Assembly: GCA_031409335.1 (NCBI GenBank)
Contig: JANNWY010000033.1
Span: forward strand, 8,509-72,508
Direction: 5' to 3'
DNA: 64,000 nucleotides
From: Chthoniobacteraceae bacterium
GTDB taxonomy: Bacteria > Verrucomicrobiota > Verrucomicrobiia > Chthoniobacterales > Chthoniobacteraceae
Part shown: positions 1-64,000 of the stretch, one piece after another
How the letters are laid out: each line of letters starts with the position of its first letter
Numbering within the stretch: position 1 is the first letter of the stretch
Made by a program: the position numbers and the translations under genes
Notes under the pieces: model-generated
What the model was told of the DNA's origin: nothing
The model's input: only the letters and a program-made list of their open reading frames with translations
The model's database searches: none

Positions 1-1
1 T

Positions 2-3000
2 ACGCGGACTTTTCCCAGCGTGGATCAGATGACGGTTCACTGCACGGTGTCCGACATGAAGGGCGGCATCGCGCGGAAGCATGTCGTCGTCAATGTGGGC
101 GCGCATGGACGCGGCGTGGTCGCGGGACGCATCACGGATGGTGCGCTGCCCGTCGTCGGCGTGCGAGTGACGAGCGACAACGCGAAGTATGCGTTTACTG
201 ACAGCAACGGTGATTACGCGGTGAGCGACCTCGCGGCTGGCAGTTACACGTTCACCACGCTGCTGACCGGCTACACATTTACGGAGAGCTACGTGAGCCC
301 CGTCACCGTCGTCGCGAACACGACCGTGAGTGGCAGGGACTGGACCGCTGGGAGCGTGCCGGAGTTGAGCATCACGGCGACCGGCGCTGCAGAAGGCGGC
401 GCCAATGGATCGTTCATCATCACGCGCACGGGCGACACGACTGCGGCGCTGGATGTGACCGTTGCGCCCGTCGGCGGAACTGCGACCAAGACGACCGACT
501 ACACATTTTCGCCCGACTATGTGGCGAGCGGTTCGCTTTATAAATTCACGATCCCGGCGGGACAGGCATCGCTCACGGTGGATGTCGCGGCGGTGAACGA
601 CACGGCGGCGGAAGGGCCGGAGAATGTGAAATTGCAGTTCTCCGTGGGTGGGTATCAGGTCCGCTCCGGCGGCGTCGCGGAGATCACCATCGCGGACAAC
701 GACACGACGCTACCTGTCGTGAAAGTGGTGTCGCCGGACTTCTACGCCAACGAGTCGGGCGACAACGGCGCGTTTGTCGTCACCCGCACGGGCGCGACGA
801 CGGGCGCGCTGAATGTCGTCGTCGCATGGAGCGGCACGGCCACGAACGGCACCGACTACGCATCGCAGCCGACCACGGTGACGATCCCAGTCGGCGCGGC
901 ATCCACGACCGTCACGCTCGGTCCGACCAACGATGCGGCCATCGAAGGCCCCGAAACTGCGATCATCACGATTTCGACCAACGCCGCGTACATCCGCGAT
1001 TTGGCGGAGCAGACCGCGACCGTGACCATCACGGACGACGACGTGCCGGTCGTGAGCGCAAACGCGCTCGACGCTGACGCGAACGAAGCGGGACGCGATC
1101 CTGGCATGGTGCTCATCACGCGCACCGGCCCGACCACCGCGCCGCTCACGGTTTATTACGGAATCTCTGGTCGCGCACTCCACGGCACGGATTACTACGC
1201 GCTGCCGGGGCAAATCACGATCCCCATCGGCGCGACGAGTGCGGCGGTGATGATCACGCCTTACGACGACGATATCGGCGAGACCGACCCGGAGTCGGTG
1301 ACGTTTAACCTCACGACTTACAACAACGCCTACCAGCTCGGCACAGCGTTCAGCGCGACGGTGAATATCGCGGACAACGACGACAAACCGCTCGTCAACG
1401 TGCGCGCCGGCACCGCGCCGGCCGAGCCAGGAACGGCAGGGACTTTCATCATCCGCAGCACTGGCTCCGCAACTGGAAACATTACGGTGAACTACACGCT
1501 CAGCGGCACTGCGACAGTCGGCGCCGACTACACCGCACCGAGCGGCAGCGTGACGCTCTCGGCAAACGGATCCGTTGAAACGACGGTGACCATTCCCATC
1601 CTCAACGACGCCGTCGCCGAGCCGACTGAGACGATCATTTTGCACATCACACCCGGCGCGACTTACAAAGTCCTGAACGACGGCAGCGCCACGCTGCGGC
1701 TGAAAGATGAGGACGCGGGCGACCGCGTGATGGTCTCCGCTTGGAACGACGGCATGGTTGAAGCCACCACGGCCGATACCGGTAAATTCTACTTCTCGCG
1801 CGGCGGCACGACCGGCGATCTCGTGGTGAGTTACATCGTGAGCGGCACCGCAACTAACGGCACCGACTACGACCTGCTCAGCGGAACCATCACGATTCCC
1901 GACACTGCGACCGGCGCAGATCTCATCGTCTCGCCGATCAACGACACGGTGCTCGAAGGCGCGGAAACCGTCACCGTTACCGTCGTCGCGGGCATTGGCT
2001 ACGATGCGGACCTTCCGGCCAGCGCGACGCTTTACCTCGCCGATAATGAAACACTGCCCGTGTCGGTCGGGTTTGCCAGCGCGACAGGAGCGACGACCGA
2101 GGCGCTCGTCGCGGGCAACGACTACCGCGACATCGCCGTGACTCTCGACATCGCGAGCGCCGATTCCGTGACCGTGGAATACACCAGCGGCGGCGGCACC
2201 GCGGCGGGCGACGACATCGACTGGGCCTTCCTCGATGCAGCCAATGGCAATGCACCGATTCCCGGTGGCCTGCTCACATTTGCGCCCGGCGAACTGTCGA
2301 AAAGTGTCCGCGTGCGCGTGCGCAACGACGGCGTCAGCGAAGGCAATGAAACGGCGATCCTCGATCTGAACAACCCGCGATTTGCCCGAATCTCCAGCAC
2401 TCGCGAGAAGCACACCCTCACCATCAGCGACGCCGACGACCTCGCTGCACGCGTGCGCTTTATCGTCTCATCTTCAACCAAGGGCGAAGGCGACGGAACC
2501 GAGCCGCTGCTCATGGCTGTCATGGACCGGGCGCTCACGACCAGCGCCACGGTGCAATACACTGTCGGCGGCACGGCGACCTCGGGCAGCGACTACACAC
2601 TCGCACCCGGCACGCTCACATTTGCCGCGGGCGAAACCGTGAAGCTGCTGCCTTTCACCATTCTCACGGACGGCGTGCCCGAGCCCGCGGAGACCGTCAT
2701 CGTCACGCTCGCGAGTCCGACCAGCAGCGTGCTCGGCGCGCCTGTCACCCACACGATTACGATTACAGACAGCACTCGTCCGGCGGTTTCCATTTCCGGT
2801 CCGGTGGATGTCGTCGAAGCCGATGGCTCTGCCAACTATGCCATCACACGCAGCGGCGGGACGACCTTTGCGCTGACCGTTTTACTCACCGCAAGCGGCA
2901 CTGCCACCGCGCCGGATGATTACACCGCGCTGCCCGCGAGCGTCACGATTCCCATCGGCGCTTCGAGTGCGCCGCTGTCAGTCACGCTGAACAATGACAT

Positions 3001-4660
3001 CGCGGAAGAAACAGACGAAACGCTGACCATCGCCATTTCGCCCGATCCGAACTATGACCTCGGTCCGGTGTCGCAACTAACGACAACCATCGAAGACGAC
3101 GACGCGCTGCCGGTGATCACGATCACATCACCGCTGCGCCCCGAAGTCGCAATTCCTGCGGGCAACGGAATCATGCTCGTCGTCGAGGCCACCCGCACGA
3201 CGCCCGCGGGCACGGTGACGGTCCCCGTGACTTGGACGACCCTCAGCGGGCCCGGCACGGTGACTTTTGAAACGGCCACGAGCAGCAGCGTTGCCGCGTC
3301 ATTTTCCGCACCGGGTGCATACGTGCTGCAAGCCAGCGCGACCTACGGGACGAACACCGTCACCGAAACGGTGAAAGTGAACGTCGGCCAGACACTCACC
3401 GCGCAAACCATCGGCACCACGACCGCCGCCGGAACATGGAGCGAGGCGGACACGGTGCCCGGTTCACTCGCGGGTGGTGAAATCACCATCACCGGCGCGG
3501 GCAGCGGCATCAGCAGCAGCGGCCTGAGCGACGGATTCTATTTCCTCGCCGCGCCGCGCACTGGCGACTTCGACCTCGTCGTCCGCGTCGCGAGCTTCAC
3601 GAACCCAGGCGCAAGCGGCTCGTTCCGCCTCGGCCTCATGGCGCGTGCGTCCAGCGCCGCGAACGCGCCCTACGCGATGACGATGCTCAAAGGCGCGGGC
3701 ACGCATACTTACCAGGCCCGCCTGACCGTCGGCACCGACCCGTATCAGTCCGACGGCAACACTGTTTATACGATGCCGTATTACCTCCGGCTCGTCCGCG
3801 TGGGGGATAATTTCAGCGCCTACTATGGAGCCGATGGCGTGGCGTGGTCGCAGCGTGGTGCGACGCAGAGCATCGCAGACATGGGCGCGTCGCCGCTCGT
3901 GGGCCTCGCCATCACGAGCGCCGTCCCCGCCACCGCCTCGACCGCGGTATTCGACAAAGCGAACTTCTATTTGCCCACGAACATCGGCCCGAACGTGAAC
4001 GCCGGTGCCGCCCTCACCGGCGCGGGTCCGTGGAATATCGACGCCACCGTGACCGACGACGCGCGCCCCATTCCCGCGAGCCTCACTCCACTCTGGCTGC
4101 CGGAAAGCAGCGTGACATTTGCCAGCGCCACATCCGTGGATACCGGCGTGACGTTCGATGCCTCCGGCACCTACCGCCTGCGTCTGACCGTCAGCGACGG
4201 AGCCATCACGACCTTCGACGACACAACCGCCACCGTCACCACCGCCCCGCTCCTCGCCTGGCGGCAAACCCACTTCGGCACGACCGCAGGCACCGGCGAC
4301 GCCGCCAACATGGCCGACATGGAAAACGACGGCTGGGTGAACCTCGTCGAGTACGCGCTGCTCTCCGTGCCTACCGAACATGGCAGCGCACCCTTCAGCA
4401 TCGCGAGCGCGCCGGGCGCATTCGTCCTCACGCTCTCGCGCGACCCCGCGCGCACCGACGTGACCATCACCATCGAAGCCTGCGACAACCTCGCCACTGG
4501 TCCGTGGACCGCAATCGCGCGCAGCACGAGCGGCGGAGTCTTCACGTCACTCGCTCCCGAAGCCGCCATCGGCGAAACCGGCACGGGTCCCGTCGCCGTC
4601 ACGATCACCGTGACCGCGCATCGTTTTTTCCGTATCAAAGTGGAAACGACAACGCCGTAG
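2..4660 (+). CDS. Large secreted Calx-beta repeat protein (5' partial) with carboxypeptidase-regulatory-like N-part and verrucomicrobial-type C-terminal domain
   Basis: Frame is open from the window start. Repeated Calx-beta units (GTATNGTDY...D..E..ET). C-terminus reads AWRQTHFG...DGWVNLVEYAL...IEACDNL..GPW...RFFRIKV. Confidence 0.85.
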   Translation, partial: TRTFPSVDQMTVHCTVSDMKGGIARKHVVVNVGAHGRGVVAGRITDGALPVVGVRVTSDNAKYAFTDSNGDYAVSDLAAGSYTFTTLLTGYTFTESYVSPVTVVANTTVSGRDWTAGSVPELSITATGAAEGGANGSFIITRTGDTTAALDVTVAPVGGTATKTTDYTFSPDYVASGSLYKFTIPAGQASLTVDVAAVNDTAAEGPENVKLQFSVGGYQVRSGGVAEITIADNDTTLPVVKVVSPDFYANESGDNGAFVVTRTGATTGALNVVVAWSGTATNGTDYASQPTTVTIPVGAASTTVTLGPTNDAAIEGPETAIITISTNAAYIRDLAEQTATVTITDDDVPVVSANALDADANEAGRDPGMVLITRTGPTTAPLTVYYGISGRALHGTDYYALPGQITIPIGATSAAVMITPYDDDIGETDPESVTFNLTTYNNAYQLGTAFSATVNIADNDDKPLVNVRAGTAPAEPGTAGTFIIRSTGSATGNITVNYTLSGTATVGADYTAPSGSVTLSANGSVETTVTIPILNDAVAEPTETIILHITPGATYKVLNDGSATLRLKDEDAGDRVMVSAWNDGMVEATTADTGKFYFSRGGTTGDLVVSYIVSGTATNGTDYDLLSGTITIPDTATGADLIVSPINDTVLEGAETVTVTVVAGIGYDADLPASATLYLADNETLPVSVGFASATGATTEALVAGNDYRDIAVTLDIASADSVTVEYTSGGGTAAGDDIDWAFLDAANGNAPIPGGLLTFAPGELSKSVRVRVRNDGVSEGNETAILDLNNPRFARISSTREKHTLTISDADDLAARVRFIVSSSTKGEGDGTEPLLMAVMDRALTTSATVQYTVGGTATSGSDYTLAPGTLTFAAGETVKLLPFTILTDGVPEPAETVIVTLASPTSSVLGAPVTHTITITDSTRPAVSISGPVDVVEADGSANYAITRSGGTTFALTVLLTASGTATAPDDYTALPASVTIPIGASSAPLSVTLNNDIAEETDETLTIAISPDPNYDLGPVSQLTTTIEDDDALPVITITSPLRPEVAIPAGNGIMLVVEATRTTPAGTVTVPVTWTTLSGPGTVTFETATSSSVAASFSAPGAYVLQASATYGTNTVTETVKVNVGQTLTAQTIGTTTAAGTWSEADTVPGSLAGGEITITGAGSGISSSGLSDGFYFLAAPRTGDFDLVVRVASFTNPGASGSFRLGLMARASSAANAPYAMTMLKGAGTHTYQARLTVGTDPYQSDGNTVYTMPYYLRLVRVGDNFSAYYGADGVAWSQRGATQSIADMGASPLVGLAITSAVPATASTAVFDKANFYLPTNIGPNVNAGAALTGAGPWNIDATVTDDARPIPASLTPLWLPESSVTFASATSVDTGVTFDASGTYRLRLTVSDGAITTFDDTTATVTTAPLLAWRQTHFGTTAGTGDAANMADMENDGWVNLVEYALLSVPTEHGSAPFSIASAPGAFVLTLSRDPARTDVTITIEACDNLATGPWTAIARSTSGGVFTSLAPEAAIGETGTGPVAVTITVTAHRFFRIKVETTTP

Positions 4661-4777
4661 CGCGGGATTCCAACCTGCCACACGCGTACCATCCGGGGAC
4701 ATGACGCAGGCCGGAGACCCCCGATACCGCAGACGGAACGCCCCCGCTACAATTTCGCCGCGATCGCCGTTCTGTGA

Positions 4778-4808
4778 TCTTGCACATATGCACGGACTGA
4801 CCCTTTTT
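4778..4808. repeat. Half copy of REP-like element (TTGCACATATGCACGGACTGACCCTTTT)
   Basis: Near-identical to 8053-8082, 8473-8502 and 8632-8657. Lies next to the stop codon of the PEP-CTERM gene. Confidence 0.8.
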
Positions 4809-4810
4809 CC

Positions 4811-5941
4811 CTATTCTCCCTGTCTGCGGCGTCTCTTGAGCGGGAACATCCAACCGGCGCCGATCAGCAACAGGGCAGACGAGGGCTCGGGAACCGGGAC
4901 GGGATCGAGGCGAAGCACCTGCCGCTGGCCGTCGATGAAGCCGAAGGCGACTATTTGACCGAGATTGTTGATATTATTGCCATAGCCGGGTTCGAGTAAG
5001 CCGGTTACACCTGATCCGGGCAAGAGAAGGGTGGAAAGGTCATACATCACCCCGTCAGTATAAAGAAAGGCAACGTTGGTAACGTTGTCTCCCAGGAAGG
5101 AATCACCGGTTATATCCCCTGAATCGTTGATGCCATAGGCGATGCTCGACCAGCCGCCAAGTGTGCCGAGGTCGGTCGGCGTCGTCCCGTCCCACCGCAC
5201 GGCATGCAGGAAACCTTCAGCGAGGGATGATGCACCTATGATTTGCCCCGAGGCGTTGATGCCAAGGCCGTAACTATACGCGCCTCCGAGCGTCCCCAGG
5301 TCGGTCATGGTCGTGCCATTCCATACGAACGCATGCGAGGAACCGATGTCGGTCACGTTGGAGCTGCCAACAACCGTTCCGGCAGCATTTATGGCTTGGG
5401 CACCGCTGTTGGGACCGCCGAGAGTGCCAAGGTCGGTCGGCGTCGTCCCAGTCCATCGCACTGCATGACGTGCACTATTACCCGTGAGGGAGGACACCCC
5501 CGCGACCTGACCCGAGTCGTTAATGGCATAACCATAACTATCCGAACCACCAAGGGTGTCGAGGTTGGTTGGCGTCGTGCCCGTCCACCGCACCGCGCGG
5601 GTCCCCATTGACGTATCGGAATAGCCGGCGATTTGCCCGACGTCATTGATACTAATGCCACGGCTGCTGCCCCCGTCTATGCTGCCAAGATTGGTCGGAG
5701 TTGTATCCGTCCACCGCACCGCGTTGTCACGGATGTGTTGGAAGTAAGGGGCACTGTAATAGCCAGTAACTTCCCCAAAGTCATTGATACCGAAACCATT
5801 CGTTTCGGATGCATTGGGCGCGGTACCAAGAACGGTGACGCTGTATTGCGGAGGGCCTGCATGGACAAGAGTGGGGAGGACAATGAGCGCCAGCACTCCG
5901 GCCAGCGTGATTCCAAGTTTGATCGCGGTGATTGTTTTCAT
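4811..5941 (-). CDS. HAF-family extracellular repeat protein with PEP-CTERM sorting signal
   Basis: Signal peptide; repeats HAVRWTGTTPTDLGTLGG..S.AY.IN..GQ; C-terminal VPEPSS + hydrophobic segment + KRRRR. Confidence 0.9.
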   Translation of the reverse strand: MKTITAIKLGITLAGVLALIVLPTLVHAGPPQYSVTVLGTAPNASETNGFGINDFGEVTGYYSAPYFQHIRDNAVRWTDTTPTNLGSIDGGSSRGISINDVGQIAGYSDTSMGTRAVRWTGTTPTNLDTLGGSDSYGYAINDSGQVAGVSSLTGNSARHAVRWTGTTPTDLGTLGGPNSGAQAINAAGTVVGSSNVTDIGSSHAFVWNGTTMTDLGTLGGAYSYGLGINASGQIIGASSLAEGFLHAVRWDGTTPTDLGTLGGWSSIAYGINDSGDITGDSFLGDNVTNVAFLYTDGVMYDLSTLLLPGSGVTGLLEPGYGNNINNLGQIVAFGFIDGQRQVLRLDPVPVPEPSSALLLIGAGWMFPLKRRRRQGE

Positions 5942-6031
5942 GTTCTGATTCTCCGGTTTGGGGGCAGTGCGTTGCCTCCGGTGACGGGGACGACATTTCC
6001 ACTATTCCGCCAAAAGAACGAATCGCAGGGC

Positions 6032-6148
6032 AAAGGGGTCACAGGGCAAAGGGGTCAGGAGAATAATTGCGCAAGCACACACAAGCAAAGGGGTCAGCAA
6101 GCAAAGGCAAGCAAAGGAAAGCAAAGGGGTCAGGAGAATAATTGCGCA
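6032..6148. repeat. Cluster of four AAAGGGGTCA motifs including a 28-bp direct repeat
   Basis: AAAGGGGTCA at 6032, 6048, 6087 and 6123. GCAAAGGGGTCAGGAGAATAATTGCGCA at 6046-6073 and 6121-6148. Confidence 0.9.
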
Positions 6149-6362
6149 TGTTTCAACGCTCGCGCCGGCGCATTGGTCAATCGAGAGACGTTCATGGCAC
6201 CGCCCATTTGCAGTTCTTCGCCCAGCCACTTCAACGGCACGGCGCACTCCTTTCTCACCGCGCGAGCCAGTTGCACTTTGCGCGGATCGCTCTTGCGCAG
6301 CGCGGCCAGTGCGGCCCGCTCCAACCCCGCTTCCACCAACCCCTCCTCGATAATCGCCTTCG
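6130..6362 (-). pseudogene. C-terminal fragment of a Y1/HUH (RAYT/IS200-like) transposase
   Basis: LRKSDPRKVQLARAVRKECAVPLKWLGEELQMG...VSR resembles the C-terminal helical part of these transposases. Its TGA stop overlaps the TGACCCC motif. Confidence 0.65.
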
Positions 6363-6365
6363 GAG

Positions 6366-6490
6366 AAAGGGGTCGCTTCTTGAAACTCGCTCTTAGCATC
6401 GGAAGAAGGCATCTTTTTGAGATCTTTGTTGGCACGTAGATTGTAGCACGGCAAATAGAAAAAGAGCGAGTTTCAAAAAGCGACCCCTTT
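6366..6490. repeat. REPIN/MITE-like element with 29-bp inverted arms
   Basis: AAAGGGGTCGCTTCTTGAAACTCGCTCTT (6366-6394) matches the reverse complement of 6462-6490 at 28/29 positions. Confidence 0.9.
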
Positions 6491-6607
6491 CCAGAAGCCG
6501 CCATCGGCGAAACCGGAACGAGTCCCATCGCCATCACGATCACCGTGACGAACGCCCCGCACACCCAGCGTTGCTTCCGCGTAAAAGTCGGGACGCCCAC
6601 GCCGTAG
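6491..6607 (+). pseudogene. Headless short copy of the 3' end of the Calx-beta gene
   Basis: Near-identical to 8284-8400 and similar to 4556-4660. Ends at TAG directly followed by AAAGGGGTC. Confidence 0.85.
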
Positions 6608-6642
6608 AAAGGGGTCGCTTGACGGAAGTGCTGTGGCGAGAG

Positions 6643-8031
6643 GGTTGTGTCCGTCAAGGTTCAGCAAAAGGAGTGGGTCAGTGGCCGGTGGAAGCGGGTG
6701 ATTTTTAGTTTGGCGGGTTGGTGATTTTGTCTCGGTTCGGGGGGAACATTTAGGCAGCTAGTTGGAGAGAGGGTTTGAGCTGATCGCGCAGCGGTTGCAT
6801 GTCGAGGAAGACGGGACCGTCGAGCCATTCCTCGTGCTGCTCGCAGGCCAGCGCGCGGATCAGCCGCAGGCAGCTTGCCTCGTTTGGGAAGATACGCACG
6901 ACATGGGTGCGGCGCTTGAGTTCCTGGTTGAGCCGTTCGAGGAGATTGGTGCTTTTGAGGTGTTTGTGATGCTCGCGCGGGCTGCGGTAAAAGGTCCAGG
7001 TCTCCTCGATGCTTTCTTCGACCCAGGCGCAGAGCTTGGGATGTTTGGCGGCCCATTTTTCGATCCAGGCACGGAGTTGGAGGCGGGCTTCGGCAACATT
7101 GCGCAGGTCGTAGAGCCAGCGCAGTTCGGTCAGGCAGTCGTCGCTGGCCTTGCGCGGGAGGTGGTCGAGCGCATTGCGCAGGAAGTGAACGTAGCAGCGC
7201 TGCCAGGCGGCCTCGGGGAGGACTTCGGCGATGGCCCGCTTGAGCCCGGCGTGATCGTCGCTGATGGCCGTGCGCACGCCGCGCAGGCCACGCGCCTTGA
7301 GCCCGAGGAGGAACTCCCGCCAACTCGTGGCGCTCTCACGCCCGGCCAGTTCGACGCCGATGATGCGCCGTCGTCCTTCCCAGTCGATGCCGATGGCGAT
7401 GAGCACCGCGCGCGAGCGGATGACGCCCTCCTCGCGCACCTTCTCGTAACGGGCATCGACGATGAGATAGGGATACTCGCCCTCCAGCGCCTGCCGGGCG
7501 AAGCGTTCCAGCTCTGCATCGAGCTTCGTGTTGAGTTCGCTGATCGTGCTCGCGCTGAACTCATGTCCGCAGAGTTCCTCGCTGATGGCCTTGACCTTGC
7601 GCGTCGAAACCCCCTGCACATACATCTCCACCAACGCCGCCACGAGTGCCTTCTCGCTGCGCTGATAACGCTCGAAGATCTCCGTGCTGAAACGCCCCGC
7701 CCGATCCTGCGGCACGCGCAGTTCGAGCGTGCCCACGCGGGTAATGAGTTTGCGCGGGTAGTAGCCGCTGCGGTAGCCCAGCCTCTCGCTGCTGCGCTCG
7801 CCCTTGGCTGCACCCAGGGCATCCTTCATTTCGGCTTCGAGGAACTCCTGCACGGCGATCTGCACGATCGGGCGCAAAATATCCTCCTCTTCGGCCAACA
7901 TCGCTTTGAGTTCTTTCACGGATTTGATACTGCTCTTTTGGGTCATGGTTTTCTTTTGGGTTCGGGTTGCTTGCTCGCTCCCGTCCCTACCATGACCCGC
8001 TTTCTTTTTGCAGAACTCTCAGGACGTAACC
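6643..8031 (-). mobile_element. IS256-family insertion sequence with 8-bp target duplication
   Basis: Imperfect terminal inverted repeats (GGTTGTGTCC...GTTCAGCAAAAG / CTTTTTGCAGAAC...GGACGTAACC). Direct repeat GGCGAGAG at 6635-6642 and 8032-8039. Confidence 0.92.
6750..7946 (-). CDS. IS256-family (mutator) transposase
   Basis: Motifs GYRSGYYPR, LRVPQDR, MYVQGVSTRKV, WQRCYVHFLRN, STNLLERLNQELKRRT. ORF intact. Confidence 0.97.
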   Translation of the reverse strand: MTQKSSIKSVKELKAMLAEEEDILRPIVQIAVQEFLEAEMKDALGAAKGERSSERLGYRSGYYPRKLITRVGTLELRVPQDRAGRFSTEIFERYQRSEKALVAALVEMYVQGVSTRKVKAISEELCGHEFSASTISELNTKLDAELERFARQALEGEYPYLIVDARYEKVREEGVIRSRAVLIAIGIDWEGRRRIIGVELAGRESATSWREFLLGLKARGLRGVRTAISDDHAGLKRAIAEVLPEAAWQRCYVHFLRNALDHLPRKASDDCLTELRWLYDLRNVAEARLQLRAWIEKWAAKHPKLCAWVEESIEETWTFYRSPREHHKHLKSTNLLERLNQELKRRTHVVRIFPNEASCLRLIRALACEQHEEWLDGPVFLDMQPLRDQLKPSLQLAA

Positions 8032-8085
8032 GGCGAGAGAGCGCAGTCGCCGTCTTGCACATATGCACGGACCGACCCCTTTCCC

Positions 8086-8400
8086 CTGCTCACCTCGCCC
8101 ACCGAACATCATGGCGCACCCTTCACCATCGCCACCGCGCCGGGCGCATTCGTCCTCACCCTCTCGCGCGACCCCGCGCGCACCGACGTGACCATCACCA
8201 TCGAAGCCTGCGACAACCTCGCCACCGGTCCGTGGACCGCAATCGCGCGCAGCACGAGCGGCAGAGTCTTCACATCACTCGCTCCCGAAGCTGCCATCGG
8301 CGAAACCGGCACGAGTCCCGTCGCCGTCACGATCACCGTGACGAACGCCCCGCACACCCAGCGTTGCTTCCGCGTGAAAGTCGGGACGCCCACGCCGTAG
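8086..8400 (+). pseudogene. Headless variant copy of the Calx-beta gene C-terminal domain
   Basis: Aligns to 4358-4660 with scattered substitutions and a 12-nt insertion. Bounded by GACCCCTTT upstream and AAAGGGGTC downstream. Confidence 0.9.
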
Positions 8401-8424
8401 AAAGGGGTCGCGTCTTGAGGTTAG

Positions 8425-8502
8425 AAAGGGGTCGCTTGACGGAAGCGCTGTGGCGAGAGAGCGCAGTCGCCGTCTTGCACGTATGCACGGACCGACCCCT
8501 TT
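8425..8502. repeat. 78-bp REP-like palindromic element, intact copy
   Basis: AAAGGGGTCG...CGACCCCTTT ends with internal GACGG/CCGTC and TGCA..TGCA symmetry. The same element at 6608-8082 is split by IS256; a degenerate copy lies at ~8580-8660. Confidence 0.9.
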
Positions 8503-8756
8503 CCCGCTCGCTCGCGCGGCGCGATGCCTGCACGGCGGGCGGGCCGCAAACACTTTCGCGGCGGGACGCCGCCACACTTCAACGGAAGCGCGGTGGCGAG
8601 AGAGCGCAGTTCATCCAGAGAAACGGCATTTTTGCACATATGCACGGACTGACCCTTCCCCCCGATGTTAGTGACTTTTTATCCCAAATCGCCCTTAACT
8701 TATTGCCATTCAAAGCTGACCCCGTTCCCTGTTCGAATAACGTCTTGGAATCCCTT

Positions 8757-8999
8757 TTATACGCTCTGCAATCGCATTCGAACTTCAGCGGCAACAAATG
8801 TGCGCGCTTTCAAGACCATTACTGCGCACCAATCTTTTCCATCGACAATTTGCTCAACAGTCGGGTTTTTCTCGCTTCCTGAACTAGCGATTTCCTTCCA
8901 TGAAGCATATTTCGGCATTTCAAACGCACGCTGTTCCGCATCGCAAGCCGAAAGGGCTATAACCGAAATTAAACCGAGGGCAAAAAAAATGGATTTCAT
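8757..8999 (-). CDS. Small putative lipoprotein, possibly truncated
   Basis: MKSIFFALGLISVIALSAC lipobox; AT-rich segment. Confidence 0.5.
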   Translation of the reverse strand: MKSIFFALGLISVIALSACDAEQRAFEMPKYASWKEIASSGSEKNPTVEQIVDGKDWCAVMVLKARTFVAAEVRMRLQSV

Positions 9000-9064
9000 T
9001 TTGGCGCAGGTCAGAAGTCTATTTTTTCCCTTTACCATTAAAAGCAATAACAGGTCTGTCTCTT

Positions 9065-9216
9065 TATTGTTCCCCGCCGCTATAGCTGATCCCTGTCAAT
9101 TCCCCCAGCCCATTGTGCGTGTAATTCGCCACCACTCCGCGCGCCCACGTCCGCGTGAGCACCGGACCTTTCGGATCGTACGTGTAAAGTGCGCCCTTCC
9201 CGGCGGCGTCTTTCTT
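9065..9216 (-). pseudogene. RHS/YD-repeat protein fragment
   Basis: Manual translation KKDAAGKGALYTYDPKGPVLTRTWARGVVANYTHNGLGELTGISYS; no start codon. Confidence 0.6.
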
Positions 9217-9265
9217 TAGAATCGAGAATTCCCCTCACGGAGGGCAGGCTATTTCCGGTCGTCAG

Positions 9266-9319
9266 ATCGAGGACATGATAAACCGCCCCGGAATATTCAA
9301 CGCGCGGTTTTCGAGCCAT
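9266..9319 (-). pseudogene. N-terminal fragment of a Y1/HUH (RAYT/IS200-like) transposase
   Basis: MARKPRVEYSGAVYHVLD is the typical start of this family; it breaks off before the expected RG motif. Confidence 0.7.
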
Positions 9320-9495
9320 GGGCAAAGACTCCACGCGAGAATCACCAAGCTGCGCAAGGGTAAACAAGCTCGATTCTAGAGCTGAGCCCGCTCCCTGCGC
9401 CACGGATGGTGGAAGAAGTTGCGTACGACAGGCGCCATTTCCCCGAATAAACATATTTGCTGCACGGGTGCGTGATTCCGTGTCACTCCGCGGAA

Positions 9496-10044
9496 ATGAA
9501 AATCCGTATTCTCCTCGTTGTCGCCGCCCTAACACTCATCACGGTCTCAGCCTTCGGCGCTGCCTGGGAGGGCCGGTATGTTGGCGTTTTGACCGTTCAA
9601 AAATACGTGGCTCCTTTTGAGGGCGGGCTTTCCTCCAGCTACACGCTCAAAGCCGAAGCGCGGGTGTATCCCGACGGACGGATTATCATTCTCCCCACGA
9701 TCGCGGAGAGTCTGTCTGCCGCGGCGAATCCGCAGAGCACCGTGGTCCGCGCAGTGCCTATCGAGCCGCAGCCAATCCCCCAGGGATGAGGATCGCCGGT
9801 GCGTAATCTCCTTCCCTTGTCTTTGGGTATTCAGCGTCCTCGGGTTTCTGGGCTGCATTTTGATCTTCGTGCCATGCCGCCGGTTTTTACCTACCTCGTG
9901 GAATCTCTCTATCCCGCCTTGGTCACCACTGAAGGCACCCTGCTCAAAATTCGCTATGAGACGAACCGCCGCAACGAAGCCAATAACATAGACTTTAGCA
10001 TTCCTTACACAGCGTTCAGCTTTGTCTTTCGCAAACAACAATGA
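9496..10044 (+). pseudogene. Secreted hypothetical protein interrupted by one in-frame TGA (9787-9789)
   Basis: Signal peptide MKIRILLVVAALTLITVSAFG. ORFs 9457-9789 and 9799-10044 share a frame. Confidence 0.5.
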
Positions 10045-10195
10045 AGGGGCTGACCATACCCTTGCCGCTAATCGGCTACTTCTTTCACCCTCGGGGCTGA
10101 AAGGGTCGCGGGGAGGAAACAGAGGTCGTGAGACATTCGGTAGTGGATGTCGATTCTGGAAGCTGAAGGCTAAAACTTCGACACAGGATAAGTTG

Positions 10196-10594
10196 TCAGT
10201 GGGCCTGCGGAAAGTTTCCCGTGTCTCGTTTCCAGATCGGCACGTCCTGCTTCATCCGGTCGATGGTCGCGCCGCAAAACGCCAGCGCCTCGCCACGATG
10301 GGCGGCGAGCACCCGCATGAACATCGAAGCCTCGCCGACGGGCACCCAGCCGAGCCGGTGGATGAAGAGCACCGCGACAATCGGGTGCGCGACGGCCAGT
10401 TCGCTGAAGATGCGCTCCAGATGCCGGCGCGCCATCGGCTCGTGCGCTTCGTATTCGAGTCCGGCCAGCGCCCGGCCTTGCTCCAGCTCGCGGACGATTC
10501 CGTGAAATTCCACGCACGCGCCGACCTCGCGCGACTCGGGACGGAGCAGCGGGACAATCAATGGGCTGTGCGTGAAAACGATCTCTGTCCGCAT
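10196..10594 (-). CDS. moaE: Molybdopterin synthase catalytic subunit
   Basis: GACVEFHGIVRE, LEYEAHEPMA, HRLG.VPVGE, HR.EA, K..VPIWKR. Confidence 0.93.
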   Translation of the reverse strand: MRTEIVFTHSPLIVPLLRPESREVGACVEFHGIVRELEQGRALAGLEYEAHEPMARRHLERIFSELAVAHPIVAVLFIHRLGWVPVGEASMFMRVLAAHRGEALAFCGATIDRMKQDVPIWKRDTGNFPQAH

Positions 10595-10598
10595 CGCA

Positions 10599-10829
10599 TC
10601 ATCCTCCGCTGACGGGCGGGATCAGCGCGATCTCGCGCGCATCCCCGATCGCGCGATCCCAGTCGGCATATTCCTCGTCCACTGCGACGCGCAGGTTTTC
10701 CGTGGAAAAACGCGGCTCGATCCGCGCAAGGATCGCGCGCGGAGATTCGTGCGCGGCGCATTCGAGGATGCGTTCGCGAAAGCCGAGCGCATCGGCGGCA
10801 TGGGCGAACGCGAGGAGTTTGACTTGCAT
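10599..10829 (-). CDS. moaD: Molybdopterin synthase sulfur carrier subunit
   Basis: C-terminal IALIPPVSGG; directly upstream of moaE. Confidence 0.92.
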   Translation of the reverse strand: MQVKLLAFAHAADALGFRERILECAAHESPRAILARIEPRFSTENLRVAVDEEYADWDRAIGDAREIALIPPVSGG

Positions 10830-10957
10830 CGCGGCTTTCGTAAATGCGCGTCCGCCATGCCGCAAGAGATTCGCGAGTCGGCGGCGCGCGCGCTTGGCTT
10901 GCGAGCGAGGTTGCGATCGACTGCGGGTCGCATGTTTCAGAATTCCACGACCGCATC

Positions 10958-11731
10958 ATGACGCACGAATTCTCGGCGTTGTTCCGTCCACGCTGGCCGA
11001 TCCGGCATGTGCTGTTTGATTTCGATGGCACGCTGTCTTTCGTGCGGGCGGGATGGGCGGCGGTGATGACGGAGATGTTCATGGCTTTGCTCCCCGGTGC
11101 GGATCGCGTGTGCGTCGCGGATGGGATCATGGCCTTGAATGGAAAGGCGACGATTCACCAAATGGAATGGCTCGCCGCCCAGCGCCGCGAGCGCGGCCTG
11201 CCCGCCGGGATGAGCGCGGATTACCTCGCGGATTTCCTGCGCAGGCTCCAGCGCATGATCGATGAACGCCTCGCGGGTGATCGCGCAGCGCTGCTCGTCC
11301 CCGGCGCGCGCGAGCTGCTGGAAATGCTGACGGCGCGCGGGCTGACGCTGCACATCGCGAGTGGCACGGATGAAGCCGCCGTGCGCCGCGAGGCGGAGGC
11401 GCTGGGCATCGCGCATTTTTTTGGCGGACGCATCCACGGCGCGCGGGCGGATGGGTTGGGATTTTCCAAAATGGAAATCATCGCGGCGATCCTGCGCGAC
11501 TACGATTGTCCCGGCGCGGGGCTGCTGTCATTTGGCGATGGTCACATCGAGACCGAAAATACCAAGCGCGTCGGCGGTCTCGCGGTGGCGGTGGCGAGCG
11601 ATGAGGATGAGCCTGGGTCGGGTCGGATCGATGAGGGAAAACGCGCGCGATTGCTCGCGGCGGGTGCCGATGTGGTGATTGCAGATTATAGAAACGCCGA
11701 TGCACTTCTCGAAATCCTGATCGCGCCATGA
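10958..11731 (+). CDS. HAD-superfamily hydrolase
   Basis: FDFDGTLS motif I, IASGT, FGDG motif. Start uncertain. Confidence 0.88.
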   Translation: MTHEFSALFRPRWPIRHVLFDFDGTLSFVRAGWAAVMTEMFMALLPGADRVCVADGIMALNGKATIHQMEWLAAQRRERGLPAGMSADYLADFLRRLQRMIDERLAGDRAALLVPGARELLEMLTARGLTLHIASGTDEAAVRREAEALGIAHFFGGRIHGARADGLGFSKMEIIAAILRDYDCPGAGLLSFGDGHIETENTKRVGGLAVAVASDEDEPGSGRIDEGKRARLLAAGADVVIADYRNADALLEILIAP

Positions 11732-12828
11732 AGCTCGACCTTCACCGACTCCGCGTCCGACCACTCGCCGAACGCCACAGCCTCAGCCGCATCGAGGAAA
11801 TCCTGATCGACCCCGCCGCCGAGCCGCCGCCTGCCAGCGAAGTCGTGATGGAATGCGCCGCCCGCATCATCGCGGCGCGAAAGCGGGGAGCCGCGGTGAT
11901 CCTAATGTATGGCGCGCATTTGATCCGCAACGGCGCGGGCCTGCTGATCGCTGAAATGATGGAGCGCGGCTGGCTCACGCACTTGGCGACGAATGGCGCG
12001 GGAGCGATTCACGATTGGGAATTCGCGTGGCTCGGACGCTCGACCGAAAGCGTCAGCGAAAATGTGGCGGACGGTACCTTCGGCGCTTGGGATGAAACCG
12101 GGCGAAATTTGCACCTCGCGCTGCTCGCGGGCGGACTCGAGGGCGAAGGGTACGGCGCGGCGATCGGACGTTTCATCCAGGAAGACGGGGTGACTTTACC
12201 ATCTTCAGAGTCCCTGAAACACGCACTCACCGCTCCTGACGATGCACGCGCGCCAGCTCAAGCCGACCTCCTCGCGGCCATGCGCCAGCACGCCCTCGCG
12301 GACGGCAGGCACGAGGTGCGGCATCCGTGGAAACATGCGTCGCCACTCGCGCAAGCGTGGCGTCTCGGCGTCCCGGCGACGGTTCATCCAGGCATTGGTT
12401 ACGACATCATCGCGTGTCATCCGATGTTCAATGGCGCAGTGATCGGACGCGCCGCCGATGTGGATTTCCGACGATTCGCCGGAGCGGTGGAAAATCTCGA
12501 TGGCGGCGTGGTCCTTTCCGTCGGCTCCGCCATCATGGCTCCGCAGATCTTCGAGAAAAGTCTGAGCTGCGTTCACAATCTGCGATTTCAGGAAGGCCGC
12601 GAACGGGTCCGGGATCACAGTATTTTCGTCGTCGATTTGCAAGACGGTGGCGGCTGGGACTGGACGCACGGCGAGCCGCCAAAGACAAACCCCGCGTACT
12701 ACCTGCGCTTCTGCAAAAGCTTTTCCCGGATGGGCGGTGCGATGCACTACGTCCAGGGCGACAACGCGGCCTTCATCCACGGATTGCTCGGCGCCTTGCG
12801 GCAAGGCATTGCAATCGGGGCGCGATAG
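11728..12828 (+). CDS. Conserved hypothetical protein, deoxyhypusine-synthase-like fold
   Basis: GAHLIRNG, LATNGAGAIHDWE, HPGIGYDII, GSAIMAPQIFEK. ATGA overlap with the HAD gene. Confidence 0.6.
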   Translation: MKLDLHRLRVRPLAERHSLSRIEEILIDPAAEPPPASEVVMECAARIIAARKRGAAVILMYGAHLIRNGAGLLIAEMMERGWLTHLATNGAGAIHDWEFAWLGRSTESVSENVADGTFGAWDETGRNLHLALLAGGLEGEGYGAAIGRFIQEDGVTLPSSESLKHALTAPDDARAPAQADLLAAMRQHALADGRHEVRHPWKHASPLAQAWRLGVPATVHPGIGYDIIACHPMFNGAVIGRAADVDFRRFAGAVENLDGGVVLSVGSAIMAPQIFEKSLSCVHNLRFQEGRERVRDHSIFVVDLQDGGGWDWTHGEPPKTNPAYYLRFCKSFSRMGGAMHYVQGDNAAFIHGLLGALRQGIAIGAR

Positions 12829-12844
12829 GCCATCATCCTGCCTT

Positions 12845-13159
12845 ATGAAAAAGCTCCTGCTGCTCACCAGTCTGCTCGCTGCGATCGCCCTCCCTGCGTT
12901 TGCTGAAGATACCAAAATCGAAGGCGAAGCCGTATGCGCCAAGTGCAACTTGAAACAAGTCAGCGCGTGCCAGGCCGCGATCACCGTGACCGGCGCGGAT
13001 GGGAAAAAGGAAACGATCCTCGCGGACATCAACGATGTCGCGAAGGCATTCCATAAAAACATCTGCATGGACACGAAGAAAGTGAAGGCCGAGGGGGTCA
13101 TCACCGAAAAGGACGGCAAGAAAACGATCGCCCTTACCAAGATCGTCGTGGCCGAATAG
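12845..13159 (+). CDS. Small secreted Cys/His-motif protein (DUF6370-like)
   Basis: Signal peptide; GEAVCAKC...C...FHKNIC. Confidence 0.7.
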   Translation: MKKLLLLTSLLAAIALPAFAEDTKIEGEAVCAKCNLKQVSACQAAITVTGADGKKETILADINDVAKAFHKNICMDTKKVKAEGVITEKDGKKTIALTKIVVAE

Positions 13160-13186
13160 GCGGTATTCTTCGCGTCATCGCGAAGC

Positions 13187-13217
13187 GGGACGCCCGATCA
13201 GCGGGCGTCCCTTTTTT
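13187..13217 (+). terminator. Rho-independent terminator
   Basis: GGGACGCCCG-atcag-CGGGCGTCCC followed by TTTTTT. Confidence 0.9.
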
Positions 13218-13305
13218 GTATTTCCGGCACCTTCAGTTGCGCCTTGCTGAGCCGCTGCTGAGTAGTTCCCAGGCGGTGGAAAAACCAGGGCAGCTTGCCC
13301 GATGT

Positions 13306-13323
13306 CTGTAACAGGATTGTAAC
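13306..13323 (+). promoter_or_regulatory. Pho-box-like site upstream of tpsB
   Basis: CTGTAAC-agga-TTGTAAC, 11-bp period. Confidence 0.7.
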
Positions 13324-13391
13324 AAGCGGCGGCTGGATAGAGTCGTTGGCCAACTTATACAAGCTGCCACCGCTACCAACCCACCATTGGC

Positions 13392-15083
13392 GTGCCCTAC
13401 ATTTTTTCACCTCGCATTCCATTCAATCGACTCGCCTTCGCGTGTGGCAGTGTAGTCGTGGCGTGGCTGGGATATTCTGGCATGGTTTTCGGTGCGGAGA
13501 CACGTTCCGCAGTCGCGACGCTAGGCGACAGCGAGAATGCGGCGACCACGGAAGCTCCCCAACGGCCCATATACATCCGGGAATATCGGGTCACTGGGGC
13601 GCATCGGCTGCCTGCAATTGAAGTTCAAGAGGCCGTGTATCCCTATCTCGGGCCGGGCCGGACGGAGCGGGATGTCGAGCAGGCGCGCGCCGCATTGGAG
13701 AAAGTGTATTTCGACAAGGGCTTCCAAACCGTAAGCGTGGAGGTTCCACTCCAGCAGGCGAGTCGGGGCATTGTCATTTTGCAGGTGGTCGAGGCGAAAG
13801 TCGGGCGGCTTCGCGTGCGTGGCTCGCGCTACTTTTCCCTCGCTGCGATCAAGCGGCAGGCACCGTCCGTCGCGGAGGGAAGCGTGCCGAACTTCAATGA
13901 CATCACGCGCGATATTGTGGCTCTCAACAAGTTCTCAGACCGGCGGGTCACGCCGACGCTGCGCCCCGGAGTGGAGCCTCGTACAGTGGACATCGATTTG
14001 AATGTAAAGGATACCTTCCCGCTGCACGGCAGTATCGAGCTAAACAACCGCTACTCGGCGAACACGCCCCAGCTCCGGCTCAGCGGCTCGGTTTCCTACA
14101 CGAACCTCTGGCAGTTGGGCCACACTGCCGGTGCCAGCTTCCAGGTTTCGCCGGAAGACTTGGCGAAGGTGAAAGTCTTCACCGCCTACTATCTCGCACA
14201 AGTCCCCGGCGTCGATTGGCTGAGCCTGCTCGTGCAGGGTGTGAAGCAGGATAGCGATGTCTCGACGCTCGGTGGCGCGGCAGTCACGGGCCGCGGCGAG
14301 ACGATCGGCGGACGGGCGATCATCGCGCTGCCGGGACGCGAAGGGTTTTACCAATCGCTGACGGCAGGCGTGGATTACAAGCGCTACGATCAGAATGTCA
14401 TCGTCGGGACAACCACCGACCGCACGCCGATTTACTACTACCCATTCACCCTGAACTATAGCGGAACGTGGGTTGGAAAAAAAAGTCTCACGGAACTGAA
14501 CGCCGGCGTGACGATGGGTCTGCGCGGCATGGGTAGCCGCCAAAGCAGTTTTGATCGCAGTCGCTTTCGCGCTGACGGGAACTACTTTTTCTTTCGCGGC
14601 GACCTCGCGCGCACGCAGGATTTGCCGCGAGGTTTCGTGGTCTATGGAAAAGTGCAGGGCCAGGCATCGGGCGGGCCGCTGGTCAGCAACGAACAGTTTG
14701 CCGGCGGCGGCCTCGGCACTGCGCGCGGCTATCTCGAAGCCGAGGCGGTCGGTGACAATGGCATATTCGGCACGCTCGAACTCCGCAGCCCATCCTTCCT
14801 CGCCACGACCCGCAAAGTCGGCGAGGGCGATTCCGCGAGCGAGAAGCCTACCGGCAACGAATGGCGCTTCTACGCCTTCTGCGACGCGGGTACGCTCACC
14901 CTGCACGATCCGCTGCCACAGCAGGAATCCAGTTTCCATCTGGCGAGCGTCGGCATCGGCAGCCGCATCCAGCTTTTCGATCACTTCAACGGTTCGGTCG
15001 ATCTCGCGATGCCCTTTACAAGCCTCACGGACACTGGCTTGCGGGACACCCGCGTCTCCTTCCGAGTCTGGGCCGATTTTTGA
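13392..15083 (+). CDS. ShlB/FhaC/HecB-family two-partner secretion transporter (TpsB)
   Basis: POTRA region (AARAALEKVY..GF.TV.V), beta-barrel with ARGY.E motif and terminal Phe. Start may be slightly downstream. Confidence 0.92.
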   Translation: MPYIFSPRIPFNRLAFACGSVVVAWLGYSGMVFGAETRSAVATLGDSENAATTEAPQRPIYIREYRVTGAHRLPAIEVQEAVYPYLGPGRTERDVEQARAALEKVYFDKGFQTVSVEVPLQQASRGIVILQVVEAKVGRLRVRGSRYFSLAAIKRQAPSVAEGSVPNFNDITRDIVALNKFSDRRVTPTLRPGVEPRTVDIDLNVKDTFPLHGSIELNNRYSANTPQLRLSGSVSYTNLWQLGHTAGASFQVSPEDLAKVKVFTAYYLAQVPGVDWLSLLVQGVKQDSDVSTLGGAAVTGRGETIGGRAIIALPGREGFYQSLTAGVDYKRYDQNVIVGTTTDRTPIYYYPFTLNYSGTWVGKKSLTELNAGVTMGLRGMGSRQSSFDRSRFRADGNYFFFRGDLARTQDLPRGFVVYGKVQGQASGGPLVSNEQFAGGGLGTARGYLEAEAVGDNGIFGTLELRSPSFLATTRKVGEGDSASEKPTGNEWRFYAFCDAGTLTLHDPLPQQESSFHLASVGIGSRIQLFDHFNGSVDLAMPFTSLTDTGLRDTRVSFRVWADF

Positions 15084-15270
15084 TCTGCGTTCTGATCGGC
15101 AGTCGATTGCAATCCTTGGTCCCCAGGCGTGGCGAACTCACCGCTTCCTGATACGCCGTCACCGGCGCAAGCAGCACTTCGCCAACCAACGCGAGAATCG
15201 GTTTGGCGCTGTGCGCGTGGGTTGGATTCATGCGGACGGCCGCATTACTGAAGTGGTGTTTGATTCGCAA

Positions 15271-15299
15271 TCGTCACACAAGCGACATGCGTTTGTCAC
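15271..15299 (+). promoter_or_regulatory. Pho-box-like triple repeat upstream of the exbB fusion
   Basis: TCGTCAC-acaa-GCGACAT-gcgt-TTGTCAC, 11-bp period. Confidence 0.6.
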
Positions 15300-15325
15300 A
15301 ATGCCGCGTTTTGTTTGTGGAAAGA

Positions 15326-17194
15326 ATGTTATCGTTTTCCCGCCCTCTCTTCCCATTGCGCGCCTGTTTGTCGCTTGCCGTGCTGTTTGCCCTCTGCCTC
15401 TGTGCCAATGCGAAGGACAAATGGTGGGACGATGCATGGACTGCGCGCAAGAGCGTCACTGTCGATACGACCCAAACCGGCGCGAACATTAGCGAACCGA
15501 TCGGCGGCGCGACGGTGCTCATCCGACTTTACGATGCCAACTACCCTGGGACGGCGAAGGACGATCTCAGTGATCTGCGCTTTGTCGCGGAGGACAACAA
15601 GACGCTGCTATCCTTCCATGTGGAGAAAATTGACTCTCTCCTTGGCGAAGCATTTGTCTGGGTGAAACTGCCCGATGTGAAGCCGAATGCGAAGACGGCG
15701 TTCTGGATGTACTACGGATCAAACGACGCCAAGGCCATCAAGGTCGAGGATCCGAAAGCCTGCTACGACGCCGACACCGTGCTCGTGTTTCATTTCAGCG
15801 AAAGCGGACAGCCCGCGGGGGACTCCACGAAAAACGGCAACGGCGCCGAGGCGACCGCCGGCAAGGCCGATGGGGCGCAGATCGGCGGCGGCACTGCTTT
15901 CAACGGTGCCAGCCCGGTGCCAATCACCGCGTCGCCCTCGCTACTGTGGACCGAGGGCAATGCGGCGACGATGAGCGCTTGGGTAAAGATCAGCGCGGCG
16001 CAGCCGGATGCGGTGATCCTCAGTCGGCGCGAGGATGAAAAATCCTTCGTGCTTGGCGTGAACAATGGAACGCCGTTTATCGAAATCGGCAGCAAGCGCG
16101 GTCTGTCCGCGCAGCCGCTGACGCCCGGTTCGTGGGCGCATCTGGCCGTCGTCTGCGAGGGTGCGAAGACGACGCTCTATGTGAATGGCGAGCAGTCAGC
16201 CGCGCTCGGCGCAGGCCTGCCGGGAATGAACAAGCAGTTCACGCTCGGCGGGGATACGAAAGCAGGCGCGACTGGCTTTGCGGGTGAACTAGACGAATTC
16301 CAAATCCACAAGAGCGCGCGTCCGCCAGGCTTCGTCCAGCTCGCCGCGTTTGGCCAGGGTGGCGACAAGGTCGCGAAGGTGATCGTGATGGGTGAGCATG
16401 AGCAGCCGACGAACTGGATGAGCTGGCTGACGACGGGTCACTTTGGCGTCATCATTAAGAACCTCACCTTTGACGGATGGGTAGTCATCGTGATTCTCGC
16501 GGTCATGGCGGTGCTCAGTTGGTATGTGATGGTCAGCAAGACTCGCTATCTCAACGGGCTGACAGCGGGAAATGAAGTGTTCATGGAGCAGTGGCGGTTC
16601 GTCGCCGCGGACCTGACGGTGCTGGACGATGATGACGTGGAAAAATCGAGGACACTTGGCGGGCGGGTAACGACAGAGAATCAAAAGAAGATGCGCCGCT
16701 CATCGGTCTATCGCATCTACCATATTGGGGTGGAGGAGATCCGCCATCGTATCAGCGAGGACCGGGCGCAGGGGATCCGGCGCGGGCTGGCGGGCAGGTC
16801 GATCCAGGCGATCCGCGCGGCGCTCGATGGCGGTCTCGTGCGCGAGACGCAGAAGATCAACAAGCTCATCGTGCTACTCACGATTTGCATCTCCGGCGGA
16901 CCGTTCCTCGGGCTGCTGGGCACCGTGATCGGAGTGATGATTACCTTCGCTGCGGTCGCCGCCGCGGGCGAAGTGAATGTGAACGCCATCGCGCCAGGCA
17001 TCGCGGCGGCGCTGCTTGCGACGGTCGCTGGACTCGCGGTCGCAATCCCCGCGCTATTTGGCTATAACTATATCCTTTCCCGCGTGAAGGACGCGAAGGA
17101 CGACATGCACATCTTCATCGACGAGTTCGTGACGAAGATGGCCGAGTTTTACAAGGAGAAGGGCAACGAGCGAGACGGCGGCAGCGGACACTGA
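15326..17194 (+). CDS. DUF2341-LamG-MotA/TolQ/ExbB fusion protein
   Basis: WWD.AW..RK and DLRF...WVK...MYYG (DUF2341); WAHLAVV...LYVNG...GELDEF (LamG); GPFLGLLGTVIGVM...APGIAAALLATVAGL.VAIPA (ExbB). Confidence 0.92.
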   Translation: MLSFSRPLFPLRACLSLAVLFALCLCANAKDKWWDDAWTARKSVTVDTTQTGANISEPIGGATVLIRLYDANYPGTAKDDLSDLRFVAEDNKTLLSFHVEKIDSLLGEAFVWVKLPDVKPNAKTAFWMYYGSNDAKAIKVEDPKACYDADTVLVFHFSESGQPAGDSTKNGNGAEATAGKADGAQIGGGTAFNGASPVPITASPSLLWTEGNAATMSAWVKISAAQPDAVILSRREDEKSFVLGVNNGTPFIEIGSKRGLSAQPLTPGSWAHLAVVCEGAKTTLYVNGEQSAALGAGLPGMNKQFTLGGDTKAGATGFAGELDEFQIHKSARPPGFVQLAAFGQGGDKVAKVIVMGEHEQPTNWMSWLTTGHFGVIIKNLTFDGWVVIVILAVMAVLSWYVMVSKTRYLNGLTAGNEVFMEQWRFVAADLTVLDDDDVEKSRTLGGRVTTENQKKMRRSSVYRIYHIGVEEIRHRISEDRAQGIRRGLAGRSIQAIRAALDGGLVRETQKINKLIVLLTICISGGPFLGLLGTVIGVMITFAAVAAAGEVNVNAIAPGIAAALLATVAGLAVAIPALFGYNYILSRVKDAKDDMHIFIDEFVTKMAEFYKEKGNERDGGSGH

Positions 17195-17204
17195 GGAAAA
17201 GGCC

Positions 17205-17606
17205 ATGCAAATCCAGGATGACAAGCCTTACGATGACATCAACATCACGCCGATGCTCGATCTCGCGTACGTGCTGCTGGTCATCTTCATCCTCATGTGT
17301 ACCGCGGCGGTGCAGGGATTGAAAGCCGACCTGCCGCAAGGCAGCAAAGGCACCAAGAGCCTCGCCGAGCGGAAAGTCCGGGCGATCACCGTCAATACCG
17401 AGGGTAAAGTTTTCCTCGACACGTCGCCAGTCACACTCAGCGAACTCGAAGCGCGGCTGGCGCAGATCAAGGCGGAAAACCCGAACGTGCCGATCGTCGT
17501 GAAGGGTGATCGCGTGGCGCAATATCAGGGCATCATGGATGTGCTCAACGTCGTCGGGCAGTGCGGCATTACCCAAGTCGGCCTGGCCACCAAAGCCGCG
17601 AAATAG
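17205..17606 (+). CDS. exbD: Biopolymer transport protein ExbD (copy 1)
   Basis: INITPMLDLAYVLLVIFIL; KGD...Y..IMDVL. Confidence 0.92.
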   Translation: MQIQDDKPYDDINITPMLDLAYVLLVIFILMCTAAVQGLKADLPQGSKGTKSLAERKVRAITVNTEGKVFLDTSPVTLSELEARLAQIKAENPNVPIVVKGDRVAQYQGIMDVLNVVGQCGITQVGLATKAAK

Positions 17607-17623
17607 CTGTCAGCCAACCCGCC

Positions 17624-18031
17624 ATGCAAATCCAGGACGACAAACCATACGATGAGATCAACATCACGCCGATGCTCGATCTAGCCTATGTGTTGCTGGT
17701 CATCTTCATCCTGATGACGACGGCGACGGTGCAAGGGATCAAGGCCAATCTGCCGCGCGGCAGCAACGCGCCGAAGAAGCAGACCGACAAGAACAAGGTG
17801 AAGGCCATCGCCGTGGACAATGCGGGCAAGATCTATCTTGACCGCGAGGAAGTGACTCTTGCCATCCTCGAAGCGCGGCTGACACAGGCCAAGGCGGATA
17901 ACCCGGATGTTCCAGTCATCATCAAGGGTGACAGTGGGACGCAGTATCAAAGCGTGACAGATGTGCTGGGTGTCGTCGTCAAAATCGGCATCACCCAAGT
18001 CGGCCTCGCAACGAAGGCGGCTGGCAGATAA
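17624..18031 (+). CDS. exbD: Biopolymer transport protein ExbD (copy 2)
   Basis: Same motifs; N-terminus almost identical to copy 1. Confidence 0.92.
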   Translation: MQIQDDKPYDEINITPMLDLAYVLLVIFILMTTATVQGIKANLPRGSNAPKKQTDKNKVKAIAVDNAGKIYLDREEVTLAILEARLTQAKADNPDVPVIIKGDSGTQYQSVTDVLGVVVKIGITQVGLATKAAGR

Positions 18032-18049
18032 CTCGACAAGCCTATTCCC

Positions 18050-18802
18050 ATGAACCCGAACCCTGACGATAAAGGCGGATTTACCACGATCGAAACGAAC
18101 GTTTCACCGAATCGAAAAACCGCGCCCGCGCATCCTCCCGCGCATTCGGATTGGGGGGACGACGACGTAAAAGTGACGGGATTCAAGAAATGGCGGATGC
18201 CAGTCTTTGTGGGATTGCTCACGCTCACTGGCATCGGCTACGCCGTCAAAACGCTCTCGAAAGCGGACGGGAGCGGGGTGAGGAAAGAGAATGTGACAAT
18301 GGTACAGATTCAACTTCCGCCACCACCACCGCCACCTCCGCCACCGCCGCCTCAGACGATGAAAGAGGAAGAGATGATCAAGCAGGAGGAAGACAAGGAA
18401 GAAGAGCCCGACACAGCACCTGTGATCGACACGGCCTTGAAAGGACCGGCAAGTGGCGGTCTGCAAATCGCCCAGCAAAAGCGGGGCAATTTTTTCGGTA
18501 AGCGCCCCGAGAGCAGCAAGACGAAGTGGGGCTGGTACGCAGCCCAGGTGCAGACAACCATTGCGGATATTCTCAAGCGGAATCCCCGCACGAAGATGGC
18601 CGAAGTGCGGATCGAAGTCCGGATTTGGGCCGATTCTTCGACTGGCCGTGTGATTCGGGCCACCCTCGGTAGTTCGACGGGTGACCCGGGGATGGATGCC
18701 GCCATCGTCGAGGCACTCAAAGGTGCGCAACTCGCGCAGCCACCGCCGGAGGGAATGCCGATGCCGATCGTGATGCGGGTGACGGCGCGCAAGCAAAAAT
18801 AG
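18050..18802 (+). CDS. TonB/TolA-like energy transducer
   Basis: Single TM segment, poly-Pro linker, C-terminal domain with SSTGDPGMDAAI. Confidence 0.85.
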   Translation: MNPNPDDKGGFTTIETNVSPNRKTAPAHPPAHSDWGDDDVKVTGFKKWRMPVFVGLLTLTGIGYAVKTLSKADGSGVRKENVTMVQIQLPPPPPPPPPPPPQTMKEEEMIKQEEDKEEEPDTAPVIDTALKGPASGGLQIAQQKRGNFFGKRPESSKTKWGWYAAQVQTTIADILKRNPRTKMAEVRIEVRIWADSSTGRVIRATLGSSTGDPGMDAAIVEALKGAQLAQPPPEGMPMPIVMRVTARKQK

Positions 18803-18845
18803 TTTCCCTGATCATTCCCAGAAAACCGGGCGCATTGTTTCACCG

Positions 18846-18874
18846 TTGTCACCGACGCGTCACTTAGTTGTCAC
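18846..18874 (+). promoter_or_regulatory. Pho-box-like triple repeat upstream of the porin gene
   Basis: TTGTCAC-cgac-GCGTCAC-ttag-TTGTCAC, 11-bp period. Confidence 0.75.
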
Positions 18875-18883
18875 AATTCTGCT

Positions 18884-20878
18884 GTGACTTTCCCAGTTCA
18901 CATGCCTCAGCCTTCCCATCACCCACTTCCCGCGCGTGCATCGCGTCAGGTCGCCCATGCCGCATGGCTGATTGCCTCCGCGATTTGCGGGGTCGCCACG
19001 CTGCCCGCGCACGCTGCGCGCGAGCTGTTCGCCCAGGCGGAGCCATCCTCTGCATTGCAAGCGGCTGAACCAGCCGCGGAGGAAGCTGCGGCGAAATCGC
19101 AACAGGTCGCGCCGCCGCCTTCCGAGCCAGCGCCGGAGGCGGGTCCGGCTGATTTGATCGGTGGTCAGGCTGGTGCCAACGCACCGTCGTTCAACGTCAC
19201 GATCAATCTCATCAAACGCATGGTTCAGAAGGGCCTGCTCACCAAGGAAGACGCCGCCGACTTGCTCAAGCAAGCCGAAGCCGACGCGGTGATCGCGCGC
19301 GTGCAGCTCCAGCAGGATGCCGTCGCTGCCGCGCAGATCGTGGTGCAGCAGGCGATCAATGCCGGCGCCATGTCAGATCCCGTGCCAATGCCTGACGACG
19401 CGGTCCGTGTGACCTACATCCCGGAGAACGTGAAGAAGCAGATCCGCGATGAGATCAAAACCGACGTGATGGCTACGGCGAAGACGGAGAACTGGGTGGC
19501 ACCAGCCGCCATACCGGGATGGGTCACGCGCTTTCGCGTCAGCGGCGACCTTCGCATTCGCTATGAGGGAAACTACTTCCCGAGCGGCAATGACAACACC
19601 GGTGCGTTCCCGAATTTCAATGCCATCAACACGGGCTCGCCTTTTGATATCAGCGGGACCGTCTTTTCACCGCAGATCAATGTCGATCAGGACCGCCAGC
19701 GTTTCCGAATCCGGGCGCGGCTCGGCGCGGAGATCGAAATGGGCGATGGCTTCACTGCCGGGATGCGCATTGCAACAGGAGAGAACAATTCGCCGGTGAC
19801 GACCAATCAAAGCCTGGGTGCCGCGAATCAGGCACAGGGTGGGAACTTCAGCAAGTATGCGATCTGGCTGGATCGCGCTTTCTTGAAGTATGAGATCGGC
19901 GGGCAGCCAAACAAGAACCTGGCCATCAACGCAGGCCGTATCGACAATCCGTTTTTCAGCACGGAGATCATTTATGACGACGATCTTGGTTTCGACGGTG
20001 GCGCGCTGGTCGGGCGATACGAGGTGCTCAAGGGTTTGACGCCATTCTTCAGCGGCGGTGCTTTTCCGATCTTCAATACGGACTTTAACTTCTCATCGAA
20101 TCAGCCGGCGAAATTTGAGAGCAGCGACAAATGGCTCTACGGCGCGCAAGGAGGTTTCGATTGGAAGCCGCGCAAGGATCTCAGCATCAAGATCGCGGGC
20201 GCTTACTATCATTTCGACGGAGTGGATGGAAAACTCAGCGATCCGTACACGCCGCTCTCCGCCAGCGACGCAGGCAACACGGACAACCGGCGACCTTCGT
20301 TCGCGCAAAAGGGCAACACCTACATGGCGCTGCGTAACATCGTGCCAAATGCGACGAACAATTTCGGCACGACCAATCAGTTCCAATACTTTGGTCTCGC
20401 CTCGAAATTCCGCCCGCTCAGTTTTACCGGAAAGATCGACTACACCGGGTTCGAGCCGGTCACGATTTCCATCTGGGGCGAACACATCAAGAACCTTGGG
20501 TTTGATCGTGGCGCGATCAATCGCATTGCGGTCAACAACCGCGGAGCCAACAGCGTGACTGGGTCCCTCGGGGGTTACGCGGGCGGCGACACCGCGTGGA
20601 TCGTCGGATTGAAGGCGGGCAGTGCCGCGCTGCAAAAACGCTGGGACTGGCAGATCGGCATTAACTATCGCCACGTCGAGTCGGATGCAGTGATCGACGG
20701 TTTCGCCGACTCGGACTTTGGCAACGGAGGCACGAATATGGAAGGCTACTCGCTCTTTGGCACGCTCGCGCTTTCACCGCGATTTGCCATTGGCTTGAAG
20801 TGGATGAGCGCCGACGAAATTGCCGGCCCACCGCTTAAGAACGACATCCTCCAAGTTGATCTCAGCGGAAAATTCTAA
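18884..20878 (+). CDS. Putative outer-membrane porin (Porin_5-like)
   Basis: INLI..MVQKGLLT, GDLRIRYE, DRQRFRIRARLG, DSDFG.GGTN, terminal QVDLSGKF. Confidence 0.85.
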   Translation: MTFPVHMPQPSHHPLPARASRQVAHAAWLIASAICGVATLPAHAARELFAQAEPSSALQAAEPAAEEAAAKSQQVAPPPSEPAPEAGPADLIGGQAGANAPSFNVTINLIKRMVQKGLLTKEDAADLLKQAEADAVIARVQLQQDAVAAAQIVVQQAINAGAMSDPVPMPDDAVRVTYIPENVKKQIRDEIKTDVMATAKTENWVAPAAIPGWVTRFRVSGDLRIRYEGNYFPSGNDNTGAFPNFNAINTGSPFDISGTVFSPQINVDQDRQRFRIRARLGAEIEMGDGFTAGMRIATGENNSPVTTNQSLGAANQAQGGNFSKYAIWLDRAFLKYEIGGQPNKNLAINAGRIDNPFFSTEIIYDDDLGFDGGALVGRYEVLKGLTPFFSGGAFPIFNTDFNFSSNQPAKFESSDKWLYGAQGGFDWKPRKDLSIKIAGAYYHFDGVDGKLSDPYTPLSASDAGNTDNRRPSFAQKGNTYMALRNIVPNATNNFGTTNQFQYFGLASKFRPLSFTGKIDYTGFEPVTISIWGEHIKNLGFDRGAINRIAVNNRGANSVTGSLGGYAGGDTAWIVGLKAGSAALQKRWDWQIGINYRHVESDAVIDGFADSDFGNGGTNMEGYSLFGTLALSPRFAIGLKWMSADEIAGPPLKNDILQVDLSGKF

Positions 20879-20880
20879 TC

Positions 20881-21558
20881 ATGACTGCAAAACCTCTCGC
20901 CATCCTCCTAGCTGGCCTGCTTTGCGCAGCGCCGCACATCGCCATCGCACAGCAGCAGGCAAACCCCGTCGAGCAGCGCCTGAAAGAACAACTCAAGGCT
21001 GCGATGCTCCAGATTCGCACTGCCGAGAGTGAGCGCGCGACGCTTCAGGCCGCGCAGACTGAGCGCGATCAGAAGATTAAGACGCTCACGGATCAGGTTG
21101 CCGCGCTCACCAAGCAAAGCGCCGAAGACAAGGAGGCTTCGGACAAGGCTGTGGCCAAACTCAATGACGAACTCGTGGTGAAGAGCGCCGACATTACCCG
21201 CATCAACGAACTGCTCGTGAAATCCGACGCCGCCGGCAAGCGGGTCGAAGAGATGGCAAAGAAGACCGAAGCACAGCGCGCGAGCCTTGCCGCGCAGGCG
21301 ATCGAACTCCAGCGCACCGTTGCCGATCAGCGCGCGAAGAATGCCAAGATGTATGAGGCGGGGATCGAGGTGCTCTCGCGTTACGAAAAATTCGGCCTCG
21401 GCACCGCACTCACCGCGCGGGAGCCTTTCGTTGGAATTACGCGAGTAAAGTTTGAGAACCTAATCCAGGACTATGGAGACAAGCTGGCGGATCAAAGGAT
21501 CAAGCCGCCGGAGAGCAAGGAGGCTGCGCCGAAGACGAAGGCGACAACGAAGCCATGA
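20881..21558 (+). CDS. Secreted coiled-coil protein
   Basis: Signal peptide, long heptad region, EPFVGITRVKFENLIQDY.DK tail. Confidence 0.8.
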   Translation: MTAKPLAILLAGLLCAAPHIAIAQQQANPVEQRLKEQLKAAMLQIRTAESERATLQAAQTERDQKIKTLTDQVAALTKQSAEDKEASDKAVAKLNDELVVKSADITRINELLVKSDAAGKRVEEMAKKTEAQRASLAAQAIELQRTVADQRAKNAKMYEAGIEVLSRYEKFGLGTALTAREPFVGITRVKFENLIQDYGDKLADQRIKPPESKEAAPKTKATTKP

Positions 21559-21583
21559 GCGTCAACTGTCCAGGCCTGCGCTT

Positions 21584-24500
21584 ATGAAGTTGCGACGCTT
21601 GACTCGTTCAGGCGGACCGATGCGCGATGGACCCGCGCTTCGCAATCACCGGGCTTCCACCACGACTGCCATCGGCGTCGCGGCAGCGTTGGCCGCGAGC
21701 CTAATGGCTGAGGCCGGCGATATTCTTCGCGGCGGAGCACCGGCGGCGACGCGGCAGGGGAATGCCGGATTTGGCAACAATCCTGCGCCGACTGCGCAAG
21801 CCAGAGCCAATGCGAAGGATGTCCTGTCGCGGACGACCGAGGCGGTCCAGGCAGTGAAAGGGATGCAAGCCGCGGCGCGCAACGCCGCCATCCAGGGGCC
21901 GAACAACCTTGGCCTAAACCCCAACAAACCGGGCGTGCAGTTGCCCAACGTTCCCAACGGTCTGACCACCGGCGGACTGCAGGTGGGAAATACGAAGCTA
22001 TGGCGTGGAGCGACGCTGCCTACCCAATCGGTCGCGAACGTTCGGACCAAGGTTGCGATCAAGCAAACCAAGCCGCAGGCATTGCTTTCCTGGCAGACTT
22101 TCAACATCGGGAAGGAGACGACTCTCTCCTTCGATCAAAGCGCGGGCGGCGATAATCAGGGCCAATGGATCGCATTTAACAAGGTCAACGATCCCTCGGG
22201 CGTTCCCTCGCAAATCCTGGGTTCCATCGAGGGACTCGGGCAGGTCTATGTCATCAATCAGAACGGAATCATTTTCGGCGGATCGTCGCAGATCAACCTT
22301 CATACCCTCGTCGCATCCTCGCTGCTGATCAACGACGGTCTGATCGCGCGCGGTTTGCTCAATAATCCGGACGCGCACTTTCTCTTCTCGAACCTGCCGA
22401 TCGCCTCGGGAAAGAATGGCACGCCCGCTTTTAATCCTGTCGTCACCGATCCCGCCTTCTCGGTGGATCCGTTGAATCCGACGCGCACGGTTTCTCAGGT
22501 AGTCGCGAGCGATGGTAAGACTCCGGCCGCTCCGATTCAGTTTAGAGTGAGTGTAACGAGGCCTGGAACCGGTGCCGCGACGCTAAGTCCAACAGCGGAC
22601 TACACGCTCGCGACGAATGCGGCGGGAAAGTCAGTGGTGACGTTCACGCCGGATGGTCTTGTGAAGGTGGCTGGTGGCTCCGTAAAAATTTCCTACACAC
22701 CCGCGGCGATCAAGAGCGGGGACGTGACGGTGCAGAAAGGCGCGATCCTGGCCAGCCCCGTCAACGATGCCGGGAATGGCGGCAGGGTGATGCTCGTGGG
22801 ACCGAACGTCGAGAATGCGGGAACGATCTTAACGCCGGCAGGGCAGACGATTCTCGCCGCGGGCCTGCAAGTCGGTGTAGCGGCGCATGCCAGCAATGAT
22901 CCCAGCCTGCGCGGCCTGGATGTATGGGTGGGTGCGGTCGGCAGCGATACCGGAAAGGCGACTAATCGCGGCCTGATCGACGCGCCGACTGGTAGTATTT
23001 CGATGGTCGGAAGATTCGTGAATCAACTCGGTGCCGCTGAGAGCGCCACGTCGGTCAGTCTCAATGGCCGAATCGACCTCCGTGCCAGCTATGGGGCGGT
23101 GGGCAACCCCAACTTCACCGACTCCACTCTGCCATTCGTCTTTCAAAAAACCGGGGTCGTGACGTTTGGCGAAGGTAGCGTGACGCGCATTCTCCCGGAC
23201 TACCTCAGCGAGCGCACGGTCCCCGGCACCACTCTTCCAGAGTCGTCGCAGATCAATGTTGACGGGCTGGCGATTCATTTTTCCAGAAACTCGATGATGC
23301 TGGCACCCAGCGGGAACATCCGATTGAGCGCGGGGTTGTGGCCCTATCGGGATGTCAACGGAGACCGGACAACCTTGGGTTCCGACGGATTGGTCGAGAG
23401 TGGTTTGTCCACGCATCTTGCCGGCGGAGAGCAGCGTTTCTTATTCGATAGCGGACAGATCTACCTTGATTCGTCTTCGTTCATCAATGTCGCGGGAACC
23501 ACGGATGTGAATGTCCCCTTATCGCAGAGCCTCCTGGACGTGGAGTTTCGAGGCTCCGAATTTGCGGATGCGCCGCTCCAGCGCGACAGGCTGCTGCGCG
23601 GGGCCGGGCTGACCGTGGATATTCGCCGGACGGGCACTTTCGACGGGCGCTTTTGGATGGGTACGTCACTGGGCGATGTGACCGGCCTTGCTGGCTTGAT
23701 CCAAAGGAATGCCGCGCAACTGACGGCGGCGGGAGGCAGTGTGAATGTGCAGGCTGGTGGATCAATCGTCATTCGGGACGGGGCGGCGATCGACGTCTCG
23801 GGCGGCTTTTTCCAGCACGAGGGAGGCATGGTGCGGACCACGCGGCTGCTTCAGGGCGGGCGGCTGATCGACATTGCCGACGCGCGTCCTGATCAACTTT
23901 ACGACGGCACATTTACCGGCATCTCCACTTTCGAGCATCCGAAGTATGGCATCACAGAAACATTCACGATTCCATGGATGCGCAACGAACGTTTCGAGGA
24001 AGGCTTCGTCGAAGGTGCCAGCGGTGGGACGCTGGCACTAACGGCACCGGGGATGGCCCTCGACGGCGCTCTTCTGGGGCTGACGGTCGCAGGACCGCGC
24101 CAGCGGACGGACCGCGCCCCGCACAGCCAACTAACCCTCGCGTTTGAGGCCGAACGACTTTACGGGCCGGCGCTGCCTCAAGTGGACACGATTCGGTATT
24201 CCCCCACGCCTCCGACCGTTAGGCTGACGCCAGGTGCAACGCAAACCGCACCGGGCGCTTTTGTTTTGAATGGCGATGCCCCAGCCGCACTTGCCGCGGG
24301 GCGGCTTAAGCTTGTGACGCTGTCGCCCGACCTATTCACCGGGCAGGGTTTCGGCCACCTCTCGATCGCCAACCCAGATGGCACGGTCGTGGTCCCCGAG
24401 GGCGTTAGCGTCGCGGCGCCCGCCAAGGGTTCGCTCTCGCTAAGTGGGAGCAACATCACGATTCGCGGCGCGGTCTCGGCAGCAGGCGGTGACCTTAAGT

Positions 24501-27500
24501 TCCGCGTGTTTAATCTGTCGCCATCTTTCGTTGACGAGTTCCGGCGCCTTAGAAACCTAACGCCACAGGCAGACCCGCGTCCGAATCGGGATCGCGGCTT
24601 TTTCACCCTGGCGGAGACTGGCAGGCTGGAAGCCTCCGGCCTGATCGCGGACGATCGCGTGAACATTCCCTCGGCATTGGCGAGACCCTTGGTGCTTGCA
24701 GGCGGGAGTATTAGTATTGAGGCATTCAGTACTCAGTTGATGGTCGGTAGCACCATTGATGTCTCCGGCGGAGCGGGCATCAGCACGCGCGGGAGGGTGA
24801 CTTATGGGAATGGAGGCAGCATCAGTATTCTAACGGGCAGGGATCTTTCACTCACTTCCGTAACTGGCGGACGATTCGGGCCGGGTGCCGTATTGAGCGG
24901 ATACTCTGGAGCGACCGGCGGATCGCTGTCGCTGAGAGCGATGCTGATTCAAATCGGGGGGCGGGCACAGTTTGCGAACACCCTCGTGTTGGAGCCCGCG
25001 TTGTTCCAACAAGGAGGGTTCACGGCGTATTCGCTAACCGGCATTGGCAGGGATTCGACCACGAAGCCAGAGACCGGTGCCCCAGAGACCTATGCGCCGG
25101 CTATTTCGGTCGCGCCCGGAACCGTTGTCAGACCCATCGCGGAAAACTGGATGGCCGTCCCCAATCCGCCGGGCTCGGGAGAGACCGTGCTGCGCCCTTT
25201 CACGAACCAGGTGGGTGTGCGTTCGCCCGTGAGCATGAGTTTCGCCGCGCTCGGTTCGGACGATAGTTTCTCGACCGATATTCTGGAGGCACGTGGCGAC
25301 ATCGTCCTGCGCGCGGGCTCACTGATCGAAACCGATCCCGGTGGCGGCATCACGCTAGGAGGCGACACGGTTTCGATCATGGGTTCCCTGACCGCGCCCG
25401 GAGGCACCATCGCGATCAGGGGGAGAGCGGTCTTCCCGCTGGCTCCTTTGGTGGAAGGCTCGACGCTGTCCGCGCTACCGACGGTATCGATCGGTCCGAA
25501 GGCTAGGATTTCCACCGCGGGCACGACCGTCTTGTTACCCGATGCGTTCGGGCGAAGGACGGGCACAGTATCCCGTGGCGGGGTCATTACTGTCTTCGGT
25601 AACATCGTTGCGGAGAGCGAAGCCACGCTTGATGTTTCCGGCAGCTTCGCGAGCTTCGATCTGAGTCCGAGTGCGCTTGGGCATGTCGGCTCCCCGATCG
25701 TGCCTGCCAATAGCGGCGTAACGGCTCCACTCTGGACCTTGGGAAGTGAAACCACCCGCATCGACAGTGCCGGCGGACTGATCGAAATCGAGGGCTCGCA
25801 GCTCCTTTTGAGCGATGCGACTCTTCTAGGTAGTGCTGGCGGCCCCACTGCGACGGGCGGCACGCTCTCTGTGCATTCCGGACGCTTCTATCCGCGCTCG
25901 GGGGGCAACATCGCAGTATCAGTTCGGAGCACCGACATCAATCTAGTCATCACCCAACGTGGCAACGTGATACCGGACACGGGCATCACAGGCATCGGTC
26001 GTCCTGTGCTATCGGAGTCAGGAGCGCCCATTCGCGGATTTGGCCGCTTCGCGATCGAGCGATTCAGCCGGGGTGGATTCGACTCGCTTGAGTTGGGGGC
26101 GAAGTTTCTGGAGACCTCGACGTTCCCAGTCGGTGGCAATCTCCAATTCCGAGGCCCGGTTGCCATCGAAGCCAGAGGCTATCTCCGTCTCGCTGCCGGC
26201 GGCGTGCTCCAGGCAGACAGTTCGGTTGGTTTGCGCGCTTCGTATATCTCGATCGGCCAGCCTTTCCGTGCGCCGATCAATCCAAATGATCCGGTGGCCG
26301 TCTTTCAGCAAAGCCCAGCCGGCGGTGGAGTGCAGGATTTGGCATTTGCGCCGACGTTCGGCTCCGGCAGCCTCAAGCTGCAAGCGGGACTGGTCGATAT
26401 TGGCAACCTGTCCCTTCAGAAAATCGGACGGGCTGTCGTCGATTCGAGCGGCGACATTCGCGGCAATGGCACCGTTGCCATCCGGGGCGATCTTACCCTT
26501 CGCGCGGCCCAGCTCTATCCGACATCCCTTTCGACATTCAACCTGTTCGCTTACGATCCAGAACTTGGCAGCGGCTCAATCGTCATCCGTGGCGGAGGCG
26601 CTAGCGCGGTCCCGCTTTCGGTTGGAGCGAACCTCAACGTGTTCGCCTCGTCGATTATTCAGGACGGCGTGCTGAGGGCACCAGTAGGATCCATCACGCT
26701 GGGCTGGGATGGGAAGACTGACTTCGACCCGATCGATAGCGACATTGATGGACCGACGGACCCGATATCCAAAAATGTGCTGCCCGTTGCTGTCGCCGAT
26801 CGCGTCACGCTGGGCGCGCAAAGCTTTACTTCCGTTTCGGCCACGAACTCGACTTTGGGCACCGCAGTCTTGCTGCCATACGGGCTCAGTCCCGATGGCT
26901 TTTCATGGATCGATCCGCGCGGCGTGAATGTAACCACGGGCGGCGTGCCTGAAAAGCGCGTGGTGATCGCTGGCGAGAGCGTGACGACCCGGCGTGGTGC
27001 CGTAGTTGACATCGGTGGCGGAGGAGACCTCTACGCTTATCGCTGGGTACCCGGAACGGGTGGAAACATTGACCGTCTCGGGACCGCGTCGAGTGCATGG
27101 AGCGCGTCCACCCCGTATCAATCCGGCGATTTGGTGTTGTTCAACGGACAGACCTGGTCAGCCCGCGTCGCGTCCCTGGATAAGCGCCCAACGATCGGTT
27201 TGAGTTGGTCGCGGGTGGGCGAATCGTTCGCAGTCATCCCGGACTTTGCCGCGCCGTTCGCTCCTTACAACCCATTCAATAGCGGTGGCAATGCGACCTC
27301 CTTGCAGGGAGACCCTGGCTACATATTCACAGCGAATCCCGTCGGCGATCGAGTCCGCACGTCGCTCTTGTCCGTGGGTCGCGTCAATGCGGGGATGCGC
27401 ATCGGGGATCGAATCTACTTGGATTCCACTCCCGGCATGGACGCCGGTTTCTACACTCTGTTGCCACGGCGCTATGCGTTAATGCCAGGGGCGTTTCTCG

Positions 27501-30500
27501 TGACTCCGCTGGATGGGTCGCCGCTCGGCAGTTTTGCACTACCCGATGGAGCCAACTTGGCGTCTGGCTACCGCTTGGATGCCTTTAGTCAGACCGGGGA
27601 GATTCCGGCATTGCGTTCGCGGTTTGAAATTGCGTCTTCGGCAGTCACCCTGGCCCGCAGTAAATTTGAAAACTATCTGGGTAACACCTTCTTCTCCGAT
27701 GCGGCCAAGCGTCTGGAGATCGAGCGTCCTCAACAAACGCCAATCGACGGGGGCTACCTAAGCTACCACGGAAACAGCGCTATTTTCCTCCTGGGCGATG
27801 TCCGTGCGGCGAGTGCGCACGGCGGTCGCGGAGCGATGGTTGATGTCAGCAGCTTTGCCGATCTCTACATCATCGGCGGTCGTGGCGCCGCACCGGCGGG
27901 AGCGCGCGCTGTCGTTGAGGTGGAGAGGCTGAACTCATGGGGTGTGGAGAGCCTGCTCATCGGAGGTCTCCGGCAGCGCACCGCCACCGGTACGATTGTC
28001 GATGTTCGCACAAATGGACTGACGTTGAACAATGCGGGCATCACTTTGGGTGCCCCGGAAGTCGTACTCGCGTCGCGCTCGGCGTTGACCGTAGGCGCCG
28101 GATCGGCGCTCGTTTCGACAGGCGCATTGTCGCAGCCCGCGGACCTCCTACTTCCTGGGAACGATGGCGCTTTGGTGCGCGTGAGCGGCGACTTGAACGC
28201 AGCCAGCAATCGCACCGGGTTGCCAGCGACATCGACACCGCTGCTGACCATCGGGGCGGGTGCAAGAATCGGCGGGAGAAGTGCGACGCTTGATTCGACC
28301 GCCGGGTCTTTGTTCGATCCAAGTGCGGTGCTGAACGCCCGCGCGCTCACCTTGGGCAGCGGCCAGATCAGCATCCTGCTGGATCAGCCATCCGCGGGTC
28401 TCACTGGGTCGCTCGTGGAGCAGCACCTCACCATTTCAGGGAAGCTATTGCAGGACGTGCAGCAGGCGAATTCACTAACTCTTCGCAGCTATCGCACGAT
28501 CGACACCTACGGAAGCGGCACCTTTGGAAGTCCGGCGCTCGATACCCTGACGCTATTCGCCGCGGGAGTGCGTGGGTATGACCAAGGCCCGGGAACGGCC
28601 ACCTTTGAGGTGGGTAATCTGGTGCTGGGAAATCCGTCGAATGTCGTGCCGATCGAGGCTCCGGCTGTCGTATCGGGAAGCCTGCGGGTCGCTGCAAACA
28701 CGATCCGCCTCGGGGCCAACAACTTCGCAGCCGGAGGGTATGAGAATGTGGAGTTTAATGCAGCCGGTGGTGTTCTTGGTCGCAGTGCGGGCGCTTTTAC
28801 GACGCCCGGGAACCTGACGATCAACACACCGTTGATCACGGGTGTGCGTGGAGCCACGCAGGCAGTTACTGCCGGCGGTGCTCTGGTTCTGAATCGGACG
28901 GATGGAGCCGTGGCCGTCCGTGGCGGACTGGGATCGAGCTTCACCTTTACTGGAACGACGGTGCTGGCAGATACGAACATCCAACTGCCCAGCGGCGAGA
29001 TTGTGCTCCGGGCCATGACTGGCGACGTGGTGGTCGGGGGACAACTCAATGTCGCGGGAACCCGCCAGGAGTTTTACGACCTCACCCGCTACTCCAATGC
29101 GGGTAGGATACTGATAACATCCGACCAAGGGGACGTGAAGTTAGCTGCCGGGAGCTTGCTCTCAGTCGCCAGCGCCGGCTTCGGAAAAGCCGGGAGTATT
29201 TCCATCAATGCGGCGAGTGGAGAGTTCCTCAATGAAGGCAAGCTGAATCTGCTGGGCCAGGCGTCCTCGGATGCGAACTCGGGAACATTCCTGCTGGATG
29301 TGCTATCCGCGGGAACCTACGCGAACGTGAATGACCCGCTGCAAGCCGGTGGATTTTTCAACGAACGCAATATCCGCATTCGCACGGGCTCGGTCACGAT
29401 TGATGGGATCACGCGGGCGCGCGATTTTTCGCTCTCGGCAGATGAGGGTGCGATCACGGTGACAGGAACCATCGACGCCAGCGGCAGGACGGGCGGGCAG
29501 ATCATCCTCGTTTCTGGCAGTTCGCTGACGTTGGAAAGCAATGCGCGCCTGACGGTCCAGGCAGGTGAATTCAATTCCGCAGGCAAGGGAGGCAGCATCC
29601 GTCTTGAGGCGGGTGCTGCGATCGATGGCACTGCCAACGAATTTGCGCTGCTCGACATCAAGGACAATGCGACGATCAATCTGGGTGTCGATTCGTACGT
29701 CGCAGGCGCTTACACCGATGCAAAAGCCAGCGCGTTCCGGGGCCGCTTCCAAGGCACGCTGCACCTTCGCGCACCGCGAGTAGGCAATGACATCGGCGTC
29801 GGCCCGATTGGCGGCGATGTCAGCGGAGCCTCTTCGATTCTGGTGGAGGGCTTCCGCGTCTATGATCGCACGTTGGAAGGCACGCTCGACAACGCGCTGC
29901 GCGACACGATCCATTTCGAAGCACAGAGTTACATGGATGATGGCTACGACACGATGCTGGCGAAGCTGGTCGGAGCCAATGCCAGCCTGAGCCCGCTGCT
30001 CGTCCTCGCGCCGGGTGTGGAGATTATCAGCCGGACAGGCGACCTCGTCCTCGGAACGGATGTGGATGACTATACAAATGACTGGGATCTTTCCGGCTTC
30101 CGCTACGGGCCGAAGCAGGCACCGGGCGTATTGACGATTCGGGCGGTGGGAAATGTGGAGTTTAAGAATGCGTTAAGCGACGGCTTCCGCGGCGACTTTT
30201 CGCCAAATGACTTCGGCGAGTTCCCGCCTCCGGGGCAAGAGCTATGGCTGCGGCCGCTGATGGACATATCCGCTACTCTGCCGGTGAACACGCAGTCTTG
30301 GTCGTATCGTCTGGTGGCCGGATCGGATCTGAGCGCCGCGGACTTCCGCCGCCTGAAGCCGCTCGACACGCTGGCGGATGGCAAGGGCTCGGTGTTAGTC
30401 GGAAAATTCTATGCGCCGAATCTGGTGTCGGGCACGGAAGCGACCACGGCGGCGGCGATCGACAATCGCTTTCAAGTCATTCGCACCGGTGCGGGAAATA

Positions 30501-33500
30501 TCGACGTTGCCGCGGGCCGCGATGTGCAACTGCGCAACCAGTTCGCAACGATCTACACGGCGGGCGTGCGGCTTCCGTATGCGAATACGATCATCGGGGA
30601 AAACGAGGTGCGGCTGATGAGCCTCTTTTCGGCGAACGACTTCGCGGTGCCGCTGGTGGAGCAAAGCACTTCGCACGTTTCGCAAGGTTCGATCCTTGGA
30701 CAGTTCCAGCAGGCATACGCAGCGCAATATGGCATGGCTGGCGGAGACGTGACGCTCTTTGCGCAACAGGACATCGGTCGGTTCACACTGTTTAATGGCG
30801 AGATCCGCGCAGACTCCTCGCGCCAGCTTCCAAACAACTGGCTGTATCGCCGGGGCTTTGTGGATCCGGCGACGGGCACGTTTGGCGCGGGTGGCATCGG
30901 GGTCTCGTCGGATCTGTCGGCTTCGACGACGTGGTGGGTCGATTTCAGTAATTTCTTCCAAGGCTTCGGGGCGTTGAGCGGCGGCAATGTTGCCATGTTT
31001 GCCGGGCGCGACCTCATCAATGCGGATGCGGTGGCGGCGACAAACGCGCGGATGGCAGGGCGCGATGGAGCGACTGGCAGCTTGCTCGCGCCGGATGCCA
31101 GCAAGCTGTTGGAACTCGGTGGCGGCGACGTGAGGGTGGGCGCGGGAAAGAATATCGACGGCGGCGTCTATTATGTGGAGCGCGGCGTGGGTAGCTTGGT
31201 CGCGGGGGGTGAGATTACGACCAACAGCGCCCGCTCGCCCTCGCTTGGATTCCTGGGGCAGTCGTTCAGCAATATCGAAGTTGTCCAGAGCGGCTCGCCG
31301 TCGGTTTTCGATCCGCTAACCTGGCTGCCGACGACGCTCTTCGTCGGTAAGTCCCGCTTCGATGTCAGTGCTGCTGGCGACGTGCTACTCGGGCCGGTGA
31401 CGAATCCGTTCTTTCTGCCGCAAGGCGGCAACAACAAGTTCTGGAATAAGACTTACTTTAATACCTATTCGGACAATGCTGGCGTTTCGGTGGCCTCCTT
31501 TGGTGGGAGCGTGACGCATCGGATGGCGGTGACGCTACCCGGTAGCGGCAGTGCCACGGCAACGTTGCAAGCATGGATCTCCCAGCAGAACGTTTTGACT
31601 TCGGAGAACGCTTCGTTCTACGAACCGTGGATTCGCCTGGCTGAGGGAAACACCAGTAACTTCAGCACGATCGCCACCGTGGGCGCGCCATCGCTTCAGA
31701 GCACGGCCTTTGCGGGAAATATCAATCTCGTCGGCGATCTCAACCTTTTCCCGTCCTCGAAAGGTGGGCTCGAACTGATCGCAGCGGAGGGCGTTATCGG
31801 ATTGCAACCCTCGGGTAGAACCTACGCGCAAGTCGGTGCCAGCCGCCTGCCGGTCACAGCGTGGATTAGCGCCTCGGTCAATGTCTCGGATGCCGATCCG
31901 GCTGGCCTGCCGGGGATCGCATCCCCTCTCGCGTATCGCGCGCTGGCGGGGAGTTCAGAGAATGCGCTCCGGGACAATATCGTCAATCCGTTTGCTGGCA
32001 TCGACCCATCCTTCCTGGAGACGGGCTCTTTCACCGGATTCGCGGCAAGTGCGGAGTCGCAGCGGGCGCTGCACGCGACCAGCCCGTTGCATGCGGGCGA
32101 TCGCGCGCCCGTCCGGCTTTATGCGCTGGATGGGGACATCACGGCCATCACGCTCTTTGCGCCGAAGGCGAGCCAAATCGCGGCGTCGAACGACATCACG
32201 GACATCGCGTTTTATCTCCAGAATACGCAATCGGAGAGTATCTCGTTTGTTGCCGCCGGGCGCGACATTGTCGGATTCAACGAGAACAGCAGGCTGCGAT
32301 CGGTCGCCCGCGATCTCGCCCAGGGAAACACCGTGGTTCCTTCGGTGCTCTCCAAGTCTCCGCTCACCGTGGTGGGGACGAGGAGTGCTTCACTGGCGGG
32401 TGACATCCAGATCAATGGACTGGGCGTGCTGGAAGTGCTGGCGGGTGGAGATCTCGATCTCGGGACTGGCGCTAACCTAAGGGATGGCACGGGCACCGGC
32501 TTCACCAGTATTGGCAATTCCCGGAACCCATTTCTGCCATTCGGCGGGGCGGACATCATTGTCATGGCCGGTGTGCCTGGGCCGGGAGGTGAAGGACCAG
32601 CTCTGGGTCTCCGCGATAGCTCCCTTGATTTTGAAGCATTCATTACTTCATCGAAAATCGCGGACAGTAAGTTGGATTCCGCCTATCTGGATAAACTCGA
32701 GTTCACGGGAGCATTCCAGTCGCTTACAAACGAGCAGCAGGCGATCGTTGCCTTGGAAGTGTTCTATCGCAAATTGCGCGATGCCGGACGCGGTTCCGCC
32801 ACCACCGGCAACTACGATCCTGGATTTGCGGCGGTTGACACCCTGTTTGGGCAGGCGCAGAACGCAGGCGAAATCTTCACCCGCACGCGCGACATCCGCA
32901 CGAGCGTCGGCGGGGCGATTTCGATCGCTGCACCAGGCGGCGGGTTCACCATGGCTTCCGACATTTTTGGCAATCCGCTGACGCCGCCTGGCATTGTCAG
33001 CGAGTTCGGCGGAACGCTTTCCATTTTCACGGATGAAAGCGTGAATATCGGTCAGGCTCGCATCTTCACGCTGCGCGGAGGCGACATCGTCATCTGGTCA
33101 TCCAAAGGCGACATCGCGGCAGGCAGCGCTCCGAAGACCGTCGTGACGGCGCCGCCCACGCGGGTGCTCGTCGATTCAAACAGTGCGGATGTGCAGACGG
33201 ACTTGGGCGGCCTGGCGACTGGCGGCGGCATCGGCGTCCTGGCTTCAGTGGAGGGCATCATGCCTGGCAACGTGGACCTTATCGCGCCCGGAGGCTTTGT
33301 GGATGCGGGCGACGCTGGCATCCGCGCCACGGGGAATCTGAGCATCGCCGCAGTGGCAGTGCTCAACGCGTCGAACATTTCCGTTTCTGGAAGCTCAAGC
33401 GGCGTGCCGAGCGCACCCACCGTCGCGGCCCCGAACATCGGCGGATTGACCGCAGCCTCAAACACCGCCGCGGCCAGCACCAGCTCCGCTCAGGATCTTG

Positions 33501-33595
33501 CGAAAAAGCAGGTTCCCGCGGCACCGGTCAAAGAAGAAGACCCATCAATCATCACCGTCGAAGTGATCGGCTATGGTGGAGGCGAAGGCTCTTAG
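21584..33595 (+). CDS. Giant filamentous haemagglutinin-family TpsA with C-terminal DUF3739 (~4000 aa)
   Basis: TPS domain (LSWQTFNIG, PSQILG, VINQNGIIFG), beta-helical repeats, and C-terminal GGDIVIWSS.GDI.AG...DAGDAGIR. Start moved from 21473 to avoid overlap. Confidence 0.92.
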   Translation: MKLRRLTRSGGPMRDGPALRNHRASTTTAIGVAAALAASLMAEAGDILRGGAPAATRQGNAGFGNNPAPTAQARANAKDVLSRTTEAVQAVKGMQAAARNAAIQGPNNLGLNPNKPGVQLPNVPNGLTTGGLQVGNTKLWRGATLPTQSVANVRTKVAIKQTKPQALLSWQTFNIGKETTLSFDQSAGGDNQGQWIAFNKVNDPSGVPSQILGSIEGLGQVYVINQNGIIFGGSSQINLHTLVASSLLINDGLIARGLLNNPDAHFLFSNLPIASGKNGTPAFNPVVTDPAFSVDPLNPTRTVSQVVASDGKTPAAPIQFRVSVTRPGTGAATLSPTADYTLATNAAGKSVVTFTPDGLVKVAGGSVKISYTPAAIKSGDVTVQKGAILASPVNDAGNGGRVMLVGPNVENAGTILTPAGQTILAAGLQVGVAAHASNDPSLRGLDVWVGAVGSDTGKATNRGLIDAPTGSISMVGRFVNQLGAAESATSVSLNGRIDLRASYGAVGNPNFTDSTLPFVFQKTGVVTFGEGSVTRILPDYLSERTVPGTTLPESSQINVDGLAIHFSRNSMMLAPSGNIRLSAGLWPYRDVNGDRTTLGSDGLVESGLSTHLAGGEQRFLFDSGQIYLDSSSFINVAGTTDVNVPLSQSLLDVEFRGSEFADAPLQRDRLLRGAGLTVDIRRTGTFDGRFWMGTSLGDVTGLAGLIQRNAAQLTAAGGSVNVQAGGSIVIRDGAAIDVSGGFFQHEGGMVRTTRLLQGGRLIDIADARPDQLYDGTFTGISTFEHPKYGITETFTIPWMRNERFEEGFVEGASGGTLALTAPGMALDGALLGLTVAGPRQRTDRAPHSQLTLAFEAERLYGPALPQVDTIRYSPTPPTVRLTPGATQTAPGAFVLNGDAPAALAAGRLKLVTLSPDLFTGQGFGHLSIANPDGTVVVPEGVSVAAPAKGSLSLSGSNITIRGAVSAAGGDLKFRVFNLSPSFVDEFRRLRNLTPQADPRPNRDRGFFTLAETGRLEASGLIADDRVNIPSALARPLVLAGGSISIEAFSTQLMVGSTIDVSGGAGISTRGRVTYGNGGSISILTGRDLSLTSVTGGRFGPGAVLSGYSGATGGSLSLRAMLIQIGGRAQFANTLVLEPALFQQGGFTAYSLTGIGRDSTTKPETGAPETYAPAISVAPGTVVRPIAENWMAVPNPPGSGETVLRPFTNQVGVRSPVSMSFAALGSDDSFSTDILEARGDIVLRAGSLIETDPGGGITLGGDTVSIMGSLTAPGGTIAIRGRAVFPLAPLVEGSTLSALPTVSIGPKARISTAGTTVLLPDAFGRRTGTVSRGGVITVFGNIVAESEATLDVSGSFASFDLSPSALGHVGSPIVPANSGVTAPLWTLGSETTRIDSAGGLIEIEGSQLLLSDATLLGSAGGPTATGGTLSVHSGRFYPRSGGNIAVSVRSTDINLVITQRGNVIPDTGITGIGRPVLSESGAPIRGFGRFAIERFSRGGFDSLELGAKFLETSTFPVGGNLQFRGPVAIEARGYLRLAAGGVLQADSSVGLRASYISIGQPFRAPINPNDPVAVFQQSPAGGGVQDLAFAPTFGSGSLKLQAGLVDIGNLSLQKIGRAVVDSSGDIRGNGTVAIRGDLTLRAAQLYPTSLSTFNLFAYDPELGSGSIVIRGGGASAVPLSVGANLNVFASSIIQDGVLRAPVGSITLGWDGKTDFDPIDSDIDGPTDPISKNVLPVAVADRVTLGAQSFTSVSATNSTLGTAVLLPYGLSPDGFSWIDPRGVNVTTGGVPEKRVVIAGESVTTRRGAVVDIGGGGDLYAYRWVPGTGGNIDRLGTASSAWSASTPYQSGDLVLFNGQTWSARVASLDKRPTIGLSWSRVGESFAVIPDFAAPFAPYNPFNSGGNATSLQGDPGYIFTANPVGDRVRTSLLSVGRVNAGMRIGDRIYLDSTPGMDAGFYTLLPRRYALMPGAFLVTPLDGSPLGSFALPDGANLASGYRLDAFSQTGEIPALRSRFEIASSAVTLARSKFENYLGNTFFSDAAKRLEIERPQQTPIDGGYLSYHGNSAIFLLGDVRAASAHGGRGAMVDVSSFADLYIIGGRGAAPAGARAVVEVERLNSWGVESLLIGGLRQRTATGTIVDVRTNGLTLNNAGITLGAPEVVLASRSALTVGAGSALVSTGALSQPADLLLPGNDGALVRVSGDLNAASNRTGLPATSTPLLTIGAGARIGGRSATLDSTAGSLFDPSAVLNARALTLGSGQISILLDQPSAGLTGSLVEQHLTISGKLLQDVQQANSLTLRSYRTIDTYGSGTFGSPALDTLTLFAAGVRGYDQGPGTATFEVGNLVLGNPSNVVPIEAPAVVSGSLRVAANTIRLGANNFAAGGYENVEFNAAGGVLGRSAGAFTTPGNLTINTPLITGVRGATQAVTAGGALVLNRTDGAVAVRGGLGSSFTFTGTTVLADTNIQLPSGEIVLRAMTGDVVVGGQLNVAGTRQEFYDLTRYSNAGRILITSDQGDVKLAAGSLLSVASAGFGKAGSISINAASGEFLNEGKLNLLGQASSDANSGTFLLDVLSAGTYANVNDPLQAGGFFNERNIRIRTGSVTIDGITRARDFSLSADEGAITVTGTIDASGRTGGQIILVSGSSLTLESNARLTVQAGEFNSAGKGGSIRLEAGAAIDGTANEFALLDIKDNATINLGVDSYVAGAYTDAKASAFRGRFQGTLHLRAPRVGNDIGVGPIGGDVSGASSILVEGFRVYDRTLEGTLDNALRDTIHFEAQSYMDDGYDTMLAKLVGANASLSPLLVLAPGVEIISRTGDLVLGTDVDDYTNDWDLSGFRYGPKQAPGVLTIRAVGNVEFKNALSDGFRGDFSPNDFGEFPPPGQELWLRPLMDISATLPVNTQSWSYRLVAGSDLSAADFRRLKPLDTLADGKGSVLVGKFYAPNLVSGTEATTAAAIDNRFQVIRTGAGNIDVAAGRDVQLRNQFATIYTAGVRLPYANTIIGENEVRLMSLFSANDFAVPLVEQSTSHVSQGSILGQFQQAYAAQYGMAGGDVTLFAQQDIGRFTLFNGEIRADSSRQLPNNWLYRRGFVDPATGTFGAGGIGVSSDLSASTTWWVDFSNFFQGFGALSGGNVAMFAGRDLINADAVAATNARMAGRDGATGSLLAPDASKLLELGGGDVRVGAGKNIDGGVYYVERGVGSLVAGGEITTNSARSPSLGFLGQSFSNIEVVQSGSPSVFDPLTWLPTTLFVGKSRFDVSAAGDVLLGPVTNPFFLPQGGNNKFWNKTYFNTYSDNAGVSVASFGGSVTHRMAVTLPGSGSATATLQAWISQQNVLTSENASFYEPWIRLAEGNTSNFSTIATVGAPSLQSTAFAGNINLVGDLNLFPSSKGGLELIAAEGVIGLQPSGRTYAQVGASRLPVTAWISASVNVSDADPAGLPGIASPLAYRALAGSSENALRDNIVNPFAGIDPSFLETGSFTGFAASAESQRALHATSPLHAGDRAPVRLYALDGDITAITLFAPKASQIAASNDITDIAFYLQNTQSESISFVAAGRDIVGFNENSRLRSVARDLAQGNTVVPSVLSKSPLTVVGTRSASLAGDIQINGLGVLEVLAGGDLDLGTGANLRDGTGTGFTSIGNSRNPFLPFGGADIIVMAGVPGPGGEGPALGLRDSSLDFEAFITSSKIADSKLDSAYLDKLEFTGAFQSLTNEQQAIVALEVFYRKLRDAGRGSATTGNYDPGFAAVDTLFGQAQNAGEIFTRTRDIRTSVGGAISIAAPGGGFTMASDIFGNPLTPPGIVSEFGGTLSIFTDESVNIGQARIFTLRGGDIVIWSSKGDIAAGSAPKTVVTAPPTRVLVDSNSADVQTDLGGLATGGGIGVLASVEGIMPGNVDLIAPGGFVDAGDAGIRATGNLSIAAVAVLNASNISVSGSSSGVPSAPTVAAPNIGGLTAASNTAAASTSSAQDLAKKQVPAAPVKEEDPSIITVEVIGYGGGEGS

Positions 33596-33610
33596 CGAAA
33601 TCCACATGCA

Positions 33611-34627
33611 ATGATACTATCCGATCCATCCAGATGGCTTCACAGTTCGTGCTTACGCACGTCGCAGTATGATTTCCCGTCTTTGAGGTTCCGAGTTTCA
33701 CATCGAAAGGACATCAGGAACATCACCGTCAACTGGCCAAGGGCTAGCAGCCTCATCTTCGCGAGCCTGCTGGTCCTCTGCACTTCCGCGCTGCATGCCC
33801 GGTCGGTGGACGAGGCAAAAAGGCTGCAAGAACTCACAACGGCGGCGGACGTGGGTGACGCCGAGGCTGAATACAGCCTTGCCCGCTTCCTTCTGACTTC
33901 CGAGGGCGATGCTGACGACAAGACCAAGGCGCTCGACTTGATGCGCAAGGCTGCCGGGAAAGGCCACGCCGATGCCATCGGAGGAGTCGGTTACTTTTAC
34001 TCCGTTGGCGTCGGAGTCGCATTGGACGAAGCGCAGGCAGTCGAGTGGTTTCGCAAGGGTGCCGACAAGGGCTCCGCCAAGGCGCAACTGAATTTGGGGT
34101 TGATGATCGCGAATGGAAAAGGAGTGCCGAAAGATGAGGCGGAGGGTCTGCGTCTCATCGACATCGCAGCCAACAAGGGCCAGCGGGACGCGCTCTATTC
34201 CCAAGCCGAGACTTACTTTTACGGGCAGTTCGGGCGGGGGATGGACTATGGGAAAGCGCGTGCCGGTTTTCAGAAAGCCGCCGAAGCGGGACACGCGGGC
34301 GCGCAGAATAATCTGGGTGCCATCTTGCGGGACGGGCTGGGGGCTGAAAAGGATGAGTCGGCAGCCATCGGTTGGTTCCGAAGGGCGGCGGAGCAGGGGT
34401 TTGCCAAGGCGCAGAGCAACCTTGGGCATCTTCTCGGCGTCAATGTCGAGGATCGCGCACGAAGGCTGGAGGCATTGAAATGGACAATGCTCGCATCCGA
34501 CCGGGGCGAGATCACTGCGGTGAAAACAATCGAGGAACTAACGCCTAACGCGCGTCCTGAAGATTTAATCGAGGCCCGAAAAATGGCTCGCCTGTTTCAA
34601 GCGAAACGCGAGGGCGACGGGCGGTAG
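33611..34627 (+). CDS. SEL1-like repeat protein
   Basis: Repeated A..WFRKAA..G...AQ.NLG....G.G. Start uncertain. Confidence 0.9.
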   Translation: MILSDPSRWLHSSCLRTSQYDFPSLRFRVSHRKDIRNITVNWPRASSLIFASLLVLCTSALHARSVDEAKRLQELTTAADVGDAEAEYSLARFLLTSEGDADDKTKALDLMRKAAGKGHADAIGGVGYFYSVGVGVALDEAQAVEWFRKGADKGSAKAQLNLGLMIANGKGVPKDEAEGLRLIDIAANKGQRDALYSQAETYFYGQFGRGMDYGKARAGFQKAAEAGHAGAQNNLGAILRDGLGAEKDESAAIGWFRRAAEQGFAKAQSNLGHLLGVNVEDRARRLEALKWTMLASDRGEITAVKTIEELTPNARPEDLIEARKMARLFQAKREGDGR

Positions 34628-34635
34628 GAGTCGCC

Positions 34636-35274
34636 TTACTGTGCTGTTTCGCTCGCGTCTTCCGGGGACGAAGGCTGGTCCAGCGCGTTGATCGCAGTTT
34701 CCATGCTCTTCTGCAGGTAGGCCGAATCTCCGAAAACGATCCGATAAATCGAGTCCGCCTGTTCCTGCTCGGCAGTCCAGACTTGCGCGAGATCCTCGTC
34801 GGCGAGGGTCGCCGCGGCGTCGTTGATGCGGGCGACGAACTGATCCGAGATTTCTTGCAAAGCACTGGCTTGCGCTGGCGACAGTGCGTCGTCCGATGCG
34901 GCAAAGGCGACAGGCGCGCGGACACCGGCGCTTAGTTCGAGCACGAGGTCTGGAGTGGAGGTGGCACTCGCGCGCCGGGCTGCGGGGGGTTGCGGTTGTG
35001 TGAAAACGGTAATGCGGCGCAGGCGCGGATGGGTGGGTTCGGGCAGGCTGTCCGTCTCTTCGGCGAATGCGGATACCTGCTCGCTGACCTCCAGGTTTTC
35101 TCCGGGAGTGGTCGCTGCCATTTCAGCGGAGATGCTGGGTGGGAGCGAGGTCGCGTGGTGATCGGTCGAGGTCGATGTGGCTGCGCTCGCGGAATGATCG
35201 GAGCGACCGAGATCTGAGAATGTTAGGATTGCCAACACCAAAACGGCGACTGCACAGAGGACTAGTTTATTCAT
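34636..35274 (-). CDS. Hypothetical exported or membrane-anchored protein
   Basis: N-terminal hydrophobic segment, low-complexity linker, helical C-domain. Confidence 0.6.
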   Translation of the reverse strand: MNKLVLCAVAVLVLAILTFSDLGRSDHSASAATSTSTDHHATSLPPSISAEMAATTPGENLEVSEQVSAFAEETDSLPEPTHPRLRRITVFTQPQPPAARRASATSTPDLVLELSAGVRAPVAFAASDDALSPAQASALQEISDQFVARINDAAATLADEDLAQVWTAEQEQADSIYRIVFGDSAYLQKSMETAINALDQPSSPEDASETAQ

Positions 35275-35322
35275 CGGTTCAATTTGGAGTTGCATTCTTA
35301 TCCGAGTGTTGGCGGTGGGGCT

Positions 35323-35361
35323 AAAATGGAAACTGGCGCCGGGGATGAACCCGGCGCCAGT
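35323..35361 (-). terminator. Stem-loop/terminator after the PstS-like gene
   Basis: ACTGGCGCCGGG/CCCGGCGCCAGT 12-bp stem followed by TTTCCATTTT on the minus strand. Confidence 0.7.
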
Positions 35362-35416
35362 CCCGAACGGTCAACCCATGCCTGATGGCGCGTGGCAGGC
35401 CGGTAATAGCATTCGA

Positions 35417-36799
35417 TTAGGGGACGGTGACGGTCGAGCCGTCGTTGCCGCGCGTTGCGACCATCGCCGTAAGGGCGACACCGGAATTCGCGAGGCCGCC
35501 TGGAATGCTGGCGACGATTCCGCCAGCACCATAGACGATCGTGTTCTGATCGGTCGAGAGTGTGCCGCGGTTGAAGAGGCGCTCGTAGCTCCAAACGGTG
35601 TATTGACCGTTGGTCACCTTAAAGCGATCGGCAGGCAGGAGGCCCGTCGGATCAACTGTCGTGGAGACCGGCGTGATTTTCACGCCGTTGTAGCTCAGGA
35701 CATCGCCGCCGCCGGCGATGACACCGACGCCGTCGTTGGTTCCGACAAACCCGATAACGGATATCGCTCGTGGGTTTCCGACGGAGGTTCCAACGTAGCT
35801 GCCGGTGCTGCCGAGGTCCGTTCCTGTTGGTCCGAGCACTCGAACGGAGCTGGTATCAAGCTGCAGCAGGATTGAGACGTTGCCGCCGCTGAAGTAGCCG
35901 CCATTGCCAGTCGTCAGCGGATTCCACAGAACCGAATTGTTGTTCGCGTCCTGTGCATCATTCGAAGGCCAGAGTTGGAGGAAGTTGGCGACATCTAAGG
36001 TCGATCCGGCAGAGGTGACACCGTTGAAACCATTGGCACCCAGCTTGAACTGGTTGATAAGTGTGGAGACACCGACAGCGGGTTCGATCATGTAAACTGC
36101 GCGGGTTCCGGAACCGTCATTGCGGCCCGTAGCCAACACGCGACCAGTGGTGTCCGCAGCGAGGCCGGTGAAGGTGCTGAGCGGCACGCCACGGTTATTT
36201 GCCAGAACGGCTCTCCAGCTTTGTCCCGTGACGTTTGTGAGGTTCACGGAAGAACCCTGGCTTTTGCAGAACACGAAGGTGACGACACCCACGCGGGAAT
36301 CCGCTGGTGAAAGGACAGGAGTTCTGAAGGGGCTGCTGGTCTGCTGCACGTCCGAGAAGGCGAGGTCGGGCTTCTGCGCCACGTTCGCACCCACCGGGTT
36401 CGAGTTTTGGTTCAGGTTCACGAAGTTGGCCGCGCCGGCGCTTGCCGGGATGCTGGCATCGGGATAATAGAACACGTCATTCGGCGTGCCGGGAATCGTG
36501 GTGCCCACGAGATCGCGGATGCCTTCAGTGGAACCCGAGAAGCGGCAGCGGATGATGGTGTCGCCGACCGTGGTGAAGTTCCCACGGAAGGAGATCGCGT
36601 TCGCTCCGATGTAGTTGGTGTTGCTGGAGTTTGAGTGAACGATGCGCACTGCGCCCACCCCGCCGTAAGCGGCGACGATGGAATTGATCGTGGCAGTACG
36701 GAACGCGGTGGCTCCCGTGATGTTGATGACCGTCTGCGCTTGCGCGGAGGCGGCAATGAGAGTCGCAAAAGCGGCTCCGAGGATGAGTTTGGATTTCAT
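35417..36799 (-). CDS. Secreted PstS/DING-like phosphate-binding-fold protein
   Basis: Signal peptide; ITGATAF, GSTEG, AFSDV, GRNDGSGTR and GQYTVWSYE motifs in PstS order. Confidence 0.7.
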   Translation of the reverse strand: MKSKLILGAAFATLIAASAQAQTVINITGATAFRTATINSIVAAYGGVGAVRIVHSNSSNTNYIGANAISFRGNFTTVGDTIIRCRFSGSTEGIRDLVGTTIPGTPNDVFYYPDASIPASAGAANFVNLNQNSNPVGANVAQKPDLAFSDVQQTSSPFRTPVLSPADSRVGVVTFVFCKSQGSSVNLTNVTGQSWRAVLANNRGVPLSTFTGLAADTTGRVLATGRNDGSGTRAVYMIEPAVGVSTLINQFKLGANGFNGVTSAGSTLDVANFLQLWPSNDAQDANNNSVLWNPLTTGNGGYFSGGNVSILLQLDTSSVRVLGPTGTDLGSTGSYVGTSVGNPRAISVIGFVGTNDGVGVIAGGGDVLSYNGVKITPVSTTVDPTGLLPADRFKVTNGQYTVWSYERLFNRGTLSTDQNTIVYGAGGIVASIPGGLANSGVALTAMVATRGNDGSTVTVP

Positions 36800-36859
36800 T
36801 GTGAACTGATTTTTTAGTTTGCGGGTAGGTGACTTACTTGTTGATGCCGAGGGATATGA

Positions 36860-37714
36860 TTAAGCAACGCGGCGGCGGCGGGAGGCGAGGCCAGCGAGGC
36901 CCACGCCGATGAGGAGAGCGGTGGAGGGCTCGGGAACCACGAGGGAGATGGAACCGGCGTTGTCGATCACGACGGTGCCTTCAAACGTTCCAACTGCCGT
37001 GGGTTCGCCGAAGCCAAACTGCCCGGGAATGTTGTTGAACCCCTGGATCCGATAGAGATCCACGGCTGCTTCAGCATTGACTCCGCCAAGGACGCCAAAA
37101 ATGCCATTGCCGAAAGGCACCTGGACACCCGAGGCAAACTCATTGAAGGCCAGGCCATTGGCTGGATTCTGATCGTTCCAATCGACAAAGTTCGCGTCCC
37201 TCGCGATCAGCGCGAAGTTGGAACTTGCGAGAGTCTCGAAGGAATTGACGCTGCCGAAGATGCCATTGGCCGCGGATTGCACGCCGCCGTTTGGATTCAA
37301 CGTGTAGCCGCCGGACGCTGCCACACCTGCCGAACCGACCGACTGCCGGGGAGCGCTCGCATAGACCGTGAGATCCGGGTCGCCGTTGACGAAGAAGCCG
37401 TTGAACTCGTCGTTGCTGCCGACCGTGGCAGCGCCGAAAAAGAGGTCCGTGCGATTAAACCAGTTCGTTCCAAACTGTGTGGTCAGGACAGCGCCAACAT
37501 CGATGATGTTGAGGAGGCTGCCCGCAGCGTCGCGCAGAACTCCGGCGTTACCGAGGTTTGCGAGGACAAATCTGTCACTGCCTGCGCCGGTGGCTTGGAT
37601 GCCGACAATCAGGTCGCCAAACTCGTAACCGGGATTTTGAGCTAGTGCGGATGCGGAGAGAATCCCTCCCACGAGCGCACTCGCGAGGGCTGGGAATTTC
37701 GTTGTTTTATTCAT
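36860..37714 (-). CDS. PEP-CTERM surface protein
   Basis: Signal peptide; VPEPSTALLIGVGLAGLASRRRR. Confidence 0.9.
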   Translation of the reverse strand: MNKTTKFPALASALVGGILSASALAQNPGYEFGDLIVGIQATGAGSDRFVLANLGNAGVLRDAAGSLLNIIDVGAVLTTQFGTNWFNRTDLFFGAATVGSNDEFNGFFVNGDPDLTVYASAPRQSVGSAGVAASGGYTLNPNGGVQSAANGIFGSVNSFETLASSNFALIARDANFVDWNDQNPANGLAFNEFASGVQVPFGNGIFGVLGGVNAEAAVDLYRIQGFNNIPGQFGFGEPTAVGTFEGTVVIDNAGSISLVVPEPSTALLIGVGLAGLASRRRRVA

Positions 37715-37854
37715 TTTTGATGTGTCTTATTGGTGGAGTATTTTCTGTGCTTGCGATTTACTTTGGTTCGACTGAATTGGGCCAACGCTCAGGGGGGATT
37801 TGGATCCCGGTTCGCTGACTTGTTTGAAACCTCCATCACGCTCACGGCGGCTTG

Positions 37855-37883
37855 ATGACTTTAATGTCACGTTTTTGTGACGA
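37855..37883 (-). promoter_or_regulatory. Pho-box-like triple repeat upstream of the PEP-CTERM/PstS-like operon
   Basis: Minus strand TCGTCAC-aaaa-ACGTGAC-atta-AAGTCAT, 11-bp period. Confidence 0.55.
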
Positions 37884-38054
37884 ATCTCGATTTGGTCACC
37901 ACGGTGGGGCACCGGCGATGTTGCCACGTTCGTGCGGGCCGTTTTTTGCGAAGCGCGACGCCCAGATCTTTCGCAGCCGCGCACGCGAGCGATAGCCCGC
38001 CGGGGCATGGCTGCCTTTCTTACCAAAGTCATAGGGCGTGGGTGATTCGCGTGA

Positions 38055-38094
38055 ATGTCATCACATTGTCACTCTGGCGACACGATTCCGACAC
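38055..38094 (+). promoter_or_regulatory. Pho-box-like quadruple repeat upstream of the response regulator
   Basis: ATGTCAT-caca-TTGTCAC-tctg-GCGACAC-gatt-CCGACAC, 11-bp period. Confidence 0.75.
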
Positions 38095-38162
38095 AAGGGC
38101 GTGTTTCATTTATCCCTAAGCCTGCCGGATTCTCCGGGAGGTGCTGCCAATCGTTCTGAACC

Positions 38163-38855
38163 GTGCCTATTCCTACCAATGCCAGCATCCTTGTCGCCGA
38201 TGATGAAGCGGATGTGCGAAATTTGATTGGCATCAACCTTGCCAGTGCGGGCTTTCACGTGATCAAGGCAGAGGACGGCGAAAGCGCCTTGAGTAAGGCG
38301 CGGGGTCAGTCGCCAGCCTTGATGGTATTGGACGTGATGATGCCGGACATGTCTGGAATCGAGGTGTGCAAGCTGCTCAAGAGCGATCCCTCAACGTCGG
38401 CCATTTCAATCGTGCTGCTGACGGCGAAAGCCGAGGAAGTGGATCGCATTCTCGGACTGGAACTGGGTGCCGATGACTACGTGACGAAGCCATTCAGTCC
38501 ACGGGAACTCGTGTTGCGGGTGCAATCCATCCTCCGGCGCAAGGAAGTGGGAACCGCCCAGCCTGGATATATGAAGATCGGCGAGATCGCGATTGATCGC
38601 GACCGGCATTTGATCACGGTGTGTGGAAAGCCCGTGGCTCTGACAGTCATCGAATACAAGCTACTCGCAGTCCTCGGTGCGAAGCCAGGACATGTCCATT
38701 CGCGCAATGAGCTGCTCTATCGCGTGTGGGGCTATGACAAGTCGATCGAAACCCGGACGGTGGACACCCATGTGCGGCGGCTGCGTGAAAAGCTCGGCGC
38801 ATCTGCCGATCAGATTCAGACGGTGCGCGGCTTTGGCTACCGCATCGAAGAGTAG
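38163..38855 (+). CDS. OmpR/PhoB-family response regulator (PhoB/PhoP-like)
   Basis: Receiver (DD, LDVMMP, LTAK.EE.DR..GLELGADDY.TKPFS); wHTH TRTVDTHVRRLREKL...TVRGFGY. Confidence 0.93.
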   Translation: MPIPTNASILVADDEADVRNLIGINLASAGFHVIKAEDGESALSKARGQSPALMVLDVMMPDMSGIEVCKLLKSDPSTSAISIVLLTAKAEEVDRILGLELGADDYVTKPFSPRELVLRVQSILRRKEVGTAQPGYMKIGEIAIDRDRHLITVCGKPVALTVIEYKLLAVLGAKPGHVHSRNELLYRVWGYDKSIETRTVDTHVRRLREKLGASADQIQTVRGFGYRIEE

Positions 38856-38866
38856 GTCGGATCGAC

Positions 38867-39406
38867 TTAGAAAAAACTGCGCCCGTGGTAGAGCATCAGA
38901 GCGCCGTAGGTGACGCCGACGATGAGCACAAAGTAAGTCATCGCGAGTCCCGCGATCGCCATCCAGCGGCCCGAGAGCGCGGCATTTCTATCGAGCTGCA
39001 CGAGCGCGAGGTGGCCGAGGATTAGGGCAAAAATCCACGAGACGAAATTGAGGTACGGGATGAAGCCGCACAGGCCGACGATCAGCGCAGCGATCGCGAG
39101 GCCGCTCGTGCGGGTGATCGCGGTCAGCTCGAAGATCGGCGAATCCTCACTGGCGATGGCGGCGTCCGGCACCAGGTTTTCCCGGCTTTTCGGAATGGGC
39201 TCGGGCGCTTCGATCGGCGGCGGCGGCGGTTCGGAATCCAGTTCGGTGAAATCATCCAGCAATTTCCAGCGCCCGTTCACCTGCACCTGATGCAGCCTGC
39301 TGATCTCCCCGGCGTCCAGCCGGTCGCGGATTTCATCGAGGGAAAACGGACCCGACTCCGTGCCTTTCCAGCGCAGCAGAAACGTCGAAGCGGCAGGCGA
39401 ACTCAT
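38867..39406 (-). CDS. GYF_2 (DUF4339) + DUF4190 membrane protein
   Basis: GPFSLDEI...G.I...W; TSGLAIAALIVG...GHLAL..L....GRWMAIAGL. ATGA-coupled to the upstream gene. Confidence 0.8.
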   Translation of the reverse strand: MSSPAASTFLLRWKGTESGPFSLDEIRDRLDAGEISRLHQVQVNGRWKLLDDFTELDSEPPPPPIEAPEPIPKSRENLVPDAAIASEDSPIFELTAITRTSGLAIAALIVGLCGFIPYLNFVSWIFALILGHLALVQLDRNAALSGRWMAIAGLAMTYFVLIVGVTYGALMLYHGRSFF

Positions 39407-42402
39407 GGCGCGGAAAAGAACGGGATGTCCGGCGTGAGCGGCTTCACGCCGAGCTTTTGCGCGGACTCGGCAAGCAAGGCCTGACGGTCCAACGGCACGT
39501 GAAAGACCGGCGAATACCTCGCGCAATTCCCCGCATCCCGATCGCAACGAACGAGCCCGCCGCCACTCGCGCTCAGCGCCCAGAACGCCCCGGACGCGGC
39601 GGCTTCGCCGAGAATGCGCGCCTTTCCATCGCCGTCGATGAAGCCGCCAAACTGAATCCCAGCCTTGAGCACCGTCCGCACGATCTCGCGATGCATCCGC
39701 GCTTCCGCGAGGTAGGAGCGGTTTTGCAGCTCGATGAAAATGGGCGTGAGCTTCGCGGAAAATTGCGCGCGCTTGCGATCGAGCAGCCAGTCCATGCCGC
39801 GCAGAGTTTCCCCGCCGCACAGCTCATCGAGCCGCGCCAAATCGCGCGACAATCGCGGGCAATGGTGCAGTCCCCACGCCAGCGGGCGTTCCCGCAAGAG
39901 CGCGGCGAGCTGCTGCATGAGGCAGGCTTTGAAGAGCGGATTCGCCGCTTTGTCATGCACGAGATCGTCGAAGACGCGGAGCAGCGGACGCTCGAATCGT
40001 TCGCCATTCCCGTCCGTCATCCGGTTGAGTTCGAGCCGGGCAAGACATTGCGAAACCGCGCTGGGATGGCTGTCGATGACTGCGCCCGAGCCGCCGATTC
40101 CGAACGACGATTTTTGCGAAGTGAGCGTGAGCGGCACGAATGCCGCCAGGTCGCCTTTCAGCGACGGATCGAAAACCGCACCCGTCCACGTCGTCACCTG
40201 CGATGAACTGACATCGCGCGGGCCGTCCTTGCGCATTTCTCCACGGGAATACACGGCGCGGCGCTCGTTCTTGCGCAGGTGATCGACGATCGTCAGCTCC
40301 CAGATGTCGTTCAGATAATTGTCGTCGCGCACCGCGAGAAGTTTTCCGATTTCAGACGGCTTCACATCCTCCGGCATGAATCCATCGCCAGCCGGCGCAG
40401 CCTTCGCCGCGGCCCATCCCTCGGCATCGCCCGGCATCAGCAGTTGCGCGGCGATGTCGTCGGGATTTGGAAACGCGGCGAGCATCTTGCGCGCGGCGTT
40501 CACGGCGGGGAGATGGGTGAGCTTCGATTCCTTGAACGCGGCGAGCCCCGTCTGAAATTCGCCGAGCGTGCCAGCGCGGAGCAGTGCCTCGTGCGTGCTG
40601 CGCATGAGGGAAAGTTCGCCGTCGAAAAGTTCGACCCGCTGCCGGAGCGCGACCATCCGCGTTTCCAGCGGCGCGGGCAGCGCGAGCGCGGCGAGGGTCG
40701 ATTGCGCGCGTGTTTCCAGGGTTTTCAGGCGCGGCGCCATTTCATCAAGCGCCGCGGCCAGCGTTTGCCGCGATTGATCGTAGCCGAGTTTTTCGACCGC
40801 GGCACTTTCCAGCGCGGCGATTTCCCGCTCCGCATCGCGCGTCAGCGATTCACGGGCGGAGGCGAGGAAAGTCGCGAACTGGTCGCGCAGCGCCGCGATC
40901 CGGCGGGCCGGGTCCGCGCGCGCTTCCGCCGCAAGTTCACCGATGCCGCGCCCGGTGGTTTCGATCTGGGAGTGGAGCGCGCCGGGGTCCGCGTCCGCGA
41001 AATTTCCGGCGGCGCTGCGCTCGAGCGCGGCCAGCGTTCCCGCGATGCGTTCCAGACGATCGCGTTCGATGCCGACCCACTTCGCCACTTCATCGAGGCG
41101 CGCGCGCAGGGCCGCTTGCTCCGCCAGCCCGGCGTGCGAAGTGCGCAGCTTTTCGATCAATCCCTCCGCCGCCTCGATCTGCCCTGAAGTCTGAAAATCA
41201 ACGAGCTGCCGCGCGTAGCTGCGCGCGGAAAAGGCCCGCACGGCGAACCACGCCGTGACGACCATCACGAGCAGCGCGAGCGCCACGCCCGCGCCGTGCC
41301 GCAGCCGGCGCTGCCGCTGGAGGCGGGAAACCTGCGCGTTCAACGCCGCTGCCGCGGCGCGCACGCGCTCGCTCAATTCCTCCGGCACTTTCCGCGGGTG
41401 GCTTTCGACATTGCGCCAGCGGCGCGCAAATTCAGCGCACAGCGAATCCGCTTCCGGCAGCGTGAGCGCGGGCGGTGTCGCGAGCCGCATCCCGACTTCA
41501 TCCGCCAGCGCCGCCGCGTCGCGCGCGGCGTCTTGAAATCGCGCCTCTTCCGCGGCGGCGGCGCTCTCCTTTTCAAAGTACGGTCGGACTTCCTCGATGA
41601 GCACCGCGGATTTCTGCGAGATCGCAAATCCGTGCTCCTCCTGCAAAGTCCGCACGCGCGCGAGCAGTTCGCCGACCATCCGCCAGGCACCGGCCGCGCG
41701 CTCCTCCGCGAGTGCATCCACGAGTCGGTCCGCGAGCGCGATTGCTTCCGCGCGCGCTGCCAGGCGGCGCACTTCCGCGGCCTGCGTGAACTCGGCGCAC
41801 TCAGCAAGTTTTGCCGGAGTCGCCAGCCGTTCGAGTTCAGAAAGCTCCGCGAGGATCGCCTCCTGCCCGCGGCTCGCGAGCGCCGCCCGCAGCGATTGCA
41901 GCCGCAGTTGGAACAGCTTGTTTTCCAGCCGCACCAATTCCGCCCGCGCATTCGCATCCTGCGCATTCAGCCGCACGATGGAGCGCACGATCCGGATCGC
42001 GCGCCCATCATCGCGCGAACTCACCGCCGCGCGGTAGTCGCGGTAAAGCGGATGATCCGTCCGAATGCCTTTCGCGTAGAGCGCATCGAGCGCCTGCACC
42101 GCGCGGGAGTCGAAACGCACCGGTGCCGCCAGGCCGTGCTGCGCGCAGAATGCCGCCCACGCCGGAGCCTCGGCAAAGCTCAGCAGGCCGAGCAAATCCA
42201 GCAGCACCGGCTCCGTCTCGGCGAGCTGGAGCGCCTGATATTCACTGCCTTTCTCGATCATCACGGCGCACGATTCGAGGCGCGCATTCGCTTCGTGAGC
42301 GAGCCGCGCGTATTCCACCGCGAGACTTTCCGCGGACGCGCTGCCACCGCGCGCCGCAAGCGCGTCACGGATTTGTTTGATGAGTTTCGTGACCTGCCAC
42401 AT
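39403..42402 (-). CDS. Large alpha-helical single-TM hypothetical protein (999 aa)
   Basis: Long ORF with TM segment GAGVALALLVMVVTAWFAV; operon spacing with both neighbours. Confidence 0.75.
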   Translation of the reverse strand: MWQVTKLIKQIRDALAARGGSASAESLAVEYARLAHEANARLESCAVMIEKGSEYQALQLAETEPVLLDLLGLLSFAEAPAWAAFCAQHGLAAPVRFDSRAVQALDALYAKGIRTDHPLYRDYRAAVSSRDDGRAIRIVRSIVRLNAQDANARAELVRLENKLFQLRLQSLRAALASRGQEAILAELSELERLATPAKLAECAEFTQAAEVRRLAARAEAIALADRLVDALAEERAAGAWRMVGELLARVRTLQEEHGFAISQKSAVLIEEVRPYFEKESAAAAEEARFQDAARDAAALADEVGMRLATPPALTLPEADSLCAEFARRWRNVESHPRKVPEELSERVRAAAAALNAQVSRLQRQRRLRHGAGVALALLVMVVTAWFAVRAFSARSYARQLVDFQTSGQIEAAEGLIEKLRTSHAGLAEQAALRARLDEVAKWVGIERDRLERIAGTLAALERSAAGNFADADPGALHSQIETTGRGIGELAAEARADPARRIAALRDQFATFLASARESLTRDAEREIAALESAAVEKLGYDQSRQTLAAALDEMAPRLKTLETRAQSTLAALALPAPLETRMVALRQRVELFDGELSLMRSTHEALLRAGTLGEFQTGLAAFKESKLTHLPAVNAARKMLAAFPNPDDIAAQLLMPGDAEGWAAAKAAPAGDGFMPEDVKPSEIGKLLAVRDDNYLNDIWELTIVDHLRKNERRAVYSRGEMRKDGPRDVSSSQVTTWTGAVFDPSLKGDLAAFVPLTLTSQKSSFGIGGSGAVIDSHPSAVSQCLARLELNRMTDGNGERFERPLLRVFDDLVHDKAANPLFKACLMQQLAALLRERPLAWGLHHCPRLSRDLARLDELCGGETLRGMDWLLDRKRAQFSAKLTPIFIELQNRSYLAEARMHREIVRTVLKAGIQFGGFIDGDGKARILGEAAASGAFWALSASGGGLVRCDRDAGNCARYSPVFHVPLDRQALLAESAQKLGVKPLTPDIPFFSAP

Positions 42403-42410
42403 CGCGTCGG

Positions 42411-44609
42411 TCAGTGGTTGATTTCGATTTCCACCAAGGGAATTTCAATCTCACCCGCCATGACGAAAAGCCGGTAAACTCCTGGCGGCACTTTCTCCGC
42501 GAGCAGCGGATGCGCGTTGAGGCGGCGGGCTTCCTCCCGCTTCGCCGCGAGTTGCGTGGCGAGTTTCGCGAGGTCGTTTTTTGACTCGGGGATTTCTGGT
42601 GAAAGCAGCGTGATCATCGCCGCCAGCGTGCGCAGCCCGCTTTGGTAGCGGCCGATCTCTTCGGAAGTCACGAGGCCGCGAATTGCCGCCTGCACCTCGC
42701 GCAGTGCAGCGCGGCATGACTTCTCCACATCTTTCGGAGCCGCGGTCGCCTTGAGAAATGCGAGCTCCGCGCCAGCGGTGAAGAGCGGGTCGCGGCGTTG
42801 AAATGCGGCTTCCTGGCAGAAGGCCTTGATGCATCCGCCAGCCTGCGAAAAGAGCGCCGCCGTCTCGTCACCGAAATCCGCCCGCGCCTGCGCCAGCCGT
42901 TGCATCCGCCGTGTTTCGATTTCCTTGAGCGACGGCTCGCGTTTCACGACATCGCCGAACTTTTTTTCCACCCGCTTGCGCTCGACCACCGTCCATTCGG
43001 CGATATCACGGTTGATCCCGTCGGCGATCAGTTTTTTGAGTTCCTGGAACCGCGCGCTGGCATCGCCTCCGTTCGGAGATGCGCCTGCCGGTGTGAGGGT
43101 CTTGATCTGGCGCTCCGTTTCTTTTGCCGCGCGGGTGATTCCCGCGATGAGCGGTTCGAGATCCACGGCCCAATCCGCTACGGTCAGCGATTCCAGCCGG
43201 TTCCCCGCGATCGCGCTTCCGGCGGGAAGGCGCAGCGTCATGCGGCTGGTGGGAACGCCAGGCAGGCCCAGTTTTTCCGGGTCCAGCGAGAGTGAATTGC
43301 CGGACCGGCTCAGGCCGCCGGTTGCTTTCGGAAGCAGCGGTTTTTCCGTTTCATTGGCGACCCAAACTTGCAGCGCTTCCTGGCCGCCGACATTCCTGAC
43401 AATCAGCATGAGCGGCCTTGCGAGGCTGTCTGCTGCACGTTCGGGCGTGATTAGTTTCGCGGGTTCATTGATCGCAAACAGCACCGGGTCGTTGATCTGC
43501 CGGCGCAGTTTTCCCTGATTCGTCGGATCGATCAGCGGCACCGGAACCGCGCCGGCGGACGTTCGCAGTTGGAAAGTGCCGCCACGCCCCAGCTCCTGAA
43601 AGCGCGCGTCGTGCAATGCGGATAGCTCGGTGAAAAAATAGAGCGGGATGGCTGGGCGTTTCGCGGCAGCCGTCGGAACTGGCGCGGGCGGCGCGCGTTC
43701 TCCGCGCGATTTCGCGAGCGTGGCGCTGGCGTGTTTGAGCAGCCACTCGGGCCACGTATCGCGGGCATCCCGCAGCTTGATCGCGAGATCTTCCGCCACG
43801 CGATCGGTCGGCGCTTTTCGGACAAAGCTCCAGTCCTGCATCAGCTTTTCAGCCTCGCGATGGGTCTTCGCCGCGATCGCGTCGGCGGGCTTGCCACGCG
43901 CCAGACGTTCTTCCACGAGCACGCCTTCGGCGGGTGGCAAATGCTGGCTGGGCGATCCGCGCGGATGCAGCAGCGCGAGCAGCGCGGCGGCCTCCGCGCG
44001 TTCGTGGCTCTTCCGCAATTCATCGTGCGCGGGCGAGAATGCCCGGATCGCCTGCGTCTCTTTCGCGAAAGTTTCGATCGCAACGATCTGGCGCTGGAGG
44101 GCGTCAAAGGCGGGGCGCTCGGGCTGCGTCGCGGCGGCCGCCCGCTCGAGCGCCGCGTCGAGCGCCGCGACCTCATGAACGCGGGTCGCAAAACTTTGCA
44201 ACTCGACCGGGACTTCAATGGCAAAGTCGTCGCCCATTTGTTTGAGCGCATCGCCGCTTTTGGTGTCGCGCATTTTCTCAAAACTCACCTCCTTCAAAGC
44301 TGCCGAGGCCTTTTCGATTTCACTCACGATCTGGTCAGCCGGCGCCAGTTTTTCCGCGCTCAATCGCGCAACAAATTCGGCGGTCTGCGGACTAAAAATG
44401 CGGCACGCGACGATCCGCTTTTGCAATTGTCCGCGCCGCTCCCGCAGGTTGCCGTCGCCAGTGATGAGCGGTCGAATCACTGCCACCGAGATCAAGCCGA
44501 GCAGCAGGGCGGCGGCGCCCGCGATAATCCACACGCGGTTGACGCGCGGTCTTGCGGAAGGGCGCGCGACCGATTTCGGCGGCGCGGCGCGGAAGGAGCG
44601 CACTTCCAT
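42411..44609 (-). CDS. Membrane-anchored hypothetical protein; probable C-terminal part of a frameshifted GAP1-N2 gene
   Basis: TM segment VWIIAGAAALLLGLISVAVI near its start; overlaps the upstream ORF in another frame. Confidence 0.6.
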   Translation of the reverse strand: MEVRSFRAAPPKSVARPSARPRVNRVWIIAGAAALLLGLISVAVIRPLITGDGNLRERRGQLQKRIVACRIFSPQTAEFVARLSAEKLAPADQIVSEIEKASAALKEVSFEKMRDTKSGDALKQMGDDFAIEVPVELQSFATRVHEVAALDAALERAAAATQPERPAFDALQRQIVAIETFAKETQAIRAFSPAHDELRKSHERAEAAALLALLHPRGSPSQHLPPAEGVLVEERLARGKPADAIAAKTHREAEKLMQDWSFVRKAPTDRVAEDLAIKLRDARDTWPEWLLKHASATLAKSRGERAPPAPVPTAAAKRPAIPLYFFTELSALHDARFQELGRGGTFQLRTSAGAVPVPLIDPTNQGKLRRQINDPVLFAINEPAKLITPERAADSLARPLMLIVRNVGGQEALQVWVANETEKPLLPKATGGLSRSGNSLSLDPEKLGLPGVPTSRMTLRLPAGSAIAGNRLESLTVADWAVDLEPLIAGITRAAKETERQIKTLTPAGASPNGGDASARFQELKKLIADGINRDIAEWTVVERKRVEKKFGDVVKREPSLKEIETRRMQRLAQARADFGDETAALFSQAGGCIKAFCQEAAFQRRDPLFTAGAELAFLKATAAPKDVEKSCRAALREVQAAIRGLVTSEEIGRYQSGLRTLAAMITLLSPEIPESKNDLAKLATQLAAKREEARRLNAHPLLAEKVPPGVYRLFVMAGEIEIPLVEIEINH

Positions 44610-45444
44610 GGCTCGCCTCGCGCGGAGTTGCGGGCGCATTCCCGCTCGTGATCGCGGATGGCCGCGGCAGGGATGCGATCGCCGCATTCGCGGGGACATT
44701 CGGTTCCGGCAAAAGATCGGGCCGACCCAGATCGAGCACGGGTCTTCCCGAAGTCTCCGCCTGCGCACGCAGCGCAGAATCTGCCTCCACACCGATCCAG
44801 CGAAAGTCAGACGATTCGTCGCTGGGCTGGAGCGCCGTGGTGAACGGGATTTGCCAGAGGCGATCGGGAATGAGCCGGAGCGACTCCGCGAAAAGTCCGC
44901 GCGCGTCGATTTCCGCCGGGTAAAAAAGATACGCGCCGCGACTCGCCTCGCCGTTTGCGAGCAACCACGCATTTCGCGCATCCGCAGTCGCCTGCACCCA
45001 TTGCCCCGTGTCCGTCGCGCTGAAGGTTTCGAGCGCGATTTCGTCCGCCGTTTCGAGAAAGCGCGGCGCGTCACTCCACGACTCGATCCACGACATGCCG
45101 AGCAGCACATCCGCCGGAGACGGCGCGCGGCGGCCGAGCGCCGCGAGTTCGCGCGGGTCCACGATGAGGTGATGCGCGAGGTGATTGGTGCGTCCCGTGT
45201 AGTCCGCGCCAGCATCGCGAATGCAACTCAGCACATGGAAACGCCCGCCCGCCACGGCCACGATGCGATGGCAGAAGATGACGCGCGCCGCATCGTGTCC
45301 GGGCAGCCGCGCGAACTGGCTCGCACGCTCGATCGCCGACACCAGCAGCGGGCTGATCTGCCGATGACGCGCGACGGTGCCGAAGCCGGAGCGGCCCGCT
45401 TCGAGCAGCCGCGGCGCGCTGGTATAGATGAGCTGCCAGGCCAT
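44392..45444 (-). CDS. GAP1-N2 domain protein (N-terminal part)
   Basis: MAWQLIYTSAPRLL..GRSGFGTVA...HVLS.I...GADYTGRTNHLAHHL and WQIPFTT. Confidence 0.75.
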   Translation of the reverse strand: MAWQLIYTSAPRLLEAGRSGFGTVARHRQISPLLVSAIERASQFARLPGHDAARVIFCHRIVAVAGGRFHVLSCIRDAGADYTGRTNHLAHHLIVDPRELAALGRRAPSPADVLLGMSWIESWSDAPRFLETADEIALETFSATDTGQWVQATADARNAWLLANGEASRGAYLFYPAEIDARGLFAESLRLIPDRLWQIPFTTALQPSDESSDFRWIGVEADSALRAQAETSGRPVLDLGRPDLLPEPNVPANAAIASLPRPSAITSGNAPATPREASHGSALLPRRAAEIGRAPFRKTARQPRVDYRGRRRPAARLDLGGSDSTAHHWRRQPAGAARTIAKADRRVPHF

Positions 45445-45754
45445 GTTTTCAGCCTCCGCCGGGCATGAGGACCGTGGGCGGCGCGACCCGGGTGAGCGTC
45501 CCGAGCGCTGGCGTTTTGACATGCCGCGGATCCGGCTCGCTCATTTTCACGGCGCACGATTCGGTGAAGATGAATTTGGGAGAGGGAAAATCCACGATGC
45601 TGAGATTGGACAATGCGACGATTCAAGCCAAGCGACCGATTCAATACGACCATTCAATCGCCCAAATCACCAAATCTCTTCCGGGGTTCACGCGCCCGCT
45701 GACAGGGAACCGGGTTGACGGATCGCGCTCGCTCAACTACCAACTCAGCGTTCA

Positions 45755-45862
45755 ATGAAACATTACGTCACCACCACCAAACGAACGCTCGCGCGCATTT
45801 GCCCGATGCAGCTTCGTTTTGTCGTCTGGGCCAAGGCCCGGAGCGGTGGACTGAGATTCTGA
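45755..45862 (+). CDS. Putative attenuator leader peptide (35 aa)
   Basis: MKHYVTTTKRTLARICPMQLRFVVWAKARSGGLRF, ending 27 nt before a terminator and containing a complementary antiterminator segment. Confidence 0.55.
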   Translation: MKHYVTTTKRTLARICPMQLRFVVWAKARSGGLRF

Positions 45863-45888
45863 TTTCCCAAAAATCTTTCCTCAACAAA

Positions 45889-45922
45889 CCCACCGCTGAC
45901 CAACGGCGGTGGGATTTTTTTT
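45889..45922 (+). terminator. Attenuator terminator hairpin
   Basis: CCCACCGCTG-accaa-CGGCGGTGGG-A-T8. AGCGGTGG at 45842-45849 can pair with its 5' arm. Confidence 0.8.
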
Positions 45923-45958
45923 CCCGTCATTGGTCTCGGTAAATCCAAACCGAACCAC

Positions 45959-46135
45959 ATGAAACCATACGACAACACCGCGCCGCCCGCCGATCCCGAC
46001 GATCCGCATGCCATCACCTTGCTGAGCAATCTCTATCTCGAGATCGGCCTGCCGCTCGAAGCCGCCGTGCAATCGGCCATCGCTGATTTGGAAGCCATGT
46101 CGGACGAGGAAACCGCCGATCTTTGCACGACATGA
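45959..46135 (+). CDS. Small acidic hypothetical protein (58 aa; absent from the ORF track)
   Basis: MKPYDNTAPP...LLSNLYLEIGLPLEAAVQSAIADL; ATGA overlap with the EamA start. Confidence 0.6.
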   Translation: MKPYDNTAPPADPDDPHAITLLSNLYLEIGLPLEAAVQSAIADLEAMSDEETADLCTT

Positions 46136-47097
46136 GCGCCCGCGGCCATGAAACTCCGCCCGCGACCGCGACCGTCCGAACAACCGCGAAACCGCCGCTC
46201 TGGCTCGTGATCGCCGCGTTCGTGGCCGTCTATGTTTTGTGGGGTTCCACGTATCTCGGCATCCGTGTCGCGATCGAATCCATCCCGCCCATGCTGATGG
46301 CAGGCACGCGGTTTTTCATCGCGGGCATTCTCCTCTACGGCTTCATGAGAATGAGCGGCGCACCGCGTCCGCGCGCGATTCATTGGCGGAATGCCGCGAT
46401 CGTCGGCGCGCTGCTGCTGCTCATCGGCAATGGCGGCCTCACCTGGGCGGAACTCACGGTGCCCTCAAACATCGCCGCGCTGATCATCGCGAGCACACCC
46501 CTTTGGATGATCCTCTTTGACTGGCTCCGACCTGGCGGACATCGTCCCCACGCCTCCGTGTTTGCCGGACTTCTGCTCGGCTTCGCAGGAGTCGGCCTCA
46601 TCATCGCGAGCAAGGATCAGCACGGCCACAGCGTCGCCGAACCGCTCGGGGCATTCGTGCTGCTCGTCGCCGCGCTCTGCTGGGCCGCCGGCTCCGTGTT
46701 CTCGCGCCACGCCGCGCAATCCGAGTCCGCACTGCTCGCCGTCGCGATGCAGATGATCACCGGTGGCGCGCTGCTCCTCCTCGCCGGATTTGTCCTCGGA
46801 GAAATCCACGACTTCAATCTCGAAACCATCACGACCCGTTCGCGCATCGCGTTCTTTTATCTCCTGATTTGCGGCTCGCTCATTGGCTTCACCGCCTACG
46901 TTTGGCTGCTTCAGGTCAGCACCCCGGCGCGCGTCTCGACCTATGCTTTTGTAAATCCGCTCATCGCAGTCATCCTCGGACGCATCTTCCTCCGCGAGAC
47001 GCTGCCTGGCAGCGTCCTCGTCGCCGGGGCATTGATCGTCACGGCGGTCGTGCTGATCACGCTTCGCAGTGGCGTCCGGCATTCCCATCGAAAATGA
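46132..47097 (+). CDS. EamA/DMT family transporter (YedA-like)
   Basis: VYVLWGSTYLGIR, ten hydrophobic segments, STYAFVNPLIAV.LG. Confidence 0.92.
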   Translation: MSARGHETPPATATVRTTAKPPLWLVIAAFVAVYVLWGSTYLGIRVAIESIPPMLMAGTRFFIAGILLYGFMRMSGAPRPRAIHWRNAAIVGALLLLIGNGGLTWAELTVPSNIAALIIASTPLWMILFDWLRPGGHRPHASVFAGLLLGFAGVGLIIASKDQHGHSVAEPLGAFVLLVAALCWAAGSVFSRHAAQSESALLAVAMQMITGGALLLLAGFVLGEIHDFNLETITTRSRIAFFYLLICGSLIGFTAYVWLLQVSTPARVSTYAFVNPLIAVILGRIFLRETLPGSVLVAGALIVTAVVLITLRSGVRHSHRK

Positions 47098-47140
47098 CGC
47101 TCGATTCGCGGCTGAACGCTCATAACGTCGCGTCGCCGAT

Positions 47141-48208
47141 ATGAATTTCTCCCGACCTGCGGCAGTCTGCGTCCTCGCCCTTGCCACGTTTTCGTTTTTC
47201 GCAAACGCTCAGGATTCCACACCGTCCACAGCGGTGAAAAGCGGCAGCGTGTTCACGGCTCACGACACGTTCGATTGCGGAGTCGAATCCAGCGCCGACG
47301 CCAGCGCCTGCCTGGATGGGCTGAAGTGGAAGTGCGCGTCATTCAAAGTTCACTGCGAGCCCGCGACCGGCGGTTTTGGAGATTGGCTGATGCGCTTTCC
47401 ATCGCCCCTGCCAAGTGGCGATCCCGCGAACGATGTCGTGGCGATGGAATGGCACATGGCTCGCGATCCTGCCGGCGCGCCCACCCGCGCGCCAGCGGTG
47501 GTCATCGTCCATGAGAGCGGCCGTGGCATGGTCGCGGGACGCATCTTTGCCAGGGGCCTGCAAACCCACGGATTCCACACATTTCTGATCCATCTCCCGG
47601 GATACGGTGCCCGCACATCGGCGTTCACCAGCGACATCCGGCAGATGCTCCCCGGCCTCAAACAAGCGATCGGCGATGTGCGCCGCGCGCGCGATGCCGT
47701 CGCCTCGCTTCCGCAGATCGACAGCGCGCACATTTCCCTCCAAGGGACCAGCCTCGGCGGATTCGTCACCGCAACGGTCGCCGGTCTCGATGGCCGATAC
47801 GACAAATCCTTCATCCTGCTCGCCGGCGGAAATCTTGCCGACGTGCTGCTCAAAGGAGAGCGGGACGCCGCCGCCATGCGTCAGCAGTTGACCGCCGCTG
47901 GCATCACCGAGGCGCAGATTCGGGAGCTTTCAAAAGCGGTGGAACCCATGCGGCTCGCGCACCGCGTCGCGCCTGGGCGGACGTGGCTTTTCAGCGGAAA
48001 AATGGATGAAGTCGTGCCGCCATCCTGCTCGCTCGCCTTTGCCAAAGCAGCCAAGCTCGACGCGGAGCACCACATCGTTTTGCCCGTGGGCCACTACACC
48101 GCCGCGCTCCTGCTACCTGCGATTTTAACAACCATCAGCGACCTGCTCCACGACCGCCCCCGGAGCGTGCAGCTCCCTTCGGAAACCGGCGCGCCTGGCG
48201 ATCCCTAG
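47141..48208 (+). CDS. Secreted alpha/beta hydrolase
   Basis: Signal peptide; GTSLGG, DEVVP, GHY triad. Confidence 0.85.
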   Translation: MNFSRPAAVCVLALATFSFFANAQDSTPSTAVKSGSVFTAHDTFDCGVESSADASACLDGLKWKCASFKVHCEPATGGFGDWLMRFPSPLPSGDPANDVVAMEWHMARDPAGAPTRAPAVVIVHESGRGMVAGRIFARGLQTHGFHTFLIHLPGYGARTSAFTSDIRQMLPGLKQAIGDVRRARDAVASLPQIDSAHISLQGTSLGGFVTATVAGLDGRYDKSFILLAGGNLADVLLKGERDAAAMRQQLTAAGITEAQIRELSKAVEPMRLAHRVAPGRTWLFSGKMDEVVPPSCSLAFAKAAKLDAEHHIVLPVGHYTAALLLPAILTTISDLLHDRPRSVQLPSETGAPGDP

Positions 48209-48213
48209 CCGGA

Positions 48214-49272
48214 TCACACGCCGAGTCTTTCGCGCTGCCACGGCATCATGCGCGCGTAGGTTTCGTCGAAATTATTCGCGAGATTTTCCAGCATGGATTT
48301 CGGAGCGATCAGCGACGGATCCAGTTTCAACTCGGCGGCCACGGTGTCGCGTTTCTTTTTCAGGGCGTGGAAGCGCGCCTCCTCATCGCGGCTCGAGCGC
48401 ACGCGCGGCTTGCGGATGATCTGCGGCCATTCGCTCTCGGAAAGCGCCATCGCCTGCTCGGCGGCGAGAAAAAACCGCCGTCTCCTGCCGCCCTGCAAGT
48501 GAGAGAAATCGACCTCGGCACCCTGGTCGAAACGCGCCGCCGCCGTGACGAGTTGCTCGTTGTGCAGGATGTGAAAAGTCGGCTTGTCCACCCGCGCCGC
48601 CTCGTCGTCGCGCCACTGCCACAGCGCCCGCAGCAGCGCGGATGCACGCCCGCGCAGCTCGTTGCTCCCGGTGATCCGCCACGCTTGCTCGAGATCGCGT
48701 TCCTTGACGATCGCCGACGCGGCGATCGCTCGCTCGCAGGACTGCTCGAACCATTCCCACCGGTCGAGCCGCCGCAATTCCGCCTCGATAATATCCGCGA
48801 TGCGATGCAGGTAGCGCGTGTCGTTCACCGCGTAATCCGCCATCTGCGGTGAAAGCGGCCGCCGCGCCCAGTTCGCTTTCTGCGACGCCTTGGTCACCTG
48901 CACGTCGAAGTATTTGTTGATGAGCGCGGCGAGGCTGAACTCAGGGATTCCACAAAGCCGCGCACCGATCATCGTATCGAACACTCGCGTCGGTCCCGCG
49001 TAGCCGACGCGCCGCATCAGCCGCAAATCGTAGTCCGCTCCGTGAAGGATTATTTCCTTGCCGTCGCACGCGTCGAAAAAAGGCTGAAGCGGGAAGCCGG
49101 CCAGTGGGTCGATCAGGCAGTCGTAGCCTGGGATGCTGACCTGAATCAGGCAGAGTTTTTCAAAATAGCAGTGCAGCGAATCGGCCTCGGTATCGACCGC
49201 GATCCGCGCGTGCGGGACGAGATGCGGCAGCGCGCTCGACAGTCCTTCCGCAGTATCAAGAAATGGAGCCAT
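48214..49272 (-). CDS. rnd: Ribonuclease D (3'-5' exonuclease + HRDC)
   Basis: AVDTEADS, LCLIQ, HGADYD, FDTM, W..RPL, YA.ND, WRD..A...D.P. Confidence 0.9.
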   Translation of the reverse strand: MAPFLDTAEGLSSALPHLVPHARIAVDTEADSLHCYFEKLCLIQVSIPGYDCLIDPLAGFPLQPFFDACDGKEIILHGADYDLRLMRRVGYAGPTRVFDTMIGARLCGIPEFSLAALINKYFDVQVTKASQKANWARRPLSPQMADYAVNDTRYLHRIADIIEAELRRLDRWEWFEQSCERAIAASAIVKERDLEQAWRITGSNELRGRASALLRALWQWRDDEAARVDKPTFHILHNEQLVTAAARFDQGAEVDFSHLQGGRRRRFFLAAEQAMALSESEWPQIIRKPRVRSSRDEEARFHALKKKRDTVAAELKLDPSLIAPKSMLENLANNFDETYARMMPWQRERLGV

Positions 49273-49334
49273 CTAGCGAACAGCGCGCGTGATCGCGCGG
49301 GCGATGCAATGGGAAAAATGCGGGCGAAAATTCA

Positions 49335-50666
49335 TCAGCCGCGCAGGCCGGAGAGTAGCAACTCGGCATTGGATTTCGTGTTCTTCAAAGCGTGTATCAA
49401 GATCTCCGTGGCCTCGGCGGGAGGCAGTGCGGTGAGTTGTTTGCGGAGGACGTTCACCCGCTCGAATTCCTGCGGATGGTAAAGCAGATCGTCGCGCCGG
49501 GTGGCGGAGAGCAGGATATTGATTGCCGGATAAATCCGCTGGTCGCTGAGGTTGCGATCGAGCCGCAGCTCCATGTTCCCCTTCCCCTTGAATTCCTCGA
49601 AAATCACGTCGTCCATGCGGCTGTTCGTTTCGACCAGGCAACTTGCGAGGATCGTCAGCGAACCGCCTTCTTCCGTATTGCGCGCGGCGCTGAAAAACTT
49701 GTTCGGCTTCACGAGCGCCTTGGTATCCACACCGCCGGACATGATGCGACCTTTGCTGGGTTGAAGGTTGTTGTAACCGCGCGAAAGCCGCGTGATGGAA
49801 TCGAGCAGGATCACCACATGTTTGCGGCACTCGACCAGTCGCTTGGCGCGATCTGAAACGATCTCCGCGACTTGCACGTGACGCTGCGGATTCTCATCGA
49901 AAGTGGAGCTGTAAATCTCGCAGTTCTTCAGGGAGCGTTTGAAGTCGGTCACTTCCTCCGGTCGCTCATCGACCAGCAGCAAGATCACTTTTGTCTCCGG
50001 TGAATTCTGAATGATCGACTGGGCGATGTCCTTCAAGAGCACGGTCTTGCCCGTCCGCGGCGGCGCGACGATCAGGCCACGCTGCCCGCGTCCGAGCGGG
50101 GCGATCAAGTCGATCGCGCGACCGCTGATCGAATGGCTTTTCACATTCTCAAGGACGATGCGGTGATCCGGGAACAGCGCGGTGAGGTTGTCGAACGGCT
50201 TCGTCTCGCGCCACTCGCTGACCGGCACATCTTCGATCGTGAGGATCTCCTCGACCGCGACATACCGCTCGCGGTCGCGCGGCATCCGGATTCGCGCCGT
50301 GAGCCGATTTCCGTTCCGCAGGAAATGGTTGCGCTCAAAGTTCGGCGACAGGAAAACATCCTGCGGCAATGCGCGGAAATTGTATCGCGGCCAGCGCAGA
50401 AATCCCCCGCCCTGCGGCGTCATCTCCACGATGCCATCCGCAAACAACACACAGCCGCGGCTGGCATACACGCGGAGGATGTCGAACACCAAATGGTGCC
50501 GCGATTTTTCGGCATTCCACCGCACGCCCACGCCGTCGGCGCGGTGCATCAATTCCTGAATGGTCTCGGCGTGAAGTTCCTCGATCCAAAGTTCCCGCGG
50601 CACAGCCACCGGCGCGGGCAGGACTGCGCCCGCTGTCGGAGTGGTCTCTTCAATTTCGTTATCCAT
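49335..50666 (-). CDS. rho: Transcription termination factor Rho
   Basis: PLGRGQRGLIVAPPRTGKT, DERPEEVTD, LDSITRL, IFEEFKG.GNME. Confidence 0.96.
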   Translation of the reverse strand: MDNEIEETTPTAGAVLPAPVAVPRELWIEELHAETIQELMHRADGVGVRWNAEKSRHHLVFDILRVYASRGCVLFADGIVEMTPQGGGFLRWPRYNFRALPQDVFLSPNFERNHFLRNGNRLTARIRMPRDRERYVAVEEILTIEDVPVSEWRETKPFDNLTALFPDHRIVLENVKSHSISGRAIDLIAPLGRGQRGLIVAPPRTGKTVLLKDIAQSIIQNSPETKVILLLVDERPEEVTDFKRSLKNCEIYSSTFDENPQRHVQVAEIVSDRAKRLVECRKHVVILLDSITRLSRGYNNLQPSKGRIMSGGVDTKALVKPNKFFSAARNTEEGGSLTILASCLVETNSRMDDVIFEEFKGKGNMELRLDRNLSDQRIYPAINILLSATRRDDLLYHPQEFERVNVLRKQLTALPPAEATEILIHALKNTKSNAELLLSGLRG

Positions 50667-51261
50667 ATCTATGTCGGAGCCAGATGGCTAAAAGTGCGGC
50701 CTGCCGTTCAAGGGTGGCCTGGGTGGAATCGTTCCAAATCAAATGAGTTGCGCGGGATGTTTTTTCCCGAAGATCAAGCTGCGCCGCCACCATGCGGACG
50801 GCAATATCATAGCCTAATCCGCGAGCCATGCGCAGGCGCTGGCTTTGTGTCGGCGGAGAGCAGGCGACAACGATCACGCGGTCGAAATGCTCCTCAACCC
50901 CCGTTTCATACAGCAGTGGAATGTCGAAGCAAAGCCAGTTTTTGCGGGATTTTGCGGTGGCGGCGAGAGGAATCCAGCGTTCATGAATCCGCGGATGCAA
51001 AATTGCCTCAAGTGCTTCACGAGCTTGATCATCGTTAAAAACAAGTTTCCTCAGCGCAGCGCGATCTGGCTTTCCATCTTCATGGAAAACATCCGGCCCA
51101 AACCGCGCCCGCACTGCATCCTGAACCGACCGGTCGCCCGCGAGTAACTCGTGAGCACACTGGTCGGCATCAAAAACGTCGGCCGACAACTCGTGGACCA
51201 ATATGCGCGTGAACGTGGATTTCCCCGTGGCTATGCCGCCGGTGATACCGATCGCGGGCAC
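50659..51261 (-). CDS. coaE: Dephospho-CoA kinase
   Basis: IGITGGIATGKST, DAD, LEAILHP, DIPLLYE. Confidence 0.96.
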   Translation of the reverse strand: MPAIGITGGIATGKSTFTRILVHELSADVFDADQCAHELLAGDRSVQDAVRARFGPDVFHEDGKPDRAALRKLVFNDDQAREALEAILHPRIHERWIPLAATAKSRKNWLCFDIPLLYETGVEEHFDRVIVVACSPPTQSQRLRMARGLGYDIAVRMVAAQLDLREKTSRATHLIWNDSTQATLERQAALLAIWLRHRYG

Positions 51262-51267
51262 GCCCGG

Positions 51268-53889
51268 CTATTTCGACATCAGCGGAAGATCAAGCGGTGC
51301 CTGGGCCTCCGAGAGCGGAAGGGTTTCCACGATCTCCTCGGCCTCTTCATCCAACCGAACGGGCTCACCGGCTGGATTGATGAGACGGGCTGAGACGAAG
51401 ATCACGAGATGCCGCTTCAAATGCTGGTCCACATTTGAACGAAAGAGTCGCCCGATCAACGGGATGTCACCCAGCAACGGAGTCTTGTCTTCGATCTTCT
51501 GCACGTCTTCACGAATCAAACCGCCAATCAGGACGGTCTGCCCGTCGAAGATGCTGACTGCCGTGGTGACCTTGCGCGTGCTGAAGATTGGTTGATTGAT
51601 GACATTGGGCGTAATGACATTGGTCGTCGTGATGCCCAGCGCGTTCGTCGATGTCGTCTGAATCGGGCTGCCGTAATTGATGAATCCCTCAAACTCGACG
51701 ACTTGAGGAACCAGATTGAGTTCGATCGTGTAGCTGTCTGGTCCCACGACCGGCTCAACTTCCAATGTGACACCGGTATTGCGCGTCTCGAAGGTAGTCG
51801 GCGTCGTCGGGGTCACGGGGAATGAACCTTGGGAGTTTCCGCCTAACAGACCGCCCGTGCCGAGCGATGACGAGAAATTCCCTCCGACGTTTTGAGGAAT
51901 CTGTGGTGGATCGAATTCAACGGGATAGCGGAATTCACGGATGATCTCGATGATCGCCTTAACACCGCTTTTCGTCGTCACCTTCGGTGCGGACAAAAGA
52001 TCCACGCCCTTCTTTTGGTTCAGTGCGCGGATGACGACTTGAAAACTTGGATCCGTCAAGATCCCCGCGACTCCCGCGATTGCAGGCGCGAGTGCGGACG
52101 CTCCAGCGGTCCCAAACAGCAGGGAGTCGATCGCATTCGCGCTGATCGCGACGCCACCGCTGCGATTGCCTCCGGTCACAGGAAAGGTGGTGGCGCTCCC
52201 GTTATTGATCGGAAACGGAAAGTTGGCTTGATCGGCCTTCGGTGTGTTTCCTGACGTTCCACCACCGAAGAAGACACCGTCCTTCGATGTGATGTTGGCC
52301 TGCCCGAGCAGCCAGTCAAAACTGAGCTCCTTCTGGTTATTCTGCGTGATCTCAACGAACTTGGCTTCGATCTCCACTTGGGCGGCAACCGTGTCCCCGG
52401 CTTCGATCAACGTCTGAATCAAATCCAAGTTCTCCTGAGTATTCCGGACCACGAGACGGCTACTGGTCGGGAGAAAGGTCGCGGTGGCGTTAGCCGGGAA
52501 AGCGACGCCCGACGCGATCAGGAACTCCTTGGCATCCATCCGGCCAGCGATTCCGGCTCCGCCTCTGGTCGCATCCGCAGGAGTGGTCGGAGCGAGCCCG
52601 CCACCTGCGGCGTCGCCACCTCCGGAAGCAACGCGGGAAATGAATCCAGGGCGCACTTTGAATTCCTTGGTAACCAACACCGTAATATCCACTCCTTGAG
52701 GAACGATGGAGACCGCAAACGGCTCCACCTTGAACTTTAGGTTCGCGAGACTCGTGACATACTTGAGTGCCTCGATCAAAGGGATATTCGTCAATGAGAC
52801 GGTGATGCGCTGTCCGGCGAAACCTCCGCCGCCGCCGCCTCCTGCGGGAGCCGCAGCACCAGGCGCTTCAGGCAGACCGGGGATTCCAGCCGGCGCGGCC
52901 GGAGCTTCCGCAGGCGGCGCAAAGCCAGCTCCTCCACTGCTATCTTCCTTGAGAACGATGTTAACGCCCCGCTTGGTCGGATCGGTTTCCAACACGTCCA
53001 GCTCGATACTTTTCTTCTTCATGAAGTCAATCGCCTCACGAATCGTGGAGTCCTTCAAATCAAGTTTTGGGAAGACAATCCGGGCCAGCTTCGCGTTGAT
53101 CTTTGCCGTGCCAGAACTATCGCCGGCATTGTCGATCTTATCAGTGACTCCGAGTTGGTTGAATTTTCGGACGGGATTCGCCCACGCGTGATCCGTCTGC
53201 CAGATGGCGCGGGAGCGCGCTTCATCATTGGAAGCCAGAGCGAAGTTATCCTTCTGGAAGTTAATCTTCTCCTGCATCTTGCGCGCCGCGATGTTGTACT
53301 TGTCAAAATTCAAGATCTGCTCGGTGCGTTTGAAGGCCATATCATAACGCGCACTATCGTAAAAACCCTGCGCCTCAATGTGCAGCTTCTTGACCTCCTC
53401 GACGGTGCCGCGGAATTTTGGGCCGATCGTCCGGTTGTAATAGCCAGGCGTCTCCAAGCGCCGCAACAAGACCGCCGCGGCTTTGTAGCGGGAATTGTAT
53501 CTTTCCTCCAGCACTGTCTGGCAGAGCGCTTCGGCGTCGGCATAGCGGCCTTCCGTGATTCGCTGTTCGGCAAGTTTGATGCTCGCATTGCAGAAGCCAT
53601 CCAGCGCCTTGCCGTAGAGAATCTTGCTGTTGGGCGAATTCGGGACAACGTCCGCCGCCAGTTTGTATTGCTGAACCGCGGTCTCGTAGTCCTTGTCCCG
53701 GTAAGCACGCTGACCCGTCTCGATCGCCGATTCCCCGCGGACCATGTAATCGCTGCGACGCGCCAGCTCACGGGCGGCCGCCGATTCGGCAGAAGCGGCA
53801 AACGCCTGTTGCGGGATCGCCATTGTCGGGACCAAAACCGAAATGCTCAGGAGGGATGCGATGGTCTTTGCGAGTGGGGGCATTGTCAT
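51268..53889 (-). CDS. Secretin (Amuc_1098-like, PilQ/GspD family)
   Basis: QVEIEAKFVE, LSAPKVTT, GVTLEVEP, GGLI...KTPLLGDIPLIGRLFRS. Confidence 0.92.
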   Translation of the reverse strand: MTMPPLAKTIASLLSISVLVPTMAIPQQAFAASAESAAARELARRSDYMVRGESAIETGQRAYRDKDYETAVQQYKLAADVVPNSPNSKILYGKALDGFCNASIKLAEQRITEGRYADAEALCQTVLEERYNSRYKAAAVLLRRLETPGYYNRTIGPKFRGTVEEVKKLHIEAQGFYDSARYDMAFKRTEQILNFDKYNIAARKMQEKINFQKDNFALASNDEARSRAIWQTDHAWANPVRKFNQLGVTDKIDNAGDSSGTAKINAKLARIVFPKLDLKDSTIREAIDFMKKKSIELDVLETDPTKRGVNIVLKEDSSGGAGFAPPAEAPAAPAGIPGLPEAPGAAAPAGGGGGGGFAGQRITVSLTNIPLIEALKYVTSLANLKFKVEPFAVSIVPQGVDITVLVTKEFKVRPGFISRVASGGGDAAGGGLAPTTPADATRGGAGIAGRMDAKEFLIASGVAFPANATATFLPTSSRLVVRNTQENLDLIQTLIEAGDTVAAQVEIEAKFVEITQNNQKELSFDWLLGQANITSKDGVFFGGGTSGNTPKADQANFPFPINNGSATTFPVTGGNRSGGVAISANAIDSLLFGTAGASALAPAIAGVAGILTDPSFQVVIRALNQKKGVDLLSAPKVTTKSGVKAIIEIIREFRYPVEFDPPQIPQNVGGNFSSSLGTGGLLGGNSQGSFPVTPTTPTTFETRNTGVTLEVEPVVGPDSYTIELNLVPQVVEFEGFINYGSPIQTTSTNALGITTTNVITPNVINQPIFSTRKVTTAVSIFDGQTVLIGGLIREDVQKIEDKTPLLGDIPLIGRLFRSNVDQHLKRHLVIFVSARLINPAGEPVRLDEEAEEIVETLPLSEAQAPLDLPLMSK

Positions 53890-53979
53890 GGTTGTGAATC
53901 GGTTGGGCTGGTTAGGAATTGGTTGGGTTGGAAAGCGCGTGCGGATGACGAAAGTTGGACGTGAACAAGTGGCGGCAAA

Positions 53980-55011
53980 TCACTGTGATTTCTTCTGCAA
54001 CTCCAATGCCCTTTTAAGCAACGGAACATTGTAGGTCTTCTCCCCGCCGGGAAGTTGTATTACGGCTCCGTCGTCTTTGATGTCAACGAGTTTGTAGAGC
54101 TGTTGGACCTCGGGCTTGAGGGCAAATTGGCCGAGGCGTTTGGGCTCGATTTTTTCCGGTTTGGAATTGTCGGGCCAAAAGTAACGAAAACTAGCGTAGG
54201 AATCCGGCGAGTCGGTCTTCTTCCCCAATACCAGCACTACGACTTCGCCTGATTCGGTATTTCGGATGGAAAGTTCGGAAACATCCTCGTCCACCTCGTT
54301 CACCTTTTGTTTTTTCTCTTCGAATTTCTCCAATTTGAATTTTGAATTCTTCACCATCTGCCCAAGTTCGAGAAACTCGGTAGTAACTGCCCGGGAAATC
54401 GCGTTGATCGCAAAAGTCATTCCTTTCGGATTCTTCGGATCACCGTCGTGGGATTGAAAAGTCACCAGGAAGGGAATCTTGATCCAGCGTTCCAGGAAAA
54501 GTTTTGTGTAGTACGGTGAGTGCGAAGCTTTGTCCTTCGGATCGGTGGAATCTTCGCCGGTCTCCGCCAGATCGGGACCGATGTACTCTTCATAGTTCGT
54601 GAAGCCGTCTTTGTCGGGATCTTCGTCGAGAACTGCGGGCGAGAGATTGTCGAGCCCATGTAGAATCAGCCACGCTTTCGGAATTTTTCTGAGACCGCTA
54701 ACCAAATCCCCCACGTCGGCTTTCTTCAGCGCACCAGCCTCATCCACGATCAGATTGAGACTGACAAAAAGAGAACCCGCCTTGTCCTTTTGCGCCCATT
54801 GAGTTGGCTGTGCAAACCGCTTTTGCGCTGATTCTATCGGTGCCATTTCCAATGGCGGAACTTCCTTGGAATGAGGCGGCGTAGTCATCGCCGTGGAGAA
54901 CCCTTCCGCGAAACTTTGAGTGCGAAGGACAATCAACACGCTCAGGGCCACGAGAATGAACGCGAGTAACCCAAGGGCGAATTGATCGGTATGTTTTTTG
55001 ATCCAGTCCAT
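53980..55011 (-). CDS. Amuc_1099-like pilus-system protein
   Basis: MDWIKK + TM segment; DPDKDGFTNYEEY...TDP.D..SH; position in the locus. Confidence 0.75.
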   Translation of the reverse strand: MDWIKKHTDQFALGLLAFILVALSVLIVLRTQSFAEGFSTAMTTPPHSKEVPPLEMAPIESAQKRFAQPTQWAQKDKAGSLFVSLNLIVDEAGALKKADVGDLVSGLRKIPKAWLILHGLDNLSPAVLDEDPDKDGFTNYEEYIGPDLAETGEDSTDPKDKASHSPYYTKLFLERWIKIPFLVTFQSHDGDPKNPKGMTFAINAISRAVTTEFLELGQMVKNSKFKLEKFEEKKQKVNEVDEDVSELSIRNTESGEVVVLVLGKKTDSPDSYASFRYFWPDNSKPEKIEPKRLGQFALKPEVQQLYKLVDIKDDGAVIQLPGGEKTYNVPLLKRALELQKKSQ

Positions 55012-55014
55012 AGG

Positions 55015-55947
55015 CTATTTGGCAGCGACTTCGGCGAAATCAACGATCTCCAAAACTAACGAGACACTCACTTTCTCACCACCGAAAATCAACGGAACTT
55101 TTCCACCGCCTGGCTTATTTGGATCGTCCGCAGGCACCGGCGCTCCTGGCGCTCCTGGCGCGCCAGGCTGGACTCGCGGCGGCGCATCGACTTTTTCGTT
55201 CTTAACGATCACGAGCCTCGGCACGAAGAATTGCGACTTCTCCGCGGCTATGCCGTTGAGGAAAGTGCGGAAACGCGATTGTTCGGCAGTGAAGTCGATG
55301 TTGACGCCGTTGTAAGCGACGAGGCTCTTGGAGGACTTCTCAGCCTTCGCCGGCAAGGCTCCCGCTTTCGGAGGCACATCTTTCTCTTTCTTGTTTTTGC
55401 CTTCTTCCTCGGGCAATGCATGGCGGTCAAATTTGGTAATGGCGAGGATTCCATCGTCGATCATCTTCGTGAGCACGAATTCCAATGCTTTCAACTGGCG
55501 ACCGAGCGCGGGTGCGGCTTCCGCGAGCGGCGGCTCGGTTTGATATTTCTCCATGCCGAGGTAGAACGGCGCAGGCAAGCCAACAGCCGGAGATTTCTCA
55601 CCCGCCTTGGTCGTAATCCGCGTGACCGCCTCGCGCAGCCTGTCTTGAAACTGCTCGCGAGTGACCGGCTCCAGTGCAATCTGCGCCGCCGCCACATTCT
55701 TGTGAAATGCCTCCACTGCCGCTGCGTGCTGGACTTTTTGCGCTTCGATTTTCTTGAGGTTCTCAGTTTCGGGATACGGCTTGAGTCCCTCCAGTCGGTT
55801 GAGTTCGCCGACTTTCATGTCGTAATCCGCCCGCACTTCGCCATAGCGGCCCTGGGCTTTGAGCAGGAGAAAGCCAAGCGCGCCGACTCCGACAATCATG
55901 CAAGCGATGAACCCGCTCAGAAATTTGTTCTGTTTGATCCAGTTCAT
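55015..55947 (-). CDS. Amuc_1100-like pilus-system protein
   Basis: MNWIKQNKFL + TM segment, FYLG.E.Y...P, IFG.E; synteny. Confidence 0.78.
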   Translation of the reverse strand: MNWIKQNKFLSGFIACMIVGVGALGFLLLKAQGRYGEVRADYDMKVGELNRLEGLKPYPETENLKKIEAQKVQHAAAVEAFHKNVAAAQIALEPVTREQFQDRLREAVTRITTKAGEKSPAVGLPAPFYLGMEKYQTEPPLAEAAPALGRQLKALEFVLTKMIDDGILAITKFDRHALPEEEGKNKKEKDVPPKAGALPAKAEKSSKSLVAYNGVNIDFTAEQSRFRTFLNGIAAEKSQFFVPRLVIVKNEKVDAPPRVQPGAPGAPGAPVPADDPNKPGGGKVPLIFGGEKVSVSLVLEIVDFAEVAAK

Positions 55948-57659
55948 TTCGTCACAATCTTGGGAAGTTTAATCGGGTCCTTCAGGACAATCGGGACGCT
56001 GAACGGCCAGCCCCACGTCAACTGGTCGGGGACTGAGCGCTGCAATTCGTCCGCTTTGACTTCATACAGCGGGGATTCTGCGAGATTCTTGATGAACTCA
56101 TCCACCACGGCGGTATTCCTCGGGTTCTCCGCATAGAGACCCTGAATCATCAGCCGGACGGGCTCCGCCTTCGCCTTGCCTCCCTTTTCTGCTTTGGAAG
56201 GTGGTGCCGCCTCAGCGGTGTTCTCTTCGGGAGCGAAGTTGGTGATCCAGATGAATTCCGACGGAAGGCGGCTGTTCAAATCAGCGATCACCGTCGGCCA
56301 GTAGTCCCGCTCGCGCACCGCTTCGGCGAACGGTGCCGCAAACTCCTGCTGCCTGGCGATCTCACCCCGCGCCGCCTTCATCTTGCCTTCGATCACTTTC
56401 AAAGGCGCAGCCTTGTCCGCCACGGTCTTCGCCACCGATTCCGTGATGTCCGCCGCTTTCGTGAAATAGAGCCACCACGCGGCCAGCGCGAGCAGCCCAC
56501 AGACTCCCGCGAGAATGATGAACGGCCGCTGCTTGGCAAGCCGCTGCTGCTTCACGACGCTGGCCGGACGAAGATTCAACTCCATCGGGCAACTGCTGAT
56601 CCCGCGCAGCGCGAGACCGACGAGTTCCCCGAGCGTGTGGGCCTGGCGTCCCACTTCCTCCAAGTTCAGTTGCCCGCCTTCCACGGCGACGTTGCGGAGC
56701 GGGTTGAAGAACTCGACCGGGAGCTGGAATTTCTCGTGGAAAAATTCGCGCATGTAAGGAAGGCTCGAAGTCCCTCCGCAGAGGAACACTCGGGAGGGTG
56801 CCTTGCCCTGCTGCTGGGTCCGGTAAAAATTGATCGAACGCGTGATCTCGGAATGGAGGCGCGTCATGCTGTTGCGCACGATCTTTGAGACCCGCGCGAC
56901 TTCCGGATCATCGGGATCGGCATAGGACCCGCCGAGGCTCACAAATGCGTCGCGGCGCTTGCGTTCTTCGGCAGCGACAAAAGGCTCGCCAAATTCCTTG
57001 GCGATGGCCTGCGTGATGGTGTTACCACCCTGGTTCACGATGCTTCGGCTGAAGACCTTGTTCGGTTCGATGAAAATCAAGTTCGTCGTCCGCGCGCCGA
57101 TGTCGATGATCAGCGTGCATCCATCGAGATCGCTGTAGTTGTAGCGAAAGGCGTTGTAGAGCGCCATCGGCGCGACGTCGATCGTCGCGGCTTTCAACGC
57201 CGACCCCTCGACGGCATCGTTGATCTCATCCAGCAGATCCGCCTTGATCGCCACGATCACGACTTCGACCTGACTCGTCTCGCCGCTATCGACGAGCTGG
57301 TAATCCCAAACCACTTCGTGAATCGGATACGGCACGTTTTGCTGCGCCTCAAACGTGACGATTTGATCGACTTGCTCTTCGCCAACGGAAGGCAACTTGA
57401 CGAAGCGCGCGAAGATCGCCTGCGAGGAAATCGCGTAATTGACCTTCTGCCCTTTGTAGCCCAAGCCGGAAACCAATTCCGCGAGCGTCAGCTTGATCTG
57501 CGCCAGTCGCGTGGCATCCGGCAGGGCCGGGTCCGCGAGGAGTTCACTGGTCTTGAAGTTCGTGAGGACGAGTCCTCCACTTTGTCCGGTCTTGAAATCG
57601 GCGACCGCGACGGTCTGGGTGCCGAGGTTGAGACTGAGGATGCGATTCGGGGCAGCCAT
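55944..57659 (-). CDS. pilM: PilM-like actin-fold protein fused to a PilN-like region (Amuc_1101-like)
   Basis: EAQQNVPYP..EVVWDYQ, IDIGARTTNL, LCGG, NL.P + TM segment. Confidence 0.88.
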   Translation of the reverse strand: MAAPNRILSLNLGTQTVAVADFKTGQSGGLVLTNFKTSELLADPALPDATRLAQIKLTLAELVSGLGYKGQKVNYAISSQAIFARFVKLPSVGEEQVDQIVTFEAQQNVPYPIHEVVWDYQLVDSGETSQVEVVIVAIKADLLDEINDAVEGSALKAATIDVAPMALYNAFRYNYSDLDGCTLIIDIGARTTNLIFIEPNKVFSRSIVNQGGNTITQAIAKEFGEPFVAAEERKRRDAFVSLGGSYADPDDPEVARVSKIVRNSMTRLHSEITRSINFYRTQQQGKAPSRVFLCGGTSSLPYMREFFHEKFQLPVEFFNPLRNVAVEGGQLNLEEVGRQAHTLGELVGLALRGISSCPMELNLRPASVVKQQRLAKQRPFIILAGVCGLLALAAWWLYFTKAADITESVAKTVADKAAPLKVIEGKMKAARGEIARQQEFAAPFAEAVRERDYWPTVIADLNSRLPSEFIWITNFAPEENTAEAAPPSKAEKGGKAKAEPVRLMIQGLYAENPRNTAVVDEFIKNLAESPLYEVKADELQRSVPDQLTWGWPFSVPIVLKDPIKLPKIVTK

Positions 57660-57680
57660 GAAAAATCGTGTGCCGTGGCC

Positions 57681-58241
57681 TCAACGAGCTGGCTTAATTT
57701 CCTCGTAACGATCGTAGAAAAGCGGGGCAAAAGGCGTTTGGTCTTTGCGCAGAACGAAGCCATTGACATGCGCCACGTTCTTCGGAGCACCTGGCTTGAA
57801 CGACTGGGTCTGATCGAGCTTCTGCCCCTGGCGCAGCACATCGACCCACACATTTTCAATGCTGCTCGCCGTGAGCGCCTTTCCTCCGGTGAGCTGCTTG
57901 ATCGCCTTCGGCGAAACATACATCACCGCAAAATGTTCCCGATCCTTTGCGATCGCGACATAGGTGACTTCGCCATCGAGCAGTTTACCTTCGATTTGAA
58001 GCGTGTATTTGAAAGTGAGCTCGTCAATGTCAACCTTGGTTTCGTATTCCACCTCGACTTCGAGCCAGTCGGCATTCTTCGAGCGTTTCGCTGGTCCGCT
58101 GCTCAGCGTGAATTCCGGCGTCTTCACCACTGCCGGCTGTACTTTGCCGAGCTTGACGGAACCAGGCCCGACCGGAGCCTGGCCAAATGACTGCGCACCG
58201 AAGAGGGCAACAGCGACAAGGGAAACAAGGATGATTTTCAT
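57681..58241 (-). CDS. Amuc_1102-like secreted protein
   Basis: Signal peptide; WLEVEVE...TPFAPL.YDRYEE; first gene of the locus. Confidence 0.75.
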   Translation of the reverse strand: MKIILVSLVAVALFGAQSFGQAPVGPGSVKLGKVQPAVVKTPEFTLSSGPAKRSKNADWLEVEVEYETKVDIDELTFKYTLQIEGKLLDGEVTYVAIAKDREHFAVMYVSPKAIKQLTGGKALTASSIENVWVDVLRQGQKLDQTQSFKPGAPKNVAHVNGFVLRKDQTPFAPLFYDRYEEIKPAR

Positions 58242-58333
58242 AAGAGAAATTTCTTTGGAAGAAAACTTTTCACTGGGGATTCGCTCTTGTGGGCGAATTG
58301 TTTTTTGTTTGAAAGGAAAAACTTTGCGACTTC

Positions 58334-59290
58334 TCAATTTATGCGCGTTCGGAAGAATTCAATCGTTTCGCGGATGCCTTCTTCAAACGCCACTTTCGGC
58401 TCCCAGCCAAGCACCGCGCGGGCTCGCGTGATGTCGGGCTGACGCACTTTCGGATCATCGACCGGCAGCGGACGATATTCGATTTTGGACGCCGCGCCGG
58501 TGATGCGGATGATCTCCTCGGCGAATTGTTTGATCGTCATCTCGCGCGGATTTCCGATGTTCACCGGCTCGTGAAAATCGGCGCGCGAAAGGCGGAAGAT
58601 TCCGTCGATCAAATCCGAGCAATAACAGAACGAACGCGTCTGCGAACCGTCGCCAAAAATGGTCAGCGGCACGCCCGTCAGCGCCTGGCCGATGAAGGCC
58701 GGCACCACGCGCCCATCGCGCAGCCGCATCCGCGGGCCGTAGGTATTGAAGATGCGGACGATGTGCGTGTTCACGCCGTGGTAGCGGTGATACGCCATCG
58801 TGATCGCCTCCGCGAAGCGCTTCGCCTCATCGTAAACTCCGCGCGGCCCGATCGGGTTCACGTTGCCCCAATAGTCTTCCTTCTGCGGATGCACCAGCGG
58901 ATCGCCGTAGCACTCGCTCGTGCTCGCGAGCAGAAACGCCGCGCCCTTGTCCTTCGCCAAGCCAAGCGCATTGTGCGTCCCCAACGAGCCGACTTTCAGC
59001 GTCGGGATCGGATGCTCCAAATAATCGATCGGCGACGCCGGCGACGCGAAGTGAAAAATGAAATCCACGTCGTCCGGCAGGAAGATGTAAGTGGAAACAT
59101 CGTGCTTGATGAACCGGTAATTTTCATTCCCCGCGAGGTGCTCGATGTTCGCGACATTCCCGGTGATGAAGTTGTCGATTCCGATCACGCGGTGACCTTC
59201 CAACAACAACCGATCCGAGAGATGCGAACCAAGAAATCCCGCGCCTCCCGTGACGACGGAAATGGGTTGGGAAGATGAGCGTTTGAACAT
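58334..59290 (-). CDS. UDP-glucuronate decarboxylase (extended SDR)
   Basis: [50 protein letters not shown]. Confidence 0.92.
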
Positions 59291-59382
59291 TGGCAGCGGG
59301 CTTCTAAACGACGCGCCGCGCATGTGGCAATGCCGAATCGAACAATGTTGCCGCACCCGCCGCCGCCTGCTTCCCTCCGCCC

Positions 59383-60504
59383 ATGACTGACGCCTCCCCC
59401 GCCCCACCGCGCGTCGTCTCGCTCGACGCCATGCGCGGCTTCACCATGCTCTGGATCGTCGGCGGCGGCGGACTCGCCAAGGCAATGAAAGCATTTGGCG
59501 ACGGGCAACCCGCGCAGTTTCTCGCCGCGCAATTCGAGCACGCGCAATGGGAGGGCTTCCGCTTCGAGGATCTCATCTTCCCCATGTTCGTCTTCATCGC
59601 CGGCGCGTCCCTCGTCTTCTCACTCACCCGCATCGTCGCCCGCGAAAACCGCGCCCTCGCCGCGCGCCGGATCATCGTCCGCGCCCTCGTCCTCTTCGCC
59701 CTCGGCGTCATTTACAACGGCGGCTGGTCGAACGGATTTGAAAACGTCCGCTGGCTCGGCGTCCTCCAGCGCATCGCCCTCGCCTACCTCGGCGCGGGAA
59801 TGCTCTTCCTTTTTCTGAAACCGCGCGGCCTCCTCGTCGCGCTCATCGCCCTCCTCGCGGGGTATTGGGCCTTGCTCACTTTCGTGCCGGTGCCCGGCGT
59901 CGGCGCGGGCCATTTCGCGGAACGCCAGAATCTCTCGGACTATTTCGACAGCCAGTATTTGCCGGGGAGGAAATACAACGGCGATCACGACCCGGAAGGC
60001 CTCCTCAGCACCCTCCCCGCCATCGCCACCTGTCTGCTCGGCGTCTTCGCCGGATTCCTTTTGCAAAGCAACACCTCCGCGGGAAAAAAAGTCGCGTACT
60101 TCCTCGCCAGCGGCCTCGCCCTCATCGCCGCCGCGTACGCGTGGGACGCCGCCGGATTCCCCATCATCAAAAAAATCTGGACCTCCTCCTACGTCCTCCT
60201 CGCCGCCGGCTGGAGCGCCATCCTGCTCGGCATCTTTTACGGAGTCATCGACATCCTCGGCGCGCGCCGCTTGGCCGCGCCCTTCATCTGGATCGGCATG
60301 AATCCCATCACGCTCTACTTCGTCGCCAACCTCGTCGATCTCTCCAAACTCTCCCTGCGCTTCACCGGCGGCGACATCCAAAAATTCCTCAACACCACCC
60401 TCCACCCCGGCACCGGCGAACTCCTCACCGCCCTCACCGGCATGACTTTCAGCATCCTGCTCGCGGGATTCCTCTACCGGCGGAAAATCTTCCTCCGCGT
60501 GTAG
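59383..60504 (+). CDS. Membrane acyltransferase (HGSNAT/NagX-like)
   Basis: [44 protein letters not shown]. Confidence 0.88.
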
Positions 60505-60648
60505 GCCGCGCCCGCGTTGCCGTTGCACGCGCTCTGCAACGAGTGGCCGGAATCGACGCCTTTCTTCCTCCCCTCGAATGCGGGTCGTCCCGCTTCGGAT
60601 TCATCCTGGCGTGATTGTCGTTATCCTAAATCCGGCGATGTGATTTAA

Positions 60649-60798
60649 AACGCAGAGACGCAGAGGCGCAGAGATCGCAGAGGAAGGAACCAAACGCACC
60701 TCCCAGGACGCTCACCCATCGGGTAAAGCCATCCGCCGCCTCGATTCCGCTCTCACTCTGCGTCCTCTGCGTCCTCTGCGTCTTTGCGTCTCTGCGTT
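60649..60798. repeat. Inverted arrays of CGCAGAG / CTCTGCG short repeats
   Basis: AACGCAGAGACGCAGAGGCGCAGAGATCGCAGAG (60649-60682) versus CTCTGCG units ending in CTCTGCGTT (60756-60798). Confidence 0.85.
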
Positions 60799-61060
60799 AA
60801 AAATCCCAATCCCGCTTTCAGATTATACGACTTACACTCTGGATCGCTCCCGACAAGAGAGGGTGTTTCCATCCGGTGGAGAGGGTAAAGTGGAGACGGA
60901 AATCGGATCGCGGACGGACAGCCATTCCGTGGCAAAGCTGGGTGCGTAAAAGGCTTGGGAAGCTCTGGAATAAAGCCAAAGAATCCGCCGTCGTCGGAAA
61001 AACAGAACGGCTCCGGGATAACTCCCCGGAGCCGCTCAAGTTGATGCTTTGCGGATGTGC

Positions 61061-64000
61061 CTAGCTTCGGCGCACGCGGCGGCCCAGCAGGCCGAGCACA
61101 CCTAGGACGAGCAAGCTGACCGAGCCAGGCTCGGGAACCGCTTGCGTAGAACCCCCGCCAAGGAGGGCAGCTTCCGGCGAGGGTGGCGGCAGTCCTCCGC
61201 CGAGATTGACCACTCCACCGGCACCGATCGTAAGGGAACCGATGGAATTAACTCCGGGACCATTGATATCCAAGATACCGTCCACATAGACGTGATCCGC
61301 CCCATTGATCGAGTTGATATCCAGCGTCCCACCCGCGTCAACGTCAACGTTGTTCGAGAATTCGAACGACCAGAAACCTGCCTGGCCAACATCTCCCGGA
61401 TTGACGACACCAATCGCTAGATTCGGTATGCCCGCGCGCCCCTCAAGGCTGGAACCACCGCCAGTGTCTTCCACGGCAATCCCGATGCGGTAGGTCTGCC
61501 CAGCAACCAATGTCGCAGTGCCGACCGGGCCGTCACCACAGCAGCCGCCTTGGGCGACTAACTCGTTGCCGGCGGAGCCCGCTGCCTCAAACAAACCGTT
61601 TTGGTTCAGATCGACCCAGAAGCCAGCCGTGTCATCCACGATGCCGGTCTGCGCAGAATAAAGGCCGGAGACTGGCGCGGTGAAACTTCCGAAGAAACCC
61701 ATGCTGAAGCGCTGCCCGGTGTTGACGCCACCAAAGAACGTCGAGATGACACCATCGGCTGCTCCCTGGCCGCCAAACGACAGGGCGCTGGAAAGAGTTG
61801 CCTCAACCGCCGGCAGGCTGGCAATCGCGTTGATGCCCGCTTCGCTATTTCCTGGATAGAGCGAACCCCCAGAACCCGTGTCAAGGAAGCGGCCCAGCAG
61901 GACATTCGGAACGTCCGCTCTTGGCGTGAAGGTGACCAAGCTGGCAAGATTCACCGCTCCGCCCGACGCCACGCGAATGGTGCCGCCATTGACGTTAATC
62001 GGCCCGGATACGGGTCCAGTGCCGAATTGCAATACCGCGTCCGTGCCAGTCGGTGCTACTGAGGATATGGATACAGTGGTTGAGCCAGACGATAGATTTC
62101 CGGCGACCGCGAGCGTGCCAGAAGTCACCGCGACAGACGCCAGATTGATACTTGCCGCCTGAACCGTGCCGCCATTCGAGACCAAGTTACCGGCCCCGGT
62201 GACTCCACCGCTGAGATCAAGAATGTAGTTGTTGCTTGCGTTCGCTGTCAGCGTTCGGCCAACTCCGACAGTGACGAGGCTAGTCGCGGAAACCAACTGC
62301 CCATCCACTGCGCCGCATCCGAAGTTGCCCGCGGAGATTGTGGCATTGCCGGAAAGGGTCACCAGATTTGAGAAGCTGGCCGAACCCGCATAGTTGCTGC
62401 TCAAGGCCAGCCGCCCGTTATTCAAGTTGATCCCCGCAGCCCCGAAGGGGTTGATCGCAGCTATATTTGAGTCACCGAAGACGCCGAGGATGGTGCCGCC
62501 GCCACTGGCGTTCAAAGAATTGCCGACACCGGTGAGCTGTGCCGCGTTCGGTACCGTCAGAGCTAAGATGCCAGGACCGGATTCATTGATCGTGATCCCA
62601 GTATTTCCGTTGATTTGCTGCAAGTTCACGGTGCCAGCTCCCGTGTAGGTGTAAGTCCCCGCCGCGAGTGTGGCGCTCGCGAAGCCAACTTTCCCGGCAG
62701 TCGTGGTGAGCGTCGTGCCTGGGGTTTGCACTAACTGACCCAGGGCAACCGTGGCACCGCGCGGATCGATGGTGCCATTGGCGATGAGGTTCACCGCACT
62801 GGTCGGATCATTATACGATCGCGACTCCAAAACGCTATTCGGCAGGATTTGCCGGCCGATACCGGGACCTTCCCATTCCACCGTCAGACTGTGCCCGCCA
62901 CCACCTTCGTAAAAACCAATGTCGATATCGTGATTGCCTGCCGTGAGAGTCACGGTTCCGGCTACTTCCGTCCTGCCTTGGTAGCGATTGTTGCTCACGA
63001 TTTTCGCACCGTCGATGAACAGCATACTGCCATCGTCGCTCGACGTCCGAAACGTGTAACTACCGTTGGCCGGAATTACGATCTGGCCGGACATGCGGGA
63101 CACGATGTTGTGGACCGACGTGAATCCAAGCGGGCCGAACATCGGATCGTTCTCGCCACTTTGGAAGTCCAAGCGTGCGACCCCATTATTATTAGTCTGG
63201 GCTTCAAAAGCAGATGTCTGGGCGTCGAAAAAGGAATCGTAGTTTATGAATGTGTTGGCAGGAATATCCGGGCCAGCGAAGGCGTCATGGGCACCGCCGT
63301 CGATGCCGGTGTAGAATTGACCGAACAAACCCGTGTTGAAGAATTGCAACGTTGCCGCACCCAGCGTGATAGCGCCGGTGCCGACGGACCCAGGCCTAAT
63401 CTCCAGCGTGCCTGAGCTGACTGTCACGCCGCCGGTGAATGTGCTTGTGCCTCCGAGCCTTAGCGTGCCCGTACCCTGTTTGACGAGACTGCCCACCGAA
63501 CTTGGTGCCGCCTGGGTGATCGAGCCGGAGAACGTCGCGTTGGCCGAGCCGGTGAGTGTGAGCACGGATGGGTCGGTGCCATTCCCCAGCACGACGACGG
63601 AACCGTCAGCACCGGACGAAGCCAGGGAAGCCATCGTCGGCGCGCTGGTTTTCAGGTTGAGCGTTGCAGTCGTAGTCCCAGCTTTTGTCAGGACATTCAA
63701 TCCTTGGAACGTTCCATTGGAAGTGCTGTTGATGATCCCGCCGACCTCGACTGTGCCTGAGCCGGTCGCGGTGCCTGAGAGGCTTAATTCATAGTCGTTC
63801 GCCGTCGTCAAGATCAGCGTCCTGCCTGCCCCGAGATTGATGTTCCCAGGCACCGTGACCACGATGTGATCTCCGGGCGTGCCAGCCGCCCCGCTGCCAA
63901 GTTGCTTGGCACCCAAGACGCCTCCGTTCGCAAAGTCCGGCATCGGTGTGTAGGTTTTATCGAAGCTATCGATGCTGCTGAGGACCACGCCTCCACCGTT
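61061..64000 (-). CDS. Large beta-strand-repeat protein with PA14-like domains and PEP-CTERM (5' partial)
   Basis: LVKQGTGTL.L.G..TFTG...V..GTL repeat; SDDGSMLFIDG...FYEGGGG (PA14); VPEPGS + TM + RRVRR. Confidence 0.88.
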   Translation of the reverse strand, partial: NGGGVVLSSIDSFDKTYTPMPDFANGGVLGAKQLGSGAAGTPGDHIVVTVPGNINLGAGRTLILTTANDYELSLSGTATGSGTVEVGGIINSTSNGTFQGLNVLTKAGTTTATLNLKTSAPTMASLASSGADGSVVVLGNGTDPSVLTLTGSANATFSGSITQAAPSSVGSLVKQGTGTLRLGGTSTFTGGVTVSSGTLEIRPGSVGTGAITLGAATLQFFNTGLFGQFYTGIDGGAHDAFAGPDIPANTFINYDSFFDAQTSAFEAQTNNNGVARLDFQSGENDPMFGPLGFTSVHNIVSRMSGQIVIPANGSYTFRTSSDDGSMLFIDGAKIVSNNRYQGRTEVAGTVTLTAGNHDIDIGFYEGGGGHSLTVEWEGPGIGRQILPNSVLESRSYNDPTSAVNLIANGTIDPRGATVALGQLVQTPGTTLTTTAGKVGFASATLAAGTYTYTGAGTVNLQQINGNTGITINESGPGILALTVPNAAQLTGVGNSLNASGGGTILGVFGDSNIAAINPFGAAGINLNNGRLALSSNYAGSASFSNLVTLSGNATISAGNFGCGAVDGQLVSATSLVTVGVGRTLTANASNNYILDLSGGVTGAGNLVSNGGTVQAASINLASVAVTSGTLAVAGNLSSGSTTVSISSVAPTGTDAVLQFGTGPVSGPINVNGGTIRVASGGAVNLASLVTFTPRADVPNVLLGRFLDTGSGGSLYPGNSEAGINAIASLPAVEATLSSALSFGGQGAADGVISTFFGGVNTGQRFSMGFFGSFTAPVSGLYSAQTGIVDDTAGFWVDLNQNGLFEAAGSAGNELVAQGGCCGDGPVGTATLVAGQTYRIGIAVEDTGGGSSLEGRAGIPNLAIGVVNPGDVGQAGFWSFEFSNNVDVDAGGTLDINSINGADHVYVDGILDINGPGVNSIGSLTIGAGGVVNLGGGLPPPSPEAALLGGGSTQAVPEPGSVSLLVLGVLGLLGRRVRRS

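Follow-up and report, generated by a model that had tools for sequence, protein, structure and literature searches.

A predicted phosphate-capture gene cluster joining a TonB-type motor, a two-partner secretion pair, a porin and a PstS-fold protein in a Chthoniobacteraceae bacterium

A 64,000-nucleotide stretch of DNA from a freshwater-sediment Chthoniobacteraceae bacterium (the window; contig JANNWY010000033.1) carries a gene cluster that is likely, judging from sequence and predicted structures, to be a device for motor-assisted phosphate capture, induced by phosphate starvation. The core has been described before in Pseudomonas aeruginosa, where its function is still unexplained, and the verrucomicrobial version is a variant of that system. 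We place a probability of about 0.9 on an obligate machine under Pho regulation that has a phosphate-binding partner, and of about 0.4 on the specific mechanism, motor-gated phosphate uptake via the porin, fed by an exported binder. Scans of open reading frames (ORFs) and protein families recovered all genes named in the original prediction, in the order and on the strands given there:

13187..13221, +, terminator-like intrinsic hairpin of the upstream gene (10-bp stem, T tail), the left boundary
13307..13323, +, PHO-box-like tandem repeat with 11-bp period, upstream of tpsB
13392..15083, +, TpsB, Omp85-family two-partner secretion (TPS) transporter, PdtB counterpart (POTRA_2, PF08479; ShlB, PF03865)
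15203..17194, +, DUF2341-LamG-ExbB/TolQ motor subunit with a large periplasmic N-terminal part (family scan; true start probably somewhat downstream)
17205..17606, +, ExbD/TolR copy 1 (family scan)
17561..18031, +, ExbD/TolR copy 2 (likely start 17624; 66.9% identical to copy 1)
18050..18802, +, TonB/TolA-like transducer, TonB4 counterpart (TM anchor, Pro-rich linker, TonB_2 C-domain)
18847..18874, +, triple PHO-like repeat immediately 5' of the porin gene
18884..20878, +, Porin_5 porin, PA0696 counterpart (E 3e-200)
20881..21558, +, coiled-coil protein with signal peptide in the PA0697 position, without a significant family, 3' of the porin in verrucomicrobial loci
21473..33595, +, giant TpsA, PdtA counterpart (TIGR01901 N-terminal domain, C-terminal DUF3739)
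33611..34627, +, SEL1-repeat protein, a conserved accessory adjoining the cargo module in many loci (family scan)
34636..35295, -, conserved hypothetical protein, 219 aa (N-terminal hydrophobic anchor, Pro/Ser linker, helical C-domain), 3' of the PstS-like gene
35417..36799, -, enlarged PstS-fold protein, 460 aa (Sec-type signal peptide, no lipobox; profile search, AF2, Foldseek)
36860..37714, -, PEP-CTERM protein (PEP motif at the C-terminus, TM helix and basic tail), encoded by the leading gene of the cargo operon
37727..38032, -, ORF without family match overlapping the promoter region, probably spurious
37865..37882, -, PHO-like repeat with one mismatch, 5' of the operon for the PEP-CTERM and PstS-like proteins
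38056..38072, +, PHO-box-like repeat without mismatch, 5' of the regulator gene
38163..38855, +, divergent orphan PhoB paralog, OmpR/PhoB family (62.7% to the phoR-linked PhoB on contig C202)

The left edge drawn originally, 13306, coincides with the PHO-box-like repeat. Contigs from a second sequencing run of the same study cover 30 of 30 bins of positions 20000-39500 with almost no differences, no single piece spanning the region. Calling the cluster a self-contained island was an overstatement on both counts. Its GC content is 60.2% versus 62.0% for the genome (10th percentile among 185 windows) and neither a tRNA nor signs of mobility were found at the cluster, leaving recent horizontal acquisition unsupported; no kinase, exosortase or type II secretion system (T2SS) lies inside it, these being found elsewhere in a genome with four exosortases and seven secretin matches. 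As expected for the Hxc T2SS and the VreI sigma system, the scanned window ORFs include neither VreAIR nor Hxc genes; the single secretin of the window (51268-53889) is part of an Amuc_1098-1102 pilus-like operon.

Three of the eight strict AT-spacer PHO-like sites in the 7.9-Mb genome fall within the cluster, and two others precede pstS (contig C113) and phoB (C202). Upstream of tpsB, such a site is present in 13/25 verrucomicrobial loci versus 0.45 expected and absent from the remaining 12, while the internal controls gave 0/35 for the coiled-coil gene and 1/27 for exbB. The porin repeat is not conserved (0/32 related upstream regions), and genome-wide the 11-bp spacing is not enriched (25, versus 13-66 for other spacings). 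The cluster regulator retains an intact phospho-Asp receiver motif and recognition helix (RTVDxHxRRLR); it scores 247.7 bits against TIGR02154, below the 296.2 cut-off, as does the phoR-linked copy (259.7). A PhoR kinase gene adjoins none of 18 cluster regulators versus 21/21 other PhoB copies. PhoB duplicates lie near the system in 30/73 genomes, and at least two PhoB-like copies occur in 37/73 system-positive versus 4/48 system-negative genomes. A tree test rejects one common origin for the cluster regulators (p-AU 0.005), and PhoB duplicates have been recruited to the system more than once. The boxes, the paralog, the PstS fold described below and the phosphate genes next to related loci (phoU, pstS, phnD, PhoD, PBP_like_2 proteins and a choice-of-anchor-I protein) all support the predicted phosphate-starvation theme, and the cluster is likely switched on under phosphate shortage.

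The system was found in 73/121 sampled relatives, with the PstS-like gene tracking the porin in 61/73. Both genes occur in 61 of the 121 genomes, neither in 48 and one alone in 2 and 10, kin not being independent; they are at most 30 kb apart in 38 of the 61, and several of the 10/71 porin-positive genomes without a PstS-like match are fragmented. Across the phylum the two share the same 8/251 genomes, in seven of them on one contig and in the eighth with the PstS-like gene abutting tpsB at a contig end. In 20/21 genomes a PEP-CTERM homologue lies at most 3 kb from the PstS-like gene. On its own terms, the original prediction would have been contradicted had the regulator gene and the genes for the PstS-like and PEP-CTERM proteins failed to accompany the core elsewhere; they do co-occur (8/8 and 61/73; 20/21; 30/73), so that objection falls away. 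Its restriction to a PVC-type system was too narrow, as a plasmid of the betaproteobacterium Aquabacterium olei carries the PEP-CTERM gene and the core with two exbD copies in the same layout. A 426-aa protein beside that PEP-CTERM gene was not counted as a binder because its alignment to the PstS-like profile is weak (hhalign E 0.012, probability 3.5%; no Pfam or PDB match). Among ten proteobacterial stretches read, a binder-like gene is absent from four, and a T2SS adjoins four of the six loci that have one. The binder is less obligate than TpsA; the parts that stay together are the porin, the DUF2341 motor, TpsA and TpsB in every case, and a phosphate-fold binder in nearly every case.

The 460-aa protein has no match in Pfam, NCBIfam or a single-sequence PDB search. 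Its PstS fold is supported by profile search and by an AF2 model (pLDDT 93.5) with 26 Foldseek matches at E ≤ 0.001, those listed all being phosphate-binding proteins. The motifs GATAF, GS, D and RNDGSGTR, which we take to correspond to the phosphate-site residues of Escherichia coli PstS, are kept in 112-117 of 117 rows at most positions. Fold and motifs place the protein in the PstS/phosphate-binding superfamily, with binding itself predicted. The original label was PstS/DING-like, of which the PstS part stands; DING proteins begin with DINGGG and carry four Cys that are conserved (PMC7922408), and this mature protein starts QTVINITG and has two Cys, with no invariant Cys in 117 rows. No pstCAB permease genes lie beside it in the cluster, and PBP_like_2 genes are found on contigs C66, C113, C205 and C242. 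The PEP-CTERM assignment is supported by the substrate C-terminus and the exosortases of the genome, and one exosortase sits within a related cargo locus. The 219-aa protein matches no family (best Atlas value 0.84, in clusters without a name), and its homologues follow the PstS-like gene in relatives.

The porin is modelled as a plug-less 16-strand barrel with a helical, SHOCT-like periplasmic stalk bearing a conserved strand-like segment, D-x-V-R-V-T-Y, which presumably resembles a TonB box. An arginine ladder (R130, R132, R177-R185) is kept in 82-100% of 44 rows. By itself the ladder is not specific for phosphate, and the structural scores of OprB and general porins come close to that of OprP. 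The nearest folds are OmpM1 (Z 26.0), OprB (21.2), OprP (21.1) and OprO (20.8), and a PDB profile search returned OmpW only (E 0.07). A TonB-dependent transporter is a 22-strand barrel with a plug domain (PMC2729926), whereas the model shows 16 strands and begins with a helical part. As predicted, the window lacks a plug-and-barrel receptor: none of the genome's seven receptor-barrel (PF00593) matches is on its contig.

The secretion pair has the domains of a type Vb system, POTRA and ShlB barrel in TpsB and a TPS-type N-terminal domain in TpsA (60 bits against TIGR01901, cut-off 29.1); TpsA likely starts at 21584, which gives about 4003 aa, and contains no Cys. Both the transmembrane Asp of ExbD and the channel Thr of ExbB have roles in the motor; the motifs around them are kept in 46/47 ExbD-like ORFs and in 37-38/39 ExbB homologues. 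Two exbD copies occur in 7/40 loci, a duplication that appears lineage-limited. The S-x3-H motif of TonB/TolA anchors was found in 0/29 transmembrane segments examined, one of which is VreA-like. Predicting the TonB-like C-domain in complex with the porin stalk gave a score of 0.06 versus a mark of 0.32 with controls that did not fold, which speaks neither for nor against a contact.

In the mechanism that we propose, PhoR, encoded elsewhere, would phosphorylate both canonical and orphan PhoB at low phosphate and so turn both operons on. TpsB would export the giant TpsA, which would form a long filament on the surface. The enlarged PstS-fold protein would leave by another route, probably a T2SS, and bind phosphate while anchored at the surface by the filament and/or by its PEP-CTERM partner, itself processed by an exosortase. 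The dedicated motor would grip the porin stalk, with the D-x-V-R-V-T-Y segment as candidate grip, and either open the arginine-lined channel or strip the bound phosphate, which would pass to ordinary periplasmic Pst systems. The whole may be likened to HxuABC with a plug-less porin replacing the TonB-dependent transporter; the motor-porin and binder-porin contacts are putative. Cargo export through the porin, one option in the original prediction, is unlikely for a folded binder and a 16-strand barrel; a T2SS adjoins four of the six binder-bearing proteobacterial loci noted above. LapA and LapB of P. aeruginosa are described as phosphatases (PMC7035377, PMC9769906), and therefore the window cargo may by analogy be catalytic rather than a pure binder.

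A rather unlikely alternative is energised fibre biogenesis, in which the motor, porin stalk, coiled-coil protein and a PPIase encoded elsewhere form a trans-envelope accessory and power the export, anchoring, release or retraction of TpsA through TpsB, and the PstS-fold protein is a co-regulated passenger. Across 331 Pseudomonadota genomes, the porin and DUF3739 TpsA occur together in 13/13 cases; for 4/4 loci lacking an adjacent tpsA a copy was found elsewhere, and loci without an adjacent motor have the DUF2341-ExbB at another site of that genome or plasmid. In addition, tpsB is immediately 5' of exbB in nearly all loci and a PpiC chaperone gene belongs to many copies of the system. Fibre biogenesis nevertheless leaves the arginine-lined pore and the 8/8 and 61/73 tracking of the PstS-fold gene unexplained, and TPS secretion is described as independent of an energy source (PMC5422565).

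Improbable, in our estimate, is a Tol-like role in the envelope and in adhesion, in which a TolQRA-like motor would work on a stalked porin of the OmpM kind, so tethering or remodelling the outer membrane, and the filament would attach cells to surfaces under phosphate starvation. The best NCBIfam matches of ExbB and ExbD are TolQ and TolR, the TonB-like protein has a TonB_2 domain and weak TolA matches (NCBIfam and structure search), and the nearest porin fold is the tether porin OmpM1; but every Tol match in NCBIfam is below cut-off, TolB and Pal are absent from the cluster, the OmpM1 match covers only barrel residues 114-570 and not the stalk, and a tether gives the phosphate-site protein no role. 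Still less credible is a phosphate-starvation-specific TonB system serving ordinary receptors encoded elsewhere, with the porin a passive, co-regulated phosphate channel. The seven receptor-barrel matches would fit, as would receptors inside 2/10 proteobacterial stretches (one adjoining PhoD) and, at locus L035, a receptor-like ORF end preceding a VreA-like gene. Against this, further ExbB/ExbD/TonB sets on contigs C148, C214 and C325 are available for the ordinary receptors, tonB-porin adjacency is retained across two phyla, and the DUF2341-LamG extension is peculiar to this motor. Trans-envelope signalling, with filament, porin and motor sensing a surface or ligand and passing the signal inward to VreA/VreR/VreI in proteobacteria and to orphan PhoB here, is very improbable: VreA-, VreI- and VreR-like genes lie beside many proteobacterial copies (among the ten stretches read, beside the four binder-less loci) and VreA lacks a barrel and has no known inducing signal (PMC4971064, PMC7035377), but neither the cluster nor the 18 verrucomicrobial regulator loci examined contain vre-like genes or a kinase, and VreA is dispensable for regulon expression at low Pi (PMC4971064).

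Returning to motor-gated phosphate capture, the verrucomicrobial version, without sigma system or neighbouring T2SS, reveals which parts stay together, and the known part set therefore allows a specific test of a TonB-type motor acting on a plug-less porin or TPS transporter, which, if true, would widen the known roles of such motors. With the system present in 73/121 sampled relatives, it may serve these bacteria, which are abundant in freshwater and soil, as a main route for scavenging phosphate, by means of a binder that escapes Pfam detection. A bolder proposal, which we regard as doubtful, is an unrecognised and widespread class of active outer-membrane transport. In it, the dedicated motor would pull on the porin stalk and so bring phosphate in through a plug-less barrel of 16 strands; the phosphate would be delivered by a secreted PstS-fold protein that is displayed on a PEP-CTERM surface protein and a filament of 4000 residues. 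Lineages would swap the regulator, with the VreAIR sigma system serving in proteobacteria and orphan PhoB duplicates, recruited time and again, in Verrucomicrobiota.

Literature searches, made mostly among papers outside subscription, found no account of the mechanism or of a verrucomicrobial version, and only unrelated work on DUF3739; PMC12382080, in its available part, has another subject. The closest known system is the PUMA3 regulon of P. aeruginosa PAO1, comprising lapA/lapB, pdtA (PA0690) and phdA-pdtB-exbB2-exbD2-tonB4-PA0696-PA0701 (PMC7035377, PMC4971064, PMC2729926). Expression of pdtA and phdA-PA0701 depends on PhoB and low Pi (PMC4971064), PA0696 and PdtA accumulate about 6-fold, on that paper's scale, under Pi limitation (PMC9769906), and the accessible literature states the function of exbB2-exbD2-tonB4-PA0696 as unknown. 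In Pseudomonas fluorescens SBW25, Psp, a member of the DING family, is co-secreted with a giant protein resembling FhaB (PMC5082522). The predicted relation to the PdtA/PdtB core is upheld by gene order and families (PAO1 order from PMC7035377): both clusters share the tpsB-exbB-exbD-tonB-like-porin-helical hypothetical order, a giant TpsA, a nearby PBP-fold protein and pho boxes. The window cluster differs in lacking VreAIR, an adjacent Hxc T2SS, PhdA, YbjN and PPIase, in having tpsA downstream in the same operon and a duplicated exbD, in a non-DING PstS-fold cargo presumably co-transcribed with a PEP-CTERM protein, and in putative control by an orphan PhoB duplicate. Two proteobacterial loci with a gspDEF-2xPBP-tpsA...tpsB-exbB-porin layout match window proteins at 36-38%, and a Methylosinus locus with vreAIR, PPIase and YbjN has a porin match of 44.7%.

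Compared with PstS and the DING proteins LapA and Psp, the 460-aa protein shares the two-lobed PBP fold and phosphate-site motifs, but is larger (about 440 residues mature), aligns structurally at 8-13% identity, has no Pfam match, DINGGG start or adjacent ABC permease genes, and contains two Cys. The porin shares a 16-strand barrel and periplasmic N-terminal extension with Veillonella OmpM1 and OprP/OprO, and an arginine ladder with the title description of OprP, yet has longer loops, a SHOCT-like stalk with its conserved strand-like segment, 12-20% identity and a fixed place after the TonB-like gene. Haemophilus influenzae HxuABC couples a TpsA captor and TpsB to an energised outer-membrane nutrient importer (PMC5422565), the arrangement proposed here; in that system heme is imported by HxuC, a TonB-dependent transporter of the plug-and-barrel type, whereas the window combines a predicted plug-less 16-strand porin with a private motor and a separate binder.

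Every gene named in the original prediction was recovered in the same order and on the same strand, based on the ORF list and family scans. The plus-strand operon, preceded by a terminator-like hairpin at 13187-13211, comprises tpsB, DUF2341-LamG-exbB, two successive exbD genes, a tonB-like gene, a Porin_5 porin, a coiled-coil protein, the giant tpsA and SEL1. It converges, with 8 bases between, on a minus-strand cargo operon encoding a PEP-CTERM protein, a 460-aa PstS-like protein (the binder; 35417-36799) and a 219-aa hypothetical protein, and this operon shares its promoter region with a divergent response regulator. The core genes are each single-copy in the source genome (7.9 Mb, 98% complete), which is verrucomicrobial judging by its relatives, the nearest loci including some labelled Chthoniobacteraceae. 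The term "island" is unsupported in the sense of recent transfer, with a GC content of 60.2% versus 62.0% for the genome and no tRNA; nor is the cluster self-contained, and the system, described as PVC-type, was also found outside the PVC group. Features elsewhere in the window were as follows.

20-4660, plus strand: Calx-beta repeat protein, 1546 aa
4811-5941 and 61061-63988, minus strand: two more PEP-CTERM proteins (HAF repeats; PA14/PATR)
6762-8882, plus strand: 706-aa ORF matching no family, where GC is lower and short ORFs are many
39403-45653, minus strand: 999-aa and 934-aa proteins plus a 141-aa ORF, all without a match in Pfam or NCBIfam
51268-58337, minus strand: complete Amuc_1098-1102 pilus-like operon (secretin, Amuc_1099, Amuc_1100, PilM-like, Amuc_1102), all over NCBIfam cut-offs

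The Amuc_1098-1102 operon sits upstream of coaE and rho with no visible tie to the cluster, and the 999-, 934- and 141-aa ORFs adjoin a GYF/DUF4190 membrane protein.

The 460-aa protein had no match in Pfam, NCBIfam or a phmmer search against PDB. An alignment of 117 sequences (the query plus 116 of 120 listed matches) found two PstS structures (E 4e-6 and 2e-4), and an AF2 model (pLDDT 93.5) returned 26 Foldseek matches at E ≤ 0.001, all phosphate-binding proteins among those listed. The motifs G-A-T-A-F, G-S, D150 and R-N-D-G-S-G-T-R, most positions of which are kept in 112-117 of 117 rows, presumably correspond to the phosphate ligands of E. coli PstS. The protein carries a Sec-type signal without a lipobox; with two Cys and no DINGGG, it falls outside the DING definition as given in the available text of PMC7922408, and the label "DING-like" is accordingly dropped. 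No permease genes adjoin the binder gene, and the ordinary PBP genes of this genome are found on four other contigs.

Of 251 genomes across the phylum, the PstS-like profile matched eight, and the core porin matched the same eight; seven of these carry both on one contig, ~7-17 kb apart, and the eighth has one copy adjoining tpsB-exbB where a contig ends. Among 121 closer relatives, many of them fragmented and, as kin, not independent, 61 encode binder and porin, 48 neither, two the binder only and 10 the porin only, with binder and porin ≤30 kb apart in 38 of the 61 and on different contigs in 23. A PEP-CTERM homologue occurs in 21 of the 121, all binder-positive, and within 3 kb of the binder in 20; a PEP-CTERM gene lies directly upstream of the binder in 19 of 20 cargo loci, a set picked for PEP-CTERM homologue matches or a nearby regulator. 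In L062 (6760-8628) and L063, related loci, an exosortase gene lies between two PEP-CTERM gene copies within the cargo module, suggesting dedicated processing. Core gene order is kept in the 43 loci surveyed, alphaproteobacteria among them, with two exbD copies in only 7 of 40. Porin and DUF3739 match an identical 13 of 331 Pseudomonadota genomes, loci lacking an adjacent tpsA encode it elsewhere (4/4), and those lacking an adjacent motor have DUF2341-ExbB elsewhere in the same genome or plasmid. These surveys show that linkage of TpsA, TpsB, the DUF2341 motor and the porin is obligate, and that linkage of the binder to the core in Verrucomicrobiota is near-obligate.

Ten proteobacterial loci were read (within L086-L105). 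In six of them a binder-like gene lies close by, recognised by a Pfam PBP_like_2 match in three (above cut-off in two, below it in one), by the motif alone in one and by BLAST likeness alone in two; four of these six also have T2SS genes. VreA/VreI/VreR-like genes adjoin the remaining four loci and none of the six, hinting at two sub-types of the system. Fifteen plasmid or secondary-replicon records also carry the porin, among them Klebsiella, Methylosinus and Aquabacterium, and the system can therefore be mobile in proteobacteria. Related cores have phosphorus-scavenging genes as neighbours, encoding a choice-of-anchor-I protein (L010, 1-3669), a TonB-dependent receptor with PhoD (L086, 4008-8320) and a phosphonate-type ABC transporter together with PstS (L050, 692-3026).

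The tandem repeat [TC]GT[CA]A[CT] with an 11-base period, a PHO consensus, occurs 25 times in the source genome, not above counts at other spacings. Four of these hits, at three sites, fall inside the 25.5-kb cluster (binomial P about 6e-5), and requiring an AT-rich spacer leaves eight genomic sites, three in the cluster, with the others including one before pstS (C113) and one before phoB (C202). In related verrucomicrobial loci, the 13 alphaproteobacterial loci having been left out, a PHO-like site precedes tpsB in 13/25 (against 0.45 expected by shuffling), the regulator in 8/19, the PEP-CTERM gene in 5/16 (partly the same divergent promoters as the regulator's), tpsA in 5/23 (none perfect) and exbB in 1/27; none precedes the coiled-coil gene (0/35) or porin (0/32). 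We regard the cluster's PHO boxes as predicted from sequence. In a second strain (run X5) the intergenic stretch at 37989-38158 carries many substitutions; among those listed, one touches a PHO-like box (38056 T>C), which stays within the consensus. Another of the eight AT-spacer sites of the source genome, a perfect box at C24:4523, directly precedes the gene for a secreted protein of 1423 aa, which is thus a candidate addition to the Pho regulon.

The regulator is predicted to be of PhoB type: PhoB was its best model, below cut-off, as for the phoR-linked copy on contig C202, with which it shares 62.7% identity. In 30 of 73 system-positive genomes a PhoB-like gene lies ≤13 kb from the porin or the binder, and two or more copies occur in 37/73 system-positive versus 4/48 system-negative genomes. 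All 21 other PhoB copies examined have a PhoR-like neighbour, compared with none at 18 cluster loci. A 39-row tree, in which one cluster locus lacks a full-length row, places the window's regulator in a 13-member cluster clade (100/98) and five other cluster regulators elsewhere. A single origin was rejected (p-AU 0.005), indicating that PhoB duplicates lacking a kinase neighbour were recruited on more than one occasion; the distant PhoR may phosphorylate them.

The porin model (44 rows, pLDDT 79) predicts a plug-less barrel of 16 strands with a helical stalk at the N-terminus. Its nearest solved fold, compared over residues 114-570 only, was OmpM1 (Z 26.0, rmsd 2.7, 299 aligned), followed by OprB (21.2), OprP (21.1), OprO (20.8) and general porins (near 19). 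Arginines alternate along the first two strands and are kept in 82-100% of rows; a short D-x-[VL]-R-V-T-Y-[IV]-P segment, which we take to resemble the TonB box consensus, is retained in the stalk. In the motor, the ExbD Asp motif and the ExbB channel motifs are preserved, and the TonB-like anchor lacks SxxxH. A distant Porin_5 paralog (27%; L002, 8292-9911, on contig C149) lacks motor genes and is divergent from an OmpR-type regulator. The binder and porin folds are model-based predictions. Our tentative preference, at a probability of roughly 0.4, is for phosphate capture through the porin with the motor's assistance; the binder's export route and surface location, the motor's target and the species transported are inferred. 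Export of the binder through the porin, raised in the original prediction, is disfavoured: a folded 45-kDa protein would be unlikely to fit through a barrel of 16 strands with large loops, and Pseudomonas counterparts use a T2SS.

Among the alternatives to phosphate capture, energised fibre biogenesis is unlikely, if the strongest of them; TPS works without an energy source (PMC5422565). A Tol-like envelope role is improbable. The ExbB and ExbD top scores are TolQ and TolR, both below cut-off. Slightly less probable still is a motor serving distant receptors. The genome has seven TonB-dependent receptor barrel matches, none on the window's contig, and further ExbB/ExbD/TonB sets on C148, C214 and C325. 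A receptor lies inside the stretch in 2 of 10 proteobacterial loci. A signalling role is very improbable.

In P. aeruginosa, exbB2-exbD2-tonB4 is "still uncharacterized" and PA0696 is a putative porin of unknown function, according to the available text of PMC7035377. At low Pi, PA0696 and PdtA rank with the most strongly enriched proteins, and LapA/B are secreted by Hxc (PMC9769906). Pi-depleted SBW25 secretes Psp together with an FhaB-like giant (PMC5082522), and in HxuABC TPS is coupled to a TonB-dependent transporter (PMC5422565). PMC4971064 describes the PHO box, reports pho boxes at pdtA and phdA bound by PhoB, and describes VreA as having no barrel. The neighbourhood is also conserved in other proteobacteria, and its single mutants equal wild type in zebrafish virulence (PMC2729926). 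Added here are co-occurrence at genome level, a PHO-box test with controls and the finding that orphan PhoB duplicates were recruited repeatedly. The window's cluster, which has neither VreAIR nor Hxc, falls outside PUMA3 proper; the system is genuine and conserved, and is a variant of the P. aeruginosa cluster, itself known but unexplained.
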